From positions 2 through 64,001 of the forward strand of contig JBKOVG010000065.1 in assembly GCA_046723845.1 (NCBI GenBank): 64,000 bases of DNA, read 5' to 3'. The position numbers were made by a program, and so were the translations under genes. Position 1 is the stretch's first letter. The number at the start of each line of letters is the position of its first letter. Below the pieces are notes generated by a model. It saw nothing but the letters and a program-made list of their open reading frames with translations, made no database searches and had not been told where the DNA came from. The DNA comes from Candidatus Methylomirabilota bacterium. Its GTDB lineage: Bacteria; Methylomirabilota; Methylomirabilia; Rokubacteriales; CSP1-6. Positions 1-64,000 of the stretch are shown here, piece after piece.

Positions 1-455
1 AGCTGGGCGTACATGCCCGCCGCGGAGATGCCGATACCCTGCTGGCCGCGGCTCATGCGCAGCCGGTGGAACTTCGAGCCGTAGAGGAGCTTGGCGAAGA
101 TGGGCGGGATCTGCTGGCGGACGATGCCGGGGCCGTTGTCGCTCACCGTCACGCGGAAGCGCGTGGCCTGGCTGGCCGGGGGCGGCGCCGCGCCGTTGTT
201 GGGGGCGACCTCGAGGGTGACCACCACGTCCGGCAAGATGCCCGCCTCCTCGGCGGCATCGAGGGCGTTGTCCACCGCTTCCTTCACGCAGGTGAGGAGC
301 GCCTTGCGCGGGTTGTCGAAGCCGAGGAGATGGCGGTTCTTGGTGAAGAACTCGGAGACGGAGATCTCGCGCTGGCGCGCGCCCATCTCGGCGGCGGAGA
401 CGGAGGCTTTCGGCGCGGCGGCGGACGCGGGAACCTTGGCGAGAGCGGTGGCCAT
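1..455 (-). CDS. top6B: DNA topoisomerase VI subunit B, N-terminal part (gene runs off window start)
   Basis: Own translation of minus strand from ATG (comp. 453-455): MATALAKVP..REISVSEFFTKNRHLLGFDNPRKALLTCVKEAVDNALDA..VSDNGPGI..SRGQQGIGISAAGMYAQ. This is a GHKL/Bergerat ATPase N-terminus typical of Top6B. GGGAG SD upstream. Absent from ORF track because there is no stop in the window. Confidence 0.8.
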   Translation of the reverse strand, partial: MATALAKVPASAAAPKASVSAAEMGARQREISVSEFFTKNRHLLGFDNPRKALLTCVKEAVDNALDAAEEAGILPDVVVTLEVAPNNGAAPPPASQATRFRVTVSDNGPGIVRQQIPPIFAKLLYGSKFHRLRMSRGQQGIGISAAGMYAQ

Positions 456-498
456 CTCCCTACGTGATACCAAATCTCAGCGCCCTCGCCCACTTTTT

Positions 499-1302
499 AT
501 GTGGCGAGGCGGCGCGCCATCGATGGCCGGCCGTCGCCGCCCGTGGCACAATCAGCGGGTGAGCAGCTCCACCCGTCTCGCCGTGCTCAGCCCGCTCGTC
601 GCCCTCGGGGCCGTCGCGGCCTACGTCCTCCTCTTCCGCGTCGCCCTCGTTCGCAACCACCCCGAGGCCTACGTGGTGGCCTTCGCGGTGGCCGCCGCGC
701 TGGCCGTGCTCGCCCTCGTGCGCGCCAGGCACCGGCGCTGGCCCGCCTGGATCGCCCTCGCTTTCTCGGGTCTCCTCCTGATCGGCGGCGCCTGGTTCAA
801 TTTCGTGGCCGCGCGTGTGCCCGACACGCCCACCGCGCTGCGGGTGGGCGAGCGCGCCCCCGACTTCACGCTAGCCGACGCCAGCGGCCGTCCCGTCGCC
901 CTCGCCGACTACCGCGGCAAGAAGCCCGTCGTCCTCGTCTTCTACCGCGGCTACTGGTGACCCTTCTGCATGGCCGAGCTCCAAGGGCTTGGAGCGCAGC
1001 TATCGGAAGCCGAGAAGGCCGGGGTGGAGATCGTGGCCATCTCGCCCGATCCGAACGAGCAGAGCCAGAAGGTGGCCGAGGGTCTCCGCCTCGGCTACCG
1101 GTTCCTCTCCGACGGCCATCTGGCCGTGGCGCGGCGCTATGGGCTGATCCACGCGCGCGGCGGACCGGACGGCCAGGACGTGCCGCGCCCCGCCACCGTG
1201 GTGCTGGATCGCGACGGTGTGGTGCGCTGGTTCTCCGTGAGCCACACCTTCCAGGTGCGCCCCGACCCGGGCGACGTCCTGCGCGCCGTGCGCGCGCTCT
1301 AG
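499..1302 (+). CDS. Membrane-anchored AhpC/TSA (peroxiredoxin-like) protein with in-frame TGA (958-960) at the catalytic Cys position; candidate selenoprotein (start uncertain: 499, 523 or GTG 559)
   Basis: ORFs 91..960 and 970..1302 are in the same frame. Joined they read ..KKPVVLVFYRGYW[TGA]PFCMAELQGL..VEIVAISPD.., i.e. the redoxin motif FYRGxW-C-PFC with TGA replacing Cys. Three TM helices lie upstream. Hairpin 978-995 lies downstream. Confidence 0.65.
976..997 (+). other. Candidate bacterial SECIS hairpin
   Basis: GCTCCAA(978-984)/TTGGAGC(989-995) 7-bp stem with G-rich apical loop GGGC. The loop lies 25-28 nt 3' of the TGA at 958-960. Confidence 0.5.
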
Positions 1303-1314
1303 CCGGCGGCGGCC

Positions 1315-2064
1315 ATGGGCGACGCGCCGCAGAACATCTACGACGACCCGGAATTTCTCGCCGGCTACGCGACGCTCGAGCGCTTCGGCCCTGGTTGGAC
1401 GCGCGCCGTCGAGCATGCGGACTTCATGGCTCTCCTCCCCGACGTCGACGGCAAGCGCGTGCTCGATCTCGGCTGCGGGCTCGGCCAGCTCGCCCTGCAC
1501 CTGGCCGAGCACGGAGCGGCCAAGGTCGTCGCCGTGGATCTCTCCGAGCGCATGCTCGCCGTGGCCCAGGCTGAGCGCGCGCATCCGCGCATCACCTATC
1601 GCCGCGAGGCGCTCGAGCACGTGGTGTTCGACTCCAAGCGCTTCGATCTAGTGGTCAGCTCGCTCGCCTTCCACTACGTGGAGGACTACGCGGGGCTCGT
1701 CCGCCGCATCGCACGCTGGCTGGCGCCGGGTGGCGTGCTCGTCTACTCGACGGAGCACCCCATCTACACGGCCATCGATCCCGCCACCGGCTGGACGACG
1801 GACGCGGAGGGGCGCCGCCTGCACTGGGCGCTGGACCGCTACGCCGACGAAGGCCGGCGCGCGCAGCGCTGGTTCGTGGACGGCGTGCGCAAGTACCACC
1901 GCACCTTCGCCACCCTCGTCAACGGCCTCGTCGACGCCGGCCTCGTGGTGGAGCGGGTGCTCGAGCCCGTTCCCGACGCCGAGACGCTCCGGCGCCGTCC
2001 CGACTTCGCGGACGAGGATCGGCGCCCCACCTTCCTCCTCGTGCGCGCGCGCAAGCCGCGCTGA
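1315..2064 (+). CDS. Class I SAM-dependent methyltransferase
   Basis: VLDLGCGLGQLALHLAEHGAAKVVAVDLSERML motif I; 249 aa ORF. Confidence 0.85.
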   Translation: MGDAPQNIYDDPEFLAGYATLERFGPGWTRAVEHADFMALLPDVDGKRVLDLGCGLGQLALHLAEHGAAKVVAVDLSERMLAVAQAERAHPRITYRREALEHVVFDSKRFDLVVSSLAFHYVEDYAGLVRRIARWLAPGGVLVYSTEHPIYTAIDPATGWTTDAEGRRLHWALDRYADEGRRAQRWFVDGVRKYHRTFATLVNGLVDAGLVVERVLEPVPDAETLRRRPDFADEDRRPTFLLVRARKPR

Positions 2065-2083
2065 CCCGCGGTATCGTAGGGGC

Positions 2084-2629
2084 ATGCCGGGCAGCGATGG
2101 GAAGCCCGCGGCAGCGGATCTGGGTCCCGAGGCCCTGGCCTATGCGGATGCCCTGCACAACCTCGCCCGCTATCTCACGGGCACCGACACCGACGCGGAA
2201 GACCTGGTGCAGGAGACATACAGCCGTGCCCTCGGCAGCGCCGCGCAGTTCACCCCCGGCACGAATCTCAAGGCCTGGCTCTTCCGGATCCTCCGCAACG
2301 CCTTCATCAGCCAGTACCGGCGCCAGCGCGGCAATCCCACGGTGGGCGGCCTCGACACCGTGACGCCCATCGGGTACGGTCCGGCCGACGTGGGCCGGGC
2401 CAAGGACGAGGTGGAGCTCGACCGGCTGCGCAAGGTCATGGCAGAGGAGATCGAGCGCGCGCTCATGATGCTCGCGGAGGACGCGCGCACGGTGATCCTC
2501 CTCGACCTCGAGGGTCTCACGGAGGTGGAGGTCGCGCACGTGCTCGGCTGCGCGGTGGGCACGGTGAAGTCGCGGCTTTCCCGCGCGCGCGCCGCCCTGC
2601 GCTCGCTCCTCAAAGACTGGAAACGATAG
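2084..2629 (+). CDS. ECF (sigma-70 family) RNA polymerase sigma factor
   Basis: DAEDLVQETYSRAL..WLFRILRNAFISQYRR (region 2) and LTEVEVAHVLGCAVGTVKSRLSRAR (region 4 HTH). Start ATG 2084 is in frame with ORF 1730..2629. Confidence 0.85.
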   Translation: MPGSDGKPAAADLGPEALAYADALHNLARYLTGTDTDAEDLVQETYSRALGSAAQFTPGTNLKAWLFRILRNAFISQYRRQRGNPTVGGLDTVTPIGYGPADVGRAKDEVELDRLRKVMAEEIERALMMLAEDARTVILLDLEGLTEVEVAHVLGCAVGTVKSRLSRARAALRSLLKDWKR

Positions 2630-2637
2630 GACAGGGT

Positions 2638-3429
2638 ATGGACTGCCGCGACGTGCGCGATCACCTGCTCGACTTCCAGCGCGGCCAGCTCGGGGGCGAC
2701 GTCGCCACCGAGGTGCGCCGTCACATCGACGGCTGCGTCGAGTGCGCGCAGGCCGAGCTGGTGGAGCGGGAGCTGACCCTCCTCCTCGAGCGCCGCACCC
2801 CCCAGTATCCGGCGCCCATCGGGCTCAAGCGGAGGCTCATCGCGCGGTGGCCCACGGTGCTCGCGCCGCCTTCGCCCACGAGCCCGCGCCCCTGGCCGCG
2901 CGTGCTCCTCCCCGCGGCCCTCGCCGCCGCCGCGCTCCTCCTCCTCGTGCCCGTGGCGTTCCAGCTCCTCTCTCCGCATGGCCAGGCCAGCGCCGTCATG
3001 GTGAGCGAGGCCGTCAACGACCACGTGCGGCTGCTCCAGAGCCAGCGTCCGCTCGAGGTGGAGAGCAGCGGCATCCACCAGGTCATCCCGTGGTTCACGG
3101 GCAAGCTCGACTTCGCTCCTGGCATCCGCTTCGCCGGCGACGAGGAGTTCCCCCTCCGCGGGGGCGCCGTCGGCTACTTCGTGGACCGCAAGGCGGCCAC
3201 CTTCGTGTTCGGCCGCCGGCTCCACACCATCTCCCTCTTCGTCTTCAAGGCCGAGGGGCTGCCGTGGCCCACGAGCAGCCTGGAGCGTGTCGGCCGCGAG
3301 GAGATCTATCGCAGCTCGGCGCGGGGCTTCAACGTGCTGCTGTGGCGCGAGGGCGAGCTCGGCTACGCCCTCGTCTCCGACGTGAACGCGCAGGACCTGA
3401 AGCTGCTCGCCGCGAAGCTCTCTCCCTAG
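2638..3429 (+). CDS. Anti-sigma factor (zf-HC2 type, single TM)
   Basis: N-terminal C..H..x3..C..C pattern (MDCRDVRDHLL..HIDGCVECAQ), central hydrophobic helix, directly downstream of the ECF sigma gene. Confidence 0.75.
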   Translation: MDCRDVRDHLLDFQRGQLGGDVATEVRRHIDGCVECAQAELVERELTLLLERRTPQYPAPIGLKRRLIARWPTVLAPPSPTSPRPWPRVLLPAALAAAALLLLVPVAFQLLSPHGQASAVMVSEAVNDHVRLLQSQRPLEVESSGIHQVIPWFTGKLDFAPGIRFAGDEEFPLRGGAVGYFVDRKAATFVFGRRLHTISLFVFKAEGLPWPTSSLERVGREEIYRSSARGFNVLLWREGELGYALVSDVNAQDLKLLAAKLSP

Positions 3430-3478
3430 CCGCCGGGAGGCACCCCGTGAGCCAGAGCCGGCCCGGGCACCACCTTGT

Positions 3479-3507
3479 TTGACTCCGCTCCCTCCCTCTG
3501 TCAGGAT
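3479..3507 (+). promoter_or_regulatory. Possible sigma-70 promoter (TTGACT-17-CAGGAT) for the cyclase gene
   Basis: TTGACT 3479-3484, 17-nt spacer, CAGGAT 3502-3507, ATG at 3519 (very short leader). The -10 is weak. Confidence 0.25.
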
Positions 3508-3518
3508 CGGCACGTCAT

Positions 3519-5231
3519 ATGACGGTGCGCGTCAAGATCCTCGCCATCTCGGCTGTCCTCCTGCTGCTCTTCGCCGTCGTGCTCGTCAGCTCCGTGATCA
3601 TGCAGGAGCACAGCAGCCGGAAGGTGGCGGCCATCGTCGACTATCATTTGCCGCTCGCCGCCACCATCGCGGACCTCGACGTGGCCACCGACAAGTACGA
3701 GCTGATCGTCGAGCGGCTCCTGCGCGAGCCGGATCGGCAGAGCGTCACCGCCGACGCCCAGCGCGGTGAGCTCGAGAAGACTCGCGAGCGCATCGCCGCC
3801 GACTTCGACAGCGCGGCCGCCCTCCTCGGCCGCGCTCTCACTGATCCGCGCACCGACGGGAACGACCGCCTGGTCTTCGCCAAGGTCCAGCGCTCCCTCG
3901 AGTACCTGAAGCGCTACGAGGAGCCGTTCCTCGCCCTTGGCGGCCAGGTCGAGGCCACCTACAACGCGGGCAAGCTCGCCCAGGCCACCACGCTGTCGCG
4001 TCAGTTCGAGCGGTACGAGCAGGCCTTCGGTCCGGACATGGCCGCGATGCGTGCGGAGCTGGTCGCCCTGGCCCGCGTGTCCACCGAGCACACCTACGAG
4101 CAGCAGACGCGCATCCTCCGCCTCAACGTGATCCTCTTCGCGGTGGCGGTGGTGATCGGCCTCGGCCTGAGCGCCATGGGCGCCCGGCGGCTCGTGCAGG
4201 CGCTCTGGCGCGTGGTGGACGGGGCCAAGGCCATCGAGGCGGGGGACCTCGCCGTGAAGGTGCTGGTGACGAGCCGCGACGAGATCGGACAGCTCGCCGA
4301 GGCCTTCAATCGCATGGCGGAGGAGCTCAGGACCAAGGAGCGGATCAAGGACACCTTCGGCAAGTACGTCGATCCGCGCGTGGTCGCCCAGCTCATCGAC
4401 ACCTCGAAGGACATGGACCAGGCGGAGCGGCGCGTCGCCACCATCCTGTTCTCCGACCTCAAGGGCTTCACGGCCATCAGCGAGCAGCTCACCGCCACCG
4501 CCATGGTCCGCCTCCTCAATCGCTACTTCACGGTGGTCGCCGACCAGATCCGTGCCCACAACGGCGTCCTCGAGAAGTACATCGGTGATGCCGTGATGGC
4601 CTTCTGGGCCGCCCCCTTCTCTACGGGCGATGATCACGCGGCTTCCGCCTGCCTCGCCGCCCTCGCCCATCGCGACGCGGTGGCCGCCCTGCGCCCGGAG
4701 CTGCCGGACCTCCTCGGGCTCCGCCGCAACATTCCCGAGCTCACCGTGCGCATGGGGTTGGCCACGGGCGAGGTGGTGGTGGGCACGGTGGGCGCGCCCA
4801 CCGCCAAGTCCTTCGCGGCCATCGGCGACATCACCAACCTCGCCTCGCGGCTCGAGGGCGTGAACAAGGTCTACGGTACGAGCGTGATCCTCGCCGAAGA
4901 GACCTACCGGCTCGCCCAGGCCGTCGTCGAGGCGCGCGAGCTCGACATGGTGGTGGTGGCGGGGAAGAGCGAGCCCGTGCGGATCTACGAGCTGCTCGGC
5001 CGCGTGCACGAGGTGGACGCGGCGCTGCTCGAGCTGCGCGAGCTCTACGTGGAGGGTCTGCAGGCCTATCGCGGGCGCGACTGGAGCGGCGCGGGGCGAT
5101 GCTTCGCGAAGTGCCTCGAGCTCAGGTCGGGCGACGGTCCCGCGGCCGCGCTGCGCGATCGGAGCGGGATGTTCGCCGCGACTCCCCCGCCTCCCGACTG
5201 GGACGGCGTGTGGCATCTCCTCGAGAAGTGA
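3519..5231 (+). CDS. Membrane HAMP-domain adenylate/guanylate cyclase (class III)
   Basis: N-terminal TM, second TM plus HAMP (DEIGQLAEAFNRMAEEL), cyclase core (ATILFSDLKGFTAISE..YIGDAVMAFW..GLATGEVVVGTVG). Confidence 0.85.
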   Translation: MTVRVKILAISAVLLLLFAVVLVSSVIMQEHSSRKVAAIVDYHLPLAATIADLDVATDKYELIVERLLREPDRQSVTADAQRGELEKTRERIAADFDSAAALLGRALTDPRTDGNDRLVFAKVQRSLEYLKRYEEPFLALGGQVEATYNAGKLAQATTLSRQFERYEQAFGPDMAAMRAELVALARVSTEHTYEQQTRILRLNVILFAVAVVIGLGLSAMGARRLVQALWRVVDGAKAIEAGDLAVKVLVTSRDEIGQLAEAFNRMAEELRTKERIKDTFGKYVDPRVVAQLIDTSKDMDQAERRVATILFSDLKGFTAISEQLTATAMVRLLNRYFTVVADQIRAHNGVLEKYIGDAVMAFWAAPFSTGDDHAASACLAALAHRDAVAALRPELPDLLGLRRNIPELTVRMGLATGEVVVGTVGAPTAKSFAAIGDITNLASRLEGVNKVYGTSVILAEETYRLAQAVVEARELDMVVVAGKSEPVRIYELLGRVHEVDAALLELRELYVEGLQAYRGRDWSGAGRCFAKCLELRSGDGPAAALRDRSGMFAATPPPPDWDGVWHLLEK

Positions 5232-5245
5232 TGCCGGAAAGAGGC

Positions 5246-5251
5246 TAGAAT
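5246..5251 (+). promoter_or_regulatory. TAGAAT -10-like box 6 nt upstream of ATG 5258 (possible leaderless transcript)
   Basis: gaggcTAGAATcgcgccATG; no SD; the same ggcTAGAATc motif precedes the ATG at 7746. Confidence 0.3.
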
Positions 5252-5257
5252 CGCGCC

Positions 5258-6139
5258 ATGAAGATCCGCGTCGGAGTGGGAGCCGCGGGCGCCGCGTCCA
5301 ATCCCGACGCCCTCGCCGAGCTGGTGGAGGGCATCGACGCGTTCGGCTTCGACTCGCTCTGGCTCTCCGAGGTGCTCACGGGGCCTGTGATCGATCCCGT
5401 GGTCGGCCTCGCCTGGGCGGGCGCGAGCCATCCGCGCGTGAAGCTCGGGACGACCATGCTGCTGCCGGGACGCAACGTGGTGCGTCTGGCCAAGCAGCTC
5501 GCCAGCCTGGACGTGCTCTGCCGCGGCCGGCTCCTCGTCACCCTCGTGCCCGGGCTGACCTATGCGCCGGAGCGCGACGCCATCGGCGTGGAGCCGAAGC
5601 GGCGCGGCGCCGTCATCGACGAGGCGCTACCGCTCCTGCGGCGGCTGTGGGCGGGCGAGACGGTGAGCCACGAGGGCGCGGTGGGCAGCTTCCGCGACGT
5701 GAAGCTCTCCCCGCTGCCCGTGCAGCAGCCGCTCGAGGTGTGGCTGGGCGGCACGCTGCCCGCGGCCCTCGAGCGCTGCGGGCGTCTCTCCGACGGCTGG
5801 CTGCCCTCGCTGTGCACGCCGGCGGAAGCGGCGGCCGGCCGCCTGGTGATCGAGGAGGCGGCGGCGAAGGCGGAGCGGACGATCAGCCCCGAGCACTTCG
5901 GCATGAGCATCGGCTACGCCCGCGCGCCCATCGATCCCGCCACCACGCGGGTGATGGCCGCGCGTCGGCCCCGCTCGCTCGAGCTCACCCCGGTGGGGCT
6001 GCCCGCGGTGCGGCAGCTCATCGAGCGCTTCATCGGCGTGGGCTTCTCGAAGTTCGTGCTGCGGCCGGTGGTGCCGCCCGCCTCCTGGCGAGAGGAGCTG
6101 GAGACGCTCGCCGCCGCCGTGGGCGACCTGCAGACCTAG
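5258..6139 (+). CDS. LLM-class (luciferase-like) F420/flavin-dependent oxidoreductase
   Basis: FDSLWLSEVLTGP..KLGTTMLLPGRNVVRLAKQLASLD..RLLVTLVPG, luciferase-like TIM-barrel pattern. Confidence 0.8.
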   Translation: MKIRVGVGAAGAASNPDALAELVEGIDAFGFDSLWLSEVLTGPVIDPVVGLAWAGASHPRVKLGTTMLLPGRNVVRLAKQLASLDVLCRGRLLVTLVPGLTYAPERDAIGVEPKRRGAVIDEALPLLRRLWAGETVSHEGAVGSFRDVKLSPLPVQQPLEVWLGGTLPAALERCGRLSDGWLPSLCTPAEAAAGRLVIEEAAAKAERTISPEHFGMSIGYARAPIDPATTRVMAARRPRSLELTPVGLPAVRQLIERFIGVGFSKFVLRPVVPPASWREELETLAAAVGDLQT

Positions 6140-6345
6140 CCCAGACTATTCACAAACTTGTGAGCGCGAGACGGGTGGGTCCCGTCGTCGGGGGCACGGG
6201 TGCGCTCATGCTGCGTCACCCGCTCGCCTGATTCGCAGCCCTCCGGGCTGCGCGCAGGACGAGGGGGTCCCACTCCGCCTGAGCGCACCCGTGCCCCCGC
6301 CGCCACCCGCCCGGTCGCACGTGCGGAGTTGTGAATAGTCCGGGC
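6139..6345. mobile_element. MITE-like 207-bp palindromic element with 17-bp terminal inverted repeats flanked by TA/TA
   Basis: GCCCAGACTATTCACAA (6139-6155) vs TTGTGAATAGTCCGGGC (6329-6345), 16/17 complementary. TA at 6137-6138 and 6346-6347. Inner perfect 19-bp IR 6190-6208/6280-6298. Central hairpin 6235-6251. Confidence 0.5.
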
Positions 6346-6360
6346 TAGATCGCGCGCGGT

Positions 6361-7716
6361 CTATCCCAGGAACAGCTCGCAGGTGTCGAGCCACGCCTGC
6401 GTGGTCAGCGCGAGCGACTCCACGTCCACGCGCTCGTCGTTTCCGTGAAAGCGGCCCGCCATGGCTTCTGCGGTGAGCTCACGTGAGAAGAGCCCGAAGC
6501 CGTAGGCCACCGCCCCGTGCTCGCGGAAGTAGGGCGCGTCGGTGAAGCCCACGATCATGCGCGGCAGGAGCTTCGCCCCCGGGTAGTGCCCATCCACCAC
6601 CTTGGCGAGCACGTTCCAGAGGGGCGTGCCCGTGGGGGAGGCCGAGGCCTGCTTGGAGAAGAGCTTCTCTACCACGACCTCTTCCGAGAGATCGCCGAGG
6701 GCCTTGTCGATGTGGCGGCGCACCTCGTCCTCGTTGTCGCCGGGGATGGTGCGGATGTCCACCTCGATGTCGACCACGTCGGGGATGACGTTGATCTTCA
6801 CCCCGGCGCGGCAGATGTTGGGCGAAAACGTGGTGTGGGTCGCCGACCACGCGAAGCGTGCCACGTCCTTGGGCAGCTTGGCGATGGCGTCGTCCACGCG
6901 GCCGGGATCGCGCAGCGCCTCCCTCATGGCAGCGTCCACCCCAAGGGTGTCCACGAAGCCCTGCCAGAGCTCGTCCACATAGGGGGCGGGACGATAGTCC
7001 GCGAGCCGGCTCACCACGTGGGCGGCCTTGACGAGGGCGTTGTCGGCGCCGTAGGGCATGGAGCCGTGTCCCGGCGTGCCCGTGACGCGCAGCCGCCGCC
7101 AGGCCACGCCCTTCTCGCCCACGTGCACGGTCACGTTCATCTCGCTGCCACGCGAGCTCACGATGCCGCCGTTCTCGGTGAGGAGATAGTCGGCGCGGAG
7201 GGCATCCCAGTGCCGCTTGCACACGTGCCCGGCGCCGTAGACGCCGCCCGCCTCCTCGTCGGCGCACGCGAGATAGACGAGGGTGCCGCGAGGCCGCCAG
7301 CCCTTCCTGGCCAGCGCCTTGAGGGCCACCGCCTGCGAGGCGGTGAGATTGAGCATGTCCACGGCGCCGCGTCCCCACACCTCGCCGTTCACCAGCTCGC
7401 CCCCGAAGGGATCGCGTGTCCAGTGCTCCGGGGTCACCGGCACCACGTCGGTGTGTCCCATGAGGCAGAGGGTGGGCGCGGCGGGATCCGTCCCCTCGAT
7501 GCGCGCGATGAGGCTCCGGCGTCCCGGCGCGCCGTCGGGCTCGTAGACCTCCACGTCGAGCCCGCTCTGGCCGAGATACGCGCGCAGGAGATCGCTGTTG
7601 CGCACCTCCTGGCCCGATTCCACAGTGCCGTCGTTCACGCACCGGTTGCGGATCATCTGCTGCAGGAGCTCCACCGTCTCGTTGGTGAGGGCGTCGTTCA
7701 TGGTGCGCGACACCAT
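6361..7716 (-). CDS. M20 family metallopeptidase (ArgE/DapE/CPG2-like)
   Basis: LMGHTDVVPV..W..DPFGGE..G.VWGRGAVDM, ACADEEAGG. Start could be 7716 or 7701; the GTG 7740 of the ORF track overlaps a promoter-like box. Confidence 0.85.
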   Translation of the reverse strand: MVSRTMNDALTNETVELLQQMIRNRCVNDGTVESGQEVRNSDLLRAYLGQSGLDVEVYEPDGAPGRRSLIARIEGTDPAAPTLCLMGHTDVVPVTPEHWTRDPFGGELVNGEVWGRGAVDMLNLTASQAVALKALARKGWRPRGTLVYLACADEEAGGVYGAGHVCKRHWDALRADYLLTENGGIVSSRGSEMNVTVHVGEKGVAWRRLRVTGTPGHGSMPYGADNALVKAAHVVSRLADYRPAPYVDELWQGFVDTLGVDAAMREALRDPGRVDDAIAKLPKDVARFAWSATHTTFSPNICRAGVKINVIPDVVDIEVDIRTIPGDNEDEVRRHIDKALGDLSEEVVVEKLFSKQASASPTGTPLWNVLAKVVDGHYPGAKLLPRMIVGFTDAPYFREHGAVAYGFGLFSRELTAEAMAGRFHGNDERVDVESLALTTQAWLDTCELFLG

Positions 7717-7731
7717 AGCATCGTTTGAGGC

Positions 7732-7737
7732 TAGAAT
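7732..7737 (+). promoter_or_regulatory. TAGAAT -10-like box 8 nt upstream of ATG 7746 (possible leaderless transcript)
   Basis: gaggcTAGAATcacaggtcATG; no SD. Confidence 0.3.
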
Positions 7738-7745
7738 CACAGGTC

Positions 7746-8408
7746 ATGGCCACGCCGCGGCGATCCACGCAGAGGACAGCGCGCACGCCCGTCGAGCGTC
7801 TGCGCCGGATCTGTCTCGCCCGGCCCGAGACCACGGAGAAGATCGTGTGGGGCGAGCCGACCTGGCGCGTGAAGGGCAAGCTCTTCGCGCAGCTCGACGA
7901 CCATCACCACGGTGCCGATCATCTCGCAGTATGGCTGCCCGCGCCCCTCGGGGAGCAGGAGTCGCTGATCTTCCTCGACGCCGAGCGCTTCTTCCGCCGC
8001 TTGTACGTGAGCGGACGGGGCTGGGTGGGCGTGCGTCTCGACGGGCGTCCGGACTGGAAGCTCGTGGCGTCGCTGGTCCAGCAGGCCTATCGCGAGGTGG
8101 CGCCGCCCCGGCTTCGCAGGCGATCGGAGCGGCCACGCCTCGCATCTCCGAGCGAAGGAGATCCTGATGCGAGTCATCGACATGGAGTGCAGCATTCCCA
8201 AGAACGAGAACACCGCGCCCGCCGCGAGCGCGGCCGCGCCCGCCGCCGCGGAGCGCCCCGCGGGTTACGGCATGGCCAACTACGGCCGCATCTTCCGCTC
8301 GCGCGCGGAGGGCGGCGACGCGCGACCGACCACCGAGCTCTCCCGTTACGTGGAGATGCTCGGGCGCGCGGGCATCGTGCGCTCCGTTCCCTTCGGCGTC
8401 ACCAATGA
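7746..8408 (+). CDS. MmcQ/YjbR-family protein; 3' end doubtful (no in-frame stop before 8408, overlaps next gene by 242 nt)
   Basis: LRRICLARPETTEKIVWGEPTWRVKGKLFAQL..WVGVRLDGRPDWKLVASLVQQAYREVAP resembles the ~120-aa YjbR fold. The Arg-rich tail after ~8120 looks non-coding. Confidence 0.55.
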   Translation: MATPRRSTQRTARTPVERLRRICLARPETTEKIVWGEPTWRVKGKLFAQLDDHHHGADHLAVWLPAPLGEQESLIFLDAERFFRRLYVSGRGWVGVRLDGRPDWKLVASLVQQAYREVAPPRLRRRSERPRLASPSEGDPDASHRHGVQHSQEREHRARRERGRARRRGAPRGLRHGQLRPHLPLARGGRRRATDHRALPLRGDARARGHRALRSLRRHQ

Positions 8409-9039
8409 CGAGCTGTCCGGGCTCCTCCGCGAGTATCCGGATCGCTTCATCGGCTTGGCCCGCATCAGCGGCCTCATCGGCATGAAGGGCGTGCGCGAGC
8501 TGGAGCGGCGCGTGCGGGAGGAGAAGTTCCAGGCCCTCGGCGTCTCCGCCCTCGTGGACGGCATCCCCGCCAGCGACCGGCGCTACTACCCGCTCTACGC
8601 TAAGGCCGCCGAGCTCGACATTCCCGTGCGCATCTACTCGTCCATGAACTACGCCACGGATCGCCCCTACGACCTCGGCCACCCGCGCCACCTCGACCAG
8701 GTCGCCATCGACTTTCCCGAGCTCACCCTCATCGGCGGCCTCGGCGGCTGGCCGTGGGTAAACGAGATGGTCGCCCTCGTGCGGCGGCATCCCAAGCTCC
8801 ACCTCGACACCTCCGCCCACCGCGCCAGGTATCTCGGCCAGCGCGGCTCGGGCTGGGAGATGCTGATCCAGTTCGGCAACACCCTGATCCAGGACAAGGT
8901 CCTCGTCGGCCTCTCCGCGGGGCTGGTGGGCCAGACGCACGAGACGCTCATCCAGGAATACCTCGCCCTCCCCCTCAAGGACACCGTCAAGGAGAAGTGG
9001 CTCTTCGGCAACGCCGCCCGCATCTTCGGCATCAACTGA
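8167..9039 (+). CDS. Amidohydrolase-2 family protein
   Basis: MRVIDMECSIP start, AAGGAG SD 6 nt upstream, ..HLDTSAH.. metal-dependent hydrolase pattern. Confidence 0.8.
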   Translation: MRVIDMECSIPKNENTAPAASAAAPAAAERPAGYGMANYGRIFRSRAEGGDARPTTELSRYVEMLGRAGIVRSVPFGVTNDELSGLLREYPDRFIGLARISGLIGMKGVRELERRVREEKFQALGVSALVDGIPASDRRYYPLYAKAAELDIPVRIYSSMNYATDRPYDLGHPRHLDQVAIDFPELTLIGGLGGWPWVNEMVALVRRHPKLHLDTSAHRARYLGQRGSGWEMLIQFGNTLIQDKVLVGLSAGLVGQTHETLIQEYLALPLKDTVKEKWLFGNAARIFGIN

Positions 9040-9061
9040 GCCCATCGTTACGGGAGACCTC

Positions 9062-10072
9062 ATGACCGACCGGACCCAGCACGTCTATGTCATCCAGGGT
9101 CGCACCGAGCGCGACTACGCCGACTGTCAGGCCGCGGTGGCGCACGTGCCCGCTCGCCTGACCACGCTCCCCTTCCTCGACAACGAGTACGAGGTCGTCG
9201 GGCATGCCCGCGACGCCGACGCCCTCATCATCTCCTCCACCCCGGTGACCCGCGGCGTGATGAGCGCGCTGGAAGGGCTCAAGGTGGTGGTGCGCACGGG
9301 GGTGGGCTACGACGTCATCGACGTCCCCGGCGCCACCGACCTCGGGGTGATCGTGGTCAACGTGCCCGACATCTGGGTGCGCGAGGTCGCCAATCACGCC
9401 CTCGCTCTCCTCCTCGCCTGGAATCGCAAGATCATCACCCTCGACCGCAACGTGCACGCGGGCAAGTGGGGCGGCGGCGTGCCCAGCGCGTGGACGGGCT
9501 CGCTGCACGGCGAGACGGTGGGCATCGTAGGGCTGGGCAACATCGGCAGCGCCTTCGCCCGCCGCGTGGTCGCCTTCGAGACGAAGGTGATCGCGCACGA
9601 CCCCTACGTGGACGACGCGCGCTTCAAGGAGCTGGGAGTAGAGCGCGTCTCCCTCGAGGCGCTGGCCGAGCGCTCCGACTACGTCTCCGTGCACACCCTC
9701 CTCAACGCGGAGACGCGTCACCTCATCGGCGAGGCCTTCTTCAAGCACATGAAGCCGACGGCCATCCTCATCAATACCTCGCGGGGACCCGTGGTGGACG
9801 AGCAGGCCCTGACCCAGGCCCTCCGGGAGAAGCGGCTGGCCGGCGCCGCCCTCGACGTGTGGGAGCGCGAGCCCGTGGCCGCCGACAATCTCCTCCTCGG
9901 CATGGACAACGTGATCGCCACGCCGCACGCAGCGTACTTTTCCTCTCCCGCGGTGGCCCAGGTGCCGCGGCGCTGCGGCGAGGAAGTCGCGCGAGTGCTC
10001 ACGGGGCAGCGCCCGATCAACGTGGTCAATCCCGAGGTGTACGCGCCGGGAGCGGCGCGGCGCGCTCGCTGA
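9062..10072 (+). CDS. D-isomer-specific 2-hydroxyacid dehydrogenase (NAD-binding)
   Basis: GETVGIVGLGNIGSAFARR, NTSRGPVVDEQAL, LDVWEREP, ATPHAA. Confidence 0.85.
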   Translation: MTDRTQHVYVIQGRTERDYADCQAAVAHVPARLTTLPFLDNEYEVVGHARDADALIISSTPVTRGVMSALEGLKVVVRTGVGYDVIDVPGATDLGVIVVNVPDIWVREVANHALALLLAWNRKIITLDRNVHAGKWGGGVPSAWTGSLHGETVGIVGLGNIGSAFARRVVAFETKVIAHDPYVDDARFKELGVERVSLEALAERSDYVSVHTLLNAETRHLIGEAFFKHMKPTAILINTSRGPVVDEQALTQALREKRLAGAALDVWEREPVAADNLLLGMDNVIATPHAAYFSSPAVAQVPRRCGEEVARVLTGQRPINVVNPEVYAPGAARRAR

Positions 10073-11279
10073 CCCGGCCGGGCCCGAGCAGCACGAGGCC
10101 GGCGGCGAGCGCCTCGAGTCCCATGCACATGGCGAGCGCCGCCGGGTAGCCACCGGCAGCGTCGCGCACCACGCCGACCAGCGACGGCCCGAAGGCGAAG
10201 GTGAACTGGTTGATCCCGACCACGAGTCCGACCAGCGAACTGAAGCGCTCGCGCGGCCACTCGACGGCCAGGACGAGCCCGGGCAGCGTGGTGAGATTTC
10301 CCACGCCGAGGCCGAAGAGGGCACAGCCCGCGTAGACGATGGTGGCCGAGGGCGCCCACGCGAGGAGGGCGAGGCCGGCCATCTGGATACAGAGGGTCGC
10401 GCTCGCGACTCCGCGACGACTCAGCCGGTCGACGACGAAACCCGTGCCCAGCCGCCCGAGCACCGCGGCGGCCGTGGCCGCGCTCACCGCACGCCCGGCC
10501 GTGCTCGTGCCGAGCATGGGTGCCACCAGGGCGACCAGGTGTGTGAGCACGCCCACCTGCGCGGCCAGGCCGAGGGCGAAGGGCGCGGACACGCTCCAGA
10601 AGCGCCACGTGCGGAGGGCGGCGCGCCGCCACTGCGCTCCCTCGACGGCTGGCGCGGTGCGATGCGGTGGGAGCGCGGGATCGCCGTCGGGACCGAGCCC
10701 GACTTCGGCGGGCCCGCGGCCCATCACCCGTGCCGCCACCGTGAGCACGGCGAGCTGGGCGAGGGCCGCCGCGGCGAGGGCTCGGCGGAAGCCCAGCGCG
10801 TCGATCAGCGGGAGGAGTGCGGGGGTGACGAAGACGCCGCCCAGCGTGGCCCCGTTGAAGGCGAGGCTCACCGCGAGCCCGCGCCGGCGCTCGAACCACG
10901 GCGCGAGGATAATGTTGATGGCCGCACCGCTCATGGCGCCCCAGCCCACCGACATCACGAGGAAGGCTGGATAGAGTTCCCAGGGCATCGCCACGCGACC
11001 GAGGAGGAGGAGGCCCGCCGCCATGGCGACACCGCCGGTCGCGACCACGGCGCGAGGGCCGAAGCGCGCGTAGAGATCGGCCATCACCGCGGTGAGGAGC
11101 GCGCCCACCACGTAGTAGGCGGTGACGGGCGCCGACACCGCGGAGGCGGACCAGCCGTGGAAACGCTGCAGGGTCGCCACGTACACGCTGAGCCCGTAGA
11201 AGCCGAGGCCGAAGCTCAGGAGCGCCATCACGAAGGTGGCACCCACCACGTTCCAGCCGTGGAAGTATCGCGCGCGCAT
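10026..11279 (-). CDS. MFS transporter
   Basis: 417 aa, ~12 hydrophobic helices. 47-nt convergent overlap with the 3' end of the previous gene. Confidence 0.8.
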   Translation of the reverse strand: MRARYFHGWNVVGATFVMALLSFGLGFYGLSVYVATLQRFHGWSASAVSAPVTAYYVVGALLTAVMADLYARFGPRAVVATGGVAMAAGLLLLGRVAMPWELYPAFLVMSVGWGAMSGAAINIILAPWFERRRGLAVSLAFNGATLGGVFVTPALLPLIDALGFRRALAAAALAQLAVLTVAARVMGRGPAEVGLGPDGDPALPPHRTAPAVEGAQWRRAALRTWRFWSVSAPFALGLAAQVGVLTHLVALVAPMLGTSTAGRAVSAATAAAVLGRLGTGFVVDRLSRRGVASATLCIQMAGLALLAWAPSATIVYAGCALFGLGVGNLTTLPGLVLAVEWPRERFSSLVGLVVGINQFTFAFGPSLVGVVRDAAGGYPAALAMCMGLEALAAGLVLLGPGRVSERAAPLPARTPRD

Positions 11280-11388
11280 GTCCGCCCTTCACGCTACCGG
11301 GGGCGCGCGCGGGCGTCTCGCCGTATCCGGACCTGATCGTCCACGGCCGGCCGCGGGTGGGCGGGCACGTGCTAGGCTCAGGGTCACC

Positions 11389-11991
11389 GTGCGCACCGGT
11401 GTGGCCTTCGATCGACGCAGATGCGACCGCGCCCGGATCGCACGTGACGCGCGATTCGACGGGTGGTTCTTCACGGGTGTGCTCACCACCCGGATCTACT
11501 GCCGCCCCACCTGCCCCGTGAAGCCCGCCAAGTCGCGCAACGTCGTCTTCTTCCCCACGGCGGCCGCGGCGGAGCGCGCGGGCTTCCGCCCCTGCCTGCG
11601 CTGCCGGCCGGAGGCGGCCCCGGGCACACCGGCGTGGCATGGAGCCGGCGCCTCTGTCTCGCGCGCGCTCCGGCTCATCGAGCGCGGGTTCCTCGACGAC
11701 GGCGCCACCGTGGACGATCTCGCCCTCACCCTCGGCATGACCGCTCGGCACATGCGGCGGCTCTTCCTCGCTCACGCGGGGGCCTCCCCCCTGGCCGTGG
11801 CGACCACGCGCCGGGTGCAGCGGGCCAAGAGCCTCGTCGAGGAGACGGCCATGCCCATGGCCGCGGTGGCCTTCGCCGCGGGCTTCTCCAGCATCCGCCG
11901 CTTCAATGCGGCCTTCCGCTCCGTGTATCGCCGGCCGCCCAGCGCCATGCGCCGGACGCGGGCCCGGAGCGCCGCGCGCCATCTCCCATAG
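11389..11991 (+). CDS. Ada-type Zn-finger / AraC-HTH regulator (AdaA-like methylphosphotriester methyltransferase)
   Basis: YCRPTCPVK..FFPTAAAAERAGFRPCLRCRP (Cys4 Ada N-domain) followed by AraC-type HTH (LGMTARHMRRLF..AGFSSIRRFNAAF). GTG 11389 chosen because upstream ORF sequence overlaps the MFS gene. Confidence 0.75.
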   Translation: MRTGVAFDRRRCDRARIARDARFDGWFFTGVLTTRIYCRPTCPVKPAKSRNVVFFPTAAAAERAGFRPCLRCRPEAAPGTPAWHGAGASVSRALRLIERGFLDDGATVDDLALTLGMTARHMRRLFLAHAGASPLAVATTRRVQRAKSLVEETAMPMAAVAFAAGFSSIRRFNAAFRSVYRRPPSAMRRTRARSAARHLP

Positions 11992-12006
11992 AGACGAGGA
12001 GGAGTC

Positions 12007-12825
12007 ATGGATCTGGGGCTTCGCGACAAGCATGCAATCGTGACCGGCGGCAGCTTGGGCATCGGCAAGGCCATCGCCCGCGAGCTGGCCCGCGAGGGAG
12101 CCGACGTCGCCGTGGTCGCGCGCACGCGGGACACCCTGGAGACGGCCGCGAAGGAGATCGCGGCGGAGACGGGCCGGCGCGTCATCCCGCTCGTGGCGGA
12201 CGTGACCAGCCGGGCCCAGGTCGACGCCATGGTGGCGGAGGCGGCGACGCAGCTCGGCGGCCTGCACATCCTCGTGAACAGCGGCTCGCCGCCCGGGGGT
12301 TCCGCCACCGCCACCGGCCCCATCGAGACGGTGGTCGACGAGGATCTCCTCCACGACTTCGACGTGAAGTACGTGGGGGCGCTCCGCTGCGCGCGGGCGG
12401 CCATCCCCTTCATGAAGGAGCAGGGCTGGGGGCGCATCATCAACATCAGCGGCACCAACGCCCGCAATGCCGGCAATCTGAGTGGGGGCGCCCGGAACAC
12501 GTCCCTCGTGCACCTGACCAAGACGCTCGCCGTCCAGCTCGGCCGCTTCGGCATCACGGTGAACTGCGTGCATCCCGGCATCACCCATACCGAGCGGACC
12601 CCGCGTCTCCTCGCCGCCCGGGCCAAGGAGCTCGGCATCTCGGCCGATGCCGTCGAGAAGCAGGACTTCATGCCGGACTCTCCCCGCGGCAATGCCATCT
12701 GCCGCATGGTCGACGCCGCGGAGATCGCCTACGTCACGGCCTTCCTCGCCTCGGACAAGGCGTGGGCGGTCACGGGAGAACTGGTGGTCGCCACGGGAGG
12801 GGCGGGGCGGTCCGTCTACTACTAG
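12007..12825 (+). CDS. SDR family oxidoreductase
   Basis: VTGGSLGIGKAIA, NISG..., short-chain dehydrogenase pattern; GAGGAGG SD. Confidence 0.85.
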   Translation: MDLGLRDKHAIVTGGSLGIGKAIARELAREGADVAVVARTRDTLETAAKEIAAETGRRVIPLVADVTSRAQVDAMVAEAATQLGGLHILVNSGSPPGGSATATGPIETVVDEDLLHDFDVKYVGALRCARAAIPFMKEQGWGRIINISGTNARNAGNLSGGARNTSLVHLTKTLAVQLGRFGITVNCVHPGITHTERTPRLLAARAKELGISADAVEKQDFMPDSPRGNAICRMVDAAEIAYVTAFLASDKAWAVTGELVVATGGAGRSVYY

Positions 12826-12878
12826 ACACTCATTTAACAGCGATGGCCGTGCGGTGTCTCAGCAGGTGGGAGGACACC

Positions 12879-13286
12879 ATGGCTTCCATACATCGTGAAG
12901 TGATCGTGGAGGCGGCGCCCGAGCTGGTGTGGGATGCGATTCGGGACGTGGGCGCGGTGCACGAGCGGCTCGCCCCTGGCTTCGTGGTGGACACGCGGCT
13001 CAAGGAAGGGGCGCGCATCGTCACCTTCGGCAATGGGGTGGTGGCGCGCGAGCTGATCGTCGACGTGGACGAGGCGGGCCGGCGCCTCGTGTGGTCGGTG
13101 GTGGGGGGACGGATGACGCACCACAACGCCTCCCTCCAGGTCTTCCGGGAGAGCGGCACGAAGAGCCGCGTGGTGTGGATCGCCGATCTCCTGCCCAACG
13201 AGGTCGCCCCCTACATCGCGGGCATGATCGATCAGGGTATGGCCGTGATGAAGAAGACGATGGAGGCCCGGGCGGCAGGAAGCTGA
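12879..13286 (+). CDS. SRPBCC (START/polyketide-cyclase-like) family protein
   Basis: MASIHREVIVEAAPELVWDAIRD..; GGGAGG SD; in frame with long artefactual ORF 11463..13286. Confidence 0.75.
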   Translation: MASIHREVIVEAAPELVWDAIRDVGAVHERLAPGFVVDTRLKEGARIVTFGNGVVARELIVDVDEAGRRLVWSVVGGRMTHHNASLQVFRESGTKSRVVWIADLLPNEVAPYIAGMIDQGMAVMKKTMEARAAGS

Positions 13287-13289
13287 CCC

Positions 13290-13787
13290 GTGGCGCACCC
13301 GCTCGTGACGCAGCTCCGCTTCACCCGGCGCGAGTGGATCCGAGGGCTGCGCACGGTGACGGCCGCGGACGGAGAGCGCCGCATCGGTCGGCTCAACCCC
13401 ATCGCGTGGATGATCGGCCATCTCGCCTGGCAGGAGCAGCTGTACTGGCTGGAGCGCGCTCAGGGACGCGTCGTCGTCCCCGAGGTGAAGCGCTTCGGCT
13501 ACGGCAAGCCGCTCTCCGTGCCGTCGCTGGAGGACGCGTGGACGTGGTGGCGCGCGGTGACGGCGGCCGCCGATCCCTTCCTCGACTCGCTCACGGGGGC
13601 CGCGCTCACGCGCCGGTGGAGGCGCGAGTCCTCGAGGGAGACGCCGGGGACCAAGCTCCATCGCACCACCTACCACTACTGGTTCCACCTCGGCGAGTCG
13701 CAGGCCATACGCCAGATGCTCGGCCCGGGAAGGCTGCCGGACTTCGTGGGAGGATTCGGTGAAGCGCAGTACCGGCCGGAGCCCTGA
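13290..13787 (+). CDS. DinB-family protein
   Basis: NPIAWMIGHLAWQE..YHYWFHLGE, four-helix DinB-like His pattern. Confidence 0.7.
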   Translation: MAHPLVTQLRFTRREWIRGLRTVTAADGERRIGRLNPIAWMIGHLAWQEQLYWLERAQGRVVVPEVKRFGYGKPLSVPSLEDAWTWWRAVTAAADPFLDSLTGAALTRRWRRESSRETPGTKLHRTTYHYWFHLGESQAIRQMLGPGRLPDFVGGFGEAQYRPEP

Positions 13788-13804
13788 GCCGCGTCCGCGG
13801 GCGC

Positions 13805-14566
13805 TCAGCTCGAGAAGAACTCCAGCATGAGGCGATTCACCTCGGGCGCGTTCTCGTAGGCCGACCAGTGGCCGGCGCGCGGGATGCGATGCAGCTCCAA
13901 GGCCCCCACCACCTCGCGGATCTCGCCGATCAGGAGCTCGGCGGGACGGAACTTCGAGTCGTCGCGATCGCCCCAGAGCAGACGGATCTTGCACCGGAGC
14001 TGCGCCAGGTCGCCGAGGAGCGTCCCGCCCCCGCTCACCTTGCGGCTGTTGAAGCGCGTGCGGCGCACGCAGTCGGCCTGGATGTCGAGCGTCTCCTCAC
14101 TGATGCTGGCCGGATCGCTCAGCATGTTGATGAGCAGGTTGTGTCGGCAGATCTCTCGGAAGAGCTTCTCGTCGTCGCCCGCCTCCCGGTAGCTCCGCGT
14201 GGGTCGCTCCCCGAAGGTGCGCCTGGGGAAGCCCGCGGGAGAGACGAGACAGAGATGGGTCACCCGCGGGGCGAGCCGGCGGGCGAGATTGGCGGCGATG
14301 GCCGCCCCGAAGGAGAATCCCGCGAAGCGGAGGGGCGCCGAGCCGGGGAACATCTCCACGAAGAGGGCGTGCACCAGATCGAGATAGGCCGCGCCGGAGG
14401 TCTCGCGCGGCACCGAGGCCGAGTCGCCGTAGGACGGATGATCGAGGGCGTGTACGGTGAAGCGCTCGGCGAGCGGCCCGATGTTGCGCGTCCAGTGCTT
14501 CCACGAGCCCATGCCGCCGTGGAAGAGGACCACATCGGGACCATGGCCGCTCCTGCGCACGGCCAT
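13805..14566 (-). CDS. Alpha/beta hydrolase
   Basis: VVLFHGGMGS..FAGFSFGAAIA (nucleophile elbow)..RAGHWSAYE. Start ATG comp. 14564-14566. Confidence 0.8.
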   Translation of the reverse strand: MAVRRSGHGPDVVLFHGGMGSWKHWTRNIGPLAERFTVHALDHPSYGDSASVPRETSGAAYLDLVHALFVEMFPGSAPLRFAGFSFGAAIAANLARRLAPRVTHLCLVSPAGFPRRTFGERPTRSYREAGDDEKLFREICRHNLLINMLSDPASISEETLDIQADCVRRTRFNSRKVSGGGTLLGDLAQLRCKIRLLWGDRDDSKFRPAELLIGEIREVVGALELHRIPRAGHWSAYENAPEVNRLMLEFFSS

Positions 14567-14598
14567 GGCGGGAGCGGACGCGGCGGGCACGGGCGGGA

Positions 14599-15498
14599 TC
14601 AGGCGAGCCGGGGACGCACGCGCTCGGCAAAGACGGTCATCTGCCCGTCGAGCTCGCGGCCGTCGGCGGCGAGGAACTCCAGCACGAGGTGCTCGACGCC
14701 GCACGCGCGGAGCTCGGCGATGTCCTCGACGAGGCGGGCCGGCTCGCCGGCGAGCACGCGGCCGCCGTGAGTGGAGGCGGGCACGGTCTCCCCCGGCGCG
14801 GTGACGCGGAGGTCGTTGCGGAGCGTGAGGACGGGCGGCACGGGGCGGCCTCGCTCGCGGGAGAGCCGGGCGAGCTCGGCCACGCCGCCCCGGAGCTCCG
14901 CGGGAGGCCGGTTGATGGGATGCCAGGCTGCCCCGAACTCCACCGTGCGGCGGAGCGCGGCGCGGCTGTGGCCGCCGACCCAGATCGGCAGATGCGGCTT
15001 CTGCACGGGCTTGGGCTCGAAGACGAGCCCGCTGAACTGGGTGTACTTGCCCGAGAAGGAGGGCGCCGCGCTCGTCCACAGCTCCCGCATCGCCTCGAGA
15101 TGCTCGTCGGTCATGGCCCCCCGCTCCGCGAAGGGCACGCCGAGCATGGCGCTCTCCGCGGCGACCCAGCCCGCGCCGATGCCGAGCACCACACGGCCGC
15201 CGCTCAGCGCGTCCAGCGAAGAAACCATCTTGGCCGTCACCACCGCGTTGCGGTAGGGGACGATGAGGACGGTGGTGCCGAGCCGCACCCGCCGCGTCGC
15301 GCCCGCGATCACGGCGAGAGTGACGAGAGGATCGAAGATGGTCTCCCCGAAGTTGACGACGTTGGCATGCGGCACGACCACGTGATCGCTCACCCACACC
15401 GAGTCGTAGCCGAGCTCCTCCGCCCGCACCGCCGCGCCCCGGATGTTCTCCGGGGTCGCGAGGTGCCGGCAGTTGGGAATCCAGACGCCGATCTGCAT
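14599..15498 (-). CDS. LLM-class F420-dependent oxidoreductase
   Basis: MQIGVWIPN..ELGYDSVWVSDHVV..RLGTTVLIVPYRN..GRVVLGIGAGW. Confidence 0.8.
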   Translation of the reverse strand: MQIGVWIPNCRHLATPENIRGAAVRAEELGYDSVWVSDHVVVPHANVVNFGETIFDPLVTLAVIAGATRRVRLGTTVLIVPYRNAVVTAKMVSSLDALSGGRVVLGIGAGWVAAESAMLGVPFAERGAMTDEHLEAMRELWTSAAPSFSGKYTQFSGLVFEPKPVQKPHLPIWVGGHSRAALRRTVEFGAAWHPINRPPAELRGGVAELARLSRERGRPVPPVLTLRNDLRVTAPGETVPASTHGGRVLAGEPARLVEDIAELRACGVEHLVLEFLAADGRELDGQMTVFAERVRPRLA

Positions 15499-15505
15499 CA
15501 GACGG

Positions 15506-15664
15506 TCACGCCGTCTTCGCCGCCTCGTACACGGCCTGCTCGATTCGGGCACGACCGGCCATGGCGCCTCCCTGGGCGTGGGCTCGGTGCGGAACGGCGG
15601 AGACGGCGGCGAGGGCCGCGGCTCCCTTCAGCACGTCACGACGGCTCGGAGGGATCGACGTCAT
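15506..15664 (-). CDS. 52-aa protein with twin-arginine (Tat) signal peptide
   Basis: MTSIPPSRRDVLKGAAALAAVSAVPHRAHA|QGG..; GGAGG SD 8 nt upstream; stop 8 nt before the LLM start. Confidence 0.45.
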   Translation of the reverse strand: MTSIPPSRRDVLKGAAALAAVSAVPHRAHAQGGAMAGRARIEQAVYEAAKTA

Positions 15665-15832
15665 GGTCTGTTCCTCCCTGGTAGCTCCTGGTGGGCACGC
15701 GGGACGGGCCGATGGGCGGGAGAGTACAACGCGGGCCCCCGGTGGATCAACCGCGGGGAGCCGTCGTCTCTGACGATGGCACGTTCGCCCCCGGCAACGA
15801 AATCGGCTACCATCCCCGCGGGAGGAAACCTC

Positions 15833-16927
15833 ATGATCCTCGAGCGCTTCAAGGTTCCCGAGAAGGATCAGGTGCGCGTCTCCGAGGCGGCGCTGCGGCG
15901 CACGGTGACGGAGATCTTCGAGAAGCTCGGCGTGACGCCGGCGGATGCCGCGGAGGCGGCCGACGCGCTGACCATGACGGATCTTCGCGGCGTGGAGACG
16001 CACGGCGTGTCCAACATGCTCCGCGCCTACGTGCGCGACTACAAGGCGGGCAAGCTCAATCCCCTCCCCGGCTGGCGGATCGAGCGCGAGTCGCCGGGCA
16101 CCGCCGTCATCGACGCGGAGAAGCGCCTCGGCATCGTGATCGGCCCCAAGGCCATGCGCCTGGCCATCGAGAAGGCGCGCGCGGTCGGCGTGGGCGTGGT
16201 CACCGTGCACAACAGCGGGCACTTCGGCGCCATCGGCCACTTCGCCATGCAGGCGGCGATGCAGGACATGGTCGGGGTGTGCTTCACCGCGGCGGGCCTG
16301 CACGTGGTGCCCACCTTCGCCTCGCGACCGCTCCTCGGCACCAATCCCATCGCCATCGCTGCTCCCGCGCGCCACGAGCCGCCGCTGCTCTTCGACGCCG
16401 CCACCTCGGCCATCGCGGGGAACAAGATCCGCCTCGCCATGCGGGTGGGCTCGCCGCTCCTCCCGGGCTGGGTCACCGACAAGGAAGGCAGCCCCATCAT
16501 GGAGGAGAAGCCCGTGTTCGATCGGGACGACTTCTTCCAGGCGCCGCTCGGGGGCACGCGGGAGCAGGGCTCGCACAAGGGCTACGGCTTCGCTCTCATG
16601 GCCGAGGTGCTGGCCACCGCGCTCTCCGGCGCGCTCCCCACCATGCTCTCGCCCACGAGCGGGTCCAAGAACCAGTTCGCCGCCTACAACATCGCGGCCT
16701 TCACCGACCTCGACCGCTTCAAGGACACCATGGACGAGATGCTCCGCACCCTGCGCACGGCGCCTCCCGCCCCCGGACAGGAGCGCGTGCTCTATCCGGG
16801 GCTGTCCGAGGCCGAGGAGCTCGAGACTCGGCGCGCCCACGGCATACCGCTCCACAAGGAGGTGCTCCAGTGGTTCGCCGAGTGCACGAGCGAGCTCGGC
16901 GTGACGCCGCTGTCCGCCATAACCTGA
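15833..16927 (+). CDS. Ldh_2 family (malate/L-lactate/ureidoglycolate dehydrogenase-like) oxidoreductase
   Basis: GVETHGVSNMLRAY..HNSGHFGAIGHFA..LGTNPIAIAAP..GSHKGYGFALM. Confidence 0.85.
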   Translation: MILERFKVPEKDQVRVSEAALRRTVTEIFEKLGVTPADAAEAADALTMTDLRGVETHGVSNMLRAYVRDYKAGKLNPLPGWRIERESPGTAVIDAEKRLGIVIGPKAMRLAIEKARAVGVGVVTVHNSGHFGAIGHFAMQAAMQDMVGVCFTAAGLHVVPTFASRPLLGTNPIAIAAPARHEPPLLFDAATSAIAGNKIRLAMRVGSPLLPGWVTDKEGSPIMEEKPVFDRDDFFQAPLGGTREQGSHKGYGFALMAEVLATALSGALPTMLSPTSGSKNQFAAYNIAAFTDLDRFKDTMDEMLRTLRTAPPAPGQERVLYPGLSEAEELETRRAHGIPLHKEVLQWFAECTSELGVTPLSAIT

Positions 16928-17000
16928 GCCGAGGAGAGACCGACCAGTAGTGAGAGCGACCGTGCAGTTGTTCTTCGACGCCAGCTAGGAGGAGACATCC

Positions 17001-18029
17001 ATGCGCATGGTGGCGCTCGTGCTTGGTATTCTCGCGCTCGTGAGCTCTGATGCGGCCGAAGCGCAGACGGTTTCCGTGGCCGAGGTGGGTAGCTTCCACG
17101 TGGGCGGCCGCGCCGTCTCGCTCACCGGCCTGCCCACCCGCGACGTCGTGTTCACGGCGGGATCGGCGCCCATCAAGGTCGATCCCAACGGCGACTTCGA
17201 GGTGGAGCAGATGTACGTGAGCTATACCAAGCTCGCCCAGCCCAAGGCCCGCTATCCCCTGCTCCTCTGGCACGGCGGCGGTCTCACCGGCGTGACCTGG
17301 GAGACCAAGCCCGATGGCAAGCCGGGCTGGCAGCTCTTCTTCCTGCGCGCCGGGCACGACGTGTACGTCTCCGACGCGGTGGAGCGGGGCCGCGCTTCCT
17401 GGGCGCGCTATCCCGAGATCTTCACCTCCGAGCCGCTCTTCCGCACCAAGAAGCAGGCGTGGGAGGAGTTCCGCATCGGCGCCGTCGGCAGCTACCGGCT
17501 CAATCCCGCGGAGCGGGTGGCCCTGCCCGGCCAGCTCTTCCCCGTCGACGCCTTCGATCAGTTCATGAAGCAGGCGGTGCCGCGCTGGGCGACCACCGAC
17601 GCGCAGATCCAGGCCGCCTACAACCAGCTCGTGCAGAAGGTCTGCCCCTGCGTGCTCATCACGCACAGCCAGGGCGGCAACTTCGGCTTCAACGCCGCCC
17701 TCGCCGCGCCGGACAAGGTCAAGGCGCTCATCTCCATCGAGCCCACGGGCACGCCCAAGCCCGAGCTGACGGCGGGCAAGCTGAAGGCGGTGCCGCACCT
17801 GATCGTGTGGGGCGACTACATCGACCAGAGCGATGTCTGGAAGCGGTTCCAGCCCGCCTCCCAGCGCTATGCGGAGGCGCTGCGCGCCGACGGCGGGGTC
17901 GCCGACTGGTGGGAGCTGCCCAAGCTCGGCATCACGGGCAACGGCCACATGATGATGATGGACAAGAACTCGGACCAGGTCGCCCAGCTCATTCAGCGCT
18001 GGGTGACCGACAAGGGGCTGATGCAGTAG
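17001..18029 (+). CDS. Secreted alpha/beta hydrolase (esterase-like)
   Basis: Signal peptide MRMVALVLGILALVSSDAAEA; LLLWHGGG..; ITHSQGG nucleophile motif. Confidence 0.7.
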   Translation: MRMVALVLGILALVSSDAAEAQTVSVAEVGSFHVGGRAVSLTGLPTRDVVFTAGSAPIKVDPNGDFEVEQMYVSYTKLAQPKARYPLLLWHGGGLTGVTWETKPDGKPGWQLFFLRAGHDVYVSDAVERGRASWARYPEIFTSEPLFRTKKQAWEEFRIGAVGSYRLNPAERVALPGQLFPVDAFDQFMKQAVPRWATTDAQIQAAYNQLVQKVCPCVLITHSQGGNFGFNAALAAPDKVKALISIEPTGTPKPELTAGKLKAVPHLIVWGDYIDQSDVWKRFQPASQRYAEALRADGGVADWWELPKLGITGNGHMMMMDKNSDQVAQLIQRWVTDKGLMQ

Positions 18030-18055
18030 GGACGCCGCCCCGGGAGGAGACCACG

Positions 18056-18688
18056 ATGGCCAAGGGCACGCTGATCGCGGCGATGCGCATCGCGCACGTG
18101 GCCGAGGACGAGTTCCATGACTGGTACGACACCGAGCACCTGCCCGAGCGCAAGCGCGTGCCGGGCTTCCTCGTGTGCGAGCGCTGGCTCGGCGCCGAGG
18201 ACGCCCGCGTCTCGGTCGCCACCTACGACCTCGACAGCGTGGCCGTGCTCCAGGGCCCGGCCTACCGGGCCATCGGCGGCGAGAACCTCTCGCCGTGGTC
18301 CAAGCGCGTCACGGCGAGGGTGGAGCGGCTGATGCGCTTCGAGGGCGATCAGATCCTGCCCGGGGACCAGCTCCCGCCGTCGCGCGCGGGCGGCCTCCTC
18401 CTGAACGCCATGAACATCGCCCCCGAGCTGGAGGCGGAGTTCAACGAGTGGTACGACAAGGAGCACATCCCGGCGCTGGCCGCGGTGCCCGGCGTCCTCT
18501 GCGCGCGCCGCTTCCGCGGGAGCAGCGGCAACCGGAAGTACGTCGCGCTCTATCATCTCGCCGAGCCCGCGGTGGTGGAGTCGGCGGAGTGGAAGACGGC
18601 GCGCCAGAGCGACTGGACGAGCCGACTCCAGCCTCACTTTCGGGATCACTTGCGGCTCGTGCTGCGGCGCTATCGCCGCAGCGGCTGA
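18056..18688 (+). CDS. Hypothetical protein with internal two-fold repeat
   Basis: EDEFHDWYDTEHLPERKRVPGF.. repeated as EAEFNEWYDKEHIPALAAVPGV..; GGGAGGAG SD. Confidence 0.6.
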   Translation: MAKGTLIAAMRIAHVAEDEFHDWYDTEHLPERKRVPGFLVCERWLGAEDARVSVATYDLDSVAVLQGPAYRAIGGENLSPWSKRVTARVERLMRFEGDQILPGDQLPPSRAGGLLLNAMNIAPELEAEFNEWYDKEHIPALAAVPGVLCARRFRGSSGNRKYVALYHLAEPAVVESAEWKTARQSDWTSRLQPHFRDHLRLVLRRYRRSG

Positions 18689-18720
18689 TTGCCGAAGCCT
18701 GCAACTTCATCGGCTTCACG

Positions 18721-18816
18721 GGCGTGCCGAGCTACGGCGAGTAAGTTTCACGGGGTCGACGCAGCGAAGAACCGCAGGTAGTTGCCGCCCACGATCCTGG
18801 CGGTCTCCGTCGGCGT
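18721..18816. repeat. Direct repeat copy A (~96 bp, ~90 % identical to 35089-35183)
   Basis: Hand alignment: ggcgtgccgaGctacgGcgagTaagtttcacggg(g)tcgacgc..ccgcaggtagttgccgccca.gatc.tggcggtctccg.cggcgt; 10 differences including 1 indel. Confidence 0.85.
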
Positions 18817-18820
18817 ATCA
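18748..18820 (-). pseudogene. Remnant of the last ~23 codons of a membrane dipeptidase (M19) gene
   Basis: Minus strand reads DTPTETARIVGGNYLRFFAASTP*. Compare the C-terminus of the intact gene 35100..36227: TPAETAKILGGNYLRIFAASTRETSSS*. Confidence 0.7.
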
Positions 18821-18845
18821 CAGGTGAGACAGCCCGGGCGGCTCC

Positions 18846-18874
18846 TTGCCTTCTCCGCACCTGCCCGCTATAGT
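18846..18874 (+). promoter_or_regulatory. Sigma-70-like promoter TTGCCT-17-TATAGT pointing into the cassette array (Pc-like candidate)
   Basis: TTGCCT 18846-18851, exactly 17 nt, TATAGT 18869-18874; 142 nt upstream of the first cassette boundary. Confidence 0.35.
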
Positions 18875-19015
18875 CCCCGCACGTCCCCGCCAGAAGGAGG
18901 GGTGCCACTGGCCCTTGTCCGCTCGATCGCTTCGATTGTCTACGCGCCGGGATATTCATCCTCTTTCACGACAAGCGCCATCCCCTCCGGATGGGCGGGT
19001 TTCAAGATACTTATA

Positions 19016-19024
19016 GTTAGCGAG
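19016..19024 (+). other. Left-most cassette junction (GTTAGCGAG); core site of an attI or degenerate attC
   Basis: Exact reverse complement of CTCGCTAAC (20189-20197), the R'' end of the first attC. Confidence 0.6.
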
Positions 19025-19161
19025 CAGGACTGACGATCACGGCGACTGAACGAAGGTGGGACGTGGATCAAGATGGGCCAAACCGCAAATTCCGGTTTGT
19101 GTATCTTCCGCCCTCGTTTGAGCGGACAGGATGTCCTGTGCTGAGCCGTAGGGGAAAGGAC

Positions 19162-20130
19162 ATGCGGCGGCGCGATTTCATCAGGATTGTTGGGGGTGTG
19201 GCGGCGGTGTGGCCGCTCGTCGCGCGCGGGGAGCAAGCTCGGTTCGTTCGAATCGGCGCGCTCTACATAGGAATCGCGGACGCGGATTCGTTCAAGAAGG
19301 AACTCCGGGAAGGACTGCGCGAGCTCGGCTATGTGGAGGGGCAAAACATCGCATTCGAGTTCCGTTCCGCAGAAGGAAAGCTGGATCAACTTCCTCGGCT
19401 CGCCGCCGAGCTCGTCCGGCTGAAGGTCGACGTGATCGTGGCGCTCTACGTCCCCTGCGCGCTGGCCGCGAAACAAGCGACCCGCGAGATCCCCATCGTC
19501 ATTATCGCGGGTGACCCTGTCGAGACCGGGATCGTGCCCAGCCTGGCTCATCCAGGCGGAAACATCACCGGCGTGTCTCTGATGGCCTCCGCATTGGGTG
19601 GAAAGAGTGTCGAATTGTTCCGCGATATGCTGCCGTCCGCGCGGCGTGTGGGCGTCTTGGGCCACTCCACGAATCCGGTCTTCGCGAAAGCCATGCTCGA
19701 CGAGGTCCTGCGGGCCGGTGGACCGACCGGCATAAGAATACAGCCGGTCGTCATGATCCGCGGACCCGAAGAGGCCGACACCGCTTTTGCGACGATGGTG
19801 AGAGAGCGAGCCGATGCCGCCGTCGTCCAGGGCAGCTTGGCGTTCAAATCGCTGACCGATATGGCCATCAAGTACCGAGTGCCGACGGCCTCGACCACGC
19901 GCTCGTTTGCTGATATCGGAGGCCTGATGGCATTCGGGGCCGACGGGCCCGCCGCGGTTCGGCACGGCGCCACGTTCGTGCATCGGATCTTGGAGGGGAA
20001 GCAGCCGAAGGACATACCTATCGAGCAGCCCACCAAATTCGAGCTGGCCATCAATCTCAAGACTGCCAAGGCAATCGGCCTCAGAATTCCCCAAGCGTTT
20101 CTGCTGCGCGCCGACGCAATCCTCGAATGA
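19162..20130 (+). CDS. ABC-transporter substrate-binding protein (PF04392-like), cassette 1
   Basis: MRRRDFIRIVGGVAAVWPLVARG signal; ..GLRELGYVEGQNIAFEFRSAEGK..LKVDVIVA..IPIV..PGGNITG..EQPTKFELAINLKTAKAIGL.. Confidence 0.85.
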   Translation: MRRRDFIRIVGGVAAVWPLVARGEQARFVRIGALYIGIADADSFKKELREGLRELGYVEGQNIAFEFRSAEGKLDQLPRLAAELVRLKVDVIVALYVPCALAAKQATREIPIVIIAGDPVETGIVPSLAHPGGNITGVSLMASALGGKSVELFRDMLPSARRVGVLGHSTNPVFAKAMLDEVLRAGGPTGIRIQPVVMIRGPEEADTAFATMVRERADAAVVQGSLAFKSLTDMAIKYRVPTASTTRSFADIGGLMAFGADGPAAVRHGATFVHRILEGKQPKDIPIEQPTKFELAINLKTAKAIGLRIPQAFLLRADAILE

Positions 20131-20190
20131 AGCAGCAATTTGATGCGGACTAGCCAGCGCTGCTGAGTGCCGTGTGAGACCGTGGGCTCT

Positions 20191-20250
20191 CGCTAACAAG
20201 CCGCTGGACCCGACGGCTGAGGCAGCCGCGGGTCAGCGCCGGCGTTATGC
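20191..20250 (+). repeat. attC-1 (60 bp)
   Basis: cgctAAC aagccgctggacccg...cgggtcagcgccggc GTTatgc; arms pair (GACCCG/CGGGTC, GCCG/CGGC). Confidence 0.75.
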
Positions 20251-20329
20251 GCACTGAAGGTCGTCTGCCACGGTCGCCAAGCCAGCCAAGTTGGGCGGAC
20301 ACTGACCTCCGCAGGATAGTGGCCTCACA

Positions 20330-23300
20330 ATGAAATGTCCGCGGTGCGAGCACGAAAACGAGTCCAGCGCGAAGTTCTGTGAGGAGTGCGCCGCGCCGCT
20401 CGCGCGGATGTGTGCAAACTGCGGCCGGTCACTCTCCCCGAGGGCCAAGTTTTGCCCTGAGTGCGCCCATCCGACGAGATTGGGGCCGGAGGCTTCCACG
20501 ACCTCGCGCTTCACCTCCCCGGAGGGCTACACCCCGAGGCACCTCGCCGAGAAGATCCTTACGTCCAGGAATGCGGTCGAAGGCGAACGCAAGCAGGTCA
20601 CGGTGGTGTTCGCCGATCTCAAGGGTTCGATGGAGCTGCTCGCCGACCGAGACCCCGAAGATGCCCGCAACCTCCTCGACGCGGTGCTCGAACGCATGAT
20701 GGAGGCCGTCCACCGGTACGAAGGGACGGTCAACCAGGTCATGGGCGACGGAATCATGGCGCTCTTCGGCGCGCCGCTCGCCCACGAGGACCACGCGGTG
20801 CGGGCGTGCTACGCGGCCTTGCGCATGCAGGAATCGGTGAAGCGATACGCCGAGGAGGTGCACCGGACGGCGGGCGTGTCGCTGCACATCCGGGTCGGTG
20901 TGAACTCGGGCGAGGTGGTCGTCCGCTCCATCGGCAGCGACCTCCACATGGACTACACGGCCGTCGGCCAGACGACCCACCTGGCGGCACGGCTGGAGCA
21001 GATGGCGATGCCGGGTTCGATTCTCATCTCGCCCGCGACGCTCAATCTGTCGGAAGGCTACATCATGGTGACGCGACTGGGGGAGCGCCCAGTCAAGGGC
21101 CTGGAACGGCCGATGGAGGTCTTCGAGGTCGTCGGCGCCGGGACGGCGCGCTCGCGGCTGCAGGCCACCGCCGCTCGCGGTCTCACGCGGTTCGTCGGGC
21201 GCAGCGCGGAACTGGAGCAGCTCCGCCAGGCCCTGGAGCGGGCCGGGACGGGGCATGGCCAGGTCGTGGCAGTCGTCGGCGAGCCCGGGGTCGGGAAGTC
21301 CCGCCTCTTCTGGGAGTTCACCCACTCGCATCGCACGCAGGGCTGGCTCCTCGTCGAGAGCAGCTCCGTTTCTTACGGCAAGGCGATGGCGTTTCTGCCG
21401 CTCATCGATCTCCTCCGCGCCTACTTCCAGATCGAGGGTCGCGATGACGAGCGCAAGATCAGCGAGAAGGTAACTGGAAAGCTCTTCTCCTTGGACCGCG
21501 CGCTCGAACCGTCGCTGCCCGGACTGCTGTGGCTTCTCGACGTACCAGTCGACGACCCGCAATGGCAGCGGCTCGACCCTCCGCAGCGCCGCCAGCAAAC
21601 GCTCGAGGGGATCAAGCGATTGCTGCTACGAGAGAGCCAGGTCCAGCCGCTGTTGCTGGTGTTCGAGGACCTGCACTGGATCGACGCTGAGACTCATGCC
21701 CTGCTGGACAGCGTTGTGGAGAGTCTGCCCACCGCCCGGTTGCTGCTCCTGGTGAACTACCGACCGGAATACCAGCACAGCTGGGGCAATAAGACCTACT
21801 ACCGGCAGCTCCGCGTTGACCCCCTTGCGCCCGAGAGCGCCGAGGAACTACTCGGGGGCTTGCTTGGGACCGACGCTCGCCTTCAATCCCTCAAGCGACT
21901 CTTGATCGAGCGGACCGAGGGCAATCCGTTCTTCCTCGAGGAAAGCGTCCGGACGCTTGTCGAGACGAGGGTCCTGGCGGGCGCGCGAGGCGCCTATCAC
22001 CTGGCGAGAGAAACCTCGACGCTGCAAATTCCGGCGACGGCCCAGGCGATCCTGGCTGCGCGCATCGACCGTCTCGCGCCCGAGGACAAACGGCTCCTCC
22101 AGGCCGCCTCTGTCATCGGCAAGGACACGCCCTTCACGCTCCTCCAGGCCATCGCGGAGGAGCCAGAGCAGCAACTCCGCCGGGGCCTCGCGAATCTCCA
22201 AGCCGCCGAGCTCCTCTACGAGGCGCGGCTCTTCCCGGACCTCGAGTACACATTCAAGCACGCGCTGACCCACGACGTCGCCTACGGCAGCCTGCTTCAG
22301 GAGCGACGGCGCGCGCTCCACCGCCAGATCATGGAGACCATCGAGCGGCTCCATCCCGACCGGCTGGCGGAGCACATCGAACAGCTCGCCCACCACGCCT
22401 TCCGGGGCGAGGCGTGGGACAATGCTGTCACGTACCTCCGGCAGGCTGGGGCCAAGGCCTTCGCCCGCTCGGCCAACCGGGAATCGGTGACGTATCTCGA
22501 GCAGGCCCTCAACGCCCTGGATCACCTGCCACAAGATGGCGAGACGGTCGTCCAGGCCATCGATGTTCGGATCGATCTGCGTCATGCGCTGTGGCCGCTC
22601 GGCGAGAACGGTCGGATCCTCAACTATTTGCAGAAGGCCGAAACCATGGCCGAGACGCTCGGCGACCAGGGGCGATTGGCGCGGGTTCTCTCGGCGATGG
22701 GCTATTCATTTTGGATGCTGGGCGACCATGGCCGTGTCGCGACGTCCAACGGGCGTGCCCTGGCGATCGCCACGAGCCTGGGAGACTTCGCTCTCGAGGC
22801 GGCGGCAAACTTCGCGCTCGGGCTCGCTTACCACGGCCTCGGAGACTATCGTCGCGCGACCGACCACCTCACGAGAAACGTCGGCTCGCTCCGAGGCGAG
22901 CGGATGTTCGGTCGGTTCGGAACCGCCGGCGTCACGTCGGTCCTGTCCATCATGGCGCTGGCATGGTGCAATGCCGAGCAGGGCTCTTTCGCGGAAGGCA
23001 TCGGCTTCGGGGAGGAAGCCCTTCGGACCGCCAACGCGCGAGATGACAAGCTCAGTCTCATGTTCGCCGACCTAGGTGTCGGAGACCTCTACCTCGTGCA
23101 GGGGGACCTCGTCCGGGCCATTCCGAGACTCGAGCGTGGCCTGTCGATCTGCCAGACATGGGACTTCCCATCCTGGCTTCCCTGGCTGGCTTCGCGACTG
23201 GGGGCCGCTTACGCCTTGGCCGGTCGTGTGGCCGAGGGCCTGCCGTTGTTGGAGCAGTCGGTGGAGCGAGCCGACGCCATGGGTTGGAAGGCCGACGCTT

Positions 23301-23701
23301 CACGGCTCGCCGCCAGGTTGAGCGAGGCATATCTCGGAGCTGGTCGAATTCAGGAAGCGGCAGAACTGGCCGCCCGTGCCCTCGATCTCGCGGTGGGGCA
23401 GAACGGGCGCGGTGATCAGGCCTGGGCCCTACGCCTGGGTGGCGAGATCGCTTCCGGTAGGGAGCCGGCCGACCTCGAGCAGGCCGAAGACCAGTACCGC
23501 CAAGCGCTCGCCCTCGCCGAGGAGTTGGGGATGCAGCCCCTCGCGGCGCACTGTCACCTTGGGGTCGGCAAGCTGTATCGCCGCGTGGGCAACCGCGCGA
23601 AGGCGGAAGAGCGCCTGAGGACCGTCACCGCGATGTATCGGGAGATGGAGATGGGCTTCTGGATCCAGCACGCCGAGGCAGAGATGAGGGCGCTGGGATG
23701 A
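20330..23701 (+). CDS. Double zinc-ribbon / class III adenylate cyclase / AAA(STAND) ATPase / TPR protein, cassette 2
   Basis: CPRCEHEN..CEEC..CANCG..CPEC; VTVVFADLKGSMEL..VMGDGIMALFGAP; VVAVVGEPGVGKSRL (P-loop); C-terminal TPR-like repeats; 1123 aa. Confidence 0.85.
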   Translation: MKCPRCEHENESSAKFCEECAAPLARMCANCGRSLSPRAKFCPECAHPTRLGPEASTTSRFTSPEGYTPRHLAEKILTSRNAVEGERKQVTVVFADLKGSMELLADRDPEDARNLLDAVLERMMEAVHRYEGTVNQVMGDGIMALFGAPLAHEDHAVRACYAALRMQESVKRYAEEVHRTAGVSLHIRVGVNSGEVVVRSIGSDLHMDYTAVGQTTHLAARLEQMAMPGSILISPATLNLSEGYIMVTRLGERPVKGLERPMEVFEVVGAGTARSRLQATAARGLTRFVGRSAELEQLRQALERAGTGHGQVVAVVGEPGVGKSRLFWEFTHSHRTQGWLLVESSSVSYGKAMAFLPLIDLLRAYFQIEGRDDERKISEKVTGKLFSLDRALEPSLPGLLWLLDVPVDDPQWQRLDPPQRRQQTLEGIKRLLLRESQVQPLLLVFEDLHWIDAETHALLDSVVESLPTARLLLLVNYRPEYQHSWGNKTYYRQLRVDPLAPESAEELLGGLLGTDARLQSLKRLLIERTEGNPFFLEESVRTLVETRVLAGARGAYHLARETSTLQIPATAQAILAARIDRLAPEDKRLLQAASVIGKDTPFTLLQAIAEEPEQQLRRGLANLQAAELLYEARLFPDLEYTFKHALTHDVAYGSLLQERRRALHRQIMETIERLHPDRLAEHIEQLAHHAFRGEAWDNAVTYLRQAGAKAFARSANRESVTYLEQALNALDHLPQDGETVVQAIDVRIDLRHALWPLGENGRILNYLQKAETMAETLGDQGRLARVLSAMGYSFWMLGDHGRVATSNGRALAIATSLGDFALEAAANFALGLAYHGLGDYRRATDHLTRNVGSLRGERMFGRFGTAGVTSVLSIMALAWCNAEQGSFAEGIGFGEEALRTANARDDKLSLMFADLGVGDLYLVQGDLVRAIPRLERGLSICQTWDFPSWLPWLASRLGAAYALAGRVAEGLPLLEQSVERADAMGWKADASRLAARLSEAYLGAGRIQEAAELAARALDLAVGQNGRGDQAWALRLGGEIASGREPADLEQAEDQYRQALALAEELGMQPLAAHCHLGVGKLYRRVGNRAKAEERLRTVTAMYREMEMGFWIQHAEAEMRALG

Positions 23702-23727
23702 CCGACGCGTCGCGAGAGAGCCGGGGC

Positions 23728-23799
23728 GCATAACAGCACGATGAACCTGACAGCGACTTCGCTTCGCTCAGCCGCCGCAGGTTATCGTGAGCGTTCGGC
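23728..23799 (+). repeat. attC-2 (72 bp)
   Basis: gcatAAC agcacgatgaacctg...caggttatcgtgagc GTTcggc. GCGCATAAC (23726-23734) is the exact reverse complement of GTTATGCGC (20244-20252). Confidence 0.8.
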
Positions 23800-23840
23800 G
23801 GACACTCTAGTCATGAGAGCAGGTCAGAGGATAGGCGCAG

Positions 23841-24083
23841 ATGTTCGACGCGGTGATTCAGACCGTACTCTCCCAAGGCCAGCCAAGCTCCGGCGATAAC
23901 CTGCTCGGGTTCTCGATCGATGCCGACCACTATGTGGCCGAGGGTGGCGCGCTGGTGAACGTGGACGTCCGCCGCAGCGACCGACCGGACTGCTTAATCG
24001 ATGTACGTGCGACAGTCGCCGATCACGTTCAAACCCTGCAGGATGTTGCTTTAGCGTTGCGGGGAGCATGGGTGGAATGGTGA
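23841..24083 (+). CDS. Hypothetical 80-aa ORF (cassette 3)
   Basis: ORF only; no recognisable motif; abuts the NMO fragment. Confidence 0.3.
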   Translation: MFDAVIQTVLSQGQPSSGDNLLGFSIDADHYVAEGGALVNVDVRRSDRPDCLIDVRATVADHVQTLQDVALALRGAWVEW

Positions 24084-24640
24084 TTACTCCCGCCGTTGTC
24101 GATGCTGTGCGTGCGGTCGCCCCAGGCTCGTCAGCGCCACCGGTGGTCGCGGCAGGTGGAATAGCAGACGGCCGGGGCCTCGCGGCCGCACTGATGCTCG
24201 GCGCAGAAGGTGTTCTCGTCGGCACGCCGTTCCTCGCGACCGACGAGGCACCGGTACCCTCGGCGTGGAAGTCGGCGATTTGCGCGTCGACCGAGGTTGA
24301 TACGGTCTATACGCGGGTTGCGAATCTTGTGGCGCGGCCGACTTGGGCGCCGGTCGCGCCGAGTCGCGTGCTGCGGACCGGCGCGGTTACGGCCTGGCTT
24401 GGTCGCGAGGCGGAACTCGACGCGCTCCCGCCAGCCGAGCGCGAGACGATCGCCGCGCGTTGGGTGCAGGCGCGGATGGAGGGACGCACGGACGACATGG
24501 AAGTGATTGCGGGGCAGGACTGCGGGCTGATCCACGAGATCTTTCCGGCTGCGGAGGTGGTGAGAAGGATCGTGGAGGAGGCGGAGCAAGTCCTCGGGCG
24601 GTGGTGCCCCGCCGGCCACAACGGACCGCGAAGTGCGTGA
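24068..24640 (+). pseudogene. Nitronate monooxygenase (NMO/2-nitropropane dioxygenase) C-terminal fragment
   Basis: PVVAAGGIADGRGLAAALMLGAEGVLVGTPFLATDE is the C-terminal half of the FMN TIM barrel. The N-terminal ~150 aa are absent. Confidence 0.65.
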
Positions 24641-24744
24641 CCGCGTCTGCCAGATCGCCCGCTGGATTCGACCGCCTGATCTGCCCCGCAGGACAGGAAC
24701 CAGCGGTCGTCGATCCAGGGCGTCTGGGCGGTCGTCATGAAAGC

Positions 24745-24816
24745 GCCGAACAAGGCAGTCGAGCGGCCGGCGGCTCGCATTCGCTCGGGCGCCGCCGCTC
24801 ACTGCCAGCGTTCGTC
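24745..24816 (+). repeat. attC-3 (72 bp)
   Basis: gccgAAC aaggcagtcgagcgg...ccgctcactgccagc GTTcgtc. Shares 16-nt loop ggctcgcattcgctcg with attC-11. Confidence 0.8.
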
Positions 24817-24909
24817 GCACCAGGAGACGGCAAGCAGATACCGCAGTCGATGCTACGAAGTCCCAAGCACATTTACACCAAAAGGCTAGAAGAGAGAGCG
24901 AGGCTTCCT

Positions 24910-26117
24910 ATGACCATCGGTGCGCTGATCCAAGGCCAATGCGACTCACGTTTCACAGCAGTGCGTGAGGCGTTCGCGGAGAATTTCGCAAAACGCGCAG
25001 AAGTGGGTGCCGCAGTCTCCGTTTATGTGAACGGCAAACCAGTCGTGGACCTCTGGGGCGGCTACGCCAACGCTGCCAGGACTCGGCCCTGGGAGCAGAA
25101 CACGCTTGTGAGTGTTGCGTCTACCACCAAGGGCATGGTCGCTCTTTGCGCTCACATGCTCGTCGAGCGCGGACTCCTCGATCTCGATGCGCCAGTGGCT
25201 CGCTACTGGCCAGAATTCTCGCAGGCCGACAAGGCGCAGATCCCCGTGCGCTGGCTTCTGAGCCATCGGGCTGGTTTACCAGCCATCCGACGAGATCTGC
25301 CCGCCGAGTCGCTCTACGACTGGCATGCCTTCACCGCGGCACTAGCGGAAACCTCTCCCTGGTGGACGCCGGGAAGCCAGCACGGCTATCACGCGAGGAC
25401 TTTCGGCCACCTGGTGGGTGAAGTCATTCGGCGGATCAGCGGCGCGAGCGTGGGCCAGTTCCTTCGCGCCGAAGTGGCGGGGCCGCTGGGTGCCGACTGC
25501 TTTATTGGCCTTCCGGAGGCAGAACATGCGCGGGCTGCCGAAATCCTTCCCGACCTACCACCTCTCCCTGGCGACGAGACTATATGGGACGTGATCAGGG
25601 GAGACCCATCGTCCATGGCGGCCCGCGCGTTTTCCAATCCACCAGGCGGCCCAGAGATGAGGAATACTCGAGCCTGGCGCGCGGCCGAGATTCCATCAAG
25701 CAACGGCCACACGACCGCAAGAGCCCTGGCCCGCCTCTATGGTGCGCTCGCTGATGGCGGGACGCTCGACACCGTGCACCTCCTCGACCCAGCCACGATC
25801 GATGCGGCGATCGTAGAACAATCGTCTGGCCTCGATGCGATTCTCCCGTTCGCGACGCGGTTTGGACTCGGGTTCATGCTGACGATGCCGGGCAGGAACG
25901 GACAGCCGGGGCACTCGTCCCGCCGTTCGGTCCCAATCCGCGCGCCTTCGGGCACCCGGGGGCCGGGGGCTCTATCGGCTTTGCCGACTTGGACGGCCGA
26001 CTTGGTTTTGGCTACGTGATGAACCAGTTTCAGACTGGCACGGCACGGAATCCCGATCTCCGTTGGGTCTCCCTCGTCGAGGCAGCCTATGCCTCGCTCG
26101 GCGCAAGACAGGGTTAA
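24910..26117 (+). pseudogene. Serine hydrolase (class C beta-lactamase/esterase family) with a frameshift near 25890-25925, cassette 4
   Basis: SVASTTKGM (S-x-x-K). After ..GLGFMLTMPG the conserved C-terminus PFGPNPRAFGHPGAGGSIGFADLDGRLGFGYVMNQ..* continues in another frame, ending at TAA 26115-26117. Confidence 0.7.
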
Positions 26118-26153
26118 TTCGTTTTGTCATCAAAATCCCGCATCGTGGCGGGC

Positions 26154-26226
26154 GTCGAACTTCGCGCTCCAGCGGACCAGGAGCTCGCGTTGCTCGCTCC
26201 CCGGCCGCTGAGCGTGAACGTTCGGC
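26154..26226 (+). repeat. attC-4 (73 bp)
   Basis: gtcgAAC ttcgcgctccagcgg...ccgctgagcgtgaac GTTcggc. Confidence 0.75.
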
Positions 26227-26256
26227 GGACAAGTTGAGCCAAGGCAGGAGCGAGCG

Positions 26257-27081
26257 ATGACCGATCAAGGCCAGTGGCAGGTTGCTGGAAACGCGGCCGA
26301 GATTTACGAGCGTGCCTTGGTCCCCGCCGTGTTCGCAGCCTGGGCGTCGCTTGTCATCGATTTGGCCGACCCCCGACCCGGCGCACGTGTCCTGGACGTC
26401 GCCTGCGGCACTGGTGTGGTTGCCCGAACCATCGCGCAGCGGGTCGGACCTACCGGTGAGGTGGTCGGTCTCAATCTGAATCCTGGGATGCTGGCCATCG
26501 CGGCATCTATCACCTCCAACGAACCGGCGACGACCGCGCGGATAACCTGGCAAGAAGCCAGCGCGACGAAGATGCCGCTGGCGGACGCGGCCTTCGATAT
26601 TGTGTACTGTCAGTTGGGGCTCCAGTTCTTTCCCGACCGGCCCGTGGCGTTGCGGGAAATGTATCGCGTCATGGTTCCGGGCGGCCGCCTGGGTCTCATG
26701 GTATGGCGGGATATTGAGCGTAGTCCCGGGTTCGCCGTCTTGGCTGCCGCTCTCGCGCGACATGTAAGTACCGAGGCGGCGGGCATCATGCGTGCTCCAT
26801 TCGGCCTCGCCGACGCTGACGAGTTGCGTGGGCTCATTGCCACGGCCGGCTTCCGCGACATCACGGTCCGGTCAATCCCGGGGACTGTTCGTTTTCCATC
26901 GGTCGTACGCTTCGTGCAGGACTATGCGGCCGGCTCACCACTTGCCGGCCACGTGGCGAAAGTCTCGGACCAAGCCCGTGCGGCACTCGTCAGCGAGGTG
27001 GATGCCGCGCTGCAATCTTATCTCGTGGCGGGCGCGCTGACGTTTCCGATTGAGGCTCACCTGGCGAGCGCCTGGAGGTGA
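26257..27081 (+). CDS. Class I SAM-dependent methyltransferase, cassette 5
   Basis: VLDVACGTGVVARTIAQRVGPTGEVVGLNLNPGML; ..FDIVYCQLGLQFF. Confidence 0.8.
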   Translation: MTDQGQWQVAGNAAEIYERALVPAVFAAWASLVIDLADPRPGARVLDVACGTGVVARTIAQRVGPTGEVVGLNLNPGMLAIAASITSNEPATTARITWQEASATKMPLADAAFDIVYCQLGLQFFPDRPVALREMYRVMVPGGRLGLMVWRDIERSPGFAVLAAALARHVSTEAAGIMRAPFGLADADELRGLIATAGFRDITVRSIPGTVRFPSVVRFVQDYAAGSPLAGHVAKVSDQARAALVSEVDAALQSYLVAGALTFPIEAHLASAWR

Positions 27082-27117
27082 CGTGTTCATCCTCCATAAC
27101 CCCGAGCTTGGCGAGCC

Positions 27118-27175
27118 GCCGAACAACAGGCTCGAGCGGACCAACTATGCCGGCCGCTCAGCCTGAGCGTTCGGC
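27118..27175 (+). repeat. attC-5 (58 bp)
   Basis: gccgAAC aacaggctcgagcgg accaactatgccgg ccgctcagcctgagc GTTcggc. Confidence 0.8.
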
Positions 27176-27197
27176 GCACCGGGGAAGCGATCAACAG

Positions 27198-28244
27198 TTG
27201 ACTTGCCGAAATCGTTGGCGTCGCGCCCGAAAATCGGCCACGTCGAGAGTCGACGTCTCCGTCCTCATTTTCTTGTTTCTATTCGTTGCTTCAGGCCTCG
27301 TTTCCATTGTCCTCATAGGTGCGCCAGCTCGTGCGCAGGAGCACCCGACGGGAAAGGTCTACCGGATTGGGTTCCTACGCGCGGGGCAGCCGCCCGAGAC
27401 CTACCTCGACGGCTTTCGCCAAGGCCTACGCGAGCGGGGATATGTCTATGGCCAAAATGTGGTCGTGGAATTCCGAGCCACCGACGGCAGCGTCGATCAG
27501 CTTCCGCAGTTCGCCGAAGAGCTGGTGCGCTTGAAGGTCGACGTCATCCTGGCTTCGGCCGCGTCAGCGGCTCAGGCAGCCGGCAGAGTGACCACGTCGG
27601 TGCCAATCGTCTTTGTGGGCGTCGTGGACCCGGTCGGGCTCGGGCTCGTCCCGAGCCTGGGACACCCGGGTGGCAACATCACGGGACTAACCACTACCTC
27701 TGAGGATTTCGCCGGCAAGCGCCTGGAGCTGCTCAGGGCACTCGTCCCCAACCTCAAGCGAGTTGGAGTTCTCTGGCATCCGGCCAACCCGACCAACCCC
27801 ATCCAACTCAAGGGGGCGCAGGTCGCAGCGCGCACGCTCGGCGTGCGGCTTGAGCCGGTGTCGGTCCAGGGGCCGAATGATTTTGACTCTGTCGGCAAGA
27901 CTGTGCGTGGTACCGATGGCCTGCTCTTTCTGGAGAGTCCACTTTTCACGACACATCGCGCTCGCCTCGCAGAGTTGGCGGCCAAAAGCCGGCTGCCCGC
28001 GATCTATGGCCAAAGGGAGTACGTTGAGGTCGGAGGCCTCATGTCATATGGCACGCACTTTCACGACTTGTACAGACGTGCAGCTCTCTACGTGGACAAG
28101 ATCCTGAAGGGCGCGAAGGCGGCTGATCTCCCCGTCGAGCAACCCACGAAGTTCGAGTTCGTGATCAACTTGAAAACCGCCAGGGCTCTCAGTCTGGCGA
28201 TCCCGCAATCGCTCCTGCTGCGCGCCGATCAGGTGATCGAATGA
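27198..28244 (+). CDS. ABC-transporter substrate-binding protein (PF04392-like), cassette 6 (start uncertain; TTG 27198 is the first start inside the cassette)
   Basis: ..GFRQGLRERGYVYGQNVVVEFRATDGS..LKVDVILA..VPIVF..HPGGNITG..EQPTKFEFVINLKTARALSL..ADQVIE*. The ORF-track 5' extension crosses attC-5. Confidence 0.8.
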   Translation: MTCRNRWRRARKSATSRVDVSVLIFLFLFVASGLVSIVLIGAPARAQEHPTGKVYRIGFLRAGQPPETYLDGFRQGLRERGYVYGQNVVVEFRATDGSVDQLPQFAEELVRLKVDVILASAASAAQAAGRVTTSVPIVFVGVVDPVGLGLVPSLGHPGGNITGLTTTSEDFAGKRLELLRALVPNLKRVGVLWHPANPTNPIQLKGAQVAARTLGVRLEPVSVQGPNDFDSVGKTVRGTDGLLFLESPLFTTHRARLAELAAKSRLPAIYGQREYVEVGGLMSYGTHFHDLYRRAALYVDKILKGAKAADLPVEQPTKFEFVINLKTARALSLAIPQSLLLRADQVIE

Positions 28245-28332
28245 TCGCTCGGCCGGCTTTGGTTCTCCTGCCGAGTGGCCTTCTCAGCGTCTTCGTGGCA
28301 GGTGACGGCGCAGCTTGCCAAGCGATGGGGGC

Positions 28333-28395
28333 GTCGAACGTTTCAGTGGAGCGGACCCGCCCAGAGCGGCGGGCCGCTCACCATGAGCGTTGGGC
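28333..28395 (+). repeat. attC-6 (63 bp)
   Basis: gtcgAAC gtttcagtggagcgg acccgcccagagcggcggg ccgctcaccatgagc GTTgggc. Confidence 0.8.
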
Positions 28396-28475
28396 GCACC
28401 TGATCGCCTGACATGCTGGCGACTCCAGAGGCGAGGAGGTCCACGGCTTATGGGCAACACTACGGTGGTGGCGGC

Positions 28476-29468
28476 GTGATGATCATCCACGTTGCGACGG
28501 CGGTCGCGCTCGCCCTCGGCCTCGCTGCCGCGCCGACGCTCGCCGACGCGCAGCCGACGAAGAGCCATCGACTGTGTGTTCTGGGGGCTGACTCCAGCTT
28601 GTCGCAGTGGGGGGCAACGCGGTACAACGCGTTTCTCGAGGGCCTCAAGGACTTCGGTTACGTGGAGGGACGCAACATCGTCATCGATTTCCTGTCCGCT
28701 GACGGGGACTATCAAAGATTTCCCACCCTTGCCGCCGAGTGCGTGCGCCTCAAGCCGGACATCATCATCGCGTATACCACGCCCGGCAGCCTGGCCGCCA
28801 AGAAGGCAACCAGCACCATCCCGATCGTCATGGGGCCAGTAGGGGATGCGGTCGGTACCGGAATCGTGGCCAGCTTGGCGCGCCCCGGCGGAAACATCAC
28901 GGGCCAGACCCTCATCGCGTCGGGGCTCAGTGTCAAACGCTTGCAGCTGCTGAAGCAAGCGGTACCCGCGCTCTCCCGGGTTGCTGTCCTGTCACATGCG
29001 ACAGACCCGGTTGGAGCGGTCCAGGTACAGGAGATGGAACAAGCGGCGGGCCAGCTGGGACTGCGCCTGCTGATCCATCGCATTCGGGCCCCGGATGACC
29101 TTCCCGGCGCGGTCAACGCCGCCGCTAAAGACGGTGCGGAAGGACTTATCACGACGATCGAGACCATCTTCCTTATTAACCGCGCCCGTGTGATCGACCT
29201 CGCGGCGAGGCAGCGGTTACCGGCAATGTATCCGTCGCGAGACTTCGCGGATTCCGGAGGCTTGCTGAGTTATGGTCCGAGAATGTCGAGCCTCTACCGC
29301 CAAGCGGCGGTCTACGTGGACAAGATCTTCAAGGGCGCCAAGCCTGCTGACTTGCCGATCCAACAGCCGACCGAGTTCGAGCTGGTCATCAATCTGAACA
29401 CCGCGAAGACTCTTGGCCTGACGATCCCGCAATCGCTGTTGCTGCGGGTGGACCAAGTCATTGAGTGA
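28476..29468 (+). CDS. ABC-transporter substrate-binding protein (PF04392-like), cassette 7
   Basis: Signal VMIIHVATAVALALGLAAAPTLADA; ..GLKDFGYVEGRNIVIDFLSADGD..IPIVMG..RPGGNITG..QQPTEFELVINLNTAKTLGL..VDQVIE*. Confidence 0.8.
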   Translation: MMIIHVATAVALALGLAAAPTLADAQPTKSHRLCVLGADSSLSQWGATRYNAFLEGLKDFGYVEGRNIVIDFLSADGDYQRFPTLAAECVRLKPDIIIAYTTPGSLAAKKATSTIPIVMGPVGDAVGTGIVASLARPGGNITGQTLIASGLSVKRLQLLKQAVPALSRVAVLSHATDPVGAVQVQEMEQAAGQLGLRLLIHRIRAPDDLPGAVNAAAKDGAEGLITTIETIFLINRARVIDLAARQRLPAMYPSRDFADSGGLLSYGPRMSSLYRQAAVYVDKIFKGAKPADLPIQQPTEFELVINLNTAKTLGLTIPQSLLLRVDQVIE

Positions 29469-29477
29469 TCGCTGGCC

Positions 29478-29549
29478 GCCCAACATCACGCTGCAACGGT
29501 CCGGGTGCTCACGATGCTCGCACCCGGCCGCTGAGCGTGCGCGTTCGGC
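29478..29549 (+). repeat. attC-7 (72 bp)
   Basis: gcccAAC atcacgctgcaacggtccgggtg...cacccggccgctgagcgtgcgc GTTcggc. Confidence 0.8.
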
Positions 29550-29588
29550 GCCTTGAGCCGAGCGGACGATCGGGAGTAAGGTAAGGCA

Positions 29589-29801
29589 ATGGCTGAGGCG
29601 ATCGTAACCTGCTCGCCGGATATCCTGAGCGGCACGCCCGTATTCGCTGGAACGCGAGTTCCGGTCCAAGCGCTCATCGACTACCTCGAGGGCGGCGAGA
29701 CGATCGGCGACTTCCTCACGGGGTTTCCGACCGTCAGGCGGGAGCAGGTCGTGGCCTTCCTCGAGGAGGCCACGGCGCGAATGACTCCCAAGGCGTCGTG
29801 A
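29589..29801 (+). CDS. DUF433-family antitoxin-like protein, cassette 8
   Basis: CSPDILSGTPVFAGTRVPVQALIDYLEGGETIGDFLTGFPTV; GTGA start/stop overlap with the next gene. Confidence 0.8.
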   Translation: MAEAIVTCSPDILSGTPVFAGTRVPVQALIDYLEGGETIGDFLTGFPTVRREQVVAFLEEATARMTPKAS

Positions 29802-30130
29802 GGGTGCTCCTCGACGAGTGTGTCGACCGGCGCCTCGCGGCGGACATCCAAGGGCACGACGTGAAGACGGTGCCAGACGCGGGCTGGGCTGCGCTGAAGA
29901 ACGGGGACCTCCTGAACCGAGCCCAGCACGAGTTCGACGCGTTCGTCACGACCGACCGCAACCTTCCCTTCCAGCAGGACCTGTCCCGCTTCTCCATCGC
30001 CGTCGTCGTGCTGCGCGCACAATCCAATCGTGTTGTCGATCTGCGCCGCCTGATTCCCCAGCTGCTCACCGCCCTGCCTGTCGCCAAGCGTGGCGCGGCC
30101 ACATGGGTAGGCGCCGAACAACGCACTTGA
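29798..30130 (+). CDS. DUF5615-family PIN-like toxin candidate, cassette 8
   Basis: MRVLLDECVDRRLA..GHDV..FVTTDRNL..; 4-nt overlap with the DUF433 gene; its 3' end runs into attC-8. Confidence 0.75.
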   Translation: MRVLLDECVDRRLAADIQGHDVKTVPDAGWAALKNGDLLNRAQHEFDAFVTTDRNLPFQQDLSRFSIAVVVLRAQSNRVVDLRRLIPQLLTALPVAKRGAATWVGAEQRT

Positions 30131-30170
30131 GCGGACACGCTTCGCGCGCCGCTCACCGCGGGCGTTGGAC
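30113..30170 (+). repeat. attC-8 (58 bp)
   Basis: gccgAAC aacgcacttgagcgg acacgcttcgcgcg ccgctcaccgcgggc GTTggac. AGGCGCCGAAC is the exact reverse complement of GTTCGGCGCCT at attC-7 (11 nt). Confidence 0.85.
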
Positions 30171-30285
30171 GGACAAGAGAACACGCACCTGGCTCTCGGG
30201 TTTCGTTTTGCGGGCCGAGGTGTCCAGTGTAAGGCTCAACCGTATTCCACGAGAGGCGGCTCTGGCAACCTGAGAGGAGGACGAC

Positions 30286-30573
30286 ATGGCGTACGGGGTT
30301 GTGCATCACTTTCCAGGCGGGACGAGGGAACAGTACGAGGCATCAATCGCAGCGGTGCACCCCAGCAGAGACAGCCTTCCGAAGGGACAGATCTTCCACG
30401 CGGCTGGCGCGTCGCCTGGTGGCTGGACGATCGTGGCAGTCCACGAGTCCAAGGAGAGTTGGGAGCGGTTCCGCGACGGCATCCTGATGCCTCAGCTGCA
30501 ACAGGGCGTCAAAGGCGGCTTCACCACGCCACCGCAGGAGACCGTCTTCGAGGTCCATAACCTGCAGCGGTAA
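30286..30573 (+). CDS. Hypothetical 95-aa protein, cassette 9
   Basis: GAGAGGAGG SD; MAYGVVHHFPGGTREQYEASIAAVHP..; small alpha/beta-like, no firm family call. Confidence 0.55.
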   Translation: MAYGVVHHFPGGTREQYEASIAAVHPSRDSLPKGQIFHAAGASPGGWTIVAVHESKESWERFRDGILMPQLQQGVKGGFTTPPQETVFEVHNLQR

Positions 30574-30730
30574 GAGGCTGCGAAGCGTTCGCGGCTCTCG
30601 TTCGGAGCGGCGGCCCCAGCGGGCGGGAGGACGGGTTCGGGTATGCCTCAGTGCTCGTGATGGGTTCGAGTGCGGCCTCTTGCGTGGCTTCGGCGCGTGC
30701 GAGCCGGGTGTGGTGTTCGTTCCACGAGCC

Positions 30731-30827
30731 GTCCAACCGCGCGCTGCACCCGACGGCCCGCGCTCGGGTGCTCTGCTGGGCTTAGGTTAGAATCTGCGCG
30801 GGCCGTGGCTGAGCGCGAGCGTTAGGC
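30731..30827 (+). repeat. attC-9 (97 bp)
   Basis: gtccAAC cgcgcgctgcacccgacggcccgcg...cgcgggccgtggctgagcgcgagc GTTaggc. CCGTCCAAC is the exact reverse complement of GTTGGACGG at attC-8. Confidence 0.75.
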
Positions 30828-30842
30828 GTACAGGGGATTTTT

Positions 30843-31847
30843 ATGACCGCAGAGGCTCCGGATTGGAGCGATGTTACCAGCTACTTTATCAGCTACTTCT
30901 CTGCAGTCGCGATCCTGGCCGCTATGCAACTCGATCTCTTCACGCCGCTTCGGCATGGCCCACGGACGTGTGACGAACTTGCCACGGATCTGCGAGTTGA
31001 TCCCCGTCGCCTGCGAATGCTGCTGGTTCCTCTGGCCAGTACTAAGCTCATCACCCTAAACGAGGGCCGCGTGGCGAACTCCGCGCTCGCGGCCGAATTC
31101 CTCGTCCGGGGGCAGCCACGATACATGGGCGGAAGTCACGAACTCTACTCGGATCTGTTCGCCTCCGTACTCCCCACTGCGCAGTCCATCCGAGCTGGCA
31201 CACCACAAGCTGAACATGACTGGGACAGTCTTCCCGACGAGCAGCTACGAGCAGTGCTGCGCGGGTTGAATGCTGGCGCCACAGCTCAAGGGCAATTGAT
31301 CGCCCGGGATCATGACTTTTCACGGTTTGAGACGATTCTCGACATCGGTGGCGGCGGTGCCGGCTTCGCCATGGGCGCCTGTCAGGTCTGTCCGAACCTC
31401 ACGGCGCAGGTGATCGAACTGCCGAGAGTCGCTCGGATCGCGCAGGAGCTTATCGATGCGGCGGGGCTGGCTTCTCGCATCCGAGCCGTTAGCCATAACA
31501 TTGCCGCTGCGCCGCTGCCGGCTCCTCAGCCCGCTGCGGTGGTACGCAACCTCCTCCAGGTGTTATCGCCCGAACGCGCTCAGCGCGTTCTCGAGAACGT
31601 TGGCCGTTCCCTTCGACCGGGTGGAGAGATATTCGTTATCGGCCAGATACTTGACGACGATCTCGCTGGTCCGCCGAGCGCGATAGCGTTCAATCTTGTG
31701 TTCCTCAATATTTACAGGGATGGCGAAGCGCATTCGGAATCCGCTTACCGACGGTGGCTTGAGGTTGCAGGCTTCGTGGACGTCCAGAGGATGCCACTCG
31801 TTGGTAGCTCGGGCATGAGCCTGATGACGGGACACTGGCCCGGATGA
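30843..31847 (+). CDS. O-methyltransferase (Methyltransf_2 type with N-terminal dimerisation/wHTH domain), cassette 10
   Basis: ILDIGGGGAGFAMGACQVCPNLTAQVIELPRV..; 334 aa. Confidence 0.8.
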   Translation: MTAEAPDWSDVTSYFISYFSAVAILAAMQLDLFTPLRHGPRTCDELATDLRVDPRRLRMLLVPLASTKLITLNEGRVANSALAAEFLVRGQPRYMGGSHELYSDLFASVLPTAQSIRAGTPQAEHDWDSLPDEQLRAVLRGLNAGATAQGQLIARDHDFSRFETILDIGGGGAGFAMGACQVCPNLTAQVIELPRVARIAQELIDAAGLASRIRAVSHNIAAAPLPAPQPAAVVRNLLQVLSPERAQRVLENVGRSLRPGGEIFVIGQILDDDLAGPPSAIAFNLVFLNIYRDGEAHSESAYRRWLEVAGFVDVQRMPLVGSSGMSLMTGHWPG

Positions 31848-31884
31848 AGGTTGTCTCGCCAGCTGCTTCGAGGAAATCTGCGCC

Positions 31885-31944
31885 GTCCAACTTCAGGCTT
31901 GAGCGGCCCGGCGCCACGCCGGCCGCTCAGCCCAAGCGTTGGGC
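31885..31944 (+). repeat. attC-10 (60 bp)
   Basis: gtccAAC ttcaggcttgagcgg cccggcgccacgccgg ccgctcagcccaagc GTTgggc. Confidence 0.8.
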
Positions 31945-32007
31945 AGACGGATGCCTGTGGCAATCACGTGCCGCCGGTGTGACGGGCATGGGGGAAGAGG
32001 GACAGAC

Positions 32008-32703
32008 GTGAAGCTCGCGGCCAGCCGCGTCACCGCAGCGGCAGTTCTTCTCCTGCTTGCCGCGTCACTCGCCGCGGCTGCCGACCAGCCCCGAGAGAAA
32101 GTGACACGGGTAGGCTATCTGTCGCCTGGTTCGCCTTCCGACCCGGTGAGGTTGCGCCGATTCGAAGCGTTCCGCCAAGGTCTGCGCGAGCTCGGTTATG
32201 TGGAAGGCCAGAACGTCGCTATCGAATCCCGATGGGCCGAGGGCAACTATGATCGGTACCCTGCCCTCGCGGCCGACCTGGTCCGTGAGAAAATGAACGT
32301 CATCGTGGCGGTGGGCGGGGCAGCGACCCAGGCGGCCCAACGAGCGACCAGGACAATCCCGATCGTCATGTCGGTCGTTCTCGATCCCGTGGGAAGCGGA
32401 CTCGTCGCCAGCCTTGCGCGTCCCGAAGGGAACATCACAGGGCTGTCGCTCATGGCCCCTGACATCATCGGGAAACAGTTACAAGTGCTCAGGGAAGTGG
32501 TGCCGTCGGTATCTCGGGTGGCCGTCCTCTGGAATCCGGCCAATCCGGGGAGCGCGCCCCAGTTGCGAGAGGTGGAGGCTACAGGTCGGGTCTTGAAGAT
32601 GCACCTTCAAATTCTTCAGGCGCGGGCCCCCCAGGAGATCGATAGCGCCTTCGCGGCGATGACGCGAGAGCGGGCGGGCGCGGTAGTGATTCTTGCGAAG
32701 TGA
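32008..32703 (+). pseudogene. ABC-transporter substrate-binding protein (PF04392-like), 3'-truncated (~75 C-terminal aa missing), cassette 11
   Basis: ..GLRELGYVEGQNVAIESRWAEGN..IPIVM..RPEGNITG.. Stops at ..AGAVVILAK* without the conserved ..GGLMSYG..EQPTKFEL..VIE tail. Confidence 0.65.
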
Positions 32704-32742
32704 GCGTGGTTATCGCCACTCCATTCCCCGATCGGCACATCC

Positions 32743-32813
32743 GCCGAACAATGGACTGGAGCGGACGCTGGCTCGCATTCGCTCGCCACGGCCGCTCACT
32801 GCGAGCGTTCGCC
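32743..32813 (+). repeat. attC-11 (71 bp)
   Basis: gccgAAC aatggactggagcgg...ccgctcactgcgagc GTTcgcc; near-twin of attC-3. Confidence 0.8.
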
Positions 32814-32852
32814 GACAGACGCAGCTGAACAGATTCAATTGGAGGTGACTGG

Positions 32853-33836
32853 ATGACGCTGAAGTGTCTCGGTGTGCTCCTCGCTTTGAGCATTCTCGGG
32901 CCGCTGCTGACCGCCGAGGCTCAGGTGACGGCAACGACAGCGAAGATCGGAGTGCTCTCCTCTCAATCCCACGAAACGAGCAAAGCGGCCTGGACCGCAT
33001 TCCGTCAGGGACTCCGCGACTTCGGCTGGGAAGATGGACGAAACATCGTCATCGAGGTTCGATTTGCTGACGGTCATATCGACCGACTCCGCGGTTTGGC
33101 TGAGGAGTTGCTGAAACACGACGTAAGGCTCATCGTCGCCCAGAACTCGCCAGGAGCCCGCGCAGCCATCGACGCGACGAGGACCGTGCCGATCGTGATG
33201 GTCGAGGTCGGTGATCCCGTCGCCACCGGATTCGTGACGAACCTGGCCCGGCCGGGCGGGAACGTCACGGGCCTGACGAACATGGCGCGCGATTTGACTT
33301 CGAAGCGACTCCAACTGCTCAAGGAAGCCGTGCCGAGCGCCACACGCATTGCCGTGATCATGGACCCAGGCGATCCGGTCGTCCCACCGCAGTGGCGTGA
33401 CGCCCAGTCCGCGGCACAGAGGCTTGGTCTTGAGCTCCAGCGGCTGGAGGTGCGGAATGTCGATGATCTCCGGCGGGCATTCCAGACGGCAGTCGCCGGC
33501 AAAGCTGAGGCCGTGCTGCGACTAGCCGACCCGCTGTCCATAGTGCAAGGAACGGAGACCGCGCAACTGGCCATAAAGCATCATCTGCCACTCATGGTCA
33601 GGGCTCGCACGGAGATCGAAATGGGTGGGTTGATCTCGTATTATGCGGACCCTCTCGACTACCACCGTCGGGCCGCATTCTACGTCGATCGAATTCTCAA
33701 AGGCGCCAAGCCGGGCGATCTGCCGATCGAGCAACCCACACGATTCGAGCTGCTCATAAACCTAAAGACCGCGCACGCGCTTGGGATCACGATCCCACCG
33801 TCGCTGGTGATACGAGCAGATGAGGTGTTCCAATGA
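32853..33836 (+). CDS. ABC-transporter substrate-binding protein (PF04392-like), cassette 12
   Basis: Signal MTLKCLGVLLALSILGPLLTAEA; ..GLRDFGWEDGRNIVIEVRFADGH..VPIVM..RPGGNVTG..EQPTRFELLINLKTAHALGI.. Confidence 0.85.
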   Translation: MTLKCLGVLLALSILGPLLTAEAQVTATTAKIGVLSSQSHETSKAAWTAFRQGLRDFGWEDGRNIVIEVRFADGHIDRLRGLAEELLKHDVRLIVAQNSPGARAAIDATRTVPIVMVEVGDPVATGFVTNLARPGGNVTGLTNMARDLTSKRLQLLKEAVPSATRIAVIMDPGDPVVPPQWRDAQSAAQRLGLELQRLEVRNVDDLRRAFQTAVAGKAEAVLRLADPLSIVQGTETAQLAIKHHLPLMVRARTEIEMGGLISYYADPLDYHRRAAFYVDRILKGAKPGDLPIEQPTRFELLINLKTAHALGITIPPSLVIRADEVFQ

Positions 33837-33892
33837 CGATCATAGCGGCTCCTATGCGAAAGATCGGCATGGAAAACCCCGCCGAGTATCTC

Positions 33893-33977
33893 CGGCAACT
33901 TTTCCGCGCCGAGCGACCGCGATCTCTTGCGCATCGCTGAGTGGATTCGATGAACGCGAGCCGAGCGAACGTTCGGG
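33893..33977 (+). repeat. attC-12 (85 bp, degenerate; arms pair poorly)
   Basis: cggcAAC ttttccgcgccgagcg...cgcgagccgagcgaac GTTcggg; central hairpin GCGAT/ATCGC. Assigned mainly by position and the conserved gagcgaacGTTcgg end. Confidence 0.4.
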
Positions 33978-34531
33978 ACAGCTTGCTGGAGGCCGCCTTA
34001 TGGTTCGTGCAAGCGGCTGCTCAGCTATCAGGGGTTCAGTGCATCGCGTTGATCGGCTCGATCCTCAGCAACCGCCAAAGCCCGAAAGACGTCGACCTAC
34101 TGGTGTACGTTGCCGACGATGCCGATCTGGCACCGCTGGCGTCCACGGCGCGCCGGCTGCAAGGGCGCCTCCAGAGCCACAACCGCGGTGCCGACGTATT
34201 CTTGGCAGACGAGCAACGCCAATACTTGGGTCGGACGTGTTCCTGGAAGTTGTGCCAGCCCGGGATTCGCGCCTCATGTGATGCACTACACTGCGGCCGG
34301 CGGCCGCATCTTCATGACGACCTTGCCACGATTCGACTCCCTGACTCGCTCATCGCGGCACCGCCCCTCGAGCTCTGGCCCATAGTCGTGCGGAGGTGCC
34401 AGGTACCTGCCGATGTCGAGAGGCTCGTGAGCCGTCTTCACGAACAGCACAACAACGCAGTCGCGCAGACCGCTGGCTCGCGTTCGCCCGCCGCGGCTGC
34501 TCACCGCGAGCGTTGGTCGGCACTGCAGTAG
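33941..34531 (+). CDS. Pol-beta-superfamily nucleotidyltransferase with Cys4 cluster, cassette 13 (start probably TTG 33983, inside the cassette)
   Basis: IALIGSILSNRQSPKDVDLLVYV (GS..D.D NTase motif); C-x4-C-x7-C-x4-C (CSWKLCQPGIRASCDALHC). The last ~30 codons are translation of attC-13. Confidence 0.6.
   Translation: MDSMNASRANVRDSLLEAALWFVQAAAQLSGVQCIALIGSILSNRQSPKDVDLLVYVADDADLAPLASTARRLQGRLQSHNRGADVFLADEQRQYLGRTCSWKLCQPGIRASCDALHCGRRPHLHDDLATIRLPDSLIAAPPLELWPIVVRRCQVPADVERLVSRLHEQHNNAVAQTAGSRSPAAAAHRERWSALQ
34439..34518 (+). repeat. attC-13 (72-80 bp; R'' either 34439-34445 or 34447-34453)
   Basis: cacgAAC agcacaacaacgcagtcgcgcagaccgc...gcggctgctcaccgcgagc GTTggtc. Confidence 0.65.
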
Positions 34532-34556
34532 TTGAGGTGACGGCCGGGAGGGGACT

Positions 34557-34993
34557 GTGTCGCTAACGATGACCAAGCAGGAACGCGAAACGTTTCTGGC
34601 CGAGCTTCACGTCGGAATCATCAGTATTCCTGAAAAAGGGCGAGGACCGCTCACCGTGCCGATCTGGTACTCGTACGAACCTGGCGGCGAGCTACGGGTC
34701 GTAACCGCCAGGACTTCGCGGAAAGCTCAGCTCCTCCAGCATGCTGGCAGGTTCAGTCTCTGTGTACAGACGGAGACATGGCCGTATAAGTACGTCAGTG
34801 TCGAGGGACCGGTCGTCGCCATCGAGCCAGCAGATGTTGAGCGCGACCGCCGGCCTCTCGCTCCCGTTACTTGGGCGTGCCAAGGGGTGACCGATACATC
34901 GAGAAGACACGGGGAGAACCGGGCCACGTTACGAACCTGCTTGTTCGCATGCTGCCGAGACGATGGCTCACGGTGAACTACGCGAAGGCATAG
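34557..34993 (+). pseudogene. Pyridoxamine 5'-phosphate oxidase (PPOX/F420-binding) family protein with a frameshift near 34850-34870, cassette 14
   Basis: ..LHVGIISIPEKGRGPLTVPIWY..RVVTARTSRKAQLL.. The conserved tail ..RYLGVPRGDRYIEKTRGEPGHVTNLLVRMLPRRWLTVNYAKA* continues in another frame (TAG 34991-34993). Confidence 0.65.
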
Positions 34994-35011
34994 GGACCGC
35001 CATGACCGTCC

Positions 35012-35081
35012 GTCCAACAAGCCGCTTCAACAGCCCAGGGTTCGCGCCGCCCACCTCAGCTGCTGAGCGCCGGCGTTGCGG
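35012..35081 (+). repeat. attC-14 (70 bp), last site of the array
   Basis: gtccAAC aagccgcttcaacagc...gctgctgagcgccggc GTTgcgg; ends 7 nt before direct repeat copy B. Confidence 0.75.
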
Positions 35082-35088
35082 TGAGAAC

Positions 35089-35183
35089 GGCGTGCCGACC
35101 TACGACGAGGAAGTTTCACGGGTCGACGCGGCAAAGATCCGCAGGTAGTTGCCGCCCAGGATCTTGGCGGTCTCCGCCGGCGT
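35089..35183. repeat. Direct repeat copy B (3' end plus 11 nt downstream of the intact dipeptidase gene)
   Basis: ~90 % identical to 18721-18816 (hand alignment). Confidence 0.85.
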
Positions 35184-36227
35184 GAAGCCGCCGCGCAGCA
35201 TCGCGTCCACCACGGCGGTGAAGGCATCGTAGCCCTCCTTGAAGACACCGACGCTGCCCAGGTGATCTGAACCGATGCTGACGTGATCCACGCCCACCAC
35301 GTCGACCATCTCCTTGAGACCGTCCACATAGCCCTCCGGGCTCGCGAAGAAATGCCAGATCCCGATGGATCCGCCCGTCTCCGCGATCACTCGGGCATGG
35401 TCCGGCGTGATCTGGCGCTCGGCGAGGGGCGTGGGGCCCTGCGCCTTCGAACCGCGAAGCGCGGTGTGCGAAAGGAGCAGCGGCGTGGTGGAGACGCGCG
35501 CCGCCTGTCGGACGGTCGCCTCGGTCGCATGCGCCACGTCCAAAACCACCCCGAGGCGATTGCAGGCGCGGATGACGTCGGCGCCGAAGGGCGTGAGGCC
35601 CCCGTGCACGACAGCGCCCGTCTGGAAGTCGCCGATGTCATTGGGGGTGTAGTGCACGAGCTGCATGGTGCGGACGCCGCGCTGGTACGACTCCTCGAGG
35701 CGCTCGACCTTGCCTTCGAGGAAGTCGAGTCCCTCGACGTCGACGATGATGGCGGGCTGTCCGGCCCCGTGGGCGGCGAGGAGATCCGCGACGGTGAGGG
35801 CGCGTCGGATACCGTGACGGGCGACGAGCTCGTCCATCCACGCGAGGCGATCGAGATGGTACTGGTAGAGCTGCCCGGGCGCGGGCTGCCGCAGCGCCCG
35901 CAGCACCTTGTTCTCGTCGCGCCCGAGAACGGGAAGGTCCGGCACATCGGCGAGACAGACGATGGCCACGCGCCCCGCCTGCATGCCGCGGGCAAGATCG
36001 CCATTCGGAGCGCCCGACGAGATGACGCCGGTAGCCCCGCCGTGCGTGTGCACGTCGATGGAGATATTCTCGGCGAGAAGCCTTCGCGCCGGCGCCGACT
36101 CCTCGGCTGGTGCGCCGAGGGCCGACTCGGCGCGGCTCCCGGAAGCAAGACCTGCAAGGAGCGCCGCCGCCGACGCCATCAGACTCTGGCCGCGGCGGCG
36201 AGCGAAGGCATGGCCACAGCACGACAT
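35100..36227 (-). CDS. Membrane dipeptidase (peptidase M19 family), exported
   Basis: IDVHTHG..; VVLDVAHATE..; LLLSHTAL..; VSIGSDH..; N-terminal signal ARRRGQSLMASAAALLAGLASG. Confidence 0.85.
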   Translation of the reverse strand: MSCCGHAFARRRGQSLMASAAALLAGLASGSRAESALGAPAEESAPARRLLAENISIDVHTHGGATGVISSGAPNGDLARGMQAGRVAIVCLADVPDLPVLGRDENKVLRALRQPAPGQLYQYHLDRLAWMDELVARHGIRRALTVADLLAAHGAGQPAIIVDVEGLDFLEGKVERLEESYQRGVRTMQLVHYTPNDIGDFQTGAVVHGGLTPFGADVIRACNRLGVVLDVAHATEATVRQAARVSTTPLLLSHTALRGSKAQGPTPLAERQITPDHARVIAETGGSIGIWHFFASPEGYVDGLKEMVDVVGVDHVSIGSDHLGSVGVFKEGYDAFTAVVDAMLRGGFTPAETAKILGGNYLRIFAASTRETSSS

Positions 36228-36240
36228 GGCCAGCTCCCGA

Positions 36241-37179
36241 CTACCTGTTCAGGTAGCGAAGCGGGAGGCCGGGACGCGGCCACTCGAACGACACGAGGGT
36301 GCCGCCCATCGACAGCGTGGCGTAGGCGGTGCGGAGGTCGCGCCCGCCGAAACAGACGTTGGTCACCATCATGTCCGGCAGCATGTACTGGTCCACGCGG
36401 CTGCCGTCCGGCCAGATATCGCTCACCGCCCCCGTGATGAGAGTGGCCACGCACACGTGCCCGTCGGCGTCGACGGCGAGCGAGTCGAACATCTGATAGC
36501 CGCCGAGGCCGACCACCACCTTGCCCTTCTCGCCCCGATACGGCCCGTTGGCGGACTCGATCTCGCCGGGGGCGGAGAGGCGGAAGGACCAGCAGCGCGC
36601 CGTGGGCGTCTCCACCACGTAGAGCGTTTTCTCGTCGGGGGAGAGGCCGATGCCGTTGGGGCGCTCCAGGGGAAAGATCGCCTCGCGAATCATGGACCCG
36701 TCGGCTCTGGCGTAGTAGACGACGCCGCGATCGGTGTCGCGCTCCCGCGTCTTGCCGAGGTCGGTGAACCAGAAGCCGCCCGCGCCGTCGAAGACGAGGT
36801 CGTTCGGGCCGCGCAGGCTCTGGCCGTCGCAGCGCTCGTAGAGCGTCTCGAACTTGCCCGTCTCGGGATCCACGCGCTGGATGCTCCCGCCCGTGTAGTC
36901 GTCGGCTTGCAGGACGGGGAAGAGCTTGCCCGGCCGCTCCACGAACTTGAGCCCGCCGTTGTTGGTCACATAGATCTTGCCGTCCGGCCCCATGGCAGCG
37001 CCGTTCGGGCCGCCGCCGAGCTTGGCGATCACGTGGATCTTGCCGTCGGGCGTAACCCGCGACAGGGTGCGGCGCTCGATCTCCACGAGGATGACGGACC
37101 CGTCCGCCATGGCCACGGGACCCTCGGGGAAGCGCAGCCCCGAGGCGATCTGCTTGATAGCGGGAGTGTGCGTCGCCAT
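36241..37179 (-). CDS. SMP-30/gluconolactonase/LRE family protein
   Basis: GLRFPEGPVAM.DGSVILVE..GGGPNGAAMGPDGKIYVTNNGG..PNDLVFD..GGFWFTD..PNGIGLSPD. Confidence 0.85.
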   Translation of the reverse strand: MATHTPAIKQIASGLRFPEGPVAMADGSVILVEIERRTLSRVTPDGKIHVIAKLGGGPNGAAMGPDGKIYVTNNGGLKFVERPGKLFPVLQADDYTGGSIQRVDPETGKFETLYERCDGQSLRGPNDLVFDGAGGFWFTDLGKTRERDTDRGVVYYARADGSMIREAIFPLERPNGIGLSPDEKTLYVVETPTARCWSFRLSAPGEIESANGPYRGEKGKVVVGLGGYQMFDSLAVDADGHVCVATLITGAVSDIWPDGSRVDQYMLPDMMVTNVCFGGRDLRTAYATLSMGGTLVSFEWPRPGLPLRYLNR

Positions 37180-38504
37180 CAAGCGGCGCCCGTCGCCTGC
37201 CGCTGGGCGGCGAGACCGGCCTCGGCCCGCTCGAGCCAGCCCCGATCGCGGGGGGAGGCGCGGCGTCCCAGGCGACGGCGCAGGAGGCGCGCGGCGTCGT
37301 CGTAGCGGGCGAGGGTCAGATAGGAGACTACCATCGTCTCCTCGTAGATCTCCCACTGCGCGTGGCTGCCCCCGATGCGATGCAGCTCTTTGAGCACGGG
37401 CTCGAGGTGGGCGAGAGCGCCCGCGTGGTCACCCACCGCGAAGGCCGCCGTCCCCTGCACCAGGGGGAGGGCCACGCGCCGCGCGATGGGATGGCCCTTG
37501 GCGTCGAGGGCGCGCAGGCCATCGATCAGCCGGGCCAGCGCTCCCTCGTCACCGCAGGAGGCGTAGGCGAGGGCGGCGTGCACCTCGCCAAACAGAAAGC
37601 CCGGACGCGAGACGCGCGCGGCCAGGTCGGCGAGCGACCGCCAGGGCAGCGGGTCCGCTTGTCCGTCGAGCCGGAATCGCCAGAGAAGCGCGGTGCCGTC
37701 GGTCATGGCCGAGCGCGGGTTGGCCGCGCCGAGGATGTCGCGCTGGAAGATCTCGAGGGCGCGAGCATGGCGACCGCGATGCAGCTCGAACATGGCGAGG
37801 TGCCAGGCGAGATGGCAGTGAAACGACGCGCGGCGGTCGTAGCGCTCGAGCCATTCCCCGAGGAAGGCCGCGCCCGCCTCCGTGTCCAGCGTCTCGAAGG
37901 AGATGTGGGCGAGGTTGTGGACCGCGTTGGCGTTGGAAGGATACTGCTCGAGCGAGCGCTCGGAGAGCCGTCGCGACTTCTCGAAGCGGTCGACCTCGTG
38001 GTAGGTGAAACCGAGCGCCGCCTGATACCACCAGTCGTCGCCGTAGGCGGGGGCGAGCCGCTCCATGAAAGCGACCCGGTGCGCCTCGCGATCGCTCCCG
38101 CCCGCGAGGGCGATGGCGTTGCCGGCCTGATGCACGGCGATGGCGTCGCGGGGGAACTCGGCCACGTGCTCGTCGACGAGAGCGAGCCCGCGCGCCGTCT
38201 CCCCCGCGATGAGCGCGCCCAGAGCCGCCACGTGCTGCCGCTCGCGGCGCGTCGCTCCCGTCACCGTCTCCCTCGCCCGCCCCGCCGCGGCTCGCGCCGT
38301 CGCCGCGTCGCCCTGCACGAGGGCGAGGAGCGCCAGGCCAACATGAGCCACGGCGAGATTCGGGTCGCATTCGAGCGCGGATCCAAAGGAGTCCTCGGCG
38401 CCCGCGCTGTACGAGAGCAGCCGATCCATGCCGTCCTGGAAGTGCCCGGCGGCAGTGGATGAAGGCGTGGTCACTTCCAGGCCGTAGCGATCGGTGATGG
38501 TCAT
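37179..38504 (-). CDS. Tetratricopeptide-repeat protein (TTC38-like)
   Basis: 441 aa, helical repeats; TGATG stop/start overlap with the downstream gluconolactonase gene. Confidence 0.7.
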   Translation of the reverse strand: MTITDRYGLEVTTPSSTAAGHFQDGMDRLLSYSAGAEDSFGSALECDPNLAVAHVGLALLALVQGDAATARAAAGRARETVTGATRRERQHVAALGALIAGETARGLALVDEHVAEFPRDAIAVHQAGNAIALAGGSDREAHRVAFMERLAPAYGDDWWYQAALGFTYHEVDRFEKSRRLSERSLEQYPSNANAVHNLAHISFETLDTEAGAAFLGEWLERYDRRASFHCHLAWHLAMFELHRGRHARALEIFQRDILGAANPRSAMTDGTALLWRFRLDGQADPLPWRSLADLAARVSRPGFLFGEVHAALAYASCGDEGALARLIDGLRALDAKGHPIARRVALPLVQGTAAFAVGDHAGALAHLEPVLKELHRIGGSHAQWEIYEETMVVSYLTLARYDDAARLLRRRLGRRASPRDRGWLERAEAGLAAQRQATGAA

Positions 38505-38708
38505 GGCGCGGCAAGTATAGCCAGATGCCTCCGAGGGTGGTGGCGCTGATTGCACGTGCAGATCGGTGACGGCCGGCACGAAACCGTAAGCTGCCGCGAC
38601 AGATGTCTGAAATTTTCCCATCTCCTCCACTGAGGCATCTTCAGCAGATTCAGTAGGTTCCTGTGCGGGCGGCTCCGTTCGGCTCCCTGGAGCCCTTCTA
38701 CAGGCTCA

Positions 38709-38981
38709 TTGCTCCCCTCTCGCCGCCCGATCTGTTCCCCCGGTGCTTCGACGCGGTGGACGGAGGTGCCTGGGGCACTATCACGCGATCCTCGTCGAGT
38801 CCGGCGTCCGGGGTATGACTTCGATGCCCTGTGGCTCGACTACCGGCTCTCGGTCCTCTGGCAGGTCATGACGCCCATCTGGCAGGCGGGCATCAAGCTC
38901 GGCCCCTGGATCTGGTTCAGCCATTTCGAGCGCATCATGACGGCGGTGGACGATCTCGGCTGCCTCGAGCTCCTCGACTGA
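38709..38981 (+). pseudogene. C-terminal remnant of a phosphotransferase (APH/EcKinase-like) gene, with an upstream frameshifted piece
   Basis: ..YDFDALWLDYRLSVLWQVMTPIWQAG..FERIMTAVDDLGC. The preceding HYHAILVESGVRG is in another frame. No N-terminal kinase lobe. Confidence 0.4.
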
Positions 38982-39081
38982 CTTTGAAGAGTTGACGCAC
39001 GGGTCGCCGAAGTCTAGGCTCGACGGCGCGATACGGAGACGGGAAGCGCAGAGAACTGGACACGCCCACACGAGGAGTCGA

Positions 39082-39771
39082 GTGCCGACCCACCAGTCGC
39101 TGAGCGGAGCCACGGACGACGAGCTGCTCCAGCGGATGGTGGCGACGCATGCCGAGCGGTTCGGGCCGCCCTTTTGGGAGTTCTTCACGAGGCATGTCGC
39201 GTCTGCTCTCCCGCGTGAGCCGACGATCGTGGATCTGGGATGCGGTCCGGGCCTGCTCCTGCGCGATCTGAGCGCGCGGTTCCCGATGGGGCGGCTCCAC
39301 GGATACGACGTCACCCCGGCCATGGTCAGCCATGGCCGGCAGCTCGCCTTCGCGGGCTCTCCCCCGCTCTTCGCCGTGCACGACGTGGCCGCCCAGCCGC
39401 TTCCTCACGCTGCGGACAGCGTGCACCTCCTCTGCATGTCGTCGGTGCTGCACGTGATCGACGAGCCGCTGCCCGTTCTCGCCGAGATGGAGCGTGTGCT
39501 CGCTCCTACCGGTCTCCTCCTGCTCTATGACTGGATCCGCCAGCCTCTCGCTGCCTATTTGGCGTGGAGGCGCGAGGTCCTGCGGGAGAGCCCCGCCGAG
39601 AGCCAGCGCCGGGGCTTCCGGCTCTTCCCCGTCCACAACAAGTACACGGCAGAGGACTGGCGCTGGCTTCTCGCCGAAGCCGGCTTCCAGGTGCGTGCGG
39701 AAACGCTGCCACGAGCAGCGCACCGGCTCTTCGTGGCCGTTCCCTCGTCGCGCGCGATATCTGCACGTTGA
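39082..39771 (+). CDS. Class I SAM-dependent methyltransferase
   Basis: IVDLGCGPGLLLRDLSARFP..GYDVTPAMV; GAGGAG SD before GTG 39082. Confidence 0.75.
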   Translation: MPTHQSLSGATDDELLQRMVATHAERFGPPFWEFFTRHVASALPREPTIVDLGCGPGLLLRDLSARFPMGRLHGYDVTPAMVSHGRQLAFAGSPPLFAVHDVAAQPLPHAADSVHLLCMSSVLHVIDEPLPVLAEMERVLAPTGLLLLYDWIRQPLAAYLAWRREVLRESPAESQRRGFRLFPVHNKYTAEDWRWLLAEAGFQVRAETLPRAAHRLFVAVPSSRAISAR

Positions 39772-39832
39772 TCCCATCGAGGCGCAGCGCCGGCTGGCGC
39801 CGGGCCCGCGATTGCCGTATGATCCACGCGCC

Positions 39833-40945
39833 GTGAACTTCGACTTCTCGCCCGATCAGCGATCGCTGCGCGACCAAGCCCGGAAGTTCCTCGCCGAGCA
39901 CTCCTCCTCCGCCCGTGTGCGCCGCATCCTCGACGGCGCGGCACCGTACGATGCGGAGCTGTGGCGCGGCATGGGCGAGATGGGCTGGGTGGGTACGGCC
40001 ATTCCCGAGCCCTACGGCGGCGCCGGCTTCGGCCACCTCGAGCTCTGTGTCATCGCCGAGGAGCTGGGACGGAGCCTCGCCCCCACACCCTTCGCGTCGA
40101 CGATCTACCTGGCCGGCGAAGCGCTTCTCCTCGCGGGCAGCGAGGCGCAGAAGAAGCGGTGGCTGCCGCGCATCTCCCAGGCCGAGGCCATCGGCTGCCT
40201 CGCCCTCGCCGAGGGCGCGCAGGTGGCCACGCCCGCCAATCTCACCACGCGCGCCCAGGGCGGACGGATCACCGGCACCAAGCTGCCGGTCATGGACGGC
40301 GACGTCGCCGACTTCGCGGTGGTGCTGGCGGCCGAGTCCGGTGGGCGCGCCGGGCTCTTCCTCGTCGATCTGAAGGGCGCCGGCGTCACCCGCACGCCCG
40401 TCAGCACCGTGGATCCCACCCGCTCGCACGCCCGCATCATCTTCGACGGCGCCGCCGCGGAGCCCCTGGGAGCGCCCGGCGGCGGCTGGCCACTCGCCGA
40501 GCGTCTCCTCGATCGCGCGGCGGTGCTGGTCGCCTTCGAGCAACTCGGCGGTGCCCAGGCCGCGCTGGACATGGCGCGCGAGTACGCGCTCGGCCGCTTC
40601 GCCTTTGGCCGGCAGATCGCGTCATTCCAGGCCATCAAGCACAAGCTCGCCGACATGTATGTGGCGGTGGAGCTGGCGCGCTCGAACGCCTACTACGGCG
40701 CGTGGGCCTTGTCGAAGGACGCCCCCGAGCTGCCCGTGGCCGCCGCGGCGGCGCGAGTGGCGGCCTGCGAGGCGTATTACCAGGCGGCCAAGGAGAACAT
40801 CCAAGTGCACGGCGGTATGGGCTTCACCTGGGAATTCGATTGCCATCTCCACTACCGGCGCGCCAAGCTCACCGGACTCATGCTGGGCAGCGCCCGGCGC
40901 TGGAAGGACCTGCTCATCGCGCGGCTCGAGGCGGGAGCCGCCTAG
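39833..40945 (+). CDS. Acyl-CoA dehydrogenase family protein
   Basis: GWVGTAIPEPYGGAGFGHLELCVIAEELGR..; C-terminal QVHGGMGFTWE. Confidence 0.85.
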   Translation: MNFDFSPDQRSLRDQARKFLAEHSSSARVRRILDGAAPYDAELWRGMGEMGWVGTAIPEPYGGAGFGHLELCVIAEELGRSLAPTPFASTIYLAGEALLLAGSEAQKKRWLPRISQAEAIGCLALAEGAQVATPANLTTRAQGGRITGTKLPVMDGDVADFAVVLAAESGGRAGLFLVDLKGAGVTRTPVSTVDPTRSHARIIFDGAAAEPLGAPGGGWPLAERLLDRAAVLVAFEQLGGAQAALDMAREYALGRFAFGRQIASFQAIKHKLADMYVAVELARSNAYYGAWALSKDAPELPVAAAAARVAACEAYYQAAKENIQVHGGMGFTWEFDCHLHYRRAKLTGLMLGSARRWKDLLIARLEAGAA

Positions 40946-40955
40946 GAGAATCGGC

Positions 40956-42197
40956 GTGGACTTCGACGACACTCCGGACGAGGCAGCGTTCCGCAAAGAA
41001 GTGCGCGAGTGGCTCAGCGTCAACGCCGAGCCGAAGAGCGGCGCCTTCGAGACGTGGCAGAGCCGTTATCCCGGCCGCGACGGCTACGAGGGCCTCGAGC
41101 GGGCCAAGGAATTCCAGGCCAAGAAGGCGGAGGCGGGCTTCGCCGCCCTTCACTGGCCGGTGGAATGGGGCGGACGCGCCCTGCCGCCCATCTATCAGGT
41201 GATCTACGCGCAGGAAGAGACGCGCTACCTCGTGCCGCGCGGCTACTTCGAGATCGGCCTCGGCATGTGCATGCCCACGCTGTTCGCCTTCGGCACCGAG
41301 GAACAGAGGCGGCGCCACGCGCCGGTGGCCCTCCGCGGCCAGGAGGTGTGGTGCCAGCTCTTCTCCGAGCCGGGCGCCGGCTCCGACCTCGCCGGCCTCC
41401 GTACGAAGGCGCAGCGCGAAGGCGACGAGTGGGTGATCAACGGGCAGAAGATCTGGACCTCCGGCGCGCACTGGGCGGACTGGGCCATTCTGGTGGCGCG
41501 GAGCGATCCCAAAGCGACCAAGCACAAGGGACTGACCTTCTTCTTCCTCTCCATGAAGTCGCCCGGCATCGAGACCCGGCGCATCAAGCAGATCTCCGGG
41601 GCCTCTCACTTCAACGAGGTGTACTTCACCGACGTGCGCATCCCCGATCACCAGCGCCTCGGCGCGGTGGGCGCGGGCTGGGGCGTGGCCATCACCACCC
41701 TCATGAACGAGCGCCTCACCTCGGGCGATCTCCGCGGACCGGACTTCGAGGAGGTCTTCGGGCTCGCGCGCTCCGTGGCCCTCGAGGACGGCCCCGCCAT
41801 CAAGAACGCGGCGGTGCGCGAGCGGCTGGCCGACCTCTACGTGAAGACGCAGGGAGTGCGCTTGACGCGCTTCCGCACCATGACCGCGCTCTCGCGCGGG
41901 GAGACGCCGGGCCCGGAGAACTCTATCGGCAAGCTCGTCAACGCGCCCAAGGCGCAAGAGATCGCCTCCTTCGCCATGGACCTGCTGGACATGGGCGGCG
42001 TGGTCATGGACAAGGACGCGGCGCCCCTTCGCGCCGCCTTCCAGGAATCGCTGCTCAGCTCGCCGGGCGGCCGGATCGCCGCGGGCACGGACGAGATCCT
42101 GCGCAACATCGTCGCCGAGCGCGTGCTGGGCCTGCCCCAAGACGTGCGGGTAGACCGCGACCTACCCTTCGATCAGCTCCCCACCGGCCCGCGCTGA
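40956..42197 (+). CDS. Acyl-CoA dehydrogenase family protein
   Basis: WCQLFSEPGAGSDLAGLRTKA..GDEWVINGQKIWTSGA..; GTDEILRNIVAERVLGLP. Confidence 0.85.
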   Translation: MDFDDTPDEAAFRKEVREWLSVNAEPKSGAFETWQSRYPGRDGYEGLERAKEFQAKKAEAGFAALHWPVEWGGRALPPIYQVIYAQEETRYLVPRGYFEIGLGMCMPTLFAFGTEEQRRRHAPVALRGQEVWCQLFSEPGAGSDLAGLRTKAQREGDEWVINGQKIWTSGAHWADWAILVARSDPKATKHKGLTFFFLSMKSPGIETRRIKQISGASHFNEVYFTDVRIPDHQRLGAVGAGWGVAITTLMNERLTSGDLRGPDFEEVFGLARSVALEDGPAIKNAAVRERLADLYVKTQGVRLTRFRTMTALSRGETPGPENSIGKLVNAPKAQEIASFAMDLLDMGGVVMDKDAAPLRAAFQESLLSSPGGRIAAGTDEILRNIVAERVLGLPQDVRVDRDLPFDQLPTGPR

Positions 42198-42201
42198 GGG
42201 A

Positions 42202-42408
42202 ATGGACAAGCGCGAGAAAGTCCAGGCTGTTTCCTTTGACGAAGCCCAAACTATCTTCGGGGACAGGCTAGCGAGAACTGACCCGGAGCCGGATGATTCG
42301 GAAGGTGAAGAGCGATTCACAGCAATTGGACTGGCTCTTTCAGTTGGAGTGATTACGAAGGCGCAGTTCACGACCGGAAGGCTTCTCGCGTCGGTGCATG
42401 CGGGCTAA
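42202..42408 (+). CDS. Small ORF with weak BrnT/DUF497-like toxin similarity (possibly degenerate)
   Basis: VSFDEAQTIFGD..D..DSEGEERFTAIG resembles the DUF497 core (HGVSFEEA..VF.D..D..HS..EER..iG). Both ends are atypical. Low-GC segment. Confidence 0.35.
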   Translation: MDKREKVQAVSFDEAQTIFGDRLARTDPEPDDSEGEERFTAIGLALSVGVITKAQFTTGRLLASVHAG

Positions 42409-42832
42409 GATCTTCCTCGCCGACAGTGCTGAGATTCGCGAAGGCCTCCTCTTTCTCCTTGGCAGTGGCTGGAACGAGGTAGGTCCACAAGCACAACCAT
42501 TCGCAATCGCAGGCCTTCTGGAAGTCGACTGGGAGGAAACCAATTCTCGTCATTCCATTGACCTCGCGTTCGAGGACGAAGATGGTGTTCCTCTCAACGT
42601 CCCGACTCCTGCCGGGGATCAAGCTCTGCGCTTGACGGCCACGTTCGAAGTGGGTCGCCCTCCAGGTAGTGCTCGAGGCAGTTCATTCAACGTCCCCTTG
42701 GCAATCCCCATTCTTCCTGTCCCCTGGACTCCAGGACACCGATACGTCGTTAGGGTTAACCTTGACGGGAACGAGGTAGACCGTTTGAGATTTTCCGTGA
42801 GGGAAGGCCAGCCACCACAAGGACAACGCTAA
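42398..42832 (+). CDS. Hypothetical 144-aa protein (low-GC insertion)
   Basis: MRAKIFLADSAEIREGLLFLLGSGWNEVG..; codon usage unlike its neighbours; no firm family assignment. Confidence 0.5.
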   Translation: MRAKIFLADSAEIREGLLFLLGSGWNEVGPQAQPFAIAGLLEVDWEETNSRHSIDLAFEDEDGVPLNVPTPAGDQALRLTATFEVGRPPGSARGSSFNVPLAIPILPVPWTPGHRYVVRVNLDGNEVDRLRFSVREGQPPQGQR

Positions 42833-42901
42833 GATCAAACTCTCGACCCTCTGATCCGACCGTCCGATCGGGATACACGCACTACACAGTAGGAGAGTGT
42901 C

Positions 42902-43678
<777 letters not shown>

Positions 43679-43929
43679 GCGGACCGCTGAAAAGGGCCCA
43701 TCTGCTTCGACTCAGCTCTCGTCTCGCGTCGGCCAGGGCCGCCGCTCAACCCGAACGGCGGCCGCCCTCGGGCGCCGCCTCGCATCTGGACCTTTTTGAG
43801 CGGCCCGCTGGCCCTCGGGCCACTGCACTCGCCAAGCTCATCGGACACTGCGGTAACGGGGCGGGGCGGCTGGTCGGCGCGTGGTAGAGTCTCCTTCGCT
43901 GTTCACCCACTGTGCGAGGGGGCGCTGCC

Positions 43930-45006
43930 ATGAAGATCGTCGGCATCGACACGTTCACGCTCCGCATCCCCACCGTGAAGCCGATCGCCCTCGACCTGCC
44001 CGAGCATCGGCTGGTCGTGGCGCGTATTCACAGCGACTCTGGACCCGAGGGCTTGGGCTACACGCTGGTCTTCGGCGGCGCAGGCTCCGAGGCCGTGGAA
44101 GCGTACACCCGTCGCCTGTCGGAGCTGCTCATCGGCGAGGATCCCCTCCTGGTAGGAAGGCTGTGGGACAAGATGTACCGCGCCGATCGGGGCATCCGCC
44201 GGGTGGGCCTCGCCGGCTACGCCGTGTCCGCCCTCGACATCGGGCTGTGGGACCTCGCGGGGAAGACGGCCAACCTGCCCCTGGCCAAGCTGTGGGGCGC
44301 CACCACCGACCGCGTCGACGCCTATGGCAGCGGCGGTTGGGGATCCTACTCCCTCGACGACCTGATCGGCGAGGGCACGCGCTACAAGGCGGCGGGCTGC
44401 CGCTACTACAAGATGAAGGTCCACTCCCCCGACCCACGGGTGAATCGCCAGCGCGTGGAGGCGGTGCGCAAGGCGCTCGGAGACGGCGTGCAGATGATGG
44501 TGGACGTGAACCAGAAGCTCGACGTGCCGGCAGCCATCCGCCAGGCCGAGCTTCTCGAGGACCTGGGCCTCGTGTGGTACGAGGAGCCCGCGCTGGCCGA
44601 TGACATCGCGGCCTGCGCAGAGGTGGCGCGGGCCATCCGCATCCCCGTGGCCACCGGTGAGAACAACTACACGCGCTTCGAGTTCCGCGAGCTGATCGAG
44701 CGGCGGGCCGCGCGCTATCTCATGCCCGACGTGTGCCGGGCCAACGGCTTCACGGAGACCCTGCGCATCGGCCAGCTCGCCGCCGCCTACCAGGTCACCG
44801 TGTCCCCGCACGTCGTCCACGAGCTGTCCCTGCACGTGGCGGCCACGCTGCCCAACGCCTTCCTCGTGGAGTGGATCGACTGGGTGCCCGCCGATCTCTT
44901 CGAGGGCATGCCCAAGTGCGAGGGCGGTGCCTTCCGCATCTCGGACCGGCCCGGGCACGGCATCGGCCTCACCGCGGACGCGGAGAAGAAGTACCGGGTG
45001 AGCTGA
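43930..45006 (+). CDS. Mandelate racemase/muconate lactonizing enzyme (enolase superfamily)
   Basis: MKIVGIDTFTLRIP..ALDIGLWDLAGK..MMVDVNQ..WYEEP..TGEN. Confidence 0.85.
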   Translation: MKIVGIDTFTLRIPTVKPIALDLPEHRLVVARIHSDSGPEGLGYTLVFGGAGSEAVEAYTRRLSELLIGEDPLLVGRLWDKMYRADRGIRRVGLAGYAVSALDIGLWDLAGKTANLPLAKLWGATTDRVDAYGSGGWGSYSLDDLIGEGTRYKAAGCRYYKMKVHSPDPRVNRQRVEAVRKALGDGVQMMVDVNQKLDVPAAIRQAELLEDLGLVWYEEPALADDIAACAEVARAIRIPVATGENNYTRFEFRELIERRAARYLMPDVCRANGFTETLRIGQLAAAYQVTVSPHVVHELSLHVAATLPNAFLVEWIDWVPADLFEGMPKCEGGAFRISDRPGHGIGLTADAEKKYRVS

Positions 45007-45010
45007 TCCC

Positions 45011-45460
45011 GTGGCCTCGGCGATCGTCTCCGCGCTCCACGTGCTCGCCCTCGCGCTGGGTCTGTCCAGCGTCTATCTTCGGGGGCGTGCCCTCAAGGGG
45101 CGGCTCGACCGCGAGGGGCTGCGCCATCTCTTCGCCGCGGATACGGCGTGGGGCATCGCGGCCGGGCTCTGGATCGTCACGGGAGTGCTGCGCGCCTTCG
45201 GGGGGCTCGAGAAGGGCAGCCAGTTCTACCTGCAGTCCCCGCTCTTCTGGACCAAGATGGCCCTCTTCCTGGTCGTCATCGTCCTGGAGATCTGGCCCAT
45301 GATCACCTTCATCCGCTGGCGAGTCGCCCTCAAGCGCGGCCAGCTCCCCGACACGTCGCGGGCGCGAGCGCTCTACCTCGTCAACCACATCGAGATGGGC
45401 CTCGTGGTGATCATCGTCTTTGTGGCCAGCTTCATGGCCCGCGGCTTCGGGATGCGATAG
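45011..45460 (+). CDS. DUF2214-like integral membrane protein
   Basis: Four hydrophobic helices, 149 aa, GTG start. Confidence 0.55.
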   Translation: MASAIVSALHVLALALGLSSVYLRGRALKGRLDREGLRHLFAADTAWGIAAGLWIVTGVLRAFGGLEKGSQFYLQSPLFWTKMALFLVVIVLEIWPMITFIRWRVALKRGQLPDTSRARALYLVNHIEMGLVVIIVFVASFMARGFGMR

Positions 45461-45462
45461 GC

Positions 45463-45918
45463 CTAGAGGCGCAGCGCGCGCTCGATCTCGTCCAGGTGCT
45501 CGCGGCGGTGCTCGGAGCGGCGCACGCTGATCGGCCCACCCGCTGCCCGGTTCGCCTCCATCAGACCCTCGGAGAGGTGCGCCACTCGCTCATCCGCCGC
45601 CGCCGCCGCGTCGATGGCCAAGCGGGCGGCCACGCGCGGCGCGAGGGCAAGACAGTGCGGCTTTGCCGCGTCATTGACCCAGTCGACGGCGGCCTCGTCG
45701 ATACCCGGAGGACGCGTCCCCCGGCCCTCGGGTCCCCAGCGGTCGAGGAGGGTGACGATCCGGTAATCCCAGAACGCCAGGTGTGCGAGCACCGCCGCCA
45801 CCGTCCAGCCCGCCTCCATGGGCGTGGACAGCTGCTGATCGGTCAGCCTGTCCACGAGAGTGCGCAGCCGCTCGAGTTGCTCCCGGTTCTCCGTCACGTA
45901 GGATCGATCTACCGCCAT
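45463..45918 (-). CDS. DinB-family protein
   Basis: WTVAAVLAHLAFWD..; ..HRREHLDEIE. Confidence 0.7.
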   Translation of the reverse strand: MAVDRSYVTENREQLERLRTLVDRLTDQQLSTPMEAGWTVAAVLAHLAFWDYRIVTLLDRWGPEGRGTRPPGIDEAAVDWVNDAAKPHCLALAPRVAARLAIDAAAAADERVAHLSEGLMEANRAAGGPISVRRSEHRREHLDEIERALRL

Positions 45919-45996
45919 GAAAGCCTCCCCTGTCTCATGAGATGCACCCGCAGTCATCAAACACCGGCCACGGGTCCGTGTGAAACGCGCCCGCGC

Positions 45997-47667
45997 TCAG
46001 GGGGACGGGGGCGACGGCTTCCCGCGAATCAGCGATTCCGGGTAACGCTCCAGCGTGTTGGCGAGGGCCCGGATGGCCGCGAGGGTCCGGTTCAGCTCGA
46101 TGAGCGTCTGGCGCAGGTCCGACTGAAGCGGCGAGTCCGAGGAGAGCACGGTGTCGGCGCTCTTGAGCGTGGTGTCCGCAGTCTTCAGCGTGGCGCCAGC
46201 GTTGTCGAGGGCGCGGCGCAGGTCGGGAACGAGGTCGGTGTCGACGCGCTTGAGGAGGACGTCGACGCCTTTGAGCGTCTCGTCGAGGGAGGCGAGGGCC
46301 TTGCGGGCATCGGCACCGATCTCCTCGATCTGCAGCTTGTCGAGCTTCTTGACGATGCCCGTCAGCGTCTCCTGGAGCTCCTCGAAGGTGCCGGGAATGG
46401 TGGGGATCTCCGGCGGGGTCTTCGCGGTGGGATCGCCCTTCACCTTGGGCGTATCGGGGAAAACGTCGAGCGCGACGTAGAGCTGCCCGGTGAGCAGGTT
46501 GCCGCTGCGGAGCTGCGCGCGCAGCCCCTTGTCGATCATCGTCTTCACCCGGCTCAGGCGCACGGCCGGCGACTCGGGAGGGGGCAGCATGCCCCCGATG
46601 AAATGTCTGGCGAACAATCGCTGGGGGAAGAGCTTCACGAGGACAGGCATCTGGAAGGTGAACGTGGCCGGATCGATGGACACGCCGATCCGCACCACCT
46701 CGCCGATGTTCAGGCCCCGGAAGTCCACGGGAGCGCCCGGTGAGAGCCCGCGCACCGAGCCGTCAAAGAGCAGGAGATAGGTGTCCACGACTCTGTCGGG
46801 GCGCTTCAAGGCCTCCGTCCGATCGGAGTAGAGCGTGAAGACGGTGTTGACGTCGGCGGGTGGTTCGGGGGGCGCATCCGGCTCCGTCTGGAAGGCGATG
46901 CCGCCGACCAGGATGGCCACCACTGATTCGGTCCGCACCTGCAGCCCGCTGGCGTCGACGGACACATCGATGCCACTGGCATTCCAAAAGCGCGTGTTGG
47001 GCGTGACGTACTGATCGTAGGGAGTGCGGATGAAGATGGTGAAACTGACGCCCTTGCCGTCCTTGTCGAGGGCGGTGGCCACCACCTGTCCCACCGGCAC
47101 CCGCCGGAAGTAGACCAGTGTCCCCACGTCGGTGGATCCGAGATTTTCGGCGCGCAGCACGAATTGCCGGCCTGGCTCATCACCGGTGATCATGGGCGCG
47201 ATCTCGAGACCCACGTAATTGCGCCGCGTCTCCCTCGACTTGCCGATGTCGATGCCGATGTAGGCCCCGGACAGGAGGGTGCCGAGCCCCGAGACCCCGC
47301 CCGCGGTGACGCGCGGACGCACCACGAAGAAGCGAGTGTCCTCGCGGAGGAACCCTTCCGTCTCCTTGGCGAGCTCGGCGGTCACCACGATGCCCTTGCG
47401 GTCCGGGCTCAGGGTGATGGTCTTGACGAGACCGATCTCCACGTCCTTGTACTTGATCTTGGTCTTGCCCGCCTCGAGGCCCTCGGCGGTCTTGAAGGTG
47501 ATGGTGATGACCGGCCCGCGCTCGAGGATGGCCCGCACGGCGAGCCAGCCGCCCACGAGCACGGCCACGATGGGCACGATCCAGATGAGCTGGGGAGTGA
47601 AGCGGCGCCGCGGTACGGCCACCGCCTCGGGCAGGTCGGGTGCACCGGGCTCGGGTCTATCGGCCAT
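45997..47667 (-). CDS. pqiB: PqiB/MlaD (MCE-domain) intermembrane transport protein
   Basis: N-terminal TM (LIWIVPIVAVLVGGW) followed by repeated MCE domains (ITITFKTAEGLEAGKTKIKYKDVEIGLV..). Confidence 0.85.
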   Translation of the reverse strand: MADRPEPGAPDLPEAVAVPRRRFTPQLIWIVPIVAVLVGGWLAVRAILERGPVITITFKTAEGLEAGKTKIKYKDVEIGLVKTITLSPDRKGIVVTAELAKETEGFLREDTRFFVVRPRVTAGGVSGLGTLLSGAYIGIDIGKSRETRRNYVGLEIAPMITGDEPGRQFVLRAENLGSTDVGTLVYFRRVPVGQVVATALDKDGKGVSFTIFIRTPYDQYVTPNTRFWNASGIDVSVDASGLQVRTESVVAILVGGIAFQTEPDAPPEPPADVNTVFTLYSDRTEALKRPDRVVDTYLLLFDGSVRGLSPGAPVDFRGLNIGEVVRIGVSIDPATFTFQMPVLVKLFPQRLFARHFIGGMLPPPESPAVRLSRVKTMIDKGLRAQLRSGNLLTGQLYVALDVFPDTPKVKGDPTAKTPPEIPTIPGTFEELQETLTGIVKKLDKLQIEEIGADARKALASLDETLKGVDVLLKRVDTDLVPDLRRALDNAGATLKTADTTLKSADTVLSSDSPLQSDLRQTLIELNRTLAAIRALANTLERYPESLIRGKPSPPSP

Positions 47668-48280
47668 GCGACTCCACCGGATCCCAGATCAGACGGGGGT
47701 CGAAGCTCTCCGCCGCGAACATGGTCAGCACGACCACCGCTCCGAAGGCAATGGCCCCGGGGCCGGCCTGGATGCTCATGAGGCCTCCGAACTGGACGAG
47801 GGCGGTGAGGATGGCCGCCACGTAGATGTCGATCATGGACCAGCGGCCCACGAACTCCAGCACGCGATACAGCCGCGTCCGCTGCTCGGGGGCGAGGGTG
47901 GAGCGACGCTGCACGGACAGAAGCAGGAAGGTCATGGCGATCAGCTTGGAGAAGGGCACCGCGATGCTCGCGATGAACAGGATCATGGCCAGGGGCCACG
48001 AGCCGTCGTTCCAGAGGTAGACGACGCCGCTCATGATCGTGTCCGTCTCCGAGCCGAAGAGCGAGCCCGAGACCATGACGGGCAGCACGTTCGCGGGCAC
48101 GATCAGGATGTAGGCCGCGATGAGGAGGGCCCAGGCGCGCGCCACGCTGTTCGGCTTGCGCGCGTGGAGCGCGGCCCCGCACCGTGCGCAGACGAGATCG
48201 TGGGACGGACCCGCGGGCCGATGCAGGAGGCCGCAGGCATGGCAGGCGAGATAGCCCAGCCGGGCCGCGCTCACGTTCAC
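47657..48280 (-). CDS. pqiA: Paraquat-inducible protein A family (second PqiA module)
   Basis: CHACG..CARCG zinc-ribbon pattern plus TM helices; GTGA overlap with the upstream pqiA module. Confidence 0.8.
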   Translation of the reverse strand: MNVSAARLGYLACHACGLLHRPAGPSHDLVCARCGAALHARKPNSVARAWALLIAAYILIVPANVLPVMVSGSLFGSETDTIMSGVVYLWNDGSWPLAMILFIASIAVPFSKLIAMTFLLLSVQRRSTLAPEQRTRLYRVLEFVGRWSMIDIYVAAILTALVQFGGLMSIQAGPGAIAFGAVVVLTMFAAESFDPRLIWDPVESHGR

Positions 48281-48885
48281 CGGAGCTCCTCCACCCGTTC
48301 CCACAGCTCGTGCGTGTCGAAGGAAGCGGCGGCGGCAGCCACGAGGAACATGAGGGCGCCGAACGACCACAAGGCGATGCCGGGCACGACGGAAGCCAGG
48401 TGGGCCAGCTTCGTCAAGGCGACCAGGGTGCCAAGCATGAACACCTCGACCATGCCCCAGGGACGCACCGCGTGCACGGTGCGGAACACCGCGGGCAGTC
48501 CCTTCGGCACCCACCCCAACTTGAGGGGCAGGAGCATGTAGAGGAGAGCGGCGATCTCGAGGGCGGGCATGAGGATGGTCGTGGCGAAGACGAGCCCGGC
48601 CACACTCCCCATGTCCCCGTCCCACAGTTTCTGCACGGTGCCGAAGAGGGTGGTGGAACTGTGATGCCCGGCCGCCGCCAGCCCCACGATGGGGAACGAG
48701 TTCGCGATGACGAAGAGCACGGCCGCCCCCATAGAGTATGCGAGGGTGCGGTCGAGCCCGTCGACGTTCCGTCGATACAGCACGGCACCGCAGCGAGGGC
48801 AGCGCGCCTTCCCACCCGGAGGCAACGGGATCTCGCGCTGGAGCAGGTCGCAGTCGTGGCAGGCGTGCAGATGGGGCCCCTGCAT
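48277..48885 (-). CDS. pqiA: Paraquat-inducible protein A family (first PqiA module)
   Basis: CHDCD..CPRCG plus TM helices. Confidence 0.8.
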   Translation of the reverse strand: MQGPHLHACHDCDLLQREIPLPPGGKARCPRCGAVLYRRNVDGLDRTLAYSMGAAVLFVIANSFPIVGLAAAGHHSSTTLFGTVQKLWDGDMGSVAGLVFATTILMPALEIAALLYMLLPLKLGWVPKGLPAVFRTVHAVRPWGMVEVFMLGTLVALTKLAHLASVVPGIALWSFGALMFLVAAAAASFDTHELWERVEELR

Positions 48886-48951
48886 CAGGCGGACTATAGC
48901 GCGACTCGGACGGGAGGACCACAGAGATCGCGGTCCCGGGGATGGGCTTGC

Positions 48952-49773
48952 TCAGCCTCCGGAGCGACGGCGGGAGCGGACGTAGGTCAGCACGGCGCCG
49001 AAGAGGACGATGAGCGAGGCGTAGAAGACCCACACCGTCATCACCACCACCGAGCCGGCGGCGCCGTACGGCGAGCCGAGGGTGGTGTGGCCGAGATAGA
49101 GCCCGATGAAGCTCTTGCCCACGGTGAAGAGCACGGAGGTGGTGACCGCGCCTATCCACACGTCCCGCCACGCCACTGGCGCGTCCGGCAGCACCTTGAA
49201 GATGCCCGCGAAGAGGATCGTGATCACGACCAGGGACACGATCACGTTGGTGGTCTTGAGGAGAAGCGCGGGTTCGCTCAGATCGCCCAGGGCGCTCTCC
49301 CCCACCGCGGCCACCGCCGCGCTCACGAGGAGGGAGACGAGAAGAAGGAAGCCCACCCCGAGGACCATGGCGAGGGAGAGCAGCCGCTCCTTGACGAACA
49401 CCCACAGCATGTTGGCCTGGGGGTGCCCCTCGACCTTCCAGATGCGGTTCAAGGCACTCTGCAGTTGCACGAAGACGGAGGTCGCTCCGAGGAAGAGCAC
49501 CGCGATGCCCACGATGACGGACAACCGTCCCGTGTGGGGATCGCGCGCGTGCCGCAGCACCGTCTGTACCACCTCGCTGCCCTCACTGCCCACGAGGAGA
49601 CGCATCTCGTTCACGATCTTGCCTTCCACGACCGCGCGGTCGAACACGAGACCGGCCACCGCCACTGACATGAGCACGAGGGGCGCGAGGGAGAGGAGGG
49701 TGTAGTACGACAGCGCGGCGGCCAGCTCCATGGGGCGGATGGACCAGTACTCGCGCGCGATGTCCTTCAGCAT
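48952..49773 (-). CDS. YihY/BrkB family membrane protein
   Basis: [24 protein letters not shown]..; six TM helices. Confidence 0.8.
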
Positions 49774-49828
49774 GAGAGATGGCCGGCGCGGGCGGGGCTC
49801 ACGGCCGACATGGTAGCATCGGTGCCCC

Positions 49829-50284
49829 ATGGACTTTGGCATCGTCACGGCCAAAGTGGACGAGATCGGCTACATCACCCATGCCGAGAATCTCGGCTTC
49901 ACCCACTGCTGGGTGACGGACAGCCAGATGATCCGTTCCAACTGCTGGGCCGTGCTCGCCCTCGCCGCGCGCGACACGCGGCGCATGCGCCTCGGCACCG
50001 GGGTGAACGTGCCGGGGCTGCGGCTCGCTCCCGTGGCGGCCAACGGCATCGCCACCATCAATCGGCTCGCCCCCGGCCGCTGCTTCATCAGCTTCGGCAC
50101 CGGTCACACCGCGATGCGGACGCTGGGGCAGCGGCCCATGCGGCTCGCGCCCTTCCGCGAGTACGTGCAGGTGGTGCGCGCGCTGGAGAAGCAGGGGCTC
50201 AAGCAGATCATGCTCTATCCGCCGCTCAACCGGCAGTACCGCGTGATCGAGGACTTCGCCGAGTCGGTCATGGCGCGGCTCTGA
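49829..50284 (+). CDS. LLM-class oxidoreductase, abnormally short (151 aa; apparent internal deletion)
   Basis: The N-terminal LLM pattern ([23 protein letters not shown]) joins directly to a C-terminal-like tail. Normal LLMs are ~280-330 aa. Confidence 0.5.
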
Positions 50285-50286
50285 GC

Positions 50287-51132
50287 GTGCTCGAGACCAT
50301 CCAGACCCCGGAGGGCCTCTTCACCGCGGAATGCGCGGGGTCGGCCGGCGACCCGCTCGTGCTGCTCCTCCACGGCTATCCGCAGACACGGCATTCGTGG
50401 CGCGAGCAGGTGCCCGCCCTCGGCGCCGCGGGCTATCGCGCGGTGGCGCCCGATCAGCGTGGCTACTCTTCCGGCGTCCGCCCCGATCCCTCGTGGCTCG
50501 CGGCTTACGGCATCGACCGGCTCGTAGCCGACGTGCTCGACCTCGCGGCGGCGAGCGGCCACGCCACGCGACCCTTTCACCTCGTCGGGCACGACTGGGG
50601 CGGGCAGGTCGCGTGGATCACGGCTTTCCGCCATCCCGAGCGCCTCGCCTCGCTCACCGTTCTCTCGCGCCCGCACCCCGCCGCCTTCCGGCGCGCCTTC
50701 CGCGACAACGTCGACAACCAGCAATACCGCTCGCGCCATCACAAGGCCTTCCACGATCCGGCCACGGCCAGCCGCCTCCTCGAGGACGGCGGCCGCCGCC
50801 TACGACGGCAGCTCCGGGAGAGTCATGTGCCCGAGGCGGCGGTGGAGGAATACCTCTCGGTGCTCGGCGATCCGGGCGCGCTCGAGGCGGCGCTCGCGTG
50901 GTATCGTGCCGCGGGCACCCTCGCCAATATGGAGATCGGAGCGGTGACGGTCCCCACCCTCTACATCTGGGGCGAGGACGATCACAGCGTGGGGCGCGGG
51001 GCCGCGGAAGGCACGGCCCAGCACGTGTCGGGTCCCTATCGCTTCGAGGCGATCCCCGGCATCGGCCACTTCGTCTCCGACCAGATCCCCGCCGCCGTCA
51101 CTCGCCTGCTGCTGGCACACCTCTCCCGCTGA
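50287..51132 (+). CDS. Alpha/beta hydrolase (epoxide-hydrolase-like)
   Basis: [27 protein letters not shown]. Confidence 0.85.
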
Positions 51133-52021
51133 CCGTCGGCCGCGCTCCCGTCACCCCGATGGCCACCCCGCCCAGCACGAGCGTGATGGCGAGCACGAGC
51201 GTCAGGGTCAGCGGCTCGCCCAGCCATACGGTCGCCGTGACCACGCTCACCACCGGAGTGGCGAGGAGGCCGAGCGAGGTGGTGACGGCGGGCAGGTGAC
51301 GGCTCGCCATGGCGGCCGCCCAGTACGCGACGGCGGTGCCCGGGATGCCCAGGTAGAGGAGGAGACCCACGAAGGTCGGGCTCCAGTCGACGCGCGGCGG
51401 CGGGCCCGTGGCCAGGGCGATGGGCGTGAGGATCACCGTGGTGAGCAGCGTCTCCCAGGGGATCAGCACGAACGGCGTGGAGATCCAGCGATGCGCCCGG
51501 ATGTGCACGATGCTAGAAGCCCAGAGGAGCGCGGCGAGCAGAACGGCGAGATTGCCGAGGACGATCCGGCGATCACTCCAGTCGAAGGTGAGCGGGTTGA
51601 AGAGCGACACCAAGCCCGCGAGCCCCATGAAGACGCCGAGCATCCGCCGGCCGGTGAGCGGCTCGCCCAGGAGCAGCGCGGAGGCCGGCGTCACCCAGAG
51701 CGGCGTGGTGTAGGCGAGCACCACCGTGCGGCCCGTGGGCACGAGCCCGAGCCCCCAGCTCGCGAGGAGGTTGAAGCCGATCATGTGGAGCAGCGTGATG
51801 CTGACGAGCACGGGGAGGTCGCCCCGCGGCGGCCGCGTCACCCGCCCGCTCATCGCCTGGAGGGCGAAGAGGGCGACGGTGGCGATGGCCGAGCGCAGCG
51901 TCACCGCCCAGAGCGGGGAGAGGGTGGCCAGCACCACCTTGTTCACGGGCCAGGTGAAGCCCCAGGCGAGCACGACGGTGACGAGGGCGAGGACGCCCTG
52001 ACGGCGGGAGCTGGATCCCAC
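51098..52021 (-). CDS. DMT-superfamily (EamA) transporter
   Basis: 10 TM helices, duplicated EamA pattern. Confidence 0.8.
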
Positions 52022-52161
52022 GATCAGCGACGCCGATGATCGAGAGGCCGCGACATCGCCCGCGATAGTGCCGCGCGAGCGCGGACGGCGTCAAGTTTGA
52101 CTGCCCGCGCGGCCTCTGGCAGGATCGGCGCGTCGATCGTCGCTCAGAAGGGAGACAGGCA

Positions 52162-53106
52162 ATGACGCCAGAAGACATCCTCACGCACCCCGCCCGGGTG
52201 CTCACCCCCGAGCAGCGCCGCTACTACTTCGACAACGGCTACGTGGTGGTCGAGAAAGCCATCGGACAGCCCTGGCTCGACCGGCTGCGCGCCGCCTCCG
52301 CCGAGATGGTCGAGCGGGCCCGCCCCCTGACCCAGTCGGAGCAGGGCTTCGTCCTCGAGGACGGCCACACCGCCGACCAGCCGCGCCTGCGCCGGCTGTC
52401 GAATCCCGTGGAGCACCATCCTGCCTTCTGGGAGTTCGCCTCGGAGTCGCCGGTGGCGGACGCGGCCGCGGACGTGTGCGGGCCCGACGTGAAGTTCTAT
52501 CACGCCAAGCTCAACTTCAAGTGGGCGCGGGGCGGCCAAGACTTCAAGTGGCACCACGACATCAACGCGTGGCCCCACACCAACTACTCGCCGGTGACCA
52601 TGGGCCTCTACCTCGAGGACTGCGAGCTCGAGCAGGGGCCGCTCATCGTGATCAAGGGCAGCCACCAGCGGGAGCTCTACAGCATGTACGACGAGAGCGG
52701 GCGCTGGGTGCTCAGCATCCCCGAGGAGAAGCTCGCGTGGGCGGGGCCCGAGCAGCGCGACTACCTCACCGGTCCCGCGGGCACGCTGGTGATCCTGAAC
52801 TGCCGCACCGTGCACGGCTCCGCGCGCAACGACTCGCCGCGGGGCCGGCCCTTTCTCCTCAACGTCTACTCGTCGGCGGACGCCTTCCCCTATCGCCCCA
52901 ATCCCCTCGCCAATCGCTACGAGGGCGTGATCGTTCGCGGCAAGCCGGCGCGCTGGGCCCATCACGACCCGCGTCCGTGCGAGATCCCGCCGGACTGGTC
53001 GGGCGGGTATGTCGGGCCGTGGGCGCATCAGAAGGATGCCAAGGCCCCCACCATCGAGACGGCCAAGGCCGCGCCGGGGGCAGCGAAGCGGGGTTCCGAC
53101 TACTGA
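52162..53106 (+). CDS. Phytanoyl-CoA dioxygenase (PhyH) family Fe(II)/2OG oxygenase
   Basis: YYFDNGYVVVE..WHHDINAW..GSH..TVHGS. Confidence 0.85.
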   Translation: MTPEDILTHPARVLTPEQRRYYFDNGYVVVEKAIGQPWLDRLRAASAEMVERARPLTQSEQGFVLEDGHTADQPRLRRLSNPVEHHPAFWEFASESPVADAAADVCGPDVKFYHAKLNFKWARGGQDFKWHHDINAWPHTNYSPVTMGLYLEDCELEQGPLIVIKGSHQRELYSMYDESGRWVLSIPEEKLAWAGPEQRDYLTGPAGTLVILNCRTVHGSARNDSPRGRPFLLNVYSSADAFPYRPNPLANRYEGVIVRGKPARWAHHDPRPCEIPPDWSGGYVGPWAHQKDAKAPTIETAKAAPGAAKRGSDY

Positions 53107-54368
53107 GACTTCGCGTCGCATCGCGCCCGGGCGCGACGGTAGCTGGCCCTCCCTTCACGGAGATCCTCAGCGAGAGCGCCTACCGGCGACTCTGGATCTC
53201 CGGCTTCTGCGTGAACGCCGCCCGCTGGATGGACCTGGTGGTGCTGGGCTGGCTCGCCCTCCAGCTCACCGGTTCGCCCTTCATGGTCGGGCTCGCGGTG
53301 TTCGTGCGCTCGGCGCCCATGATGGCCTTCGGTCCCTTCGCAGGCGTGGTCGCCGATCGCATCCATCGCGGGCGCGTGCTCCTCTGCACCCAGTCGCTCG
53401 GCGTGGTGACGGGCCTCGCCCTCCTCCTGATCTTCGCCACCGGTCGCGGCGGCTACGCCCCGCTCGTCGGCCTCGAGGCGCTCTTCGGCCTCCTGTGGGC
53501 CCTCGACTTCCCCGCACGCCGCACGGCCCTCTACGCGCTGGTCGGTCCCGGTCGCGTCGCCACCGCCATCTCGCTCGAGACGGTGTCCATGCAGCTCGCC
53601 AAGATGGTCGGCCCCGTGCTGGCCGGCGTGGGCCTTGCGCATTCGGGCCCCGCCGCCTGCTTCGGGGCCCTCGTCATGCTCTACGCCACAGGGCTCTCCG
53701 TCTCCCTCGGGGTGGGCCCGCGCATCGGCGCGGCGGGGCCGCGCACCTCCGCCTCGGTCACGGCGAGCCTGGGCGCGGGCGTGCGCGCGGCGTGGCAGGA
53801 GCCCACCGTGCGCGCCGTTCTCATCATCACCGTGCTCATGAACGTGCTGCTCTTCCCCTACCAGCACATGCTCGCGGTATTCTCGCGCGACGTGCTGCGG
53901 GCGGGACCGGAGTGGCTGGGCGCCCTGGTGGCCGCGGACGGGCTCGGCTCGCTGCTGGGCGCCCTCGCCATCGCTTGGAGGCGAGGCTTCGTCGCCCATC
54001 GCCGTCTCTTCGTCTCCGCCGTCCTCATCGCCCCGCTCCTCCTCATCGTCTTCACGGGAGCGCGCTGGCGCTGGGTCTGCGTCGTGCTCCTCGTGCTGAT
54101 CGGGCTGGCCGAGTCCGGCTTCGCCACCATGCAGAGCACGCTGGTGCTCCTCGCCGCGCCCGAGGAGCGGCGCGGCGGCGCCATGGGCATTCTCTCCGCG
54201 TGCATCGGCACCCAGCCCGTGGGCACGCTGTGGGTCGGCTTCCTGGCCAGCGGCATCGGCGTGGCGCCGGCGATCGCCGTCAACAGCCTGATCGCCTTCC
54301 TCACCATCGCACCGGTGGCCCTCACGCTGGCCCGGCTGGGTCCGCGACGCGAGACGACGGCCGCCTGA
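53019..54368 (+). CDS. MFS transporter (MFS_3/EntS-like); start unresolved
   Basis: YRRLWISGFCVNAARWMDLVVLGWLAL.. The conserved N-terminus begins ~53180. No ATG/GTG/TTG lies between the upstream in-frame GTG 53019 and that point (only CTG 53103). Confidence 0.65.
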   Translation: MGASEGCQGPHHRDGQGRAGGSEAGFRLLRLRVASRPGATVAGPPFTEILSESAYRRLWISGFCVNAARWMDLVVLGWLALQLTGSPFMVGLAVFVRSAPMMAFGPFAGVVADRIHRGRVLLCTQSLGVVTGLALLLIFATGRGGYAPLVGLEALFGLLWALDFPARRTALYALVGPGRVATAISLETVSMQLAKMVGPVLAGVGLAHSGPAACFGALVMLYATGLSVSLGVGPRIGAAGPRTSASVTASLGAGVRAAWQEPTVRAVLIITVLMNVLLFPYQHMLAVFSRDVLRAGPEWLGALVAADGLGSLLGALAIAWRRGFVAHRRLFVSAVLIAPLLLIVFTGARWRWVCVVLLVLIGLAESGFATMQSTLVLLAAPEERRGGAMGILSACIGTQPVGTLWVGFLASGIGVAPAIAVNSLIAFLTIAPVALTLARLGPRRETTAA

Positions 54369-54488
54369 CCGGCCCGCGTTCCCTCTGAGGTAGCCGAGCG
54401 TCGGGTTCGATCACGGAGTATGCTGGCGCAGGCTGCTCGCTCAAGAGATCGCGGCCACGTGGCCCGCCCGGGCGGCAGAGGAGCCGAC

Positions 54489-55334
54489 ATGCCCAAGGTG
54501 CTGACGGAAGCGCAGATCAAGACTTTCGAGCGGGACGGATGTCTCTCGCCGGTCCGGGCGATGAGCGCCGAGCGCGCGCGTCACTATCGCGAGCGCTTCG
54601 AAGCGCTCGAGCGACGCGTCCCTGACATCAAGAAGATGAAGACGAAGTCGCACCTCCTCTGCCCATGGGTGCTGGAGATCGCCGAAGATCCCCACATCCT
54701 CGATATCTTCGAGGACCTGATCGGGCCCAATCTCCGCTGCTGGAGCATGGCCTGGCGGGTCAAGCAGCCCGACGGCGAGACCTTCGCCGGCTGGCACCAG
54801 GACTCGGCCTACGGCGCGGCCCTGCCCGTGGTGCTGGGCGGGCTGGCGCTGTCGGAGTGTGGCGTCCGGCACGGCTGTCTACGCGGCATCCCGGGCTCAC
54901 ACAAGTGGGGCATCCTGCGCCACGAGGAAAGCGACGATCCCCGGAGCATCCTGGCGAAGGGGCAGTACATCACGGAGCCGTTCGACGAAGCACAGGCCGT
55001 CGACTTTGCGCTCCAGCCGGGCGAGATGGTGATGTTCGACAACTCGCTCGTGCATGGCTCCGCGACGAATCACGGACTTGACCGGCGCTTCCTCCTCCTC
55101 GTGGAGATGTTCCCGACCTGGGCCAAGCCGCCGCGCGTCCGGCAGGCCGGCATGCTCGTACGCGGGGTCGACACCACGGGCAACTTCGACGACGAGCCCC
55201 GCCCCGACGCCGAGTGGTCACCGACCGCGTTGGCGAACTGGGCTGGGGTCGTCGAGAAGCGCGCCCGGCTCATCTTCGAGGACAGCCGCGTCGGACCCAG
55301 CGAGGCTTACGGGGGGACGCGCCCCGCACGATGA
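54489..55334 (+). CDS. Phytanoyl-CoA dioxygenase (PhyH) family protein
   Basis: FERDGCLSP..GWHQDSAY..GSHKWG..LVHGS. Confidence 0.8.
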   Translation: MPKVLTEAQIKTFERDGCLSPVRAMSAERARHYRERFEALERRVPDIKKMKTKSHLLCPWVLEIAEDPHILDIFEDLIGPNLRCWSMAWRVKQPDGETFAGWHQDSAYGAALPVVLGGLALSECGVRHGCLRGIPGSHKWGILRHEESDDPRSILAKGQYITEPFDEAQAVDFALQPGEMVMFDNSLVHGSATNHGLDRRFLLLVEMFPTWAKPPRVRQAGMLVRGVDTTGNFDDEPRPDAEWSPTALANWAGVVEKRARLIFEDSRVGPSEAYGGTRPAR

Positions 55335-55774
55335 GGCGGGTGTAGGTCAGAAGCGGCCATGACGCCCGGCGCCCTCGGCGAAGCGCTGGGCACCTTCCTG
55401 GCTCTCGCCGGTATCGTGGGTCGCTTTGCCCAGCGTGAACTCGTTGGCGAGCGCGTCCACAAGAGACAGATCGGTCCCTTCCCACGCTGAGCGCCGTACT
55501 CGTCGTTGTACGGGGCCAGGTCCTCCCGTTTGGTCAGATGCGTGGTCACCGTGAGCACGTTGTTGAGTGACGTGCCCGCGGCGGCCAGGATCATCTTGAT
55601 GCGCTCGAGGACGTTACGCGTCTGCTCCCGGATGTCTTTCCCGAGCTCACCGGTCACGGGATGCCGGCCCGTCTGGCCCGCGACGAACACGAGGTTGCCG
55701 AACCGCGTGGCCAGCGACAGGTTGGGATTGGTCGCGGCCATCTTCTCCACGCGAATGATCTCTTTCTTCGGCAT
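55307..55774 (-). pseudogene. RidA (YjgF/UK114) family gene truncated after ~95 aa and joined to non-RidA sequence
   Basis: LVFVAGQTG..IREQTRNVLERIKMILAAAGTSLNNVLTVTTHL..APYNDEYG, then the RidA C-terminus is lost. Another frame of 55345-55485 reads ..ATHDTGESQEGAQRFAEGAGRHGRF*, resembling a crotonase C-terminus. Confidence 0.5.
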
Positions 55775-55849
55775 GGCGTCCCTCCTGGGCGGCGATCCTG
55801 CCATAGGGCGAATGGCGGGTCAAAAGGCTCCCGGCGATACACTGAGAGC

Positions 55850-56959
55850 GTGGTGGACCGGCGCATCCTCTCCATCGACGTGTTCCGCGGGCTCACCGTG
55901 GCCGGCATGGTCCTCGTCAACAATCCCGGGACTTGGGGCGCCATCTACGCGCCGCTCCGTCACGCCGACTGGCACGGCTGGACGCCAACCGATCTCATCT
56001 TCCCGTTCTTCCTCTTCATCGTCGGCGTGGCCATTCCCCTCGCCCTCGGCCGGCGCCTCGAGGCAGATCCGCGGCCGGGGCGCCTCATCCCGCGCATCCT
56101 GCGGCGCTCGGCGATCATCTTCGCGCTCGGGCTCGTCCTCCACGCGGTGTCGAATCCCGACCTCGCCACCATCCGCATTCCCGGGGTGCTCCAGCGCATC
56201 GCCGTCTGCTATCTGGTCGCCGCGCTCCTCTTCGCGTTCACGGAGTGGCGCACGCAGGCGACGGTGGCCGCCGCCACGCTGGTCGGCTACTGGGCGCTTC
56301 TGAACCTCGTCTCCGTGCCGGGCTTCGGCGCCGGCGATCTCGGCAAGGAGGGCAACCTCGCCGCCTGGATAGACCGGGCGCTGCTGGGTCCGCACATCTG
56401 GTATCTCGGGCGCGTCTACGATCCCGAGGGCATCCTCAGCACGCTGCCCGCCATCGCCACCACGCTCTTCGGCGTCCTCACGGGCCGGTTCGTGCGGGCG
56501 GCCCCCTCGACGACGGCGGCGGTCAAGGGCCTCGCGTGGAGCGGCGGCGCCGGCGTCGTGATCGGCCTCGCGTGGGGGCGGCTCTTTCCCATCAACAAGG
56601 CGCTCTGGACCAGCTCCTACGCGGTGTTCACGGCGGGCGCGGCGCTGCTCGTGCTGGCCGCCTGCTTCTGGCTGATCGAGGTCAAGGGCTCCACGTGGTG
56701 GACGACGCCCTTCGTCATCCTGGGCGTCAATGCCCTCGCCGTTTTCTTCCTCTCCACGCTCCTGACGATCGCGCTCGCGCGCGTGCACGTGCTGGATGGA
56801 GGTCAGTCGCGCACGCTCCAGGCCGTGCTGTACGAGCATCTCTTGGCGCCGTGGCTCCAGCCGGCGGCCGCCTCGCTCGCGTGGGCGCTCGGGAATGTGC
56901 TGCTGTGGCTCGCGGCGATGTGGGCGCTCTACCGGAAAGGCATCCGGGTCACCGTCTGA
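55850..56959 (+). CDS. Acyltransferase-family membrane protein (DUF1624/DUF5009, HGSNAT-like)
   Basis: RILSIDVFRGLTVAGMVLVNNPG.W..YAPL.HA.WHGWT..DLIFPFFLFIVG. Confidence 0.75.
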   Translation: MVDRRILSIDVFRGLTVAGMVLVNNPGTWGAIYAPLRHADWHGWTPTDLIFPFFLFIVGVAIPLALGRRLEADPRPGRLIPRILRRSAIIFALGLVLHAVSNPDLATIRIPGVLQRIAVCYLVAALLFAFTEWRTQATVAAATLVGYWALLNLVSVPGFGAGDLGKEGNLAAWIDRALLGPHIWYLGRVYDPEGILSTLPAIATTLFGVLTGRFVRAAPSTTAAVKGLAWSGGAGVVIGLAWGRLFPINKALWTSSYAVFTAGAALLVLAACFWLIEVKGSTWWTTPFVILGVNALAVFFLSTLLTIALARVHVLDGGQSRTLQAVLYEHLLAPWLQPAAASLAWALGNVLLWLAAMWALYRKGIRVTV

Positions 56960-57010
56960 AAGAACGGCGGCGTGAGCCCGGGCCCACGCCGCCTTCTTGT
57001 ACCGCTTCGC

Positions 57011-59344
57011 TCAGACCTTGAGCTGATCGCGGATGGGCAGGTTGCGGATGCGCTTGCCCGTGGCCGCGAAGATGGCGTTGCAGAGCGCGGGCGGCACCGG
57101 CGGCACGCCCGGCTCACCCACGCCGCCCATCGGCTTGCCGTAGTCCCCCGGGATGATGTGCACCCGGATCTCCCGGGGCGCGGCCGCCATGCGTGTGATC
57201 TCGTAGGTGTTGAAGTTGTCCTGCACGGCGCGGCCGTCCTTGAAGCTCATCTCGCCGAGGGTGGCCACGCTCACCCCCATGACGCAGGCGCCCTGCATCT
57301 GCGCCCGCACGCGGTCGGGATTCACGGTGGCGCCGCAGTCCACCGCGATGTCCACGCGCGGGATGGTCACCACCCCGTTCTTGTCCACGGCCACCTCCAC
57401 CACGGAGGCGACGTAGCTCACGAAGCTGTAGTGGGCGGCGATGCCGAGGCCGCGGCCCTTGGGCAGCTTGCGGCCCCAGCCCGCTTCCTTGGCAGCCGTC
57501 TCCACCACGCGGCGGAGACGTCCCGTGTCCACCGGATACCGCTCCGGCGACTCGCCGTGATTCCAGGTGTCCTTGAGCGCCTCGGGACTGACCACGCGCG
57601 GCGGCCCGATCACCTCGAGGAGGAAGTCCTTCTGATCACGCCCGGCCGCCGCGGCCAGCTCGGCCACGAAGGATTGCACGGCGAAGGCGTGCGGGATGTT
57701 GGACACGGAGCGGAACCAGCCGATGCGCGTGTGCGCCTCCGCCGGAGGATTCTCGATGCGCACGTTGGGAATGGCGAAGGGCACGTTGATCACGCCCATG
57801 CCGAGCTCGAGGGCGTGCTCCTGCTTCGGATCCGGCGCGAAGGTGGAGAAGATGGTGGGGGCCACGGTCCGGTGGAGCCAGGCCACCGGCTTGCCCTGGG
57901 CGTCGACGCCCGCCTCCAGATGCTCCACGGAGACGGTGTGGAAGTAGGTGTGCTGCAGGTCGTCCTCGCGCGTCCACGTCACCTTCACCGGCTTGCCGTC
58001 CATGGCCTTGGAGCAGAGCGCCGCCTCCACCGCGAAGTCGGGCTTGGACTTCCGCCCGAAGCCACCGCCGAGGAGCGTGACGTTCACGGTGACGTCGTCG
58101 GGGGACATGCCGAGCCGCTTCGCCACGCGATCGCGCGTAGCCTGCGGCGACTGCACGCACCCCCAGACCTCGCACTTGCCTCCCGTGATGCGCACGGTGG
58201 CCGCGGGCGGCTCCATGGGCGCGTGCGCGAGATGCGGGATGTAGTACTCGGCGGTGATGCGCTTGGCCGCGCTGGCGGCCGCCGCGTCGAAGTCGCCGTC
58301 GTTGCGCACGACCTTGCCGGGCTTGCGTGAGGCCTCCTCGAGCGTGGTCTTGTAGGCCACGGAGTCGTAGCTCGCGTTGGGGCCGTCGTCCCACGCGAGC
58401 TTGAGCGCCTTGCGCCCCTGGATGGCCGCCCAGGTGTTGGTGGCGATGACGGCGACGCCGCCCAGCGGATTGAACTCGGGCGGCCCCGCCGTGGGCTCGA
58501 TCTCCACCACCTTCACCACCCCGGGCACCTTGAGCGTCTCTGCCGAGTCCACGCTCTTGACCTTGCCGCCGAACACCGGCGGGTGCGCCACCACCGCATA
58601 GAGCTGGCCGTCGAGGCGCGTGTCCATGCCGTACTTCGCCTTGCCCGTGACGATGTCGCGACCGTCCACGAGCTTGAGCTGGCCCTTGCCGATGTAGCGG
58701 AACTGCGACGGATCCTTGAGCTTCACGGAGTCGCGCGAGGGCACGGGCTGGGCCGCGGCAGCCTTGGCGAGCGCCCCGTAGCCGAGGCGTCGGCCGCTCG
58801 CCTTGTGCACCACCTCGTGGTTCTTCGCCTCCACTTGGCTCACGGGCACGCCCCACTGGGCGGCGGCGGCGGCCTCCAGCATGGTGCGCGCGGCGGCGCC
58901 GCAGCGGCGCATGGGCTCGAAGAAGTGCCGCGTGCTGCGCGAGCCGTCGGTGTCCTGGTTGCCATAGCGCTTCTCGTCGCCCGTGGCCTGCACCACGCGC
59001 ACGCGCTTCCAGTCCGCCTCCAGCTCGTCGGCCACGATCATGGGCATGCCCGTGCGCACACCCTGCCCCATCTCGGAGCGGTGGCACACGATGGACACGG
59101 TGCCGTCATCGCCGATGGCCACGAAGACCAGCGGATCGTCCACCCAGCCGTGGGGCATACCGTCCGCGCCGTACTTCGGGGGGTCGGCGGCGCGGGCGAG
59201 CGACGGGAAGCCGGCGGCGAGCACGAAGCCGCCCAGCGCAGTGACGCCCTGGAGGAAGCGCCGGCGGCTGACGTTGGCGATCAGGAGGGGTCGGTCGACC
59301 GACACGTCACCAGCGAGACCGGGGAGCGGCAGCCGCGGGCTCAC
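57011..59344 (-). CDS. Molybdopterin-binding subunit of xanthine-dehydrogenase-family oxidoreductase (IorB/aldehyde oxidase-like), Tat signal
   Basis: [14 protein letters not shown]; [12 protein letters not shown]; GGGFGRK. GTGA overlap with the upstream 2Fe-2S gene. Confidence 0.9.
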
Positions 59345-59808
59345 TTCGTCGCTCCCTGCTGCGCCGACGCCTGCTTGATGGCGGAGCGGATCCGCGTGTA
59401 GGTGCCGCACCGGCAGATGTTACCGGACATGGCTTCGTCGATCTGCGCATCGGTGGGCTTGCTGGTGCGCTTGAGGAGCGCGGTGGCGGACATGAGCTGC
59501 CCCGCCTGGCAGTAGCCGCACTGAGGCACGCCCATCTCCACCCAGGCCGCCTGCAGCGAGCGCCCCACCCTGTCCGCCTCGAGCCCTTCGATGGTGACGA
59601 TCTTGGTGTTGGCAACCGCGGAGATGGGTGTGGAGCAGGAGCGCACGGGCTGGCCGTTGACGTGCACGGTGCAGGCGCCGCAGAGGGCCATGCCGCAGCC
59701 GAACTTGGTGCCCGTCATCCCGAGCTGATCGCGCAGCGTCCACAAGAGCGGGGTGTCGTCGGGCAGGTCGACGTTGTAGCGTTTGCCGTTGATGTCGAGC
59801 GAGGTCAT
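59341..59808 (-). CDS. (2Fe-2S)-binding small subunit of the same dehydrogenase
   Basis: [12 protein letters not shown]..; CGYCQAG..; NICRCGTY. Confidence 0.9.
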
Positions 59809-59939
59809 CGCCGTCCTCCTCCCATCAGGTCGCTTACGAAACGTCGCGCGCGTTTGGACCGTCCCCCCGTTGGGTCGGGACGCGCCACGGGCCGATACTA
59901 CACCTGAACCCCGCGGACCACGTCAGTCCCCCGGGCTGG

Positions 59940-60743
59940 TCAGGGCAACGGGATGCGCGACGGCATCCCGGTCTGCACGGTGAGGCCGCCGTCCGCCACG
60001 AAGGCCGCGCCCGTCACGTACGAGGCGAGGTCGGAGGCGAGGAACATGATCACGTTGGCCATCTCCTCCGGGCGGCCGAGGCGGCGCATGGGTATCTGCT
60101 CGAGGGTGCCGTCGGCGAAACCCGCGATGGACAGCGAGGGCCGGAGCAGTGGCGTGTCGATGGCGCCGGGGCAGACGCAGTTCACGCGGATGTTCCGCCC
60201 CGCGTACTCGATGGCCGTCACTCGGGTGAGGTTGATCACGCCCGCTTTGGCCGCGTTGTAGGCGCCGATGGCATAGTCGGCGAAGAGCCCGGAGATGGAG
60301 GCGGTGTTCACGATGGCCCCGCCGCCGCGCTTGAGCAGCTCGGGAATGGCCCGCTTGGTGGCGCGGAACACGCTGGTGAGCCCGATGTTGATGACGTGCG
60401 CCCACACCTGCTCGTCCAGCTCGCCCGTGAAGGCGAGGCGGCTTTGCCCCGGGGGGAGTGGAGGCTGGCCGAAGGCGTTGTTGTGGAGGATGTCGAGGCC
60501 GCCGAAGGCCTCCACGGTGCCGCCCACCATGGCCTCGATGCCCGCCAGTGTCCCCGCGTCGGCCGCGATGGCCACGGCCTTGCCTCCCGATCCAGTGATC
60601 TCCGCCGTCACCGCCTCCGCTTTCGCGCGGTCCAGATCCGCCACTGCCACCTGCGCCCCGCGCGCCGCGAATCCCATGGTGGTCGCCCGGCCGATGCCCG
60701 AGCCCGCTCCCGATACCAGCGCCACCTTGCCGTCGAAGCGCAT
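59940..60743 (-). CDS. SDR family oxidoreductase
   Basis: VSGAGSGIGRAT..NNAF..YNAAKAG. Confidence 0.9.
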   Translation of the reverse strand: MRFDGKVALVSGAGSGIGRATTMGFAARGAQVAVADLDRAKAEAVTAEITGSGGKAVAIAADAGTLAGIEAMVGGTVEAFGGLDILHNNAFGQPPLPPGQSRLAFTGELDEQVWAHVINIGLTSVFRATKRAIPELLKRGGGAIVNTASISGLFADYAIGAYNAAKAGVINLTRVTAIEYAGRNIRVNCVCPGAIDTPLLRPSLSIAGFADGTLEQIPMRRLGRPEEMANVIMFLASDLASYVTGAAFVADGGLTVQTGMPSRIPLP

Positions 60744-60788
60744 GTCCCGTCCTCTCGGGCGGCATTAGGAACCCGGCGCCCCAGTGTG

Positions 60789-61121
60789 TCAAGGAATGAT
60801 CACGTGCTCCTCCACCACGAAGGCCTTGATGCGTCCGATGAAGAGCGCGCCGTCGGCGAAGAGGGCCTTGGCCTCCGACGAGGCGTGCGCGCGGGCCATG
60901 GCCGCGCGGTCGTCGTACCAGAGCTCCGCGATGCCGTCGACCTCGATCTCCGTGGTGGGAATGTCCGGGCGCGTCGGCTCTTCGCGGATGTGCGACTGCA
61001 CGTAGCGCCGGAGCCCCGGCACCGCGTGGGCGAGCGGCGCGTGGATCTCGACCCAGTGGCGCATGAACTGCTCGTGGGTCAGCCCGGCCTTGCGCGTGAG
61101 CAGCGAGATGCTCTTGATCAC
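60789..61121 (-). CDS. EthD-family protein
   Basis: MIKSISLLTRKAGLTHEQFMRHWVEIHAPL..; 110 aa. Confidence 0.8.
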   Translation of the reverse strand: MIKSISLLTRKAGLTHEQFMRHWVEIHAPLAHAVPGLRRYVQSHIREEPTRPDIPTTEIEVDGIAELWYDDRAAMARAHASSEAKALFADGALFIGRIKAFVVEEHVIIP

Positions 61122-61143
61122 CGGCGTCCCTCCTTCGTGGCCA

Positions 61144-61842
61144 TCACGTTCGCGTCGAGAAGAGGTGGAACAGCGTCTTGTCGCGCCACCGGGCGACCAT
61201 GTCGAGCGGGCTCACCCCCGTGGCGTCGCGCAGGGTCGGATCGGCGCCGTGGCGGAGGAGCAGCTCCACGTATCGCCGATCGCTGCGCTTCTTCACCAGT
61301 GCGTGGAGCGCCGTCGTGCCCTTCGAGTTCTGGAAGTTCACGTTGGCGCCGTGATGCAGGAGCCGCTCCGCGGCTTTGAAGCGGCTCCACTTGATCGCAC
61401 CGAGGAAGGGTGTCTCGTCTTCCGCGACAGGGTCGAGGCGGGCGCCCGCCTTGACGAGGAGGTCGATGGCCTCCACGTCGTCGTGAAAGCCCGCCGTCCA
61501 GAGGCAGTACTCCGGCGAGGAGCCGCGCTTCAGGAGGAGCTTCGCCAGGGGCAGGTTGCGGCCCCGGCTGAGCGCATACCAGAGCGCGGTGGCCCTGAAG
61601 GCGCCGCGTCCCTCGACGAAGGCGGGCTCGTTGACGTCGAGCCCGCGATCGAGGAGGAGCCGGGCCAGGGCGAGCGAGCTGGCCGAGGTCTTCTCGCTCG
61701 CAGGAAGGCCACAGAGGAAGTGGAGCGCGTTGCGGCGCCGCTCGTCCTTCACCTGCGCGAGCTCGGGCTGGGCATCGAGCAGCGCGGAGACCGCCTCCAC
61801 GTCGAGGGCCTTGATGGCGTTGAAGAGCCGCGTTTTGCTCAT
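61144..61842 (-). CDS. Ankyrin-repeat protein
   Basis: Repeated ..G.TALH.A......V.LLL..GADP/VN.. units. Confidence 0.8.
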   Translation of the reverse strand: MSKTRLFNAIKALDVEAVSALLDAQPELAQVKDERRRNALHFLCGLPASEKTSASSLALARLLLDRGLDVNEPAFVEGRGAFRATALWYALSRGRNLPLAKLLLKRGSSPEYCLWTAGFHDDVEAIDLLVKAGARLDPVAEDETPFLGAIKWSRFKAAERLLHHGANVNFQNSKGTTALHALVKKRSDRRYVELLLRHGADPTLRDATGVSPLDMVARWRDKTLFHLFSTRT

Positions 61843-61846
61843 GGTC

Positions 61847-63415
61847 TCACTCCCCGTCGGGCACGCCGGCCCGTCGCAACGTGTCCTGCACCGCCTCGCT
61901 CCCCCTCACCTGACGGGGGAGCCGCGCGCCCGCCGCGATGAGCAGTTCCACGATGGCGGGGTAGTCGCCGTGATCGATCTCCTCGGGCAGCTTCATGCCG
62001 ATGCCACCGAAGACGTCGTGACAGTTCAGCGAGCCGTGGATGGCCGTGTCGAGCGCGTCGCCGCCGTAGCGGTTGACCTGGTGGATGTCCGCGCCGCGCT
62101 CCACGAGCAGCCGCGCCGCCTCCGCGCTCCCCCGCCAGACCGCCCAGTGGAGCGGCGGCGTCTCGTCGAGTCCGCCCAGCGCGTTCGGATCGGCGCCGGC
62201 GTCGAGGAGTCGGCGGACGTCCGTCACGTCGTTTCGCCCCGCCGCGTAGCACAGCACGTCGGGGTCGAGACCGTTCCGCTTCCGATCGTCCGCGGCGAGG
62301 CTCGCCTCGTCCGCTCCCGCACCCAGGAGCAGTCGCGCCACGTCCTCCCGGCCGTTGCGGACGGCGGACCGGAAGGGCGTGAGACCGAGATCGTCCCGGG
62401 CGTTGGGGTCGCCGCCCGCCTCCACGAGGAGCCGCACGATGGGGAGGCTGCGCCCGTACACCACCGCGCGATGGAGATGCGTCCGGTCGTGCATCCAGGG
62501 GATGCGGAAGTTGGGATCGGCGCCGTGACGGAGATAGAGCTCGACCCCGGTCGGGTTCTCGAAGTCGAGCATGCGCGCCAGGCAGTACGAGACGCGCTTG
62601 GGATGGAGCGGCGGACGCGCCTCCAGGAGGAGGCGGAGGCAGGTCACGTCGGCGAACTCGGAGGCGTGATAGAGCGCCTCGAGCCCGCACGATTCGGCGC
62701 CATCCCCGGGCTTGCCGTGCAGTTCGTTCACGTCGGCTCCCGCGGTCAGGAGCATCCGCGTCAGCTCGGCGTTGTTGGCGATGCCCGCCGCTCCGTAGAG
62801 GCTGGTCTGGACCCACGTCTCGCTCCCCTCGTGGTGGAGGAAGTGGGCGTTGACGTCGGCGCCGCGGTCGAGGAGGAGCCGCACCACGCGCACGATCCCC
62901 GCCGCCCGCCGCGCGTCGCTGCGCAGGAAACGGGAGAAGCAGGCGTAGAGGATGGGCTCGCGCGCGAGCGGGCCGCCCCGGCCGCGGGCGAGCGCGGGAT
63001 CGCGATCGAGGACGCGCGCCACCTCCGGGTCGGCGCCCGAGACGCACGCCGTGTAGAGATCGAAGCTCTCGAGGGAGGGATCGGAGGCCAGGAGCATCGA
63101 GGCCTGGCGCATGTCGCCCGAGCAGGCGGCGCGCACGAGCAACGAGGCGCGCGCACGAGCCTCGAGCTGCCGCGTCTCCACGAGCTGCTTCCAGCGTGGC
63201 CAGCTCGCCACGCCGTACTCGCGCGCGATCACGAGCTGGGCGTCGTGGAGCGCGGGCTGCGCGATGCCGCCGGCACGGAAGCGCGGGTGATGCGCGCGAA
63301 AGCGCTCCCCGGCGTCGGCGTCGCCGCGGCGAACGGCCTCCAGGAGCGCACGGGCCTGCTTGCGGTCGAACTCGAGCGACGGGCGGGGCGGGATCGGTCG
63401 GCTGGGCATGGACAC
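61847..63415 (-). CDS. Ankyrin-repeat protein (large, N-terminal non-ANK region)
   Basis: Multiple LLLD.GADVN / LLV..GADI repeats; 522 aa. Confidence 0.75.
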   Translation of the reverse strand: MSMPSRPIPPRPSLEFDRKQARALLEAVRRGDADAGERFRAHHPRFRAGGIAQPALHDAQLVIAREYGVASWPRWKQLVETRQLEARARASLLVRAACSGDMRQASMLLASDPSLESFDLYTACVSGADPEVARVLDRDPALARGRGGPLAREPILYACFSRFLRSDARRAAGIVRVVRLLLDRGADVNAHFLHHEGSETWVQTSLYGAAGIANNAELTRMLLTAGADVNELHGKPGDGAESCGLEALYHASEFADVTCLRLLLEARPPLHPKRVSYCLARMLDFENPTGVELYLRHGADPNFRIPWMHDRTHLHRAVVYGRSLPIVRLLVEAGGDPNARDDLGLTPFRSAVRNGREDVARLLLGAGADEASLAADDRKRNGLDPDVLCYAAGRNDVTDVRRLLDAGADPNALGGLDETPPLHWAVWRGSAEAARLLVERGADIHQVNRYGGDALDTAIHGSLNCHDVFGGIGMKLPEEIDHGDYPAIVELLIAAGARLPRQVRGSEAVQDTLRRAGVPDGE

Positions 63416-63584
63416 GGCCTCCTTCCAGTTGGCCGGTCGTCCGCATGCCGGGCGCTGAAGGAGTCATGACCGCCAGCGCGCGTCTAGAACCGTCGCAGGT
63501 GGGACACTCCCTTCACGCGGACCGTGGGTCGCCTGATCGACCGAGCCCGAGTATACGCCGACTCCCCGAGGTATGCTCGGGGCG

Positions 63585-64000
63585 ATGCCCGAGCTCCCCG
63601 AGGTCGAATGCGGCCGCCGCATCGCCATGAAGGTTGCCCAGGGCCGCCGCATCGTGGAGGCCCGCTGCGCCGACGATCCCATCGTTTTCGAAGGCGTGGC
63701 GCCCGCCCGCTTCCGTCGCGCCCTCGTGGGCCGCCGCGTGCGGGCAGTGCGCCGCCACGGCAAGCACCTCTGGTTCGAGCTCGACCGCCGGCCGTGGCCG
63801 TGTCTCCACTTCGGCATGACGGGCGGCTTCCACACCGCGCCGGGCGGGCCGCGCGTCAGGCTCAAATCGAGCCGGAAACGACCGGATCACGCGTGGCCGC
63901 CGCACTTCACCAAGCTCCACCTCGTGTTCGACGACGGCGGCGAGCTCGTGCTCGCCGATGCACGGCGGCTCGGCCGCATCCGCCTCCGCCACGATCCCGC
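63585..64000 (+). CDS. mutM: Formamidopyrimidine-DNA glycosylase (Fpg/MutM), 5' part (runs off window end)
   Basis: Own translation: MPELPEVECGRR..RHGKHLWFEL..LHFGMTGG. This is the canonical Fpg N-terminus (PELPEVE). Confidence 0.85.
   Translation, partial: MPELPEVECGRRIAMKVAQGRRIVEARCADDPIVFEGVAPARFRRALVGRRVRAVRRHGKHLWFELDRRPWPCLHFGMTGGFHTAPGGPRVRLKSSRKRPDHAWPPHFTKLHLVFDDGGELVLADARRLGRIRLRHDP

Follow-up and report, generated by a model that had tools for sequence, protein, structure and literature searches.

Selenoproteins of the Prx-like UxxC type were reportedly first predicted by Kryukov and Gladyshev in 2004, and a Geobacter protein (WP_010940744.1) is the exemplar of this family. The UxxC "Prx-like thiol:disulfide oxidoreductase" of pfam00578 is a catalogued selenoprotein family in the literature, and the first interpretation of the locus described here had drawn on established Sec/Cys pairs in Prx-like oxidoreductases of other bacteria. 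The GOS survey, which uses the name "Prx-like 1", counted 225 members with selenocysteine (Sec) and 2,740 Cys homologues. For the bacterial SECIS element (bSECIS) the published model has an apical loop of 3-9 nt on an upper stem of 4-16 bp, a G among the first two loop positions (usually G[G/U]N), a distance of 16-37 nt between UGA and loop, and an MFE not above -7.5 kcal/mol (PMC13188914).

The locus was found in a stretch of 64,000 nt from a Candidatus Methylomirabilota bacterium (contig JBKOVG010000065.1), which is referred to as the window. Two ORFs on the forward strand, 91..960 and 970..1302, share one frame and are separated by the TGA at 958-960. This TGA almost certainly encodes Sec, as part of the active site of a single redox enzyme with a membrane anchor, whose gene is wrongly split by callers. 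We consider it very probable that the explanation holds as a whole, with 523-1302 being one gene for a selenoprotein of 259 residues and Sec146 being specified by way of the hairpin at 978-995.

The reading frame and its redox domain

The coding sequence and the features of its redox domain are as follows.

523-1302, forward strand: complete read-through coding sequence, 259 codons including the putative Sec146, stop codon TAG at 1300-1302, alternative start GTG 559
844-1230, forward strand: AhpC/TSA domain (thioredoxin fold, Prx-like), residues 108-236, assigned by PF00578 and by PDB matches on either side of the TGA
958-960, forward strand: in-frame TGA, read as the codon of Sec146, position 1 of the redox motif U-P-F-C
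967-969, forward strand: TGC for Cys149, second residue of UxxC (TGC in 79 of 79 sequences)
1186-1188, forward strand: codon of Arg222, aligned with the conserved catalytic Arg of peroxiredoxins (VAKRA versus VPRPA for A. pernix BCP; invariant in alignment A1)

Translation across 958-960 yields ...VVLVFYRGYW-TGA-PFCMAELQGL...AISPD..., in agreement with the original prediction, which had joined the two ORFs in this way. The letters around the TGA read ...KKPVVLVFYRGYW-*-PFCMAELQGLGAQLSEAEKAGVEIVAISPDPNE... up to the final TAG, and the peptide over residue 146 of the read-through product is GYW-U-PFCMAELQGLGAQLSEAEK. In all assemblies examined, standard gene callers break the gene up into two ORFs, and public databases contain more than 50 protein clusters that are N-terminal fragments whose last residues are exactly ...FYRGYW.

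The gene had initially been drawn from position 499, and this start had to be abandoned: ATG 499 is not conserved (e.g. in the orthologue L001). ATG 523 is kept in close relatives, whose database clusters open with MAGR..., and is the likely start. The other candidate, GTG 559, aligns with the Met start of remoter orthologues. As these seem to begin at the Met opposite GTG 559, either of the two may be the true start. A P-W-[HQ]-N motif is encoded between them (523-558, forward strand), 5' of the first transmembrane helix, and occurs in many orthologues but not in all.

With Cys in place of the stop, the product of 259 residues matches the Pfam family AhpC/TSA (PF00578) with E = 6e-33 and 113.9 bits, the cutoff being 26. 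Positions 1-123 of the 124 profile positions are covered, so that a single domain straddles the TGA at residue 146. Matches in the PDB to BCP and AhpE proteins (E about 1e-14 to 1e-15) are likewise aligned on both sides of the TGA.

Alignment to the solved structures places Sec146 opposite the Ser/Thr of the peroxiredoxin motif PxxxT/SxxC, which reads FFPAAFSPVC in BCP from A. pernix (2cx3) and FFPLAFTGIC in AhpE from M. tuberculosis (1xvw). Cys149 lies opposite the peroxidatic Cys of both. The motif encoded here, R-G-Y-W-U-P-F-C, has Arg for the Pro and Sec for the Thr of PxxxTxxC. Of the canonical signature, which combines PxxxT/SxxC with the peroxidatic Cys and the catalytic Arg, the Cys and the Arg are kept and the remainder is not. 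The stop codon had been assigned to the site of the peroxidatic or CxxC cysteine. The second part of this assignment stands: by alignment, Sec146 comes first in a UxxC motif like that of thioredoxins. The first does not, the peroxidatic position being that of Cys149.

None of the NCBIfam models reached its cutoff on the read-through protein, all peroxiredoxin equivalogs scoring below, with BCP and PrxU far under theirs. The scores of five models were:

BCP: 58.6 bits, cutoff 140
SelL-related redox protein (NF040769): 52.4 bits, cutoff 120
ResA: 49.9 bits, cutoff 170
TlpA: 30.3 bits, cutoff 230
DsbE: 18.6 bits, cutoff 123

The hairpin downstream of the TGA

Shortly after the TGA, the coding sequence can form a hairpin.

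978-995, forward strand: SECIS-type hairpin within the coding sequence, stem 978-984/989-995 (GCUCCAA/UUGGAGC), loop 985-988 (GGGC)

Folding and the measured spacing agree with what had been described for this hairpin, namely 7 bp and a G-rich tetraloop 25-28 nt past the A of the UGA, within the range of 16-37 nt. With a loop of 4 nt (GGGC), a stem of 7 bp, a UGA-to-loop spacing of 24 nt and -9.1 kcal/mol for the isolated hairpin, it lies inside all four constraints of the bSECIS model. An extended lower stem (970-976 with 997-1003), as drawn by RNAfold, brings the energy to -21.3 kcal/mol. This extension is no better than in shuffled controls, and the consensus fold of the orthologues retains only the 7-bp stem.

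We counted how frequently such a structure occurs by chance. Perfect hairpins of at least 7 bp with a loop starting with G are found 16-37 nt downstream of 14 of the 1423 TGA triplets in the window (1.0%), and two of these triplets (0.14%) remain when a tetraloop is required as well. The 66-nt hairpin region has a z-score of -1.2 versus shuffles. A scan of the whole window with Rfam at the gathering threshold gave no match, and a permissive scan of 930-1050 gave noise only (E of 3 or more). Seen in this single sequence the hairpin is only suggestive, while the comparative data put it far beyond chance.

For the comparison, 79-81 distinct orthologous DNAs were used, which have a mean pairwise nucleotide identity of 82% and a minimum of 72%. 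The six codons of the hairpin are GAG CTC CAA GGN CTT GGA throughout. The sole base that varies freely is the third loop base (GGT in 39 cases, GGG in 33, GGA in 7, GGC in none). Other synonymous changes are limited to two cases of GGA to GGG, which turn a U-A pair into U-G. Apart from these two changes and one break, the stem is invariant. A covariance analysis, which had been suggested as a check on the hairpin, thus detects no covariation, and it is conservation only that supports the stem.

This conservation concerns synonymous sites. There are 95 conserved columns with four- or six-fold degenerate codons in the alignment of 164 codons, and the codon is invariant in just two of them, both located in the stem. 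Codons ending with A or T dominate in just three columns (CAA, CTT and GGA), and all three belong to the stem, in a gene with 68% GC. Conserved Gln codons outside the hairpin are all CAG. The frozen synonymous sites and the A/T-ending stem codons provide strong evidence that selection acts on the RNA itself.

Orthologues and the reading of the TGA

Including the gene in the window, the orthologue set has 86 members. The other 85 come from five MAGs of Methylomirabilota/Rokubacteria, which were detected in a genome scan, and from 80 metagenome contigs, mostly from soil. The five MAG orthologues show 71-86% amino-acid identity. The TGA is found at the same codon, within a frame that is intact on both sides, in all 86 sequences, the lowest nucleotide identity being about 72%.

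More distant homologues carry Cys at this position. Two proteins from Acidobacteriota with 32-36% identity (L006 and L007) have FYRGYW-C-PFCM, with TGC or TGT at the site of the TGA, and three database proteins (P0070, P0090 and P0093) have FYRGxWCPYC. The alignment with Cys-containing relatives, which had been proposed as a check, thus reveals a classical Sec/Cys pair. Five further database entries that seemed full-length (P0010, P0029, P0046, P0058 and P0062) were rejected as Cys forms, being artefactual models in which splicing or a frameshift leaves out the region of the TGA.

The strongest alternative to Sec is that the UGA is recoded to Cys by SECIS and SelB with an allo-tRNA of the tRNA(ReC) type, or that a near-cognate tRNA reads it, either of which would give a selenium-free full-length protein. 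Sequence data do not separate Sec from Cys insertion. However, a change from TGA to TGC or TGT would then be expected somewhere in 86 diverged orthologues, and not a single one was seen. Moreover, genes of the UGSC family (PF24696), a classical Sec family, are found on orthologue-bearing contigs too, with an in-frame TGA exactly at the U. Gene callers split or truncate all three of them.

L091, 18088-18600, forward strand: UGSC-family gene, ...IIGNAA-U-GSCATAC..., hairpin loop GGGC at nt 29-32
L094, 1713-2249, reverse strand: UGSC-family gene, ...SGIGD-U-GSCSSC..., hairpin loop GUC at nt 23-25
L095, 4044-4580, reverse strand: UGSC-family gene, ...SGIGD-U-GSCSSC..., hairpin after the TGA

In loop and spacing, the first of these hairpins nearly equals that of the Prx-like gene. 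The window itself gave no match in a tblastn search with UGSC proteins, and no credible second selenoprotein candidate, i.e. an in-frame TGA between coding regions of high GC3, was found in it. The phylum as such is reported to be rich in selenoproteins: according to a 2026 review, one Methylomirabilota MAG is predicted to have 63 of them. In an independent study of hydrogenases, Methylomirabilota are one of the phyla that have [NiFeSe] enzymes of the Sec type, and selABCD was found in about 90% of the Sec-type genomes. BSepDB mentions neither Methylomirabilota nor the Prx-like family under these names. Taken together, we consider the insertion of Cys or near-cognate read-through improbable and retain Sec as the preferred reading of the TGA.

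A second alternative takes the TGA as a real stop. There would then be either two genes, for a membrane protein of 145 residues and for a protein of 110 residues starting at ATG 970, or a pseudogene that arose by a change of TGC or TGT to TGA. This is exactly the split that gene callers make, and the fourth codon after the TGA is ATG, GTG or TTG in 81 of the 86 sequences. In addition, no genes of the Sec machinery came up: a tblastn search with SelA, SelB and SelD from E. coli against the window and about 0.4 Mb of related loci had no match, and ARAGORN detected no tRNA gene, and hence no tRNA-Sec, across the window and 28 related loci; both searches covered a tiny fraction of a genome and are uninformative.

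Against a real stop, the split would fall within one AhpC/TSA domain and even inside its active-site motif, and a hairpin with frozen synonymous sites would have no role. In the five sequences that have GTC or GTA at the fourth codon, the downstream half is without a start of its own until 14-56 codons further on, which is past the second active-site Cys. Furthermore, conservation is higher past the TGA than ahead of it in nearly every orthologue (93% versus 76% in L033). This stronger purifying selection downstream, on top of the frame and TGA being kept in all orthologues, is the opposite of the pattern expected for a genuine stop or a pseudogene. It seems very improbable that the TGA is a real stop.

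A sequencing or assembly error, or genome-wide reassignment of TGA to sense, has nothing specific in its favour, one low-quality database entry (P0002) having Gly at the site, and is effectively refuted by the same TGA in 85 independent assemblies and by the TGA stops with which 22 of 31 further rough gene calls across the window end, which indicate that the codon is not reassigned genome-wide.

The central claim of the original prediction, Sec encoded by TGA in a single Prx-like gene, is thus supported from several sides: by the domain across the TGA, by the conserved TGA and the Cys homologues, by the conservation downstream, by the fit to a SECIS with frozen sites, by TGA being a normal stop elsewhere, by UGSC genes with TGA on orthologue contigs and by the reported use of Sec in Methylomirabilota. 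For the insertion of Sec itself, as for topology, substrate and electron donor, we infer from sequence what may take place. During translation the UGA at 958-960 would not end the polypeptide. The hairpin 18 nt downstream (loop GG[G/U]C) would act as a bacterial SECIS and recruit SelB with Sec-tRNA(Sec) to the ribosome, so that Sec would be inserted at residue 146. The Prx-like domain would be held on the periplasmic side by three transmembrane helices, as suggested by the positive-inside rule and by the signal peptides of Cys homologues. From the chemistry of the family, Sec146 of U146-P-F-C149 may be an exposed nucleophile that attacks a disulfide or a peroxide. A selenenylsulfide between Sec146 and Cys149 would result, which may then be re-reduced by an extracytoplasmic reductant.

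Membrane module, neighbourhood and relation to known systems

The N-terminal part of the protein has three hydrophobic helices, so that the predicted membrane anchor of the original prediction holds up. The features of this part are:

577-813, forward strand: N-terminal membrane module of three hydrophobic helices (Kyte-Doolittle segments), no known Pfam family
577-636, forward strand: predicted TM1, residues 19-38 (Kyte-Doolittle)
649-666, forward strand: VRNHPE motif (V43 R44 N45 H46 P47 E48, invariant in alignment A1) in the short TM1-TM2 loop, predicted periplasmic side
667-720, forward strand: predicted TM2, residues 49-66 (Kyte-Doolittle)
748-813, forward strand: predicted TM3, residues 76-97 (Kyte-Doolittle)

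A Pfam search with the membrane module (residues 1-105) found nothing significant. Lys and Arg residues number five in the N-terminal tail and four in the TM2-TM3 loop; the net charge is about +1 in the TM1-TM2 loop and about 0 beyond TM3. By the positive-inside rule this distribution predicts N-in and C-out, and the redox domain thus probably faces the periplasm. Cys-type homologues (L006, L007 and P0070) have cleavable signal peptides, which is consistent with an extracytoplasmic redoxin domain.

The VRNHPE motif is invariant in six aligned genome orthologues, and P0162, the most divergent member, lacks it. Used as a scan pattern, it found 316 relatives. When the membrane module was searched against 1.84 billion representative proteins, 46 matches were obtained, all of which are fragments or are cut at FYRGYW; among these 46 there is no full-length Cys-type protein with a three-helix anchor. 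It might be speculated that the module with its VRNHPE loop is more than an anchor, namely a new membrane redox partner domain (e.g. to the quinone pool or a membrane substrate), which would define a distinct, obligately Sec-dependent Methylomirabilota subfamily without Cys counterpart. We regard this as rather unlikely.

In one metagenome orthologue, the called protein of 272 aa (P0064) carries a DoxX_2-like membrane domain (PF13564), in the same frame, ahead of the three-helix module. Either the two are truly fused or the start was called too far upstream; a real fusion would hint at a link to membrane redox proteins of the DoxX type.

The genes next to the Prx-like gene are shared by close relatives only. 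Topo VI B lies upstream, and downstream there are a SAM methyltransferase and a pair of ECF sigma and anti-sigma genes; no functional partner can thus be inferred. No CcdA/DsbD or cytochrome-maturation genes were found near the Sec gene at the loci examined. The gene at 3-455 (reverse strand), divergent from the Prx-like gene, opens with a GHKL ATPase domain. In the orthologous contig L091 (1-2712, reverse strand) it is present as a full topoisomerase VI subunit B (HATPase_c and Topo-VIb_trans), with subunit A (TP6A_N/Toprim) following. This pair represents a bacterial operon for Topo VI, which occurs mainly in archaea and eukaryotes.

Several other genes in the window were noted upon its annotation. 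A HAMP-cyclase gene (adenylate/guanylate; 3519-5231, forward strand) lies right after the ECF sigma/anti-sigma pair (about 2084-3429). A second adenylate/guanylate cyclase gene (20330-23701, forward strand) codes for 1123 aa with double zinc ribbon, cyclase, AAA_16 and TPR domains. The region from about 18000 to 36000, above all 27078-33836 (forward strand), has a GC content of 0.62-0.66, compared to about 0.70 elsewhere. It contains four tandem paralogous genes for substrate-binding proteins of ABC transporters (PF04392), a gene with beta-lactamase fold and two methyltransferase genes. This region may be an acquired or fast-evolving island. Further genes represent context unrelated to Sec, all on the reverse strand: a PqiA/PqiB pair with three MlaD domains (46000-48885), the large subunit of a molybdopterin-binding hydroxylase (57014-59410) and an ankyrin-repeat protein of 522 aa (61850-63415).

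The split gene is above all an annotation problem, with more than 50 truncated clusters being public and no curated NCBIfam model capturing the gene. Its recognition would give the Prx-like UxxC selenoproteins a further member that is anchored in the membrane and probably periplasmic. It also strengthens the evidence for an extensive use of selenium by Methylomirabilota/Rokubacteria from soil, as a modest addition to the selenoproteome. With Sec apparently kept throughout and no Cys revertant among 86 sequences, the gene is a clean case for why Sec is retained. No new mechanism is revealed, and to a specialist the finding will be unsurprising.

The hairpin can be compared to the SECIS of fdhF from E. 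coli, which is also located in the coding sequence soon after the UGA (codon 140). The apical tetraloop of fdhF, GGUC, is identical to the loop in 39 of 79 orthologues, with the window having GGGC. When the U of the UGA is counted as position 1, the fdhF loop is at nt 22-25, whereas it is at nt 28-31 in the Prx-like orthologues and thus 6 nt, or two codons, further out. The stem sequence is unrelated to that of fdhF, and no equivalent of the bulged U has been established.

At the protein level, canonical peroxiredoxins (BCP/PrxQ/AhpE) share the fold, the Cys at the peroxidatic position (Cys149) and the catalytic Arg (Arg222). In Sec-type peroxiredoxins (PxxxTxxU), Sec replaces the peroxidatic Cys, whereas the putative Sec is located three residues upstream in the protein described here. 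ResA, TlpA and DsbE/CcmG have a similar architecture, in which an N-terminal anchor precedes an extracytoplasmic domain of thioredoxin fold that bears a motif of the W-C-x-x-C type; in our case this arrangement is predicted. Their sequence similarity to the protein is weak, with scores well under the family cutoffs, and they have one helix instead of three.

The closest relatives are the Prx-like thiol:disulfide oxidoreductase selenoproteins (pfam00578, UxxC/UxxU). Common to both are the AhpC/TSA fold, Sec as the first residue of UxxC, abundant CxxC homologues, a SECIS hairpin within the coding sequence shortly after the UGA, and a function that is predicted only. The gene has what defines membership in this family: the pfam00578 domain, W-TGA-P-F-C in the window and the 85 orthologues, and the Sec/Cys pair. 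It differs by its N-terminal module of three helices, which belongs to no known family, and by its distribution, as the clade has been seen only in Methylomirabilota/Rokubacteria and in soil metagenomes. We consider the gene to be a putative membrane-anchored, clade-specific addition to an already known predicted selenoprotein family, with a SECIS that appears to be conventional.

Follow-up and report, generated by a model that had tools for sequence, protein, structure and literature searches.

How did an array of gene cassettes come to lie between two copies of the same gene end? This question is raised by a block in a 64,000-nucleotide stretch of Candidatus Methylomirabilota DNA (the window), which is bordered on both sides by the 3' end of an M19 dipeptidase gene. 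The block, 16 kb in length, is a sedentary integron in the chromosome of a soil Candidatus Methylomirabilota (Rokubacteria) bacterium, and little is left of its integrase gene, intI. Most likely, its platform arrived in a single, ancient insertion, and the 96-bp duplication that came with it preserved the interrupted gene.

Two copies of the dipeptidase gene end border the block

The alignment of positions 18721-18816 (96 nt) with 35089-35183 (95 nt) has 96 columns and contains 9 mismatches and a one-base indel (89.6% identity). This match has an E-value of 2e-31 in a search against the whole window, while the next best match of the same query has an E-value of at least 0.15. The first-pass annotation, which had described direct repeats of about 90% identity, the right one being the true dipeptidase 3' end and the left one an orphan remnant, was correct on these points. 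The Pfam Peptidase_M19 match reaches profile position 318 of 319, showing that copy B is the true end of the gene, and its C-terminal motif GFTPAETAKIVGGNYLRIF is kept in homologues. Copy A consists of the last 28 dipeptidase codons, in a frame broken by the 1-nt indel, and of 11 nt of downstream sequence. It reads ..TPTETARIVGGNYLRFFAASTP followed by the stop codon, and no dipeptidase gene sequence is found upstream of the fragment.

All A and B copies carry CCGCAGG, where both empty sites described below have CCTGAGG, and wherever A and B differ the outgroup state is retained by one copy or the other. The two copies thus have a common lineage of origin, and their differences arose at the locus. 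Their divergence (7-10%) is intermediate between that of the carrier strains (5-9%) and the roughly 12% separating these from the empty-site lineages. In the carriers L102 and L105, just the last 13 nt of copy A remain, beside about 95 nt of unexplained sequence, which counts against the history proposed below. In L102, this sequence was not supported as a degenerate attC by the covariance model and is no alternative dipeptidase tail; it had no match among the other sequences compared in this analysis.

At 1-kb resolution, the G+C content ranges from 0.61 to 0.67 within the block and from 0.69 to 0.74 around it, and the drop is confined to the interval between the repeats. GC3 is about 0.9 in the left-flank backbone genes versus 0.73-0.83 in the block genes. 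The compositional break proposed as a check is therefore present at this resolution. The interval had been described as exactly the AT-richer cassette block; the composition agrees, but the interval begins with 200 nt (18817-19016) left over from an integron platform, in which the intI upstream region is followed by a scrap of intI and by attI (Table 1). No tRNA gene or Rfam family match was found in the window, and exact-sequence look-ups of the DUF4286 protein and of the first cassette protein gave no match.

Table 1. Features of the dipeptidase locus, in window coordinates.
Feature	Position	Strand	Details and basis
DUF4286/EthD-like two-domain protein, 210 aa, left-flank backbone gene	18056..18688	+	Pfam DUF4286; orthologues with 86-97% aa identity
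Native spacer, 32 nt, DUF4286 stop codon to copy A	18689..18720	.	Start TGATTG(C/G)CG common to the empty-site locus L005
Copy A	18721..18816	-	Orphan dipeptidase 3' end, contiguous with the native DUF4286-side flank
intI upstream region, platform left end, 139 nt	18817..18955	+	Starts ATCACAGGTGAGAC; alignments, same boundary in L102, L121, L122
Promoter-like site TTGCCT-17-TATAGT	18846..18874	+	Upstream of the former intI start; conserved in L102, L121, L122
intI internal scrap, 42 nt	18956..18997	+	Codes ..ILFHDKRHPLRMGG; compare L122 IntI ..YILFHDKRHPLRMGGPEV
attI core GGTTTCAAGATACTTATAG↓TT	18998..19018	+	Crossover between 19016 and 19017; predicted from sequence
Cassette 1: ABC_sub_bind periplasmic binding protein	19017..20244	+	ORF 19162-20130, PF04392; attC1 20191-20250, 47.6 bits
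Cassette 2: zinc-ribbon/adenylate cyclase/AAA_16/TPR protein, 1123 aa	20245..23793	+	ORF 20330-23701; attC2 23728-23799
Cassette 3: nitronate monooxygenase C-terminal fragment	23794..24810	+	ORF 24068-24640, profile 182-331/331; attC3 24745-24816
Cassette 4: beta-lactamase-fold serine hydrolase	24811..26220	+	ORF ~24847-26019; attC4 26154-26226
Cassette 5: SAM methyltransferase	26221..27169	+	ORF 26257-27081; attC5 27118-27175
Cassette 6: ABC_sub_bind protein	27170..28389	+	ORF end 28244; attC6 28333-28395
Cassette 7: ABC_sub_bind protein	28390..29543	+	ORF 28413-29468; attC7 29478-29549
Cassette 8: DUF433 and DUF5615, overlapping	29544..30164	+	ORFs 29589-29801 and 29798-30130; attC8 30113-30170
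Cassette 9: 95-aa protein, no family	30165..30821	+	ORF 30286-30573; attC9 30731-30827
Cassette 10: O-methyltransferase	30822..31938	+	ORF 30843-31847; attC10 31885-31944
Cassette 11: truncated ABC_sub_bind protein	31939..32807	+	ORF 31939-32703, profile 11-190/293; attC11 32743-32813
Cassette 12: ABC_sub_bind and DUF6932 part	32808..34512	+	32853-33836 and 33941-34531; attC12 34447-34518
Cassette 13 (distal): PNPOx-like	34513..35075	+	ORF 34557-34976, weak match, below Pfam cut-off; attC13 35012-35081
TTGCGGTGAGAAC	35076..35088	+	Sequence past the last attC crossover; same junction in L001, L002, L123, L124
Copy B	35089..35183	-	Functional dipeptidase 3' end, codes TPAETAKILGGNYLRIFAASTRETSSS and the stop codon, plus 11 nt past it
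M19 membrane dipeptidase gene, intact, 375 aa	35100..36227	-	Pfam PF01244, E=4e-46; orthologues

The block is an integron that has lost its integrase gene

Thirteen attC sites (47.6-76.6 bits), all on the + strand, were found, and all lie within the block. In the attC structure model, 86.8% of cells pair, compared with about 32% in slid controls, and 10 pairs are changed on both sides. The first bases of the cassettes are complementary to their own R'' at 82 of 91 positions (permutation test, p=0.00015). The window thus carries a cassette array with the R''-L''/L'-R' attC pairing of an integron. The strict attC regular expression RYYYAAC..GTTRRRY matches just 2 of the 13 sites, which mostly show GTTCGGC. 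The DUF433/DUF5615 genes of cassette 8 look like a toxin-antitoxin pair. In cassette 12, the DUF6932 match is weak and below the Pfam cut-off, and no attC separates this part from the ABC_sub_bind part.

The platform is reduced to its two ends and a fragment of intI. Relative to L102, the 42-nt scrap is flanked by two deletions, one of 144 nt before it, which removed the start codon, and one of about 1009 nt after it. The window is therefore without an intI gene, and lacks the integron-integrase gene that makes an integron complete. The IntI N-terminus was absent from the ORF 18732-18959 (- strand), where it was sought, and no recombinase domain was found in the scanned ORFs of the block and of the immediately flanking genes. 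The promoter-like site is the sole such match in 18600-19300, as a match to the consensus only, and attI now follows about 140 nt downstream of it.

The 21-mer predicted as attI is present in 24 metagenome contigs, all GC-rich, and the first cassette differs from one contig to the next. These contigs are conserved up to G↓TT and unrelated beyond, and at least 12 of them have attC sites downstream in the same orientation. In the window, the GTTAGCG junction and the R'' of cassette 1 are perfectly complementary (7 of 7 positions). Positions 18998-19018 thus appear to have received cassettes at G↓TT, as expected of attI. At the other end of the array, 7 nt (35082-35088) separate the end of attC13 from copy B, as had been noted earlier. 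By integron logic, TTGCGGTGAGAAC would be the original right half of attI.

Relatives share the junctions and differ in their arrays

Insertion into the 3' end of a gene, as read from this geometry by the first-pass annotation, predicts empty sites, and these exist in relatives. In L005, 6 nt separate the DUF4286 and dipeptidase genes, and L003 and L004 are also empty at the dipeptidase site; all three are more distant relatives. No relative has a second full dipeptidase gene at the left site. The left junction of the window, including copy A, is found in three independent assemblies (L120, L121 and L122) and the right junction in four (L001, L002, L123 and L124), from different samples. Short Logan contigs from public runs also span both junctions (18620-18851 and 35007-35412).

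Carriers with identical outer junctions have different cassettes, and only the distal PNPOx cassette is common to them. L001, L002, L123 and L124 all have this cassette, at least in part; cassette 9 is also present in L124, where it adjoins the terminal cassette, and the DUF6932 part of cassette 12 is common to L002. The present array was thus assembled in place, and the earlier suggestion that it was acquired as one unit does not hold. Nor did a bare array move as an island: the block is a whole integron, with its platform beside copy A and no island-type integrase.

The sister strains L121, L122 and L102 have intI at the same spot as the scrap of the window. The gene is open in L121 and L122, frameshifted in L102 and L105, and deleted to 42 nt in the window. 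At orthologous loci, intI matches TIGR02249 with 462 and 433 bits (cut-off 265). In L102, L094 and L121 it reads toward attI and the cassettes; the integron belongs to the type with intI and cassettes in one direction.

Loss of the whole unit via the 96-bp repeats is possible in principle. Beside this reading stands the fact that the empty sites are without the CCGCAGG state found in all A and B copies. In public runs compared over 17800-20400 and 17600-36400, we detected no deletion and no circle joint, and four runs showed no joint from 18816 to 35184, at a depth of about 3x and on short assembler contigs, which gives this comparison low power. The dipeptidase tree is poorly resolved, with a bootstrap of 41% for carrier monophyly versus 40% for the empty-site L005 nested among the carriers, so that a single gain without loss or transfer is unproven. 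The L006-type lineage, found by a genome-contig search with the left-flank hydrolase, lacks copy A, intI and attI at the dipeptidase site, which also counts against the proposed history; the other Rokubacteria matches, L007 and L012, were non-syntenic. Around another integron of the family, L108, we found no flanking duplication, but the left border of its platform lies beyond the contig end.

A history of the locus

These data are consistent with the following history, which we consider probable as a whole. In an ancestor, the DUF4286 and M19 dipeptidase genes would have stood tail to tail. A small platform of about 1.6 kb (intI upstream region, intI and attI) would have entered the dipeptidase gene between the codons GF and TPAE, 28 codons before its end. 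The last 96 bp would have been duplicated on this occasion, leaving copy A orphaned on the native downstream flank and copy B just past attI, where it completes the dipeptidase gene and thus keeps the conserved C-terminus. The simplest route would be one reciprocal crossover between the chromosome and a circle carrying the platform and a copy of the gene end, either by Campbell-type homologous recombination or by an attP x attB-type site-specific event. Integration of such a circle by a single crossover of one or the other kind would best fit the duplication. We thus infer a single ancient insertion through a circular intermediate.

Cassettes would then have been added singly at attI, displacing its old right half to the far end together with PNPOx, the oldest cassette, and separate lineages would have assembled separate arrays. 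The decay of intI would have come afterwards, in the window by the two deletions. With intI cut to a 42-nt scrap, the integron now scores as an attC cluster without integrase. Several points count against this history, in addition to those mentioned above. IntI is the only recombinase of the unit, and platform integration of this kind is not known for it. The break site ..CGGCG↓TGAAG.. also misfits the published GWT consensus for IntI secondary sites.

Other origins of the duplication

The duplication could also be the mark of a genomic island that had a phage-type integrase and entered the dipeptidase 3' end by attP x attB recombination with the integron as cargo, its integrase and the rest having been deleted later. 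The imperfect 3'-end direct repeats, the empty sites and the compositional break all belong to the textbook picture of such an event. However, there is no space for island genes, as copy A is directly followed by the intI upstream region, with the intI start 139 nt further on, and just 7 nt lie between the last attC and copy B. These junctions are unchanged across the seven independent carrier assemblies, no other recombinase gene was found in the block and the immediately flanking genes, and neither copy A nor copy B is of foreign-host origin, both belonging to one lineage. An island origin is thus unlikely.

IntI can insert DNA at non-att sites of the genome, and may have made the junction at a secondary site of the dipeptidase gene, CGCCGGCG↓T, a circle of platform, array and gene end being excised and then re-inserted. 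The break site shares 9 nt, CGCCGGCGT, with the R' ends of attC1 and attC13, and the two junctions are alike (CGGCGT..GGTGAGA), but this likeness is short and may be due to chance. Moreover, the site is GTG and not GWT, a simple IntI insertion gives no duplication, and two rare secondary-site events would be required. We hold this route to be improbable.

It is conceivable, and in our opinion rather doubtful, that the intI-attI platform is itself mobile in Methylomirabilota, circularising with about 100 bp of gene end and re-integrating in naive relatives at CGCCGGCG↓T, which would mimic its own attC R'. If this were true, whole integrons would spread between genomes while repairing the gene that they interrupt, a dissemination route needing neither transposon nor plasmid.

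Decay of a second dipeptidase gene at the left site, of which the last 96 nt survive, would also leave an orphan 3' fragment, but is very unlikely: relatives have these 96 nt at most, in the window, L121 and L122 the fragment stops precisely where the platform starts, the empty sites have one gene only, and A and B share derived states that are absent from the outgroups. The source data are metagenome-like and repeats can misjoin contigs, yet a chimeric contig joining the array to the dipeptidase locus is refuted, to near certainty, by the recurrence of the junctions at 86-99.9% identity in independent assemblies from different samples and in Logan contigs. A transposon was rejected, as the repeat has a length of 96 bp and a divergence of 10% and no transposase is found among the genes of the block; no inverted ends were noticed on reading the junction sequences.

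Significance

The locus is an integron of the known sedentary type with an unusual insertion footprint. The 96-bp gene-end duplication around it is a rare footprint of a chromosomal landing, which bears on two open questions: how chromosomal integrons first reach their loci, and where attC clusters without integrase come from. With its empty site, its insertion footprint and the graded decay of intI (open, frameshifted, 42 nt), it provides a dated natural example. An attC cluster without integrase can thus be a recently decapitated integron, missed by automatic pseudogene searches. The 21-nt attI signature finds integrons of this uncultivated soil phylum even after the loss of intI.

Comparison with known systems

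The elements e14 and phage 21, inserted in icd of E. coli, bring a replacement 3' end of their target gene; they encode their own lambda-type integrase and excise. The dipeptidase locus resembles them by insertion in the 3' end of a protein gene, by a slightly different second copy that keeps the gene intact and by an orphan copy at the other border. It differs in that IntI is the sole recombinase and that both copies are of one lineage, neither being from a former host. Compared with site-specific islands in general, it shows the 3'-end border repeats with an intact gene and the empty site, and has no integrase other than IntI at its border.

An inverted intI orientation is reportedly found in Treponema denticola, Geobacter and the Chlorobium group. 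In the sister strains of the window, intI is likewise transcribed toward attI and the cassettes, but the host belongs to another phylum and attI has its own sequence.

In Xanthomonas, an integron acquired ancestrally and inherited vertically occupies one fixed locus downstream of ilvD; its arrays vary between lineages, and its intI is often frameshifted, truncated or lost (10.1101/2025.06.18.660453). The fixed chromosomal locus, the lineage-specific arrays and the decay of intI are common to both systems. The integron described here differs by its Methylomirabilota host, by intI being co-directional with the cassettes and by the 96-bp duplication of the target 3' end at its borders, of which the Xanthomonas paper makes no mention ('direct repeat' and 'duplication', 0 occurrences).

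Clusters of attC sites lacking an integron-integrase are known as CALINs (Cury et al. 2016, PMC4889954). With 13 attC sites and no integrase gene, the window corresponds to this definition (at least 2 attC sites and no integrase nearby), and an automatic tool would call it a CALIN. No recognisable intI pseudogene was reported near 95% of CALINs (Cury et al. 2016, PMC4889954). The window is, as directly shown by comparison with its sister strains, a former complete integron, of which a 42-nt intI scrap and an intact attI are left. It illustrates how the CALIN state arises through internal deletion.

Two copies of a dipeptidase gene end bracket the block

The alignment of copies A and B spans 96 columns and contains 9 mismatches and one single-base indel (89.6% identity). 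In a search of the whole window this match has E=2e-31, the second-best match of the same query having E>=0.15. The Pfam Peptidase_M19 match of the dipeptidase gene reaches profile position 318 of 319, and copy B encodes GF|TPAETAKI.GGNYLRIF.., the best-conserved C-terminal stretch among the homologues whose C-termini were compared. Copy A translates as TPTETARIVGGNYLRFFAASTP*, the indel breaking its frame, and nothing of the dipeptidase gene lies upstream of it. G+C is 0.61-0.67 at 19-35 kb against 0.69-0.74 on either flank, and GC3 is 0.73-0.83 in the block against about 0.9 in left-flank backbone genes. The first-pass annotation had described the repeats as about 90% identical, copy B as the true gene end, copy A as an orphan remnant and the last attC as lying 7 nt from copy B, and had placed a compositional break at the repeats; our data agree on each point. 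G+C also dips to 0.61 at a second place, outside the block. Of the two small ORFs there, one (68 aa) has a weak BrnT-toxin-like match and the other (144 aa) encodes a DUF6941 protein; the segment may be a small inserted module.

Coordinates of features in the window
Feature	Position	Strand	Description
DUF4286 gene	18056-18688	+	left-flank backbone gene
Copy A	18721-18816		orphan dipeptidase 3' end
Platform remnant	18817-19016		200 nt
Promoter-like site	18846-18874		TTGCCT-17-TATAGT, former intI upstream region
Deletion 1	after 18955		144 nt relative to L102, removing the intI start codon
Deletion 2	after 18997		~1009 nt relative to L102, extending to attI
Predicted start of cassette 1	19016-19022		heptamer G|TTAGCG
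Terminator-like hairpin	19079-19099		with T-rich tail
PF04392 gene	19162-20130	+	
attC1-attC13	within 20191-35081	+	attC13 ends at 35081, 7 nt short of copy B
Gene fragment	24068-24640	+	nitronate monooxygenase, C-terminal half
PF04392 gene	27180-28244	+	
PF04392 gene	28413-29468	+	
Gene pair of cassette 8	29589-30130	+	overlapping DUF433 and DUF5615 genes
PF04392 gene fragment	31939-32703	+	binding protein, N-terminal two thirds
Cassette 12	32808-34512	+	two ORFs
PF04392 gene	32853-33836	+	
Copy B	35089-35183		dipeptidase 3' end
Dipeptidase gene	35100-36227	-	Peptidase_M19
Second G+C dip	42200-42850		two small ORFs

The block carries 13 attC sites and their cassettes

Imperfect hairpin sites spotted by eye and by repeat search were aligned and made into a covariance model of the attC family. 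Across the 13 sites the R''-L''/L'-R' structure pairs 86.8% of cells; sliding the 3' partners lowers this to about 32%. Both sides have changed in 10 of the pairs. An unfiltered scan of the whole 64 kb gave exactly 13 matches (47.6-76.6 bits), all on the + strand, and no convincing attC elsewhere in the 64 kb, the next + strand match scoring 17.6 bits. The six bases past an attC crossover are part of the cassette that follows, so each cassette start is expected to complement its own R''; 82 of 91 positions do so (permutation p=0.00015 on variable positions).

The cassette genes, all on the + strand, encode five ABC_sub_bind (PF04392) binding proteins, one truncated, a 1123-aa cyclase/AAA/TPR protein, a nitronate-monooxygenase fragment, a beta-lactamase-fold hydrolase, two methyltransferases, a DUF433/DUF5615 pair and products with weak DUF6932 and PNPOx-like matches, both below Pfam's cut-off. 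The PF04392 genes are paralogous (60-75% nt identity in conserved stretches) and occupy 5 of the 13 cassettes. Cassettes of this type are also found in the arrays of L086, L096, L098 and L110 (L-numbers denote loci on other contigs or assemblies), and the cassette pool of Methylomirabilota seems rich in orphan binding proteins. Two cassettes contain gene fragments. The ORFs of cassette 12, a binding protein and the weak DUF6932 match, are unrelated and have no attC between them, and the cassette start fits its own R'' poorly (4/7); two cassettes may have fused here through attC loss. The gene pair of cassette 8 looks like a toxin-antitoxin pair, and such pairs have been reported as stabilisers of large chromosomal integrons. 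Cassette 1 has a long 5' leader from attI to its ORF, and the terminator-like hairpin falls within it.

The left end is a platform with attI and a remnant of intI

The block had been taken for a bare cassette array. Cassettes do fill it from 19017 onward, and the first 200 nt are the remnant of an integron platform: this stretch is not cassette DNA, since cassette 1, going by its R'' (CGCTAAC), should start at G|TTAGCG and that heptamer lies at 19016-19022. We scanned metagenome contigs for the 21-mer GGTTTCAAGATACTTATAGTT, which ends at the cassette 1 junction, and found it in 24, all of 59-69% G+C. In all of them conservation extends up to ..TTATAG|TT, with unrelated sequence beyond; attC sites follow in the same orientation in at least 12 of the 24, and integron-integrase matches precede it on the same strand in 11. 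Judged from this sequence context, the 21-mer behaves as an attI site. The upstream ORFs of L094 and L102 match TIGR02249 'integron integrase' at 462 and 433 bits (cut-off 265). The gene reads towards the cassettes, an 'inverted' arrangement known from Treponema and others.

The left flank of L102 is 93% identical to the window, to the DUF4286 stop codon. Relative to this locus the window has suffered two deletions, and its intI remnant is 42 nt long, coding ..ILFHDKRHPLRMGG. The putative promoter of the former intI upstream region is kept in sister loci; its distance from attI is now about 140 nt.

Other platforms vary in several ways. In 11 of the 24 contigs with the 21-mer (L086, L089, L091, L092, L096, L097, L100, L101, L104, L106, L108) there is no IntI match (E<=1e-3) despite at least 600 nt of upstream sequence; in L106 the motif is preceded, 50 nt away, by the end of a sigma-54 activator gene. 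Integrase loss with attI kept looks common in Methylomirabilota, in a motif-based sample biased towards attI-keeping loci. The intI genes of L102 (~4080-4100), L105 (~170-190) and L107 are frameshifted at one short A/G run, GAAAAGG (codons ..RHYSRRTE|K|AYVAW..), the indel of L107 being perhaps a different one; L094, L121 and L122 are in frame there. The run could be a hotspot of mutation or of sequencing error, or the shift could be regulated. L121 (2423-3250) and L122 (1128-1559) are near-identical from the flank through copy A to about intI codon 55. Past RTEKAYV, L121 has another intI allele with only ~70% protein identity to that of L102, which suggests that its intI, and perhaps its array, was swapped by recombination; intI replacement by recombination has been reported for Xanthomonas arboricola. 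In another integron, the near-identical contigs L108 (1373-1978) and L089 differ by a 606-nt segment containing an attC. It begins ~160 nt past attI, so that simple insertion at the attI crossover does not explain it.

Carriers and empty sites among relatives

The source is a Candidatus Methylomirabilota/Rokubacteria bacterium of soil. Four loci carry the right junction, namely at least part of the terminal PNPOx cassette, attC13, GTTG(C/T)GGTGAGAAC and copy B: L001, L002, L124 and L123, with 99.9, 93, 91 and 86% nt identity to the window. The left junction (DUF4286 gene, spacer, copy A) is present in L120, L121 and L122 (95-96% identity), copy A being followed in the last two by the platform start and an open intI. 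L102 and L105 possess the platform with a frameshifted intI and retain only the last 13 nt of copy A (TCTCCGCCGGCGT), the remainder being replaced by ~95 nt of other sequence. Empty sites, as predicted for relatives, do exist: in L005, 6 nt separate the dipeptidase gene from the DUF4286 gene, and in L003/L004 the dipeptidase gene adjoins a hydrolase gene. None of the loci compared has a second full dipeptidase gene.

The distal PNPOx cassette and the outer junctions are common to the arrays, and the inner cassettes differ: in L124 the window's cassette 9 adjoins the terminal cassette, L002 differs within the PNPOx cassette, and the arrays of L110 and L114 are unlike each other. The latter belong to a common lineage (L006 type, L110-L119; 91% identity) with cassette-like genes past the DUF4286 gene and no copy A, intI or attI at the site. 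There (L110 10634-15990, and L111-L119) the DUF4286 gene is followed by genes for a small secreted protein, a cyclase paralogue of 1109 aa and a hydrolase; the first attC comes 5.3 kb downstream, and beyond it a normal array follows. Either the site has had a different history in this lineage, or its platform end has eroded heavily.

Origin of the duplication and history of the insertion

That the element is an integron is very probable. For the 96-bp duplication we tentatively favour one reciprocal crossover of the chromosome with a circle bearing the platform and a copy of the gene end, which would leave such a footprint, either by Campbell-type homologous integration or by an att-type event. 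The circle junction would then be the end of copy B joined to ATCACAGG. Element e14 and phage 21 in icd show the same geometry. No circle or excision joint was seen in public data, which comprise low-depth contigs only. A simple IntI insertion gives no duplication. The break site ..CGGCG|TGAAG.. (context ..CTCCGCCGGCGTGAAGCC..) is unlike the published GWT secondary-site motif, although 9 nt of it (CGCCGGCGT) also occur at the R' ends of attC1 and attC13. A phage-type island integrase would find no room between the repeats. Transposon-type target duplication is ruled out by the 96-bp repeat length and the lack of a transposase among the block's genes. Of the att-like insertion first proposed, the geometry stands, while the inserted unit is an integron platform and not a bare array moved as an island.

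CCGCAGG is common to every A copy (window, L121, L122) and every B copy (window, L001, L002, L123, L124), where both empty sites have CCTGAGG. At most sites differing between A and B, the outgroup state survives in one of the two. The two copies thus go back to a single sequence of this lineage and have diverged in place; copy B was not imported from a distant host. Their divergence (7-10%) fits between that among carriers (5-9%; 12% for L123) and the distance to empty lineages (~12%). The native flank on the DUF4286 side continues directly into copy A, the spacer start being common to L005; copy A is therefore the displaced original end, copy B being the end now past attI.

By integron logic, TTGCGGTGAGAAC, the bases past the last attC crossover, is the original attI right half, so that the first arrival would have been a platform of ~1.6 kb rather than the present 16 kb. 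A cassette-free platform, with attI joined straight to the distal sequence, would read CTTATAGTTGCGGTGAGAAC, CGGCGTATCACAGG being platform sequence. Arrays with common ends and differing inner cassettes agree with platform-first entry, and the proposal that the array was acquired as one unit is not supported. In a neighbour-joining tree of the dipeptidase body the four carriers group together with L005 outside (bootstrap 41%); a rival grouping of L005, L123 and L124 reaches 40%, and site patterns conflict. Loss, or transfer by flanking homology, may have played a part in the history of the site.

Comparison with known integrons

As far as titles and abstract openings of papers naming both integrons and Rokubacteria go, no description of integrons in Methylomirabilota or Rokubacteria was found in the literature. 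The combination of a 96-bp duplication of the target gene end with a known empty site is unusual, and we found no such description for an integron. The origin of attC clusters without integrase is debated, 95% of them reportedly not lying near a recognisable intI pseudogene. The locus is of moderate interest for work on integron origins and is not categorically new. Sedentary integrons at one fixed locus with decaying intI are well known, e.g. in Xanthomonas at ilvD (10.1101/2025.06.18.660453); the present element is of the same kind, and its host belongs to an uncultivated phylum.

Follow-up and report, generated by a model that had tools for sequence, protein, structure and literature searches.

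The window (the whole 64-kb stretch of DNA analysed here) contains 14 imperfect palindromes of 58-97 nt, which lie between genes across 19.0-35.1 kb and share one orientation. A first-pass annotation had described this region as a 14-cassette integron-type array with all of its genes on the + strand. The strand assignment is borne out: every Pfam-supported open reading frame (ORF) from 19063 to 34976 is on the + strand, as are all of the cassettes and attC hairpins described below. In each unit, an attC site would follow a single gene without a promoter of its own (or a single toxin-antitoxin pair). The array makes up nearly all of an island of 16.4 kb (18.8-35.2 kb), which is located within the 3' end of a gene for an M19 dipeptidase. 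The GC content of the island is 0.641, compared with 0.699 for the flanks, and the drop (from approximately 0.70 to 0.61-0.67) falls exactly over the region.

Cassette content

The attC scores in this section are from R2, a covariance model trained on 124 sites from other genomes and none from the window. Cassette 1 (19017-20250), the left boundary of which is uncertain, carries a gene for a PF04392 ABC substrate-binding protein (ORF start at 19063 or 19160, end at 20130; Pfam 2.8e-40) and an attC at 20191-20250 (44.6 bits). Cassette 2 (20245-23799) encodes a 1123-aa signalling ATPase (20330-23701) with double zinc ribbon, adenylate/guanylate cyclase, AAA_16 and TPR domains (Pfam), followed by an attC at 23728-23799 (62.3 bits). 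At 3.5 kb and with so large a signalling ATPase, this cassette is unusual in content; a counterpart that is 36% identical sits between two attC sites in the related locus L007. Cassette 3 (23794-24816) has a truncated nitronate monooxygenase gene (24068-24640; a partial PF03060 match to profile positions 182-331 only) and an attC at 24745-24816 (70.9 bits). Cassette 4 (24811-26226) encodes a PF00144 beta-lactamase/esterase-family protein (approximately 24880-26019; Pfam 1.5e-66; attC 26154-26226, 72.6 bits), and cassette 5 (26221-27175) encodes a class I SAM methyltransferase (26257-27081, by Pfam; attC 27118-27175, 64.0 bits). Two further PF04392 substrate-binding proteins follow in cassette 6 (27170-28395; gene at approximately 27300-28244, Pfam 5.4e-51; attC 28333-28395) and cassette 7 (28390-29549; gene at 28413-29468, Pfam 4e-44; attC 29478-29549, 64.6 bits).

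Cassette 8 (29544-30170) is a putative toxin-antitoxin unit: its DUF433 (29589-29801) and DUF5615 (29798-30130) genes, both matched by Pfam, overlap by 4 nt with no attC between them, the only attC being at 30113-30170, and a homologous pair is found in L013. The 95-aa protein of cassette 9 (30165-30827; ORF 30286-30573) matches no Pfam family; this cassette has a long attC (30731-30827, 36.6 bits) and an 84% identical (nt) copy in the array of L064. Cassette 10 (30822-31944) encodes an O-methyltransferase (30843-31847; PF00891, 2e-18; attC 31885-31944, 62.1 bits). In cassette 11 (31939-32813), the PF04392 gene is truncated (31939-32703; profile positions 11-190 of 293) and the attC is at 32743-32813 (65.9 bits), while cassette 12 (32808-33977) pairs a PF04392 gene (32853-33836; Pfam 2.4e-48) with a decayed attC-like remnant at 33893-33977. 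Cassette 13 (33972-34518) contains a DUF6932-like (nucleotidyltransferase-like) ORF called from 33941 or 33950 to 34531, with a weak Pfam hit (6.7e-5) that is below the curated cut-off; its attC (34447-34518, 57.4 bits) overlaps the 3' end of the called ORF, and L057 has a 96% identical (nt) copy. Cassette 14 (34513-35081) has a frameshifted PNPOx-like gene (34557-34976; weak Pfam hit) and an attC at 35012-35081 (50.7 bits); an intact version, ending ...WLTVDYAKA*, is present in L064. Three cassettes (3, 11 and 14) are thus truncated or frameshifted.

This content fits that of cassette arrays, as had been proposed, with single-gene units, a putative toxin-antitoxin pair and decayed genes all present. 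PF04392 cassettes account for six of the 14 (among them 1, 6, 7, 11 and 12); their proteins are diverse, with only 40-51% identity to one another. The family recurs in the arrays of 11 of 56 related loci, which suggests that integrons in these lineages act as libraries of substrate-binding modules. The toxin-antitoxin cassette may stabilise the array, and expression would probably occur by read-through from an upstream promoter.

Architecture of the attC hairpins

The outer core of an attC site is R'' = RYYYAAC and R' = GTTRRRY, with conserved AAC and GTT triplets. The palindromes were originally said to begin with xxxxAAC and finish with GTTxxxx, and both AAC (positions 5-7) and the 3'-end GTT are indeed invariant in 14/14 hairpins. 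There is partial complementarity among their outer 4 nt, and pairing in the R helix reaches 80.6%; the fourth base past GTT is frequently C, unlike the strict RRRY consensus. In the attC inner stem (L''/L') it is structure rather than sequence that is conserved, and the hairpins follow this pattern: the L helix is 88.6% paired, with double-sided compensatory changes in six of its ten pairs. Arms of the GAGCGG...CCGCTC type, at first attributed to most of the palindromes, are exact in six of 14, and the remainder are compensated variants. Stem cells of the R and L helices pair in 85% of cases, compared with 29-36% with slid partners. The covariation score of the stems (0.312) was matched by none of 500 shuffles, and a strict hairpin pattern gave five matches versus none in 100 shuffles. 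The size of the hairpins fits the attC range (approximately 57-141 nt), and length varies only in the central region. Within-array attC identity averages only 62%; the Vibrio superintegron and other classic sedentary integrons have higher values.

The unpaired, extrahelical-type bases noted by eye were recovered in predicted folds of bottom-strand DNA, in which most sites have single-base bulges approximately 16 and 23 nt from the 3' end. The predicted bulges are almost exclusively on the R''-L'' (3') arm and are rare on the 5' arm; L'' carries a 1-nt bulge. For 27118-27175, the bottom strand has a fold z of -5.6 with bulges confined to the 3' arm. The spacer columns between the R and L boxes (5 and 6 nt) are largely complementary. 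At that position, the MFE folds have an asymmetric internal loop of no more than 2 nt by 1 nt. A generic inverted-repeat finder missed most of the hairpins because of their bulges.

Two of our own covariance models served as a proxy for the attC model of IntegronFinder: R2 (above) and R1, which was trained solely on the window hairpins. With R1, the hairpins score 30-75 bits on the + strand and at most 25 bits on the - strand, and no other part of the window exceeds 20.6 bits. When R1 was run on three clinical class 1 integrons, the eight best hits all corresponded to known attC positions on the correct strand, including those of blaVIM-2 (51 bits, E 4e-10), aac(6')-Il, aac(3)-Ia, aac(6')-Ib, arr-3 and qacG2. 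In 56 MAG loci, mainly from Rokubacteria/Methylomirabilota but also from Acidobacteria, Armatimonadota, Verrucomicrobiota and others, R1 also found approximately 150 sites, all arrayed and co-oriented; in each of at least 30 loci with several hits, every hit has the same orientation. With R2, 13 of the 14 hairpins in the window are recovered, each at E <= 4e-7, although its training sites were picked by R1 and the two models are therefore not fully independent. The identification of the palindromes as attC sites is upheld by these results, including the first of the two outcomes that the first-pass annotation had named as refuting it, a lack of hits with an attC model, which did not occur in this proxy form. 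Rfam gave no match in the window at gathering thresholds; to our knowledge, Rfam holds no attC family, so this result is uninformative.

The site that R2 does not recover, 33893-33977, reaches 30.7 bits only with R1, which it helped to train, and has a fold z of +1.8 (no hairpin). As it neither folds nor is matched by the non-window model, the count of 14 becomes 13 solid attC sites and one decayed site. The shared orientation of the palindromes stands, but the description of one per intergenic gap needs adjustment, since three of them (starting at 23728, 30113 and 34447) overlap the ends of mechanically called ORFs and do not lie cleanly within a gap.

GC-rich intergenic palindromes downstream of genes are also typical of REPs and terminators, and the hairpins might be a generic intergenic repeat (REP/BIME-like or terminators) that is merely attC-like. 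We regard this as extremely improbable. A REP/BIME element would be dispersed, in both orientations and within operons, which is the second refuting outcome named in the first-pass annotation. When both strands of the 48 kb of flanks were scanned with R1 and R2, however, no additional copy turned up, and the hairpins are strictly in a single orientation. In the gap sequences the hairpins lack a trailing T-run, the same model detects bona fide class 1 attC sites, arrays of this family adjoin integron integrases in other genomes, and homology breakpoints fall at G|TT (see below). Both the REP/BIME and the terminator readings were rejected as contradicted within the window.

Chromosomal site and integrase remnant

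The M19 dipeptidase gene is at 35100-36227 on the - strand (Pfam Peptidase_M19, 4.2e-46). The island is flanked by an imperfect 96-nt duplication of the end of this gene (86/96 identical), both copies being on the - strand: the left repeat (18721-18816) is the displaced native 3' end, with an attL-like junction at 18816/18817, and the right repeat (35089-35183) is an island-borne replacement. The left repeat is colinear with a DUF4286 gene in two relatives in which the site is empty (L063 and L065). In total, four relatives have an empty site (L058, L059, L063 and L065) and two carry an array at the same locus (L057 and L064). The 16.4-kb island thus appears to have inserted into the dipeptidase 3' end, bringing a replacement gene end with it.

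Adjacent to the left junction is an island leader (18817-18954) that has no homologue among the fetched loci. It contains a sigma-70-like TTGCCT-17-TATAGT match at 18846-18874 (+), one such match being found versus 0.3 expected in a scan for the consensus only. The leader is followed by what remains of the 5' region of a gene for an integron integrase (intI) at 18955-19011 (approximately 57 nt, + strand), which reads FILFHDKRHPLRMGGFQDT, aligns to IntI residues 47-65 and is co-directional with the cassettes. Compared with intI of the related locus L001, it is identical at 12 of 19 residues by tblastn (E 1e-4 in a 901-nt target) and 81% identical over 43 nt by blastn (E 0.002), E-values that for so short a remnant (19 aa) are significant only in small search spaces. 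A tblastn search of the 64-kb window with IntI1 (a query verified as 100% identical to the real protein) found nothing; the window has no intI gene and no IntI similarity other than this remnant. No attI was recognised at the array: when 18690-19070 was compared with all fetched loci, the intI piece was the sole match, so no attI or leader homologue was found. The first-pass annotation had started the array at 19016, but the GTT at this position is unsupported by other copies of cassette 1, in which homology begins at approximately 19078.

Arrays of the same family adjoin full-length TIGR02249 integrases in L001 and L024 (459 and 457 bits versus a cut-off of 265) and intI fragments in L009, L026 and L045. 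In all five loci intI is upstream of the array and co-directional with it, and the related IntI proteins are approximately 52-54% identical to IntI1. The intI gene beside the window array, co-directional with the cassettes as in these related MAG integrons, would have eroded to its present stub.

A reading in which the region is an integrative genomic island, inserted at the dipeptidase 3' end by some other site-specific recombinase and carrying the array as cargo, is possible but unlikely. The direct repeat of the target 3' end (native on the left, replacement on the right), the clean empty sites in four relatives and the GC content of the island, below that of its flanks, are all as this reading would predict, but, apart from the intI stub, the island and its surroundings contain no gene for a recombinase, and the array itself fills virtually the whole island. 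Such a mechanism would in any case complement the integron reading and does not exclude it. Because the 96-nt end is duplicated and the native copy displaced, a bolder suggestion is that the integron entered as a self-contained island that targets and repairs the M19 3' end; if true, a whole integron would have moved without a transposon or plasmid. This suggestion, together with its counterpart that the cassette 1 pair is a snapshot of cassette formation or domestication, is quite improbable in our estimation. The pair in question comprises copies of cassette 1 with an attC in L068-L070 (91% nt), in which homology stops at the R' GTT and begins only near 19078, and relatives in L071 and L072 (85% nt) that are an ordinary operon gene with no attC, homology there being restricted to the ORF and approximately 38 nt upstream.

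Cassette mobility and classification of the array

Cassette 6 is 83.5% identical (nt) to L013 2593-3807, where its neighbours differ, and both ends of this homology coincide precisely with the G|TT of the R' sites on either side. Mobility is also indicated by the end of the cassette 1 homology with L068-L070 at its R' GTT and by the different cassette order of L064. On sequence comparison, homology breakpoints of this kind place the cassette boundaries at G|TT, and these hairpins have probably been recombined there by IntI in the past. In a working integron, the attC bottom strand would fold through its R''/R' (AAC/GTT) and L''/L' stems with bulged bases on one arm, and IntI would recognise this asymmetric hairpin, cut at G|TT, and excise or insert cassettes as circles.

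Since only a short intI remnant and no functional intI lies beside the array, the integron-type array first proposed holds as a cassette array but is a CALIN (or degraded integron) and not a complete integron. The region is, with a probability of approximately 0.93 as judged from sequence, a chromosomal array of integron cassettes whose integrase has been lost. With intI reduced to a stub, any rearrangement of the array would require an IntI acting in trans; the array is otherwise decaying, with one attC lost and three genes damaged.

An alternative is that the array is still part of a functional integron, its cassettes being shuffled in trans by an intact intI elsewhere in the genome that was split off by rearrangement or belongs to a second integron. 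For approximately half of CALINs, an IntI is encoded on the same replicon (Cury et al., PMC4889954). Cassette order in L064 differs from that of the window at the same chromosomal site, and 13 attC sites remain intact. Set against this are the lack of intI in the 64 kb, where the adjacent copy is a stub, the decay of one attC and of cassettes 3, 11 and 14, and the loss of an attC between cassettes in L064 as well. We consider continued activity in trans unlikely, if conceivable, and favour an array that has lost its integrase.

In the IntegronFinder scheme, a CALIN denotes attC sites that are clustered without an integron integrase: at least two attC on one strand, spaced by less than 4 kb, and no intI gene in the 4 kb around them; loss of intI is one proposed origin (Cury et al. 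2016, PMC4889954). The window array has 13-14 sites on the + strand, with a largest spacing of approximately 3.5 kb (20250 to 23799) and no intI. Like those of other CALINs, its cassettes are mostly of non-resistance or unknown function, and it plausibly likewise derives from intI loss. It is larger than is typical, as a count above 10 sites was seen in only 6.6% of CALINs (mean approximately 5-6; PMC4889954), and it differs in having a tiny recognisable 5' intI remnant alongside. The published pseudogene screen looks for the C-terminal domain (PMC4889954) and would miss such a remnant. A sedentary chromosomal integron is present in all genomes of a species or has more than 19 attC (Cury 2016, PMC4889954). 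The array here has 13-14 sites and is present in L057 and L064 but absent from L058, L059, L063 and L065, which places it outside this class as far as these metagenomic contigs show.

Sedentary chromosomal integrons with inactivated intI have reportedly been described in Xanthomonas by Gillings and colleagues in 2005. Common features are a fixed chromosomal locus beside a housekeeping-type gene, an array shared by related lineages with differing cassette content, a degraded integrase and decaying cassettes. Here, by contrast, the host is a high-GC soil bacterium from an uncultured lineage, intI runs in the same direction as the cassettes, and several close relatives lack the locus, which is therefore not fixed in their clade. 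In 'inverted' integrons of the Treponema denticola type, said to have been described by Coleman and colleagues in 2004 and Boucher and colleagues in 2007, intI is co-oriented with the cassettes. The remnant here and the five related loci are similar in having intI upstream and co-directional, but the gene is destroyed in the window and the likeness is one of orientation. Class 1 integrons share the attC architecture, and their attC sites are detected by the window model; in contrast to these elements, there are no clinical-pool resistance cassettes and no Tn402, sul1 or qacE context here, and intI1 in those elements is divergent from the cassettes whereas intI is co-directional in this array.

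The array is a correctly recognised but ordinary example of a known element, and nothing here overturns current understanding. It had been called hidden, which is true of it less than first thought, as dedicated tools such as IntegronFinder are built to flag such arrays; nevertheless, an integron array was recognisable from raw sequence by attC architecture alone. A full-text literature search found no paper describing integrons in these lineages, and the arrays documented here in uncultured high-GC soil lineages extend the known host range. Among named homologues, the nearest are from MAGs labelled Candidatus Binatia (86%), Methylomirabilota (73%) and Rokuibacteriota (69%), and an exact-protein look-up of one flanking gene gave no record. 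Together, the sites with and without the island, the one decayed attC and what is left of intI provide a natural series for the acquisition and death of an integron.

Hairpins between the array genes

The window has a G+C content of approximately 70%, with 61–67% across 19–35 kb. As the first-pass annotation had stated for 19.0–35.1 kb, the genes are co-directional: every Pfam-supported ORF between 19063 and 34976 is on the + strand. The array start that it placed at 19016 was not retained: in other copies of cassette 1, homology begins only near 19078. Gap reading and a simple scan identified 14 imperfect palindromes of 58–97 nt between the array ORFs, and in a MAFFT alignment (A1) all 14 start with xxxxAAC and end with GTTxxxx, both triplets being invariant, as had been described.

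In the RNAalifold prediction, the inner stem carries a bulge of one base in its 5' arm, and 6/10 pairs show compensatory changes. In the R''/R' and L''/L' structure, 85.3% of cells are paired, compared to 29–36% when the partners are slid, and the observed covariation score was reached by none of 500 shuffles. A strict pattern of the commonest hairpin subtype gives five matches, versus none in 100 shuffles. The bottom DNA strands are predicted to fold into the expected hairpin, with single-base bulges almost exclusively in the 3' (R''-L'') arm, approximately 16 and 23 nt from the 3' end; the extrahelical-type bases that had been annotated are seen in these predicted folds. Integron integrases reportedly read this bulge asymmetry to choose strand and orientation (MacDonald 2006; Bouvier 2009; Nivina 2016).

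The window hairpins have no match in Rfam, which to our knowledge contains no attC model. A covariance model (R1) was built from the 14 window sites and used to search the window with filters off. On the + strand of the window, only these 14 sites stand out (30.7–74.7 bits); their reverse strands score 25.4 bits or less, and the best unrelated match in the window scores 20.6 bits (5983–6034, +). This segment is also the top off-array score of the second model described below (18.6 bits; E approximately 0.01–0.02 for the two models), is isolated, scores far under all array members and is most likely a chance match.

Because the R1 scores of its own training members are circular, three further tests were run. 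In three clinical class 1 integrons (39 kb, fetched with IntI1 as a probe), the best eight R1 matches are all on the cassette strand; matches lie immediately 3' of blaVIM-2 (51 bits), aac(6')-Il, aac(3)-Ia, aac(6')-Ib, arr-3 and qacG2, all of them experimentally established attC positions. A second model (R2), built from 124 non-window sites drawn from those that R1 found in loci of other genomes, finds 13 of the 14 window sites again, with unchanged coordinates (36.6–72.6 bits, E ≤ 4e-7), and nothing else. The exception, 33893–33977, is missed by R2, fails to fold (z = +1.8) and resembles an attC site whose 3' half is kept and whose 5' half is degraded. The proposal that the palindromes are integron attC sites, for which a covariance-model search had been suggested, is supported by these matches and by the G|TT breakpoints described below; its count of 14 becomes 13 solid sites and one decayed site.

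Related arrays and the integrase remnant

The subtype pattern matched 56 loci among 185,579 species-representative genomes, approximately half of them from Rokubacteria/Methylomirabilota MAGs and the remainder including Acidobacteria, Armatimonadota, Eisenbacteria, Verrucomicrobiota and Synechococcus. R1 finds 154 sites in these loci (E < 1e-3), spaced approximately 0.5–1.5 kb apart. A generic REP/BIME element had been considered as the alternative, to be recognized by copies scattered in both orientations; no such scatter was seen in the window or in these loci: each multi-hit locus carries all of its sites on one strand, and the window copies occur only in the array.

An intI gene adjoins the array in five of the 56 loci (L001, L024, L009, L026 and L045), as detected by tblastn with an IntI1 query 100% identical to a database protein. 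The full-length proteins of L001 (3–1013) and L024 (5814–6824) reach 459 and 457 bits against the TIGR02249 "integron integrase" model (cut-off 265). In all five loci, intI is upstream of and co-directional with the cassettes (the 'inverted' layout), although these IntI proteins are 52–54% identical to IntI1, whose gene points away from its cassettes.

The search for intI that had been proposed for the rest of the genome was made in the window, where nothing rises above noise except 18955–19011 (+). Its translation, FILFHDKRHPLRMGGFQDT, aligns to IntI residues 47–65 (12/19 identical), and its DNA matches the intI genes of L001 and L024. Since IntI similarity is confined to this segment, intI appears to have been deleted down to a stub. 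The array is therefore a cluster of attC sites lacking an integron integrase (CALIN), as defined by Cury et al. (PMC4889954), and not a complete integron, because there is no intI. In its testable features, the window array works like an integron cassette array.

Cassettes as units and their content

Cassette 6 (27170–28389) is 83.5% identical to positions 2593–3807 of L013, a locus from another genome; identity runs from the upstream R' G|TT as far as the G|TT in the cassette's own attC, and the neighbours differ. Copies of cassette 1 (91%) with attC are present in L068–L070, and homology ends at the cassette 1 R' GTT. In the relative L064, the array occupies the same chromosomal site, where the order is cassette 14, an AHSA1 gene and a cassette-9 homologue. 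On these sequence comparisons, the cassettes are discrete mobile units.

The cassette 1 gene (window 19122–20130; L068 2522–3687) is also found as an operon gene without attC at 85% nucleotide identity (L071 9963–10969; L072 1909–2915), flanked by a luciferase-like gene and an overlapping acetyltransferase gene. Homology is limited to the ORF and approximately 38 nt upstream. The two contexts may record a cassette being formed, or one being domesticated.

Among the cassettes, PF04392 ABC substrate-binding proteins are strikingly over-represented: five (1, 6, 7, 11 and 12, with 11 truncated) encode them. The window copies are only 40–51% identical to one another, and the family occurs in the arrays of 11/56 related loci (including L006, L013, L014, L016, L031, L032, L046, L050, L054 and L055). 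No partner permease or ATPase genes are present within the window array. Cassette 2 (20245–23799) is unusually large (3.5 kb) and encodes a 1123-aa signalling protein with zinc-ribbon, cyclase, AAA_16 and TPR domains; a 36%-identical counterpart lies between attC sites in the L007 array (2798–6226), and a shorter protein of this architecture is encoded by an ordinary chromosomal gene in the relatives L066 (2835–5192) and L067. The other cassettes encode a truncated nitronate monooxygenase (3; profile positions 182–331 only), a PF00144 hydrolase (4), methyltransferases (5 and 10), a DUF433/DUF5615 pair (8; putative toxin-antitoxin), a 95-aa protein (9), a DUF6932-like ORF (13; weak Pfam hit) and a frameshifted PNPOx-like gene (14; intact in L064). 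The cassette-type content that had been annotated holds for the single-gene units, the putative toxin-antitoxin pair and the truncated or frameshifted genes; cassette 9 lacks a family match.

Insertion and decay of the island

The island spans 18817–35183 (16,367 bp; GC 0.641, versus 0.699 in the flanks) and lies in the 3' end of an M19 dipeptidase gene (35100–36227, −). Relatives L057 (93–96%) and L064 (86%) carry the array; four array-free relatives at 84–87% nucleotide identity (L058, L059, L063 and L065) have the M19 gene directly abutting DUF4286 or abhydrolase genes. A 96-nt imperfect direct repeat (18721–18816 and 35089–35183, 86/96 identical) brackets the island and matches the 3' end of the M19 gene. 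The left copy lines up with the native context of the empty-site relatives; it is the displaced native end, and the gene now ends in an island-borne replacement. Insertion may have occurred either by site-specific integration or through Campbell-type recombination of a circle.

The relatives differ at this junction by a separate indel: L063 and L065 have the DUF4286/EthD-like gene that lies beside the island (18080–18688), and L058 and L059 lack it. Elsewhere in the window, at 42200–42900, GC falls sharply to 0.61 over a 144-aa ORF (42398–42832). A 143-aa DUF6941 gene occupies the same position, after acyl-CoA dehydrogenase genes, in L066 and L067, so this ORF is probably native rather than a further insertion. 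The MAGs with the nearest named homologues of the flanking genes carry the labels Candidatus Binatia, Methylomirabilota and Rokuibacteriota; the close relatives are all soil metagenome contigs.

In L064 (3700–4300, −), the cassette-9 homologue, the AHSA1 gene and cassette 14 have no detectable attC between them, and the GTT expected there carries a mutation (CGCTGGTCGGC against GCGTTGGTCGGC); the array thus decays independently in that lineage as well. The lost attC and intI stub of the window, together with the attC loss in L064, indicate that the array is no longer maintained by recombination. Literature searches returned the CALIN concept and broad surveys of phyla, and no paper describing integrons from Rokubacteria or Methylomirabilota turned up; the window array adds a further case to an already known kind of element.
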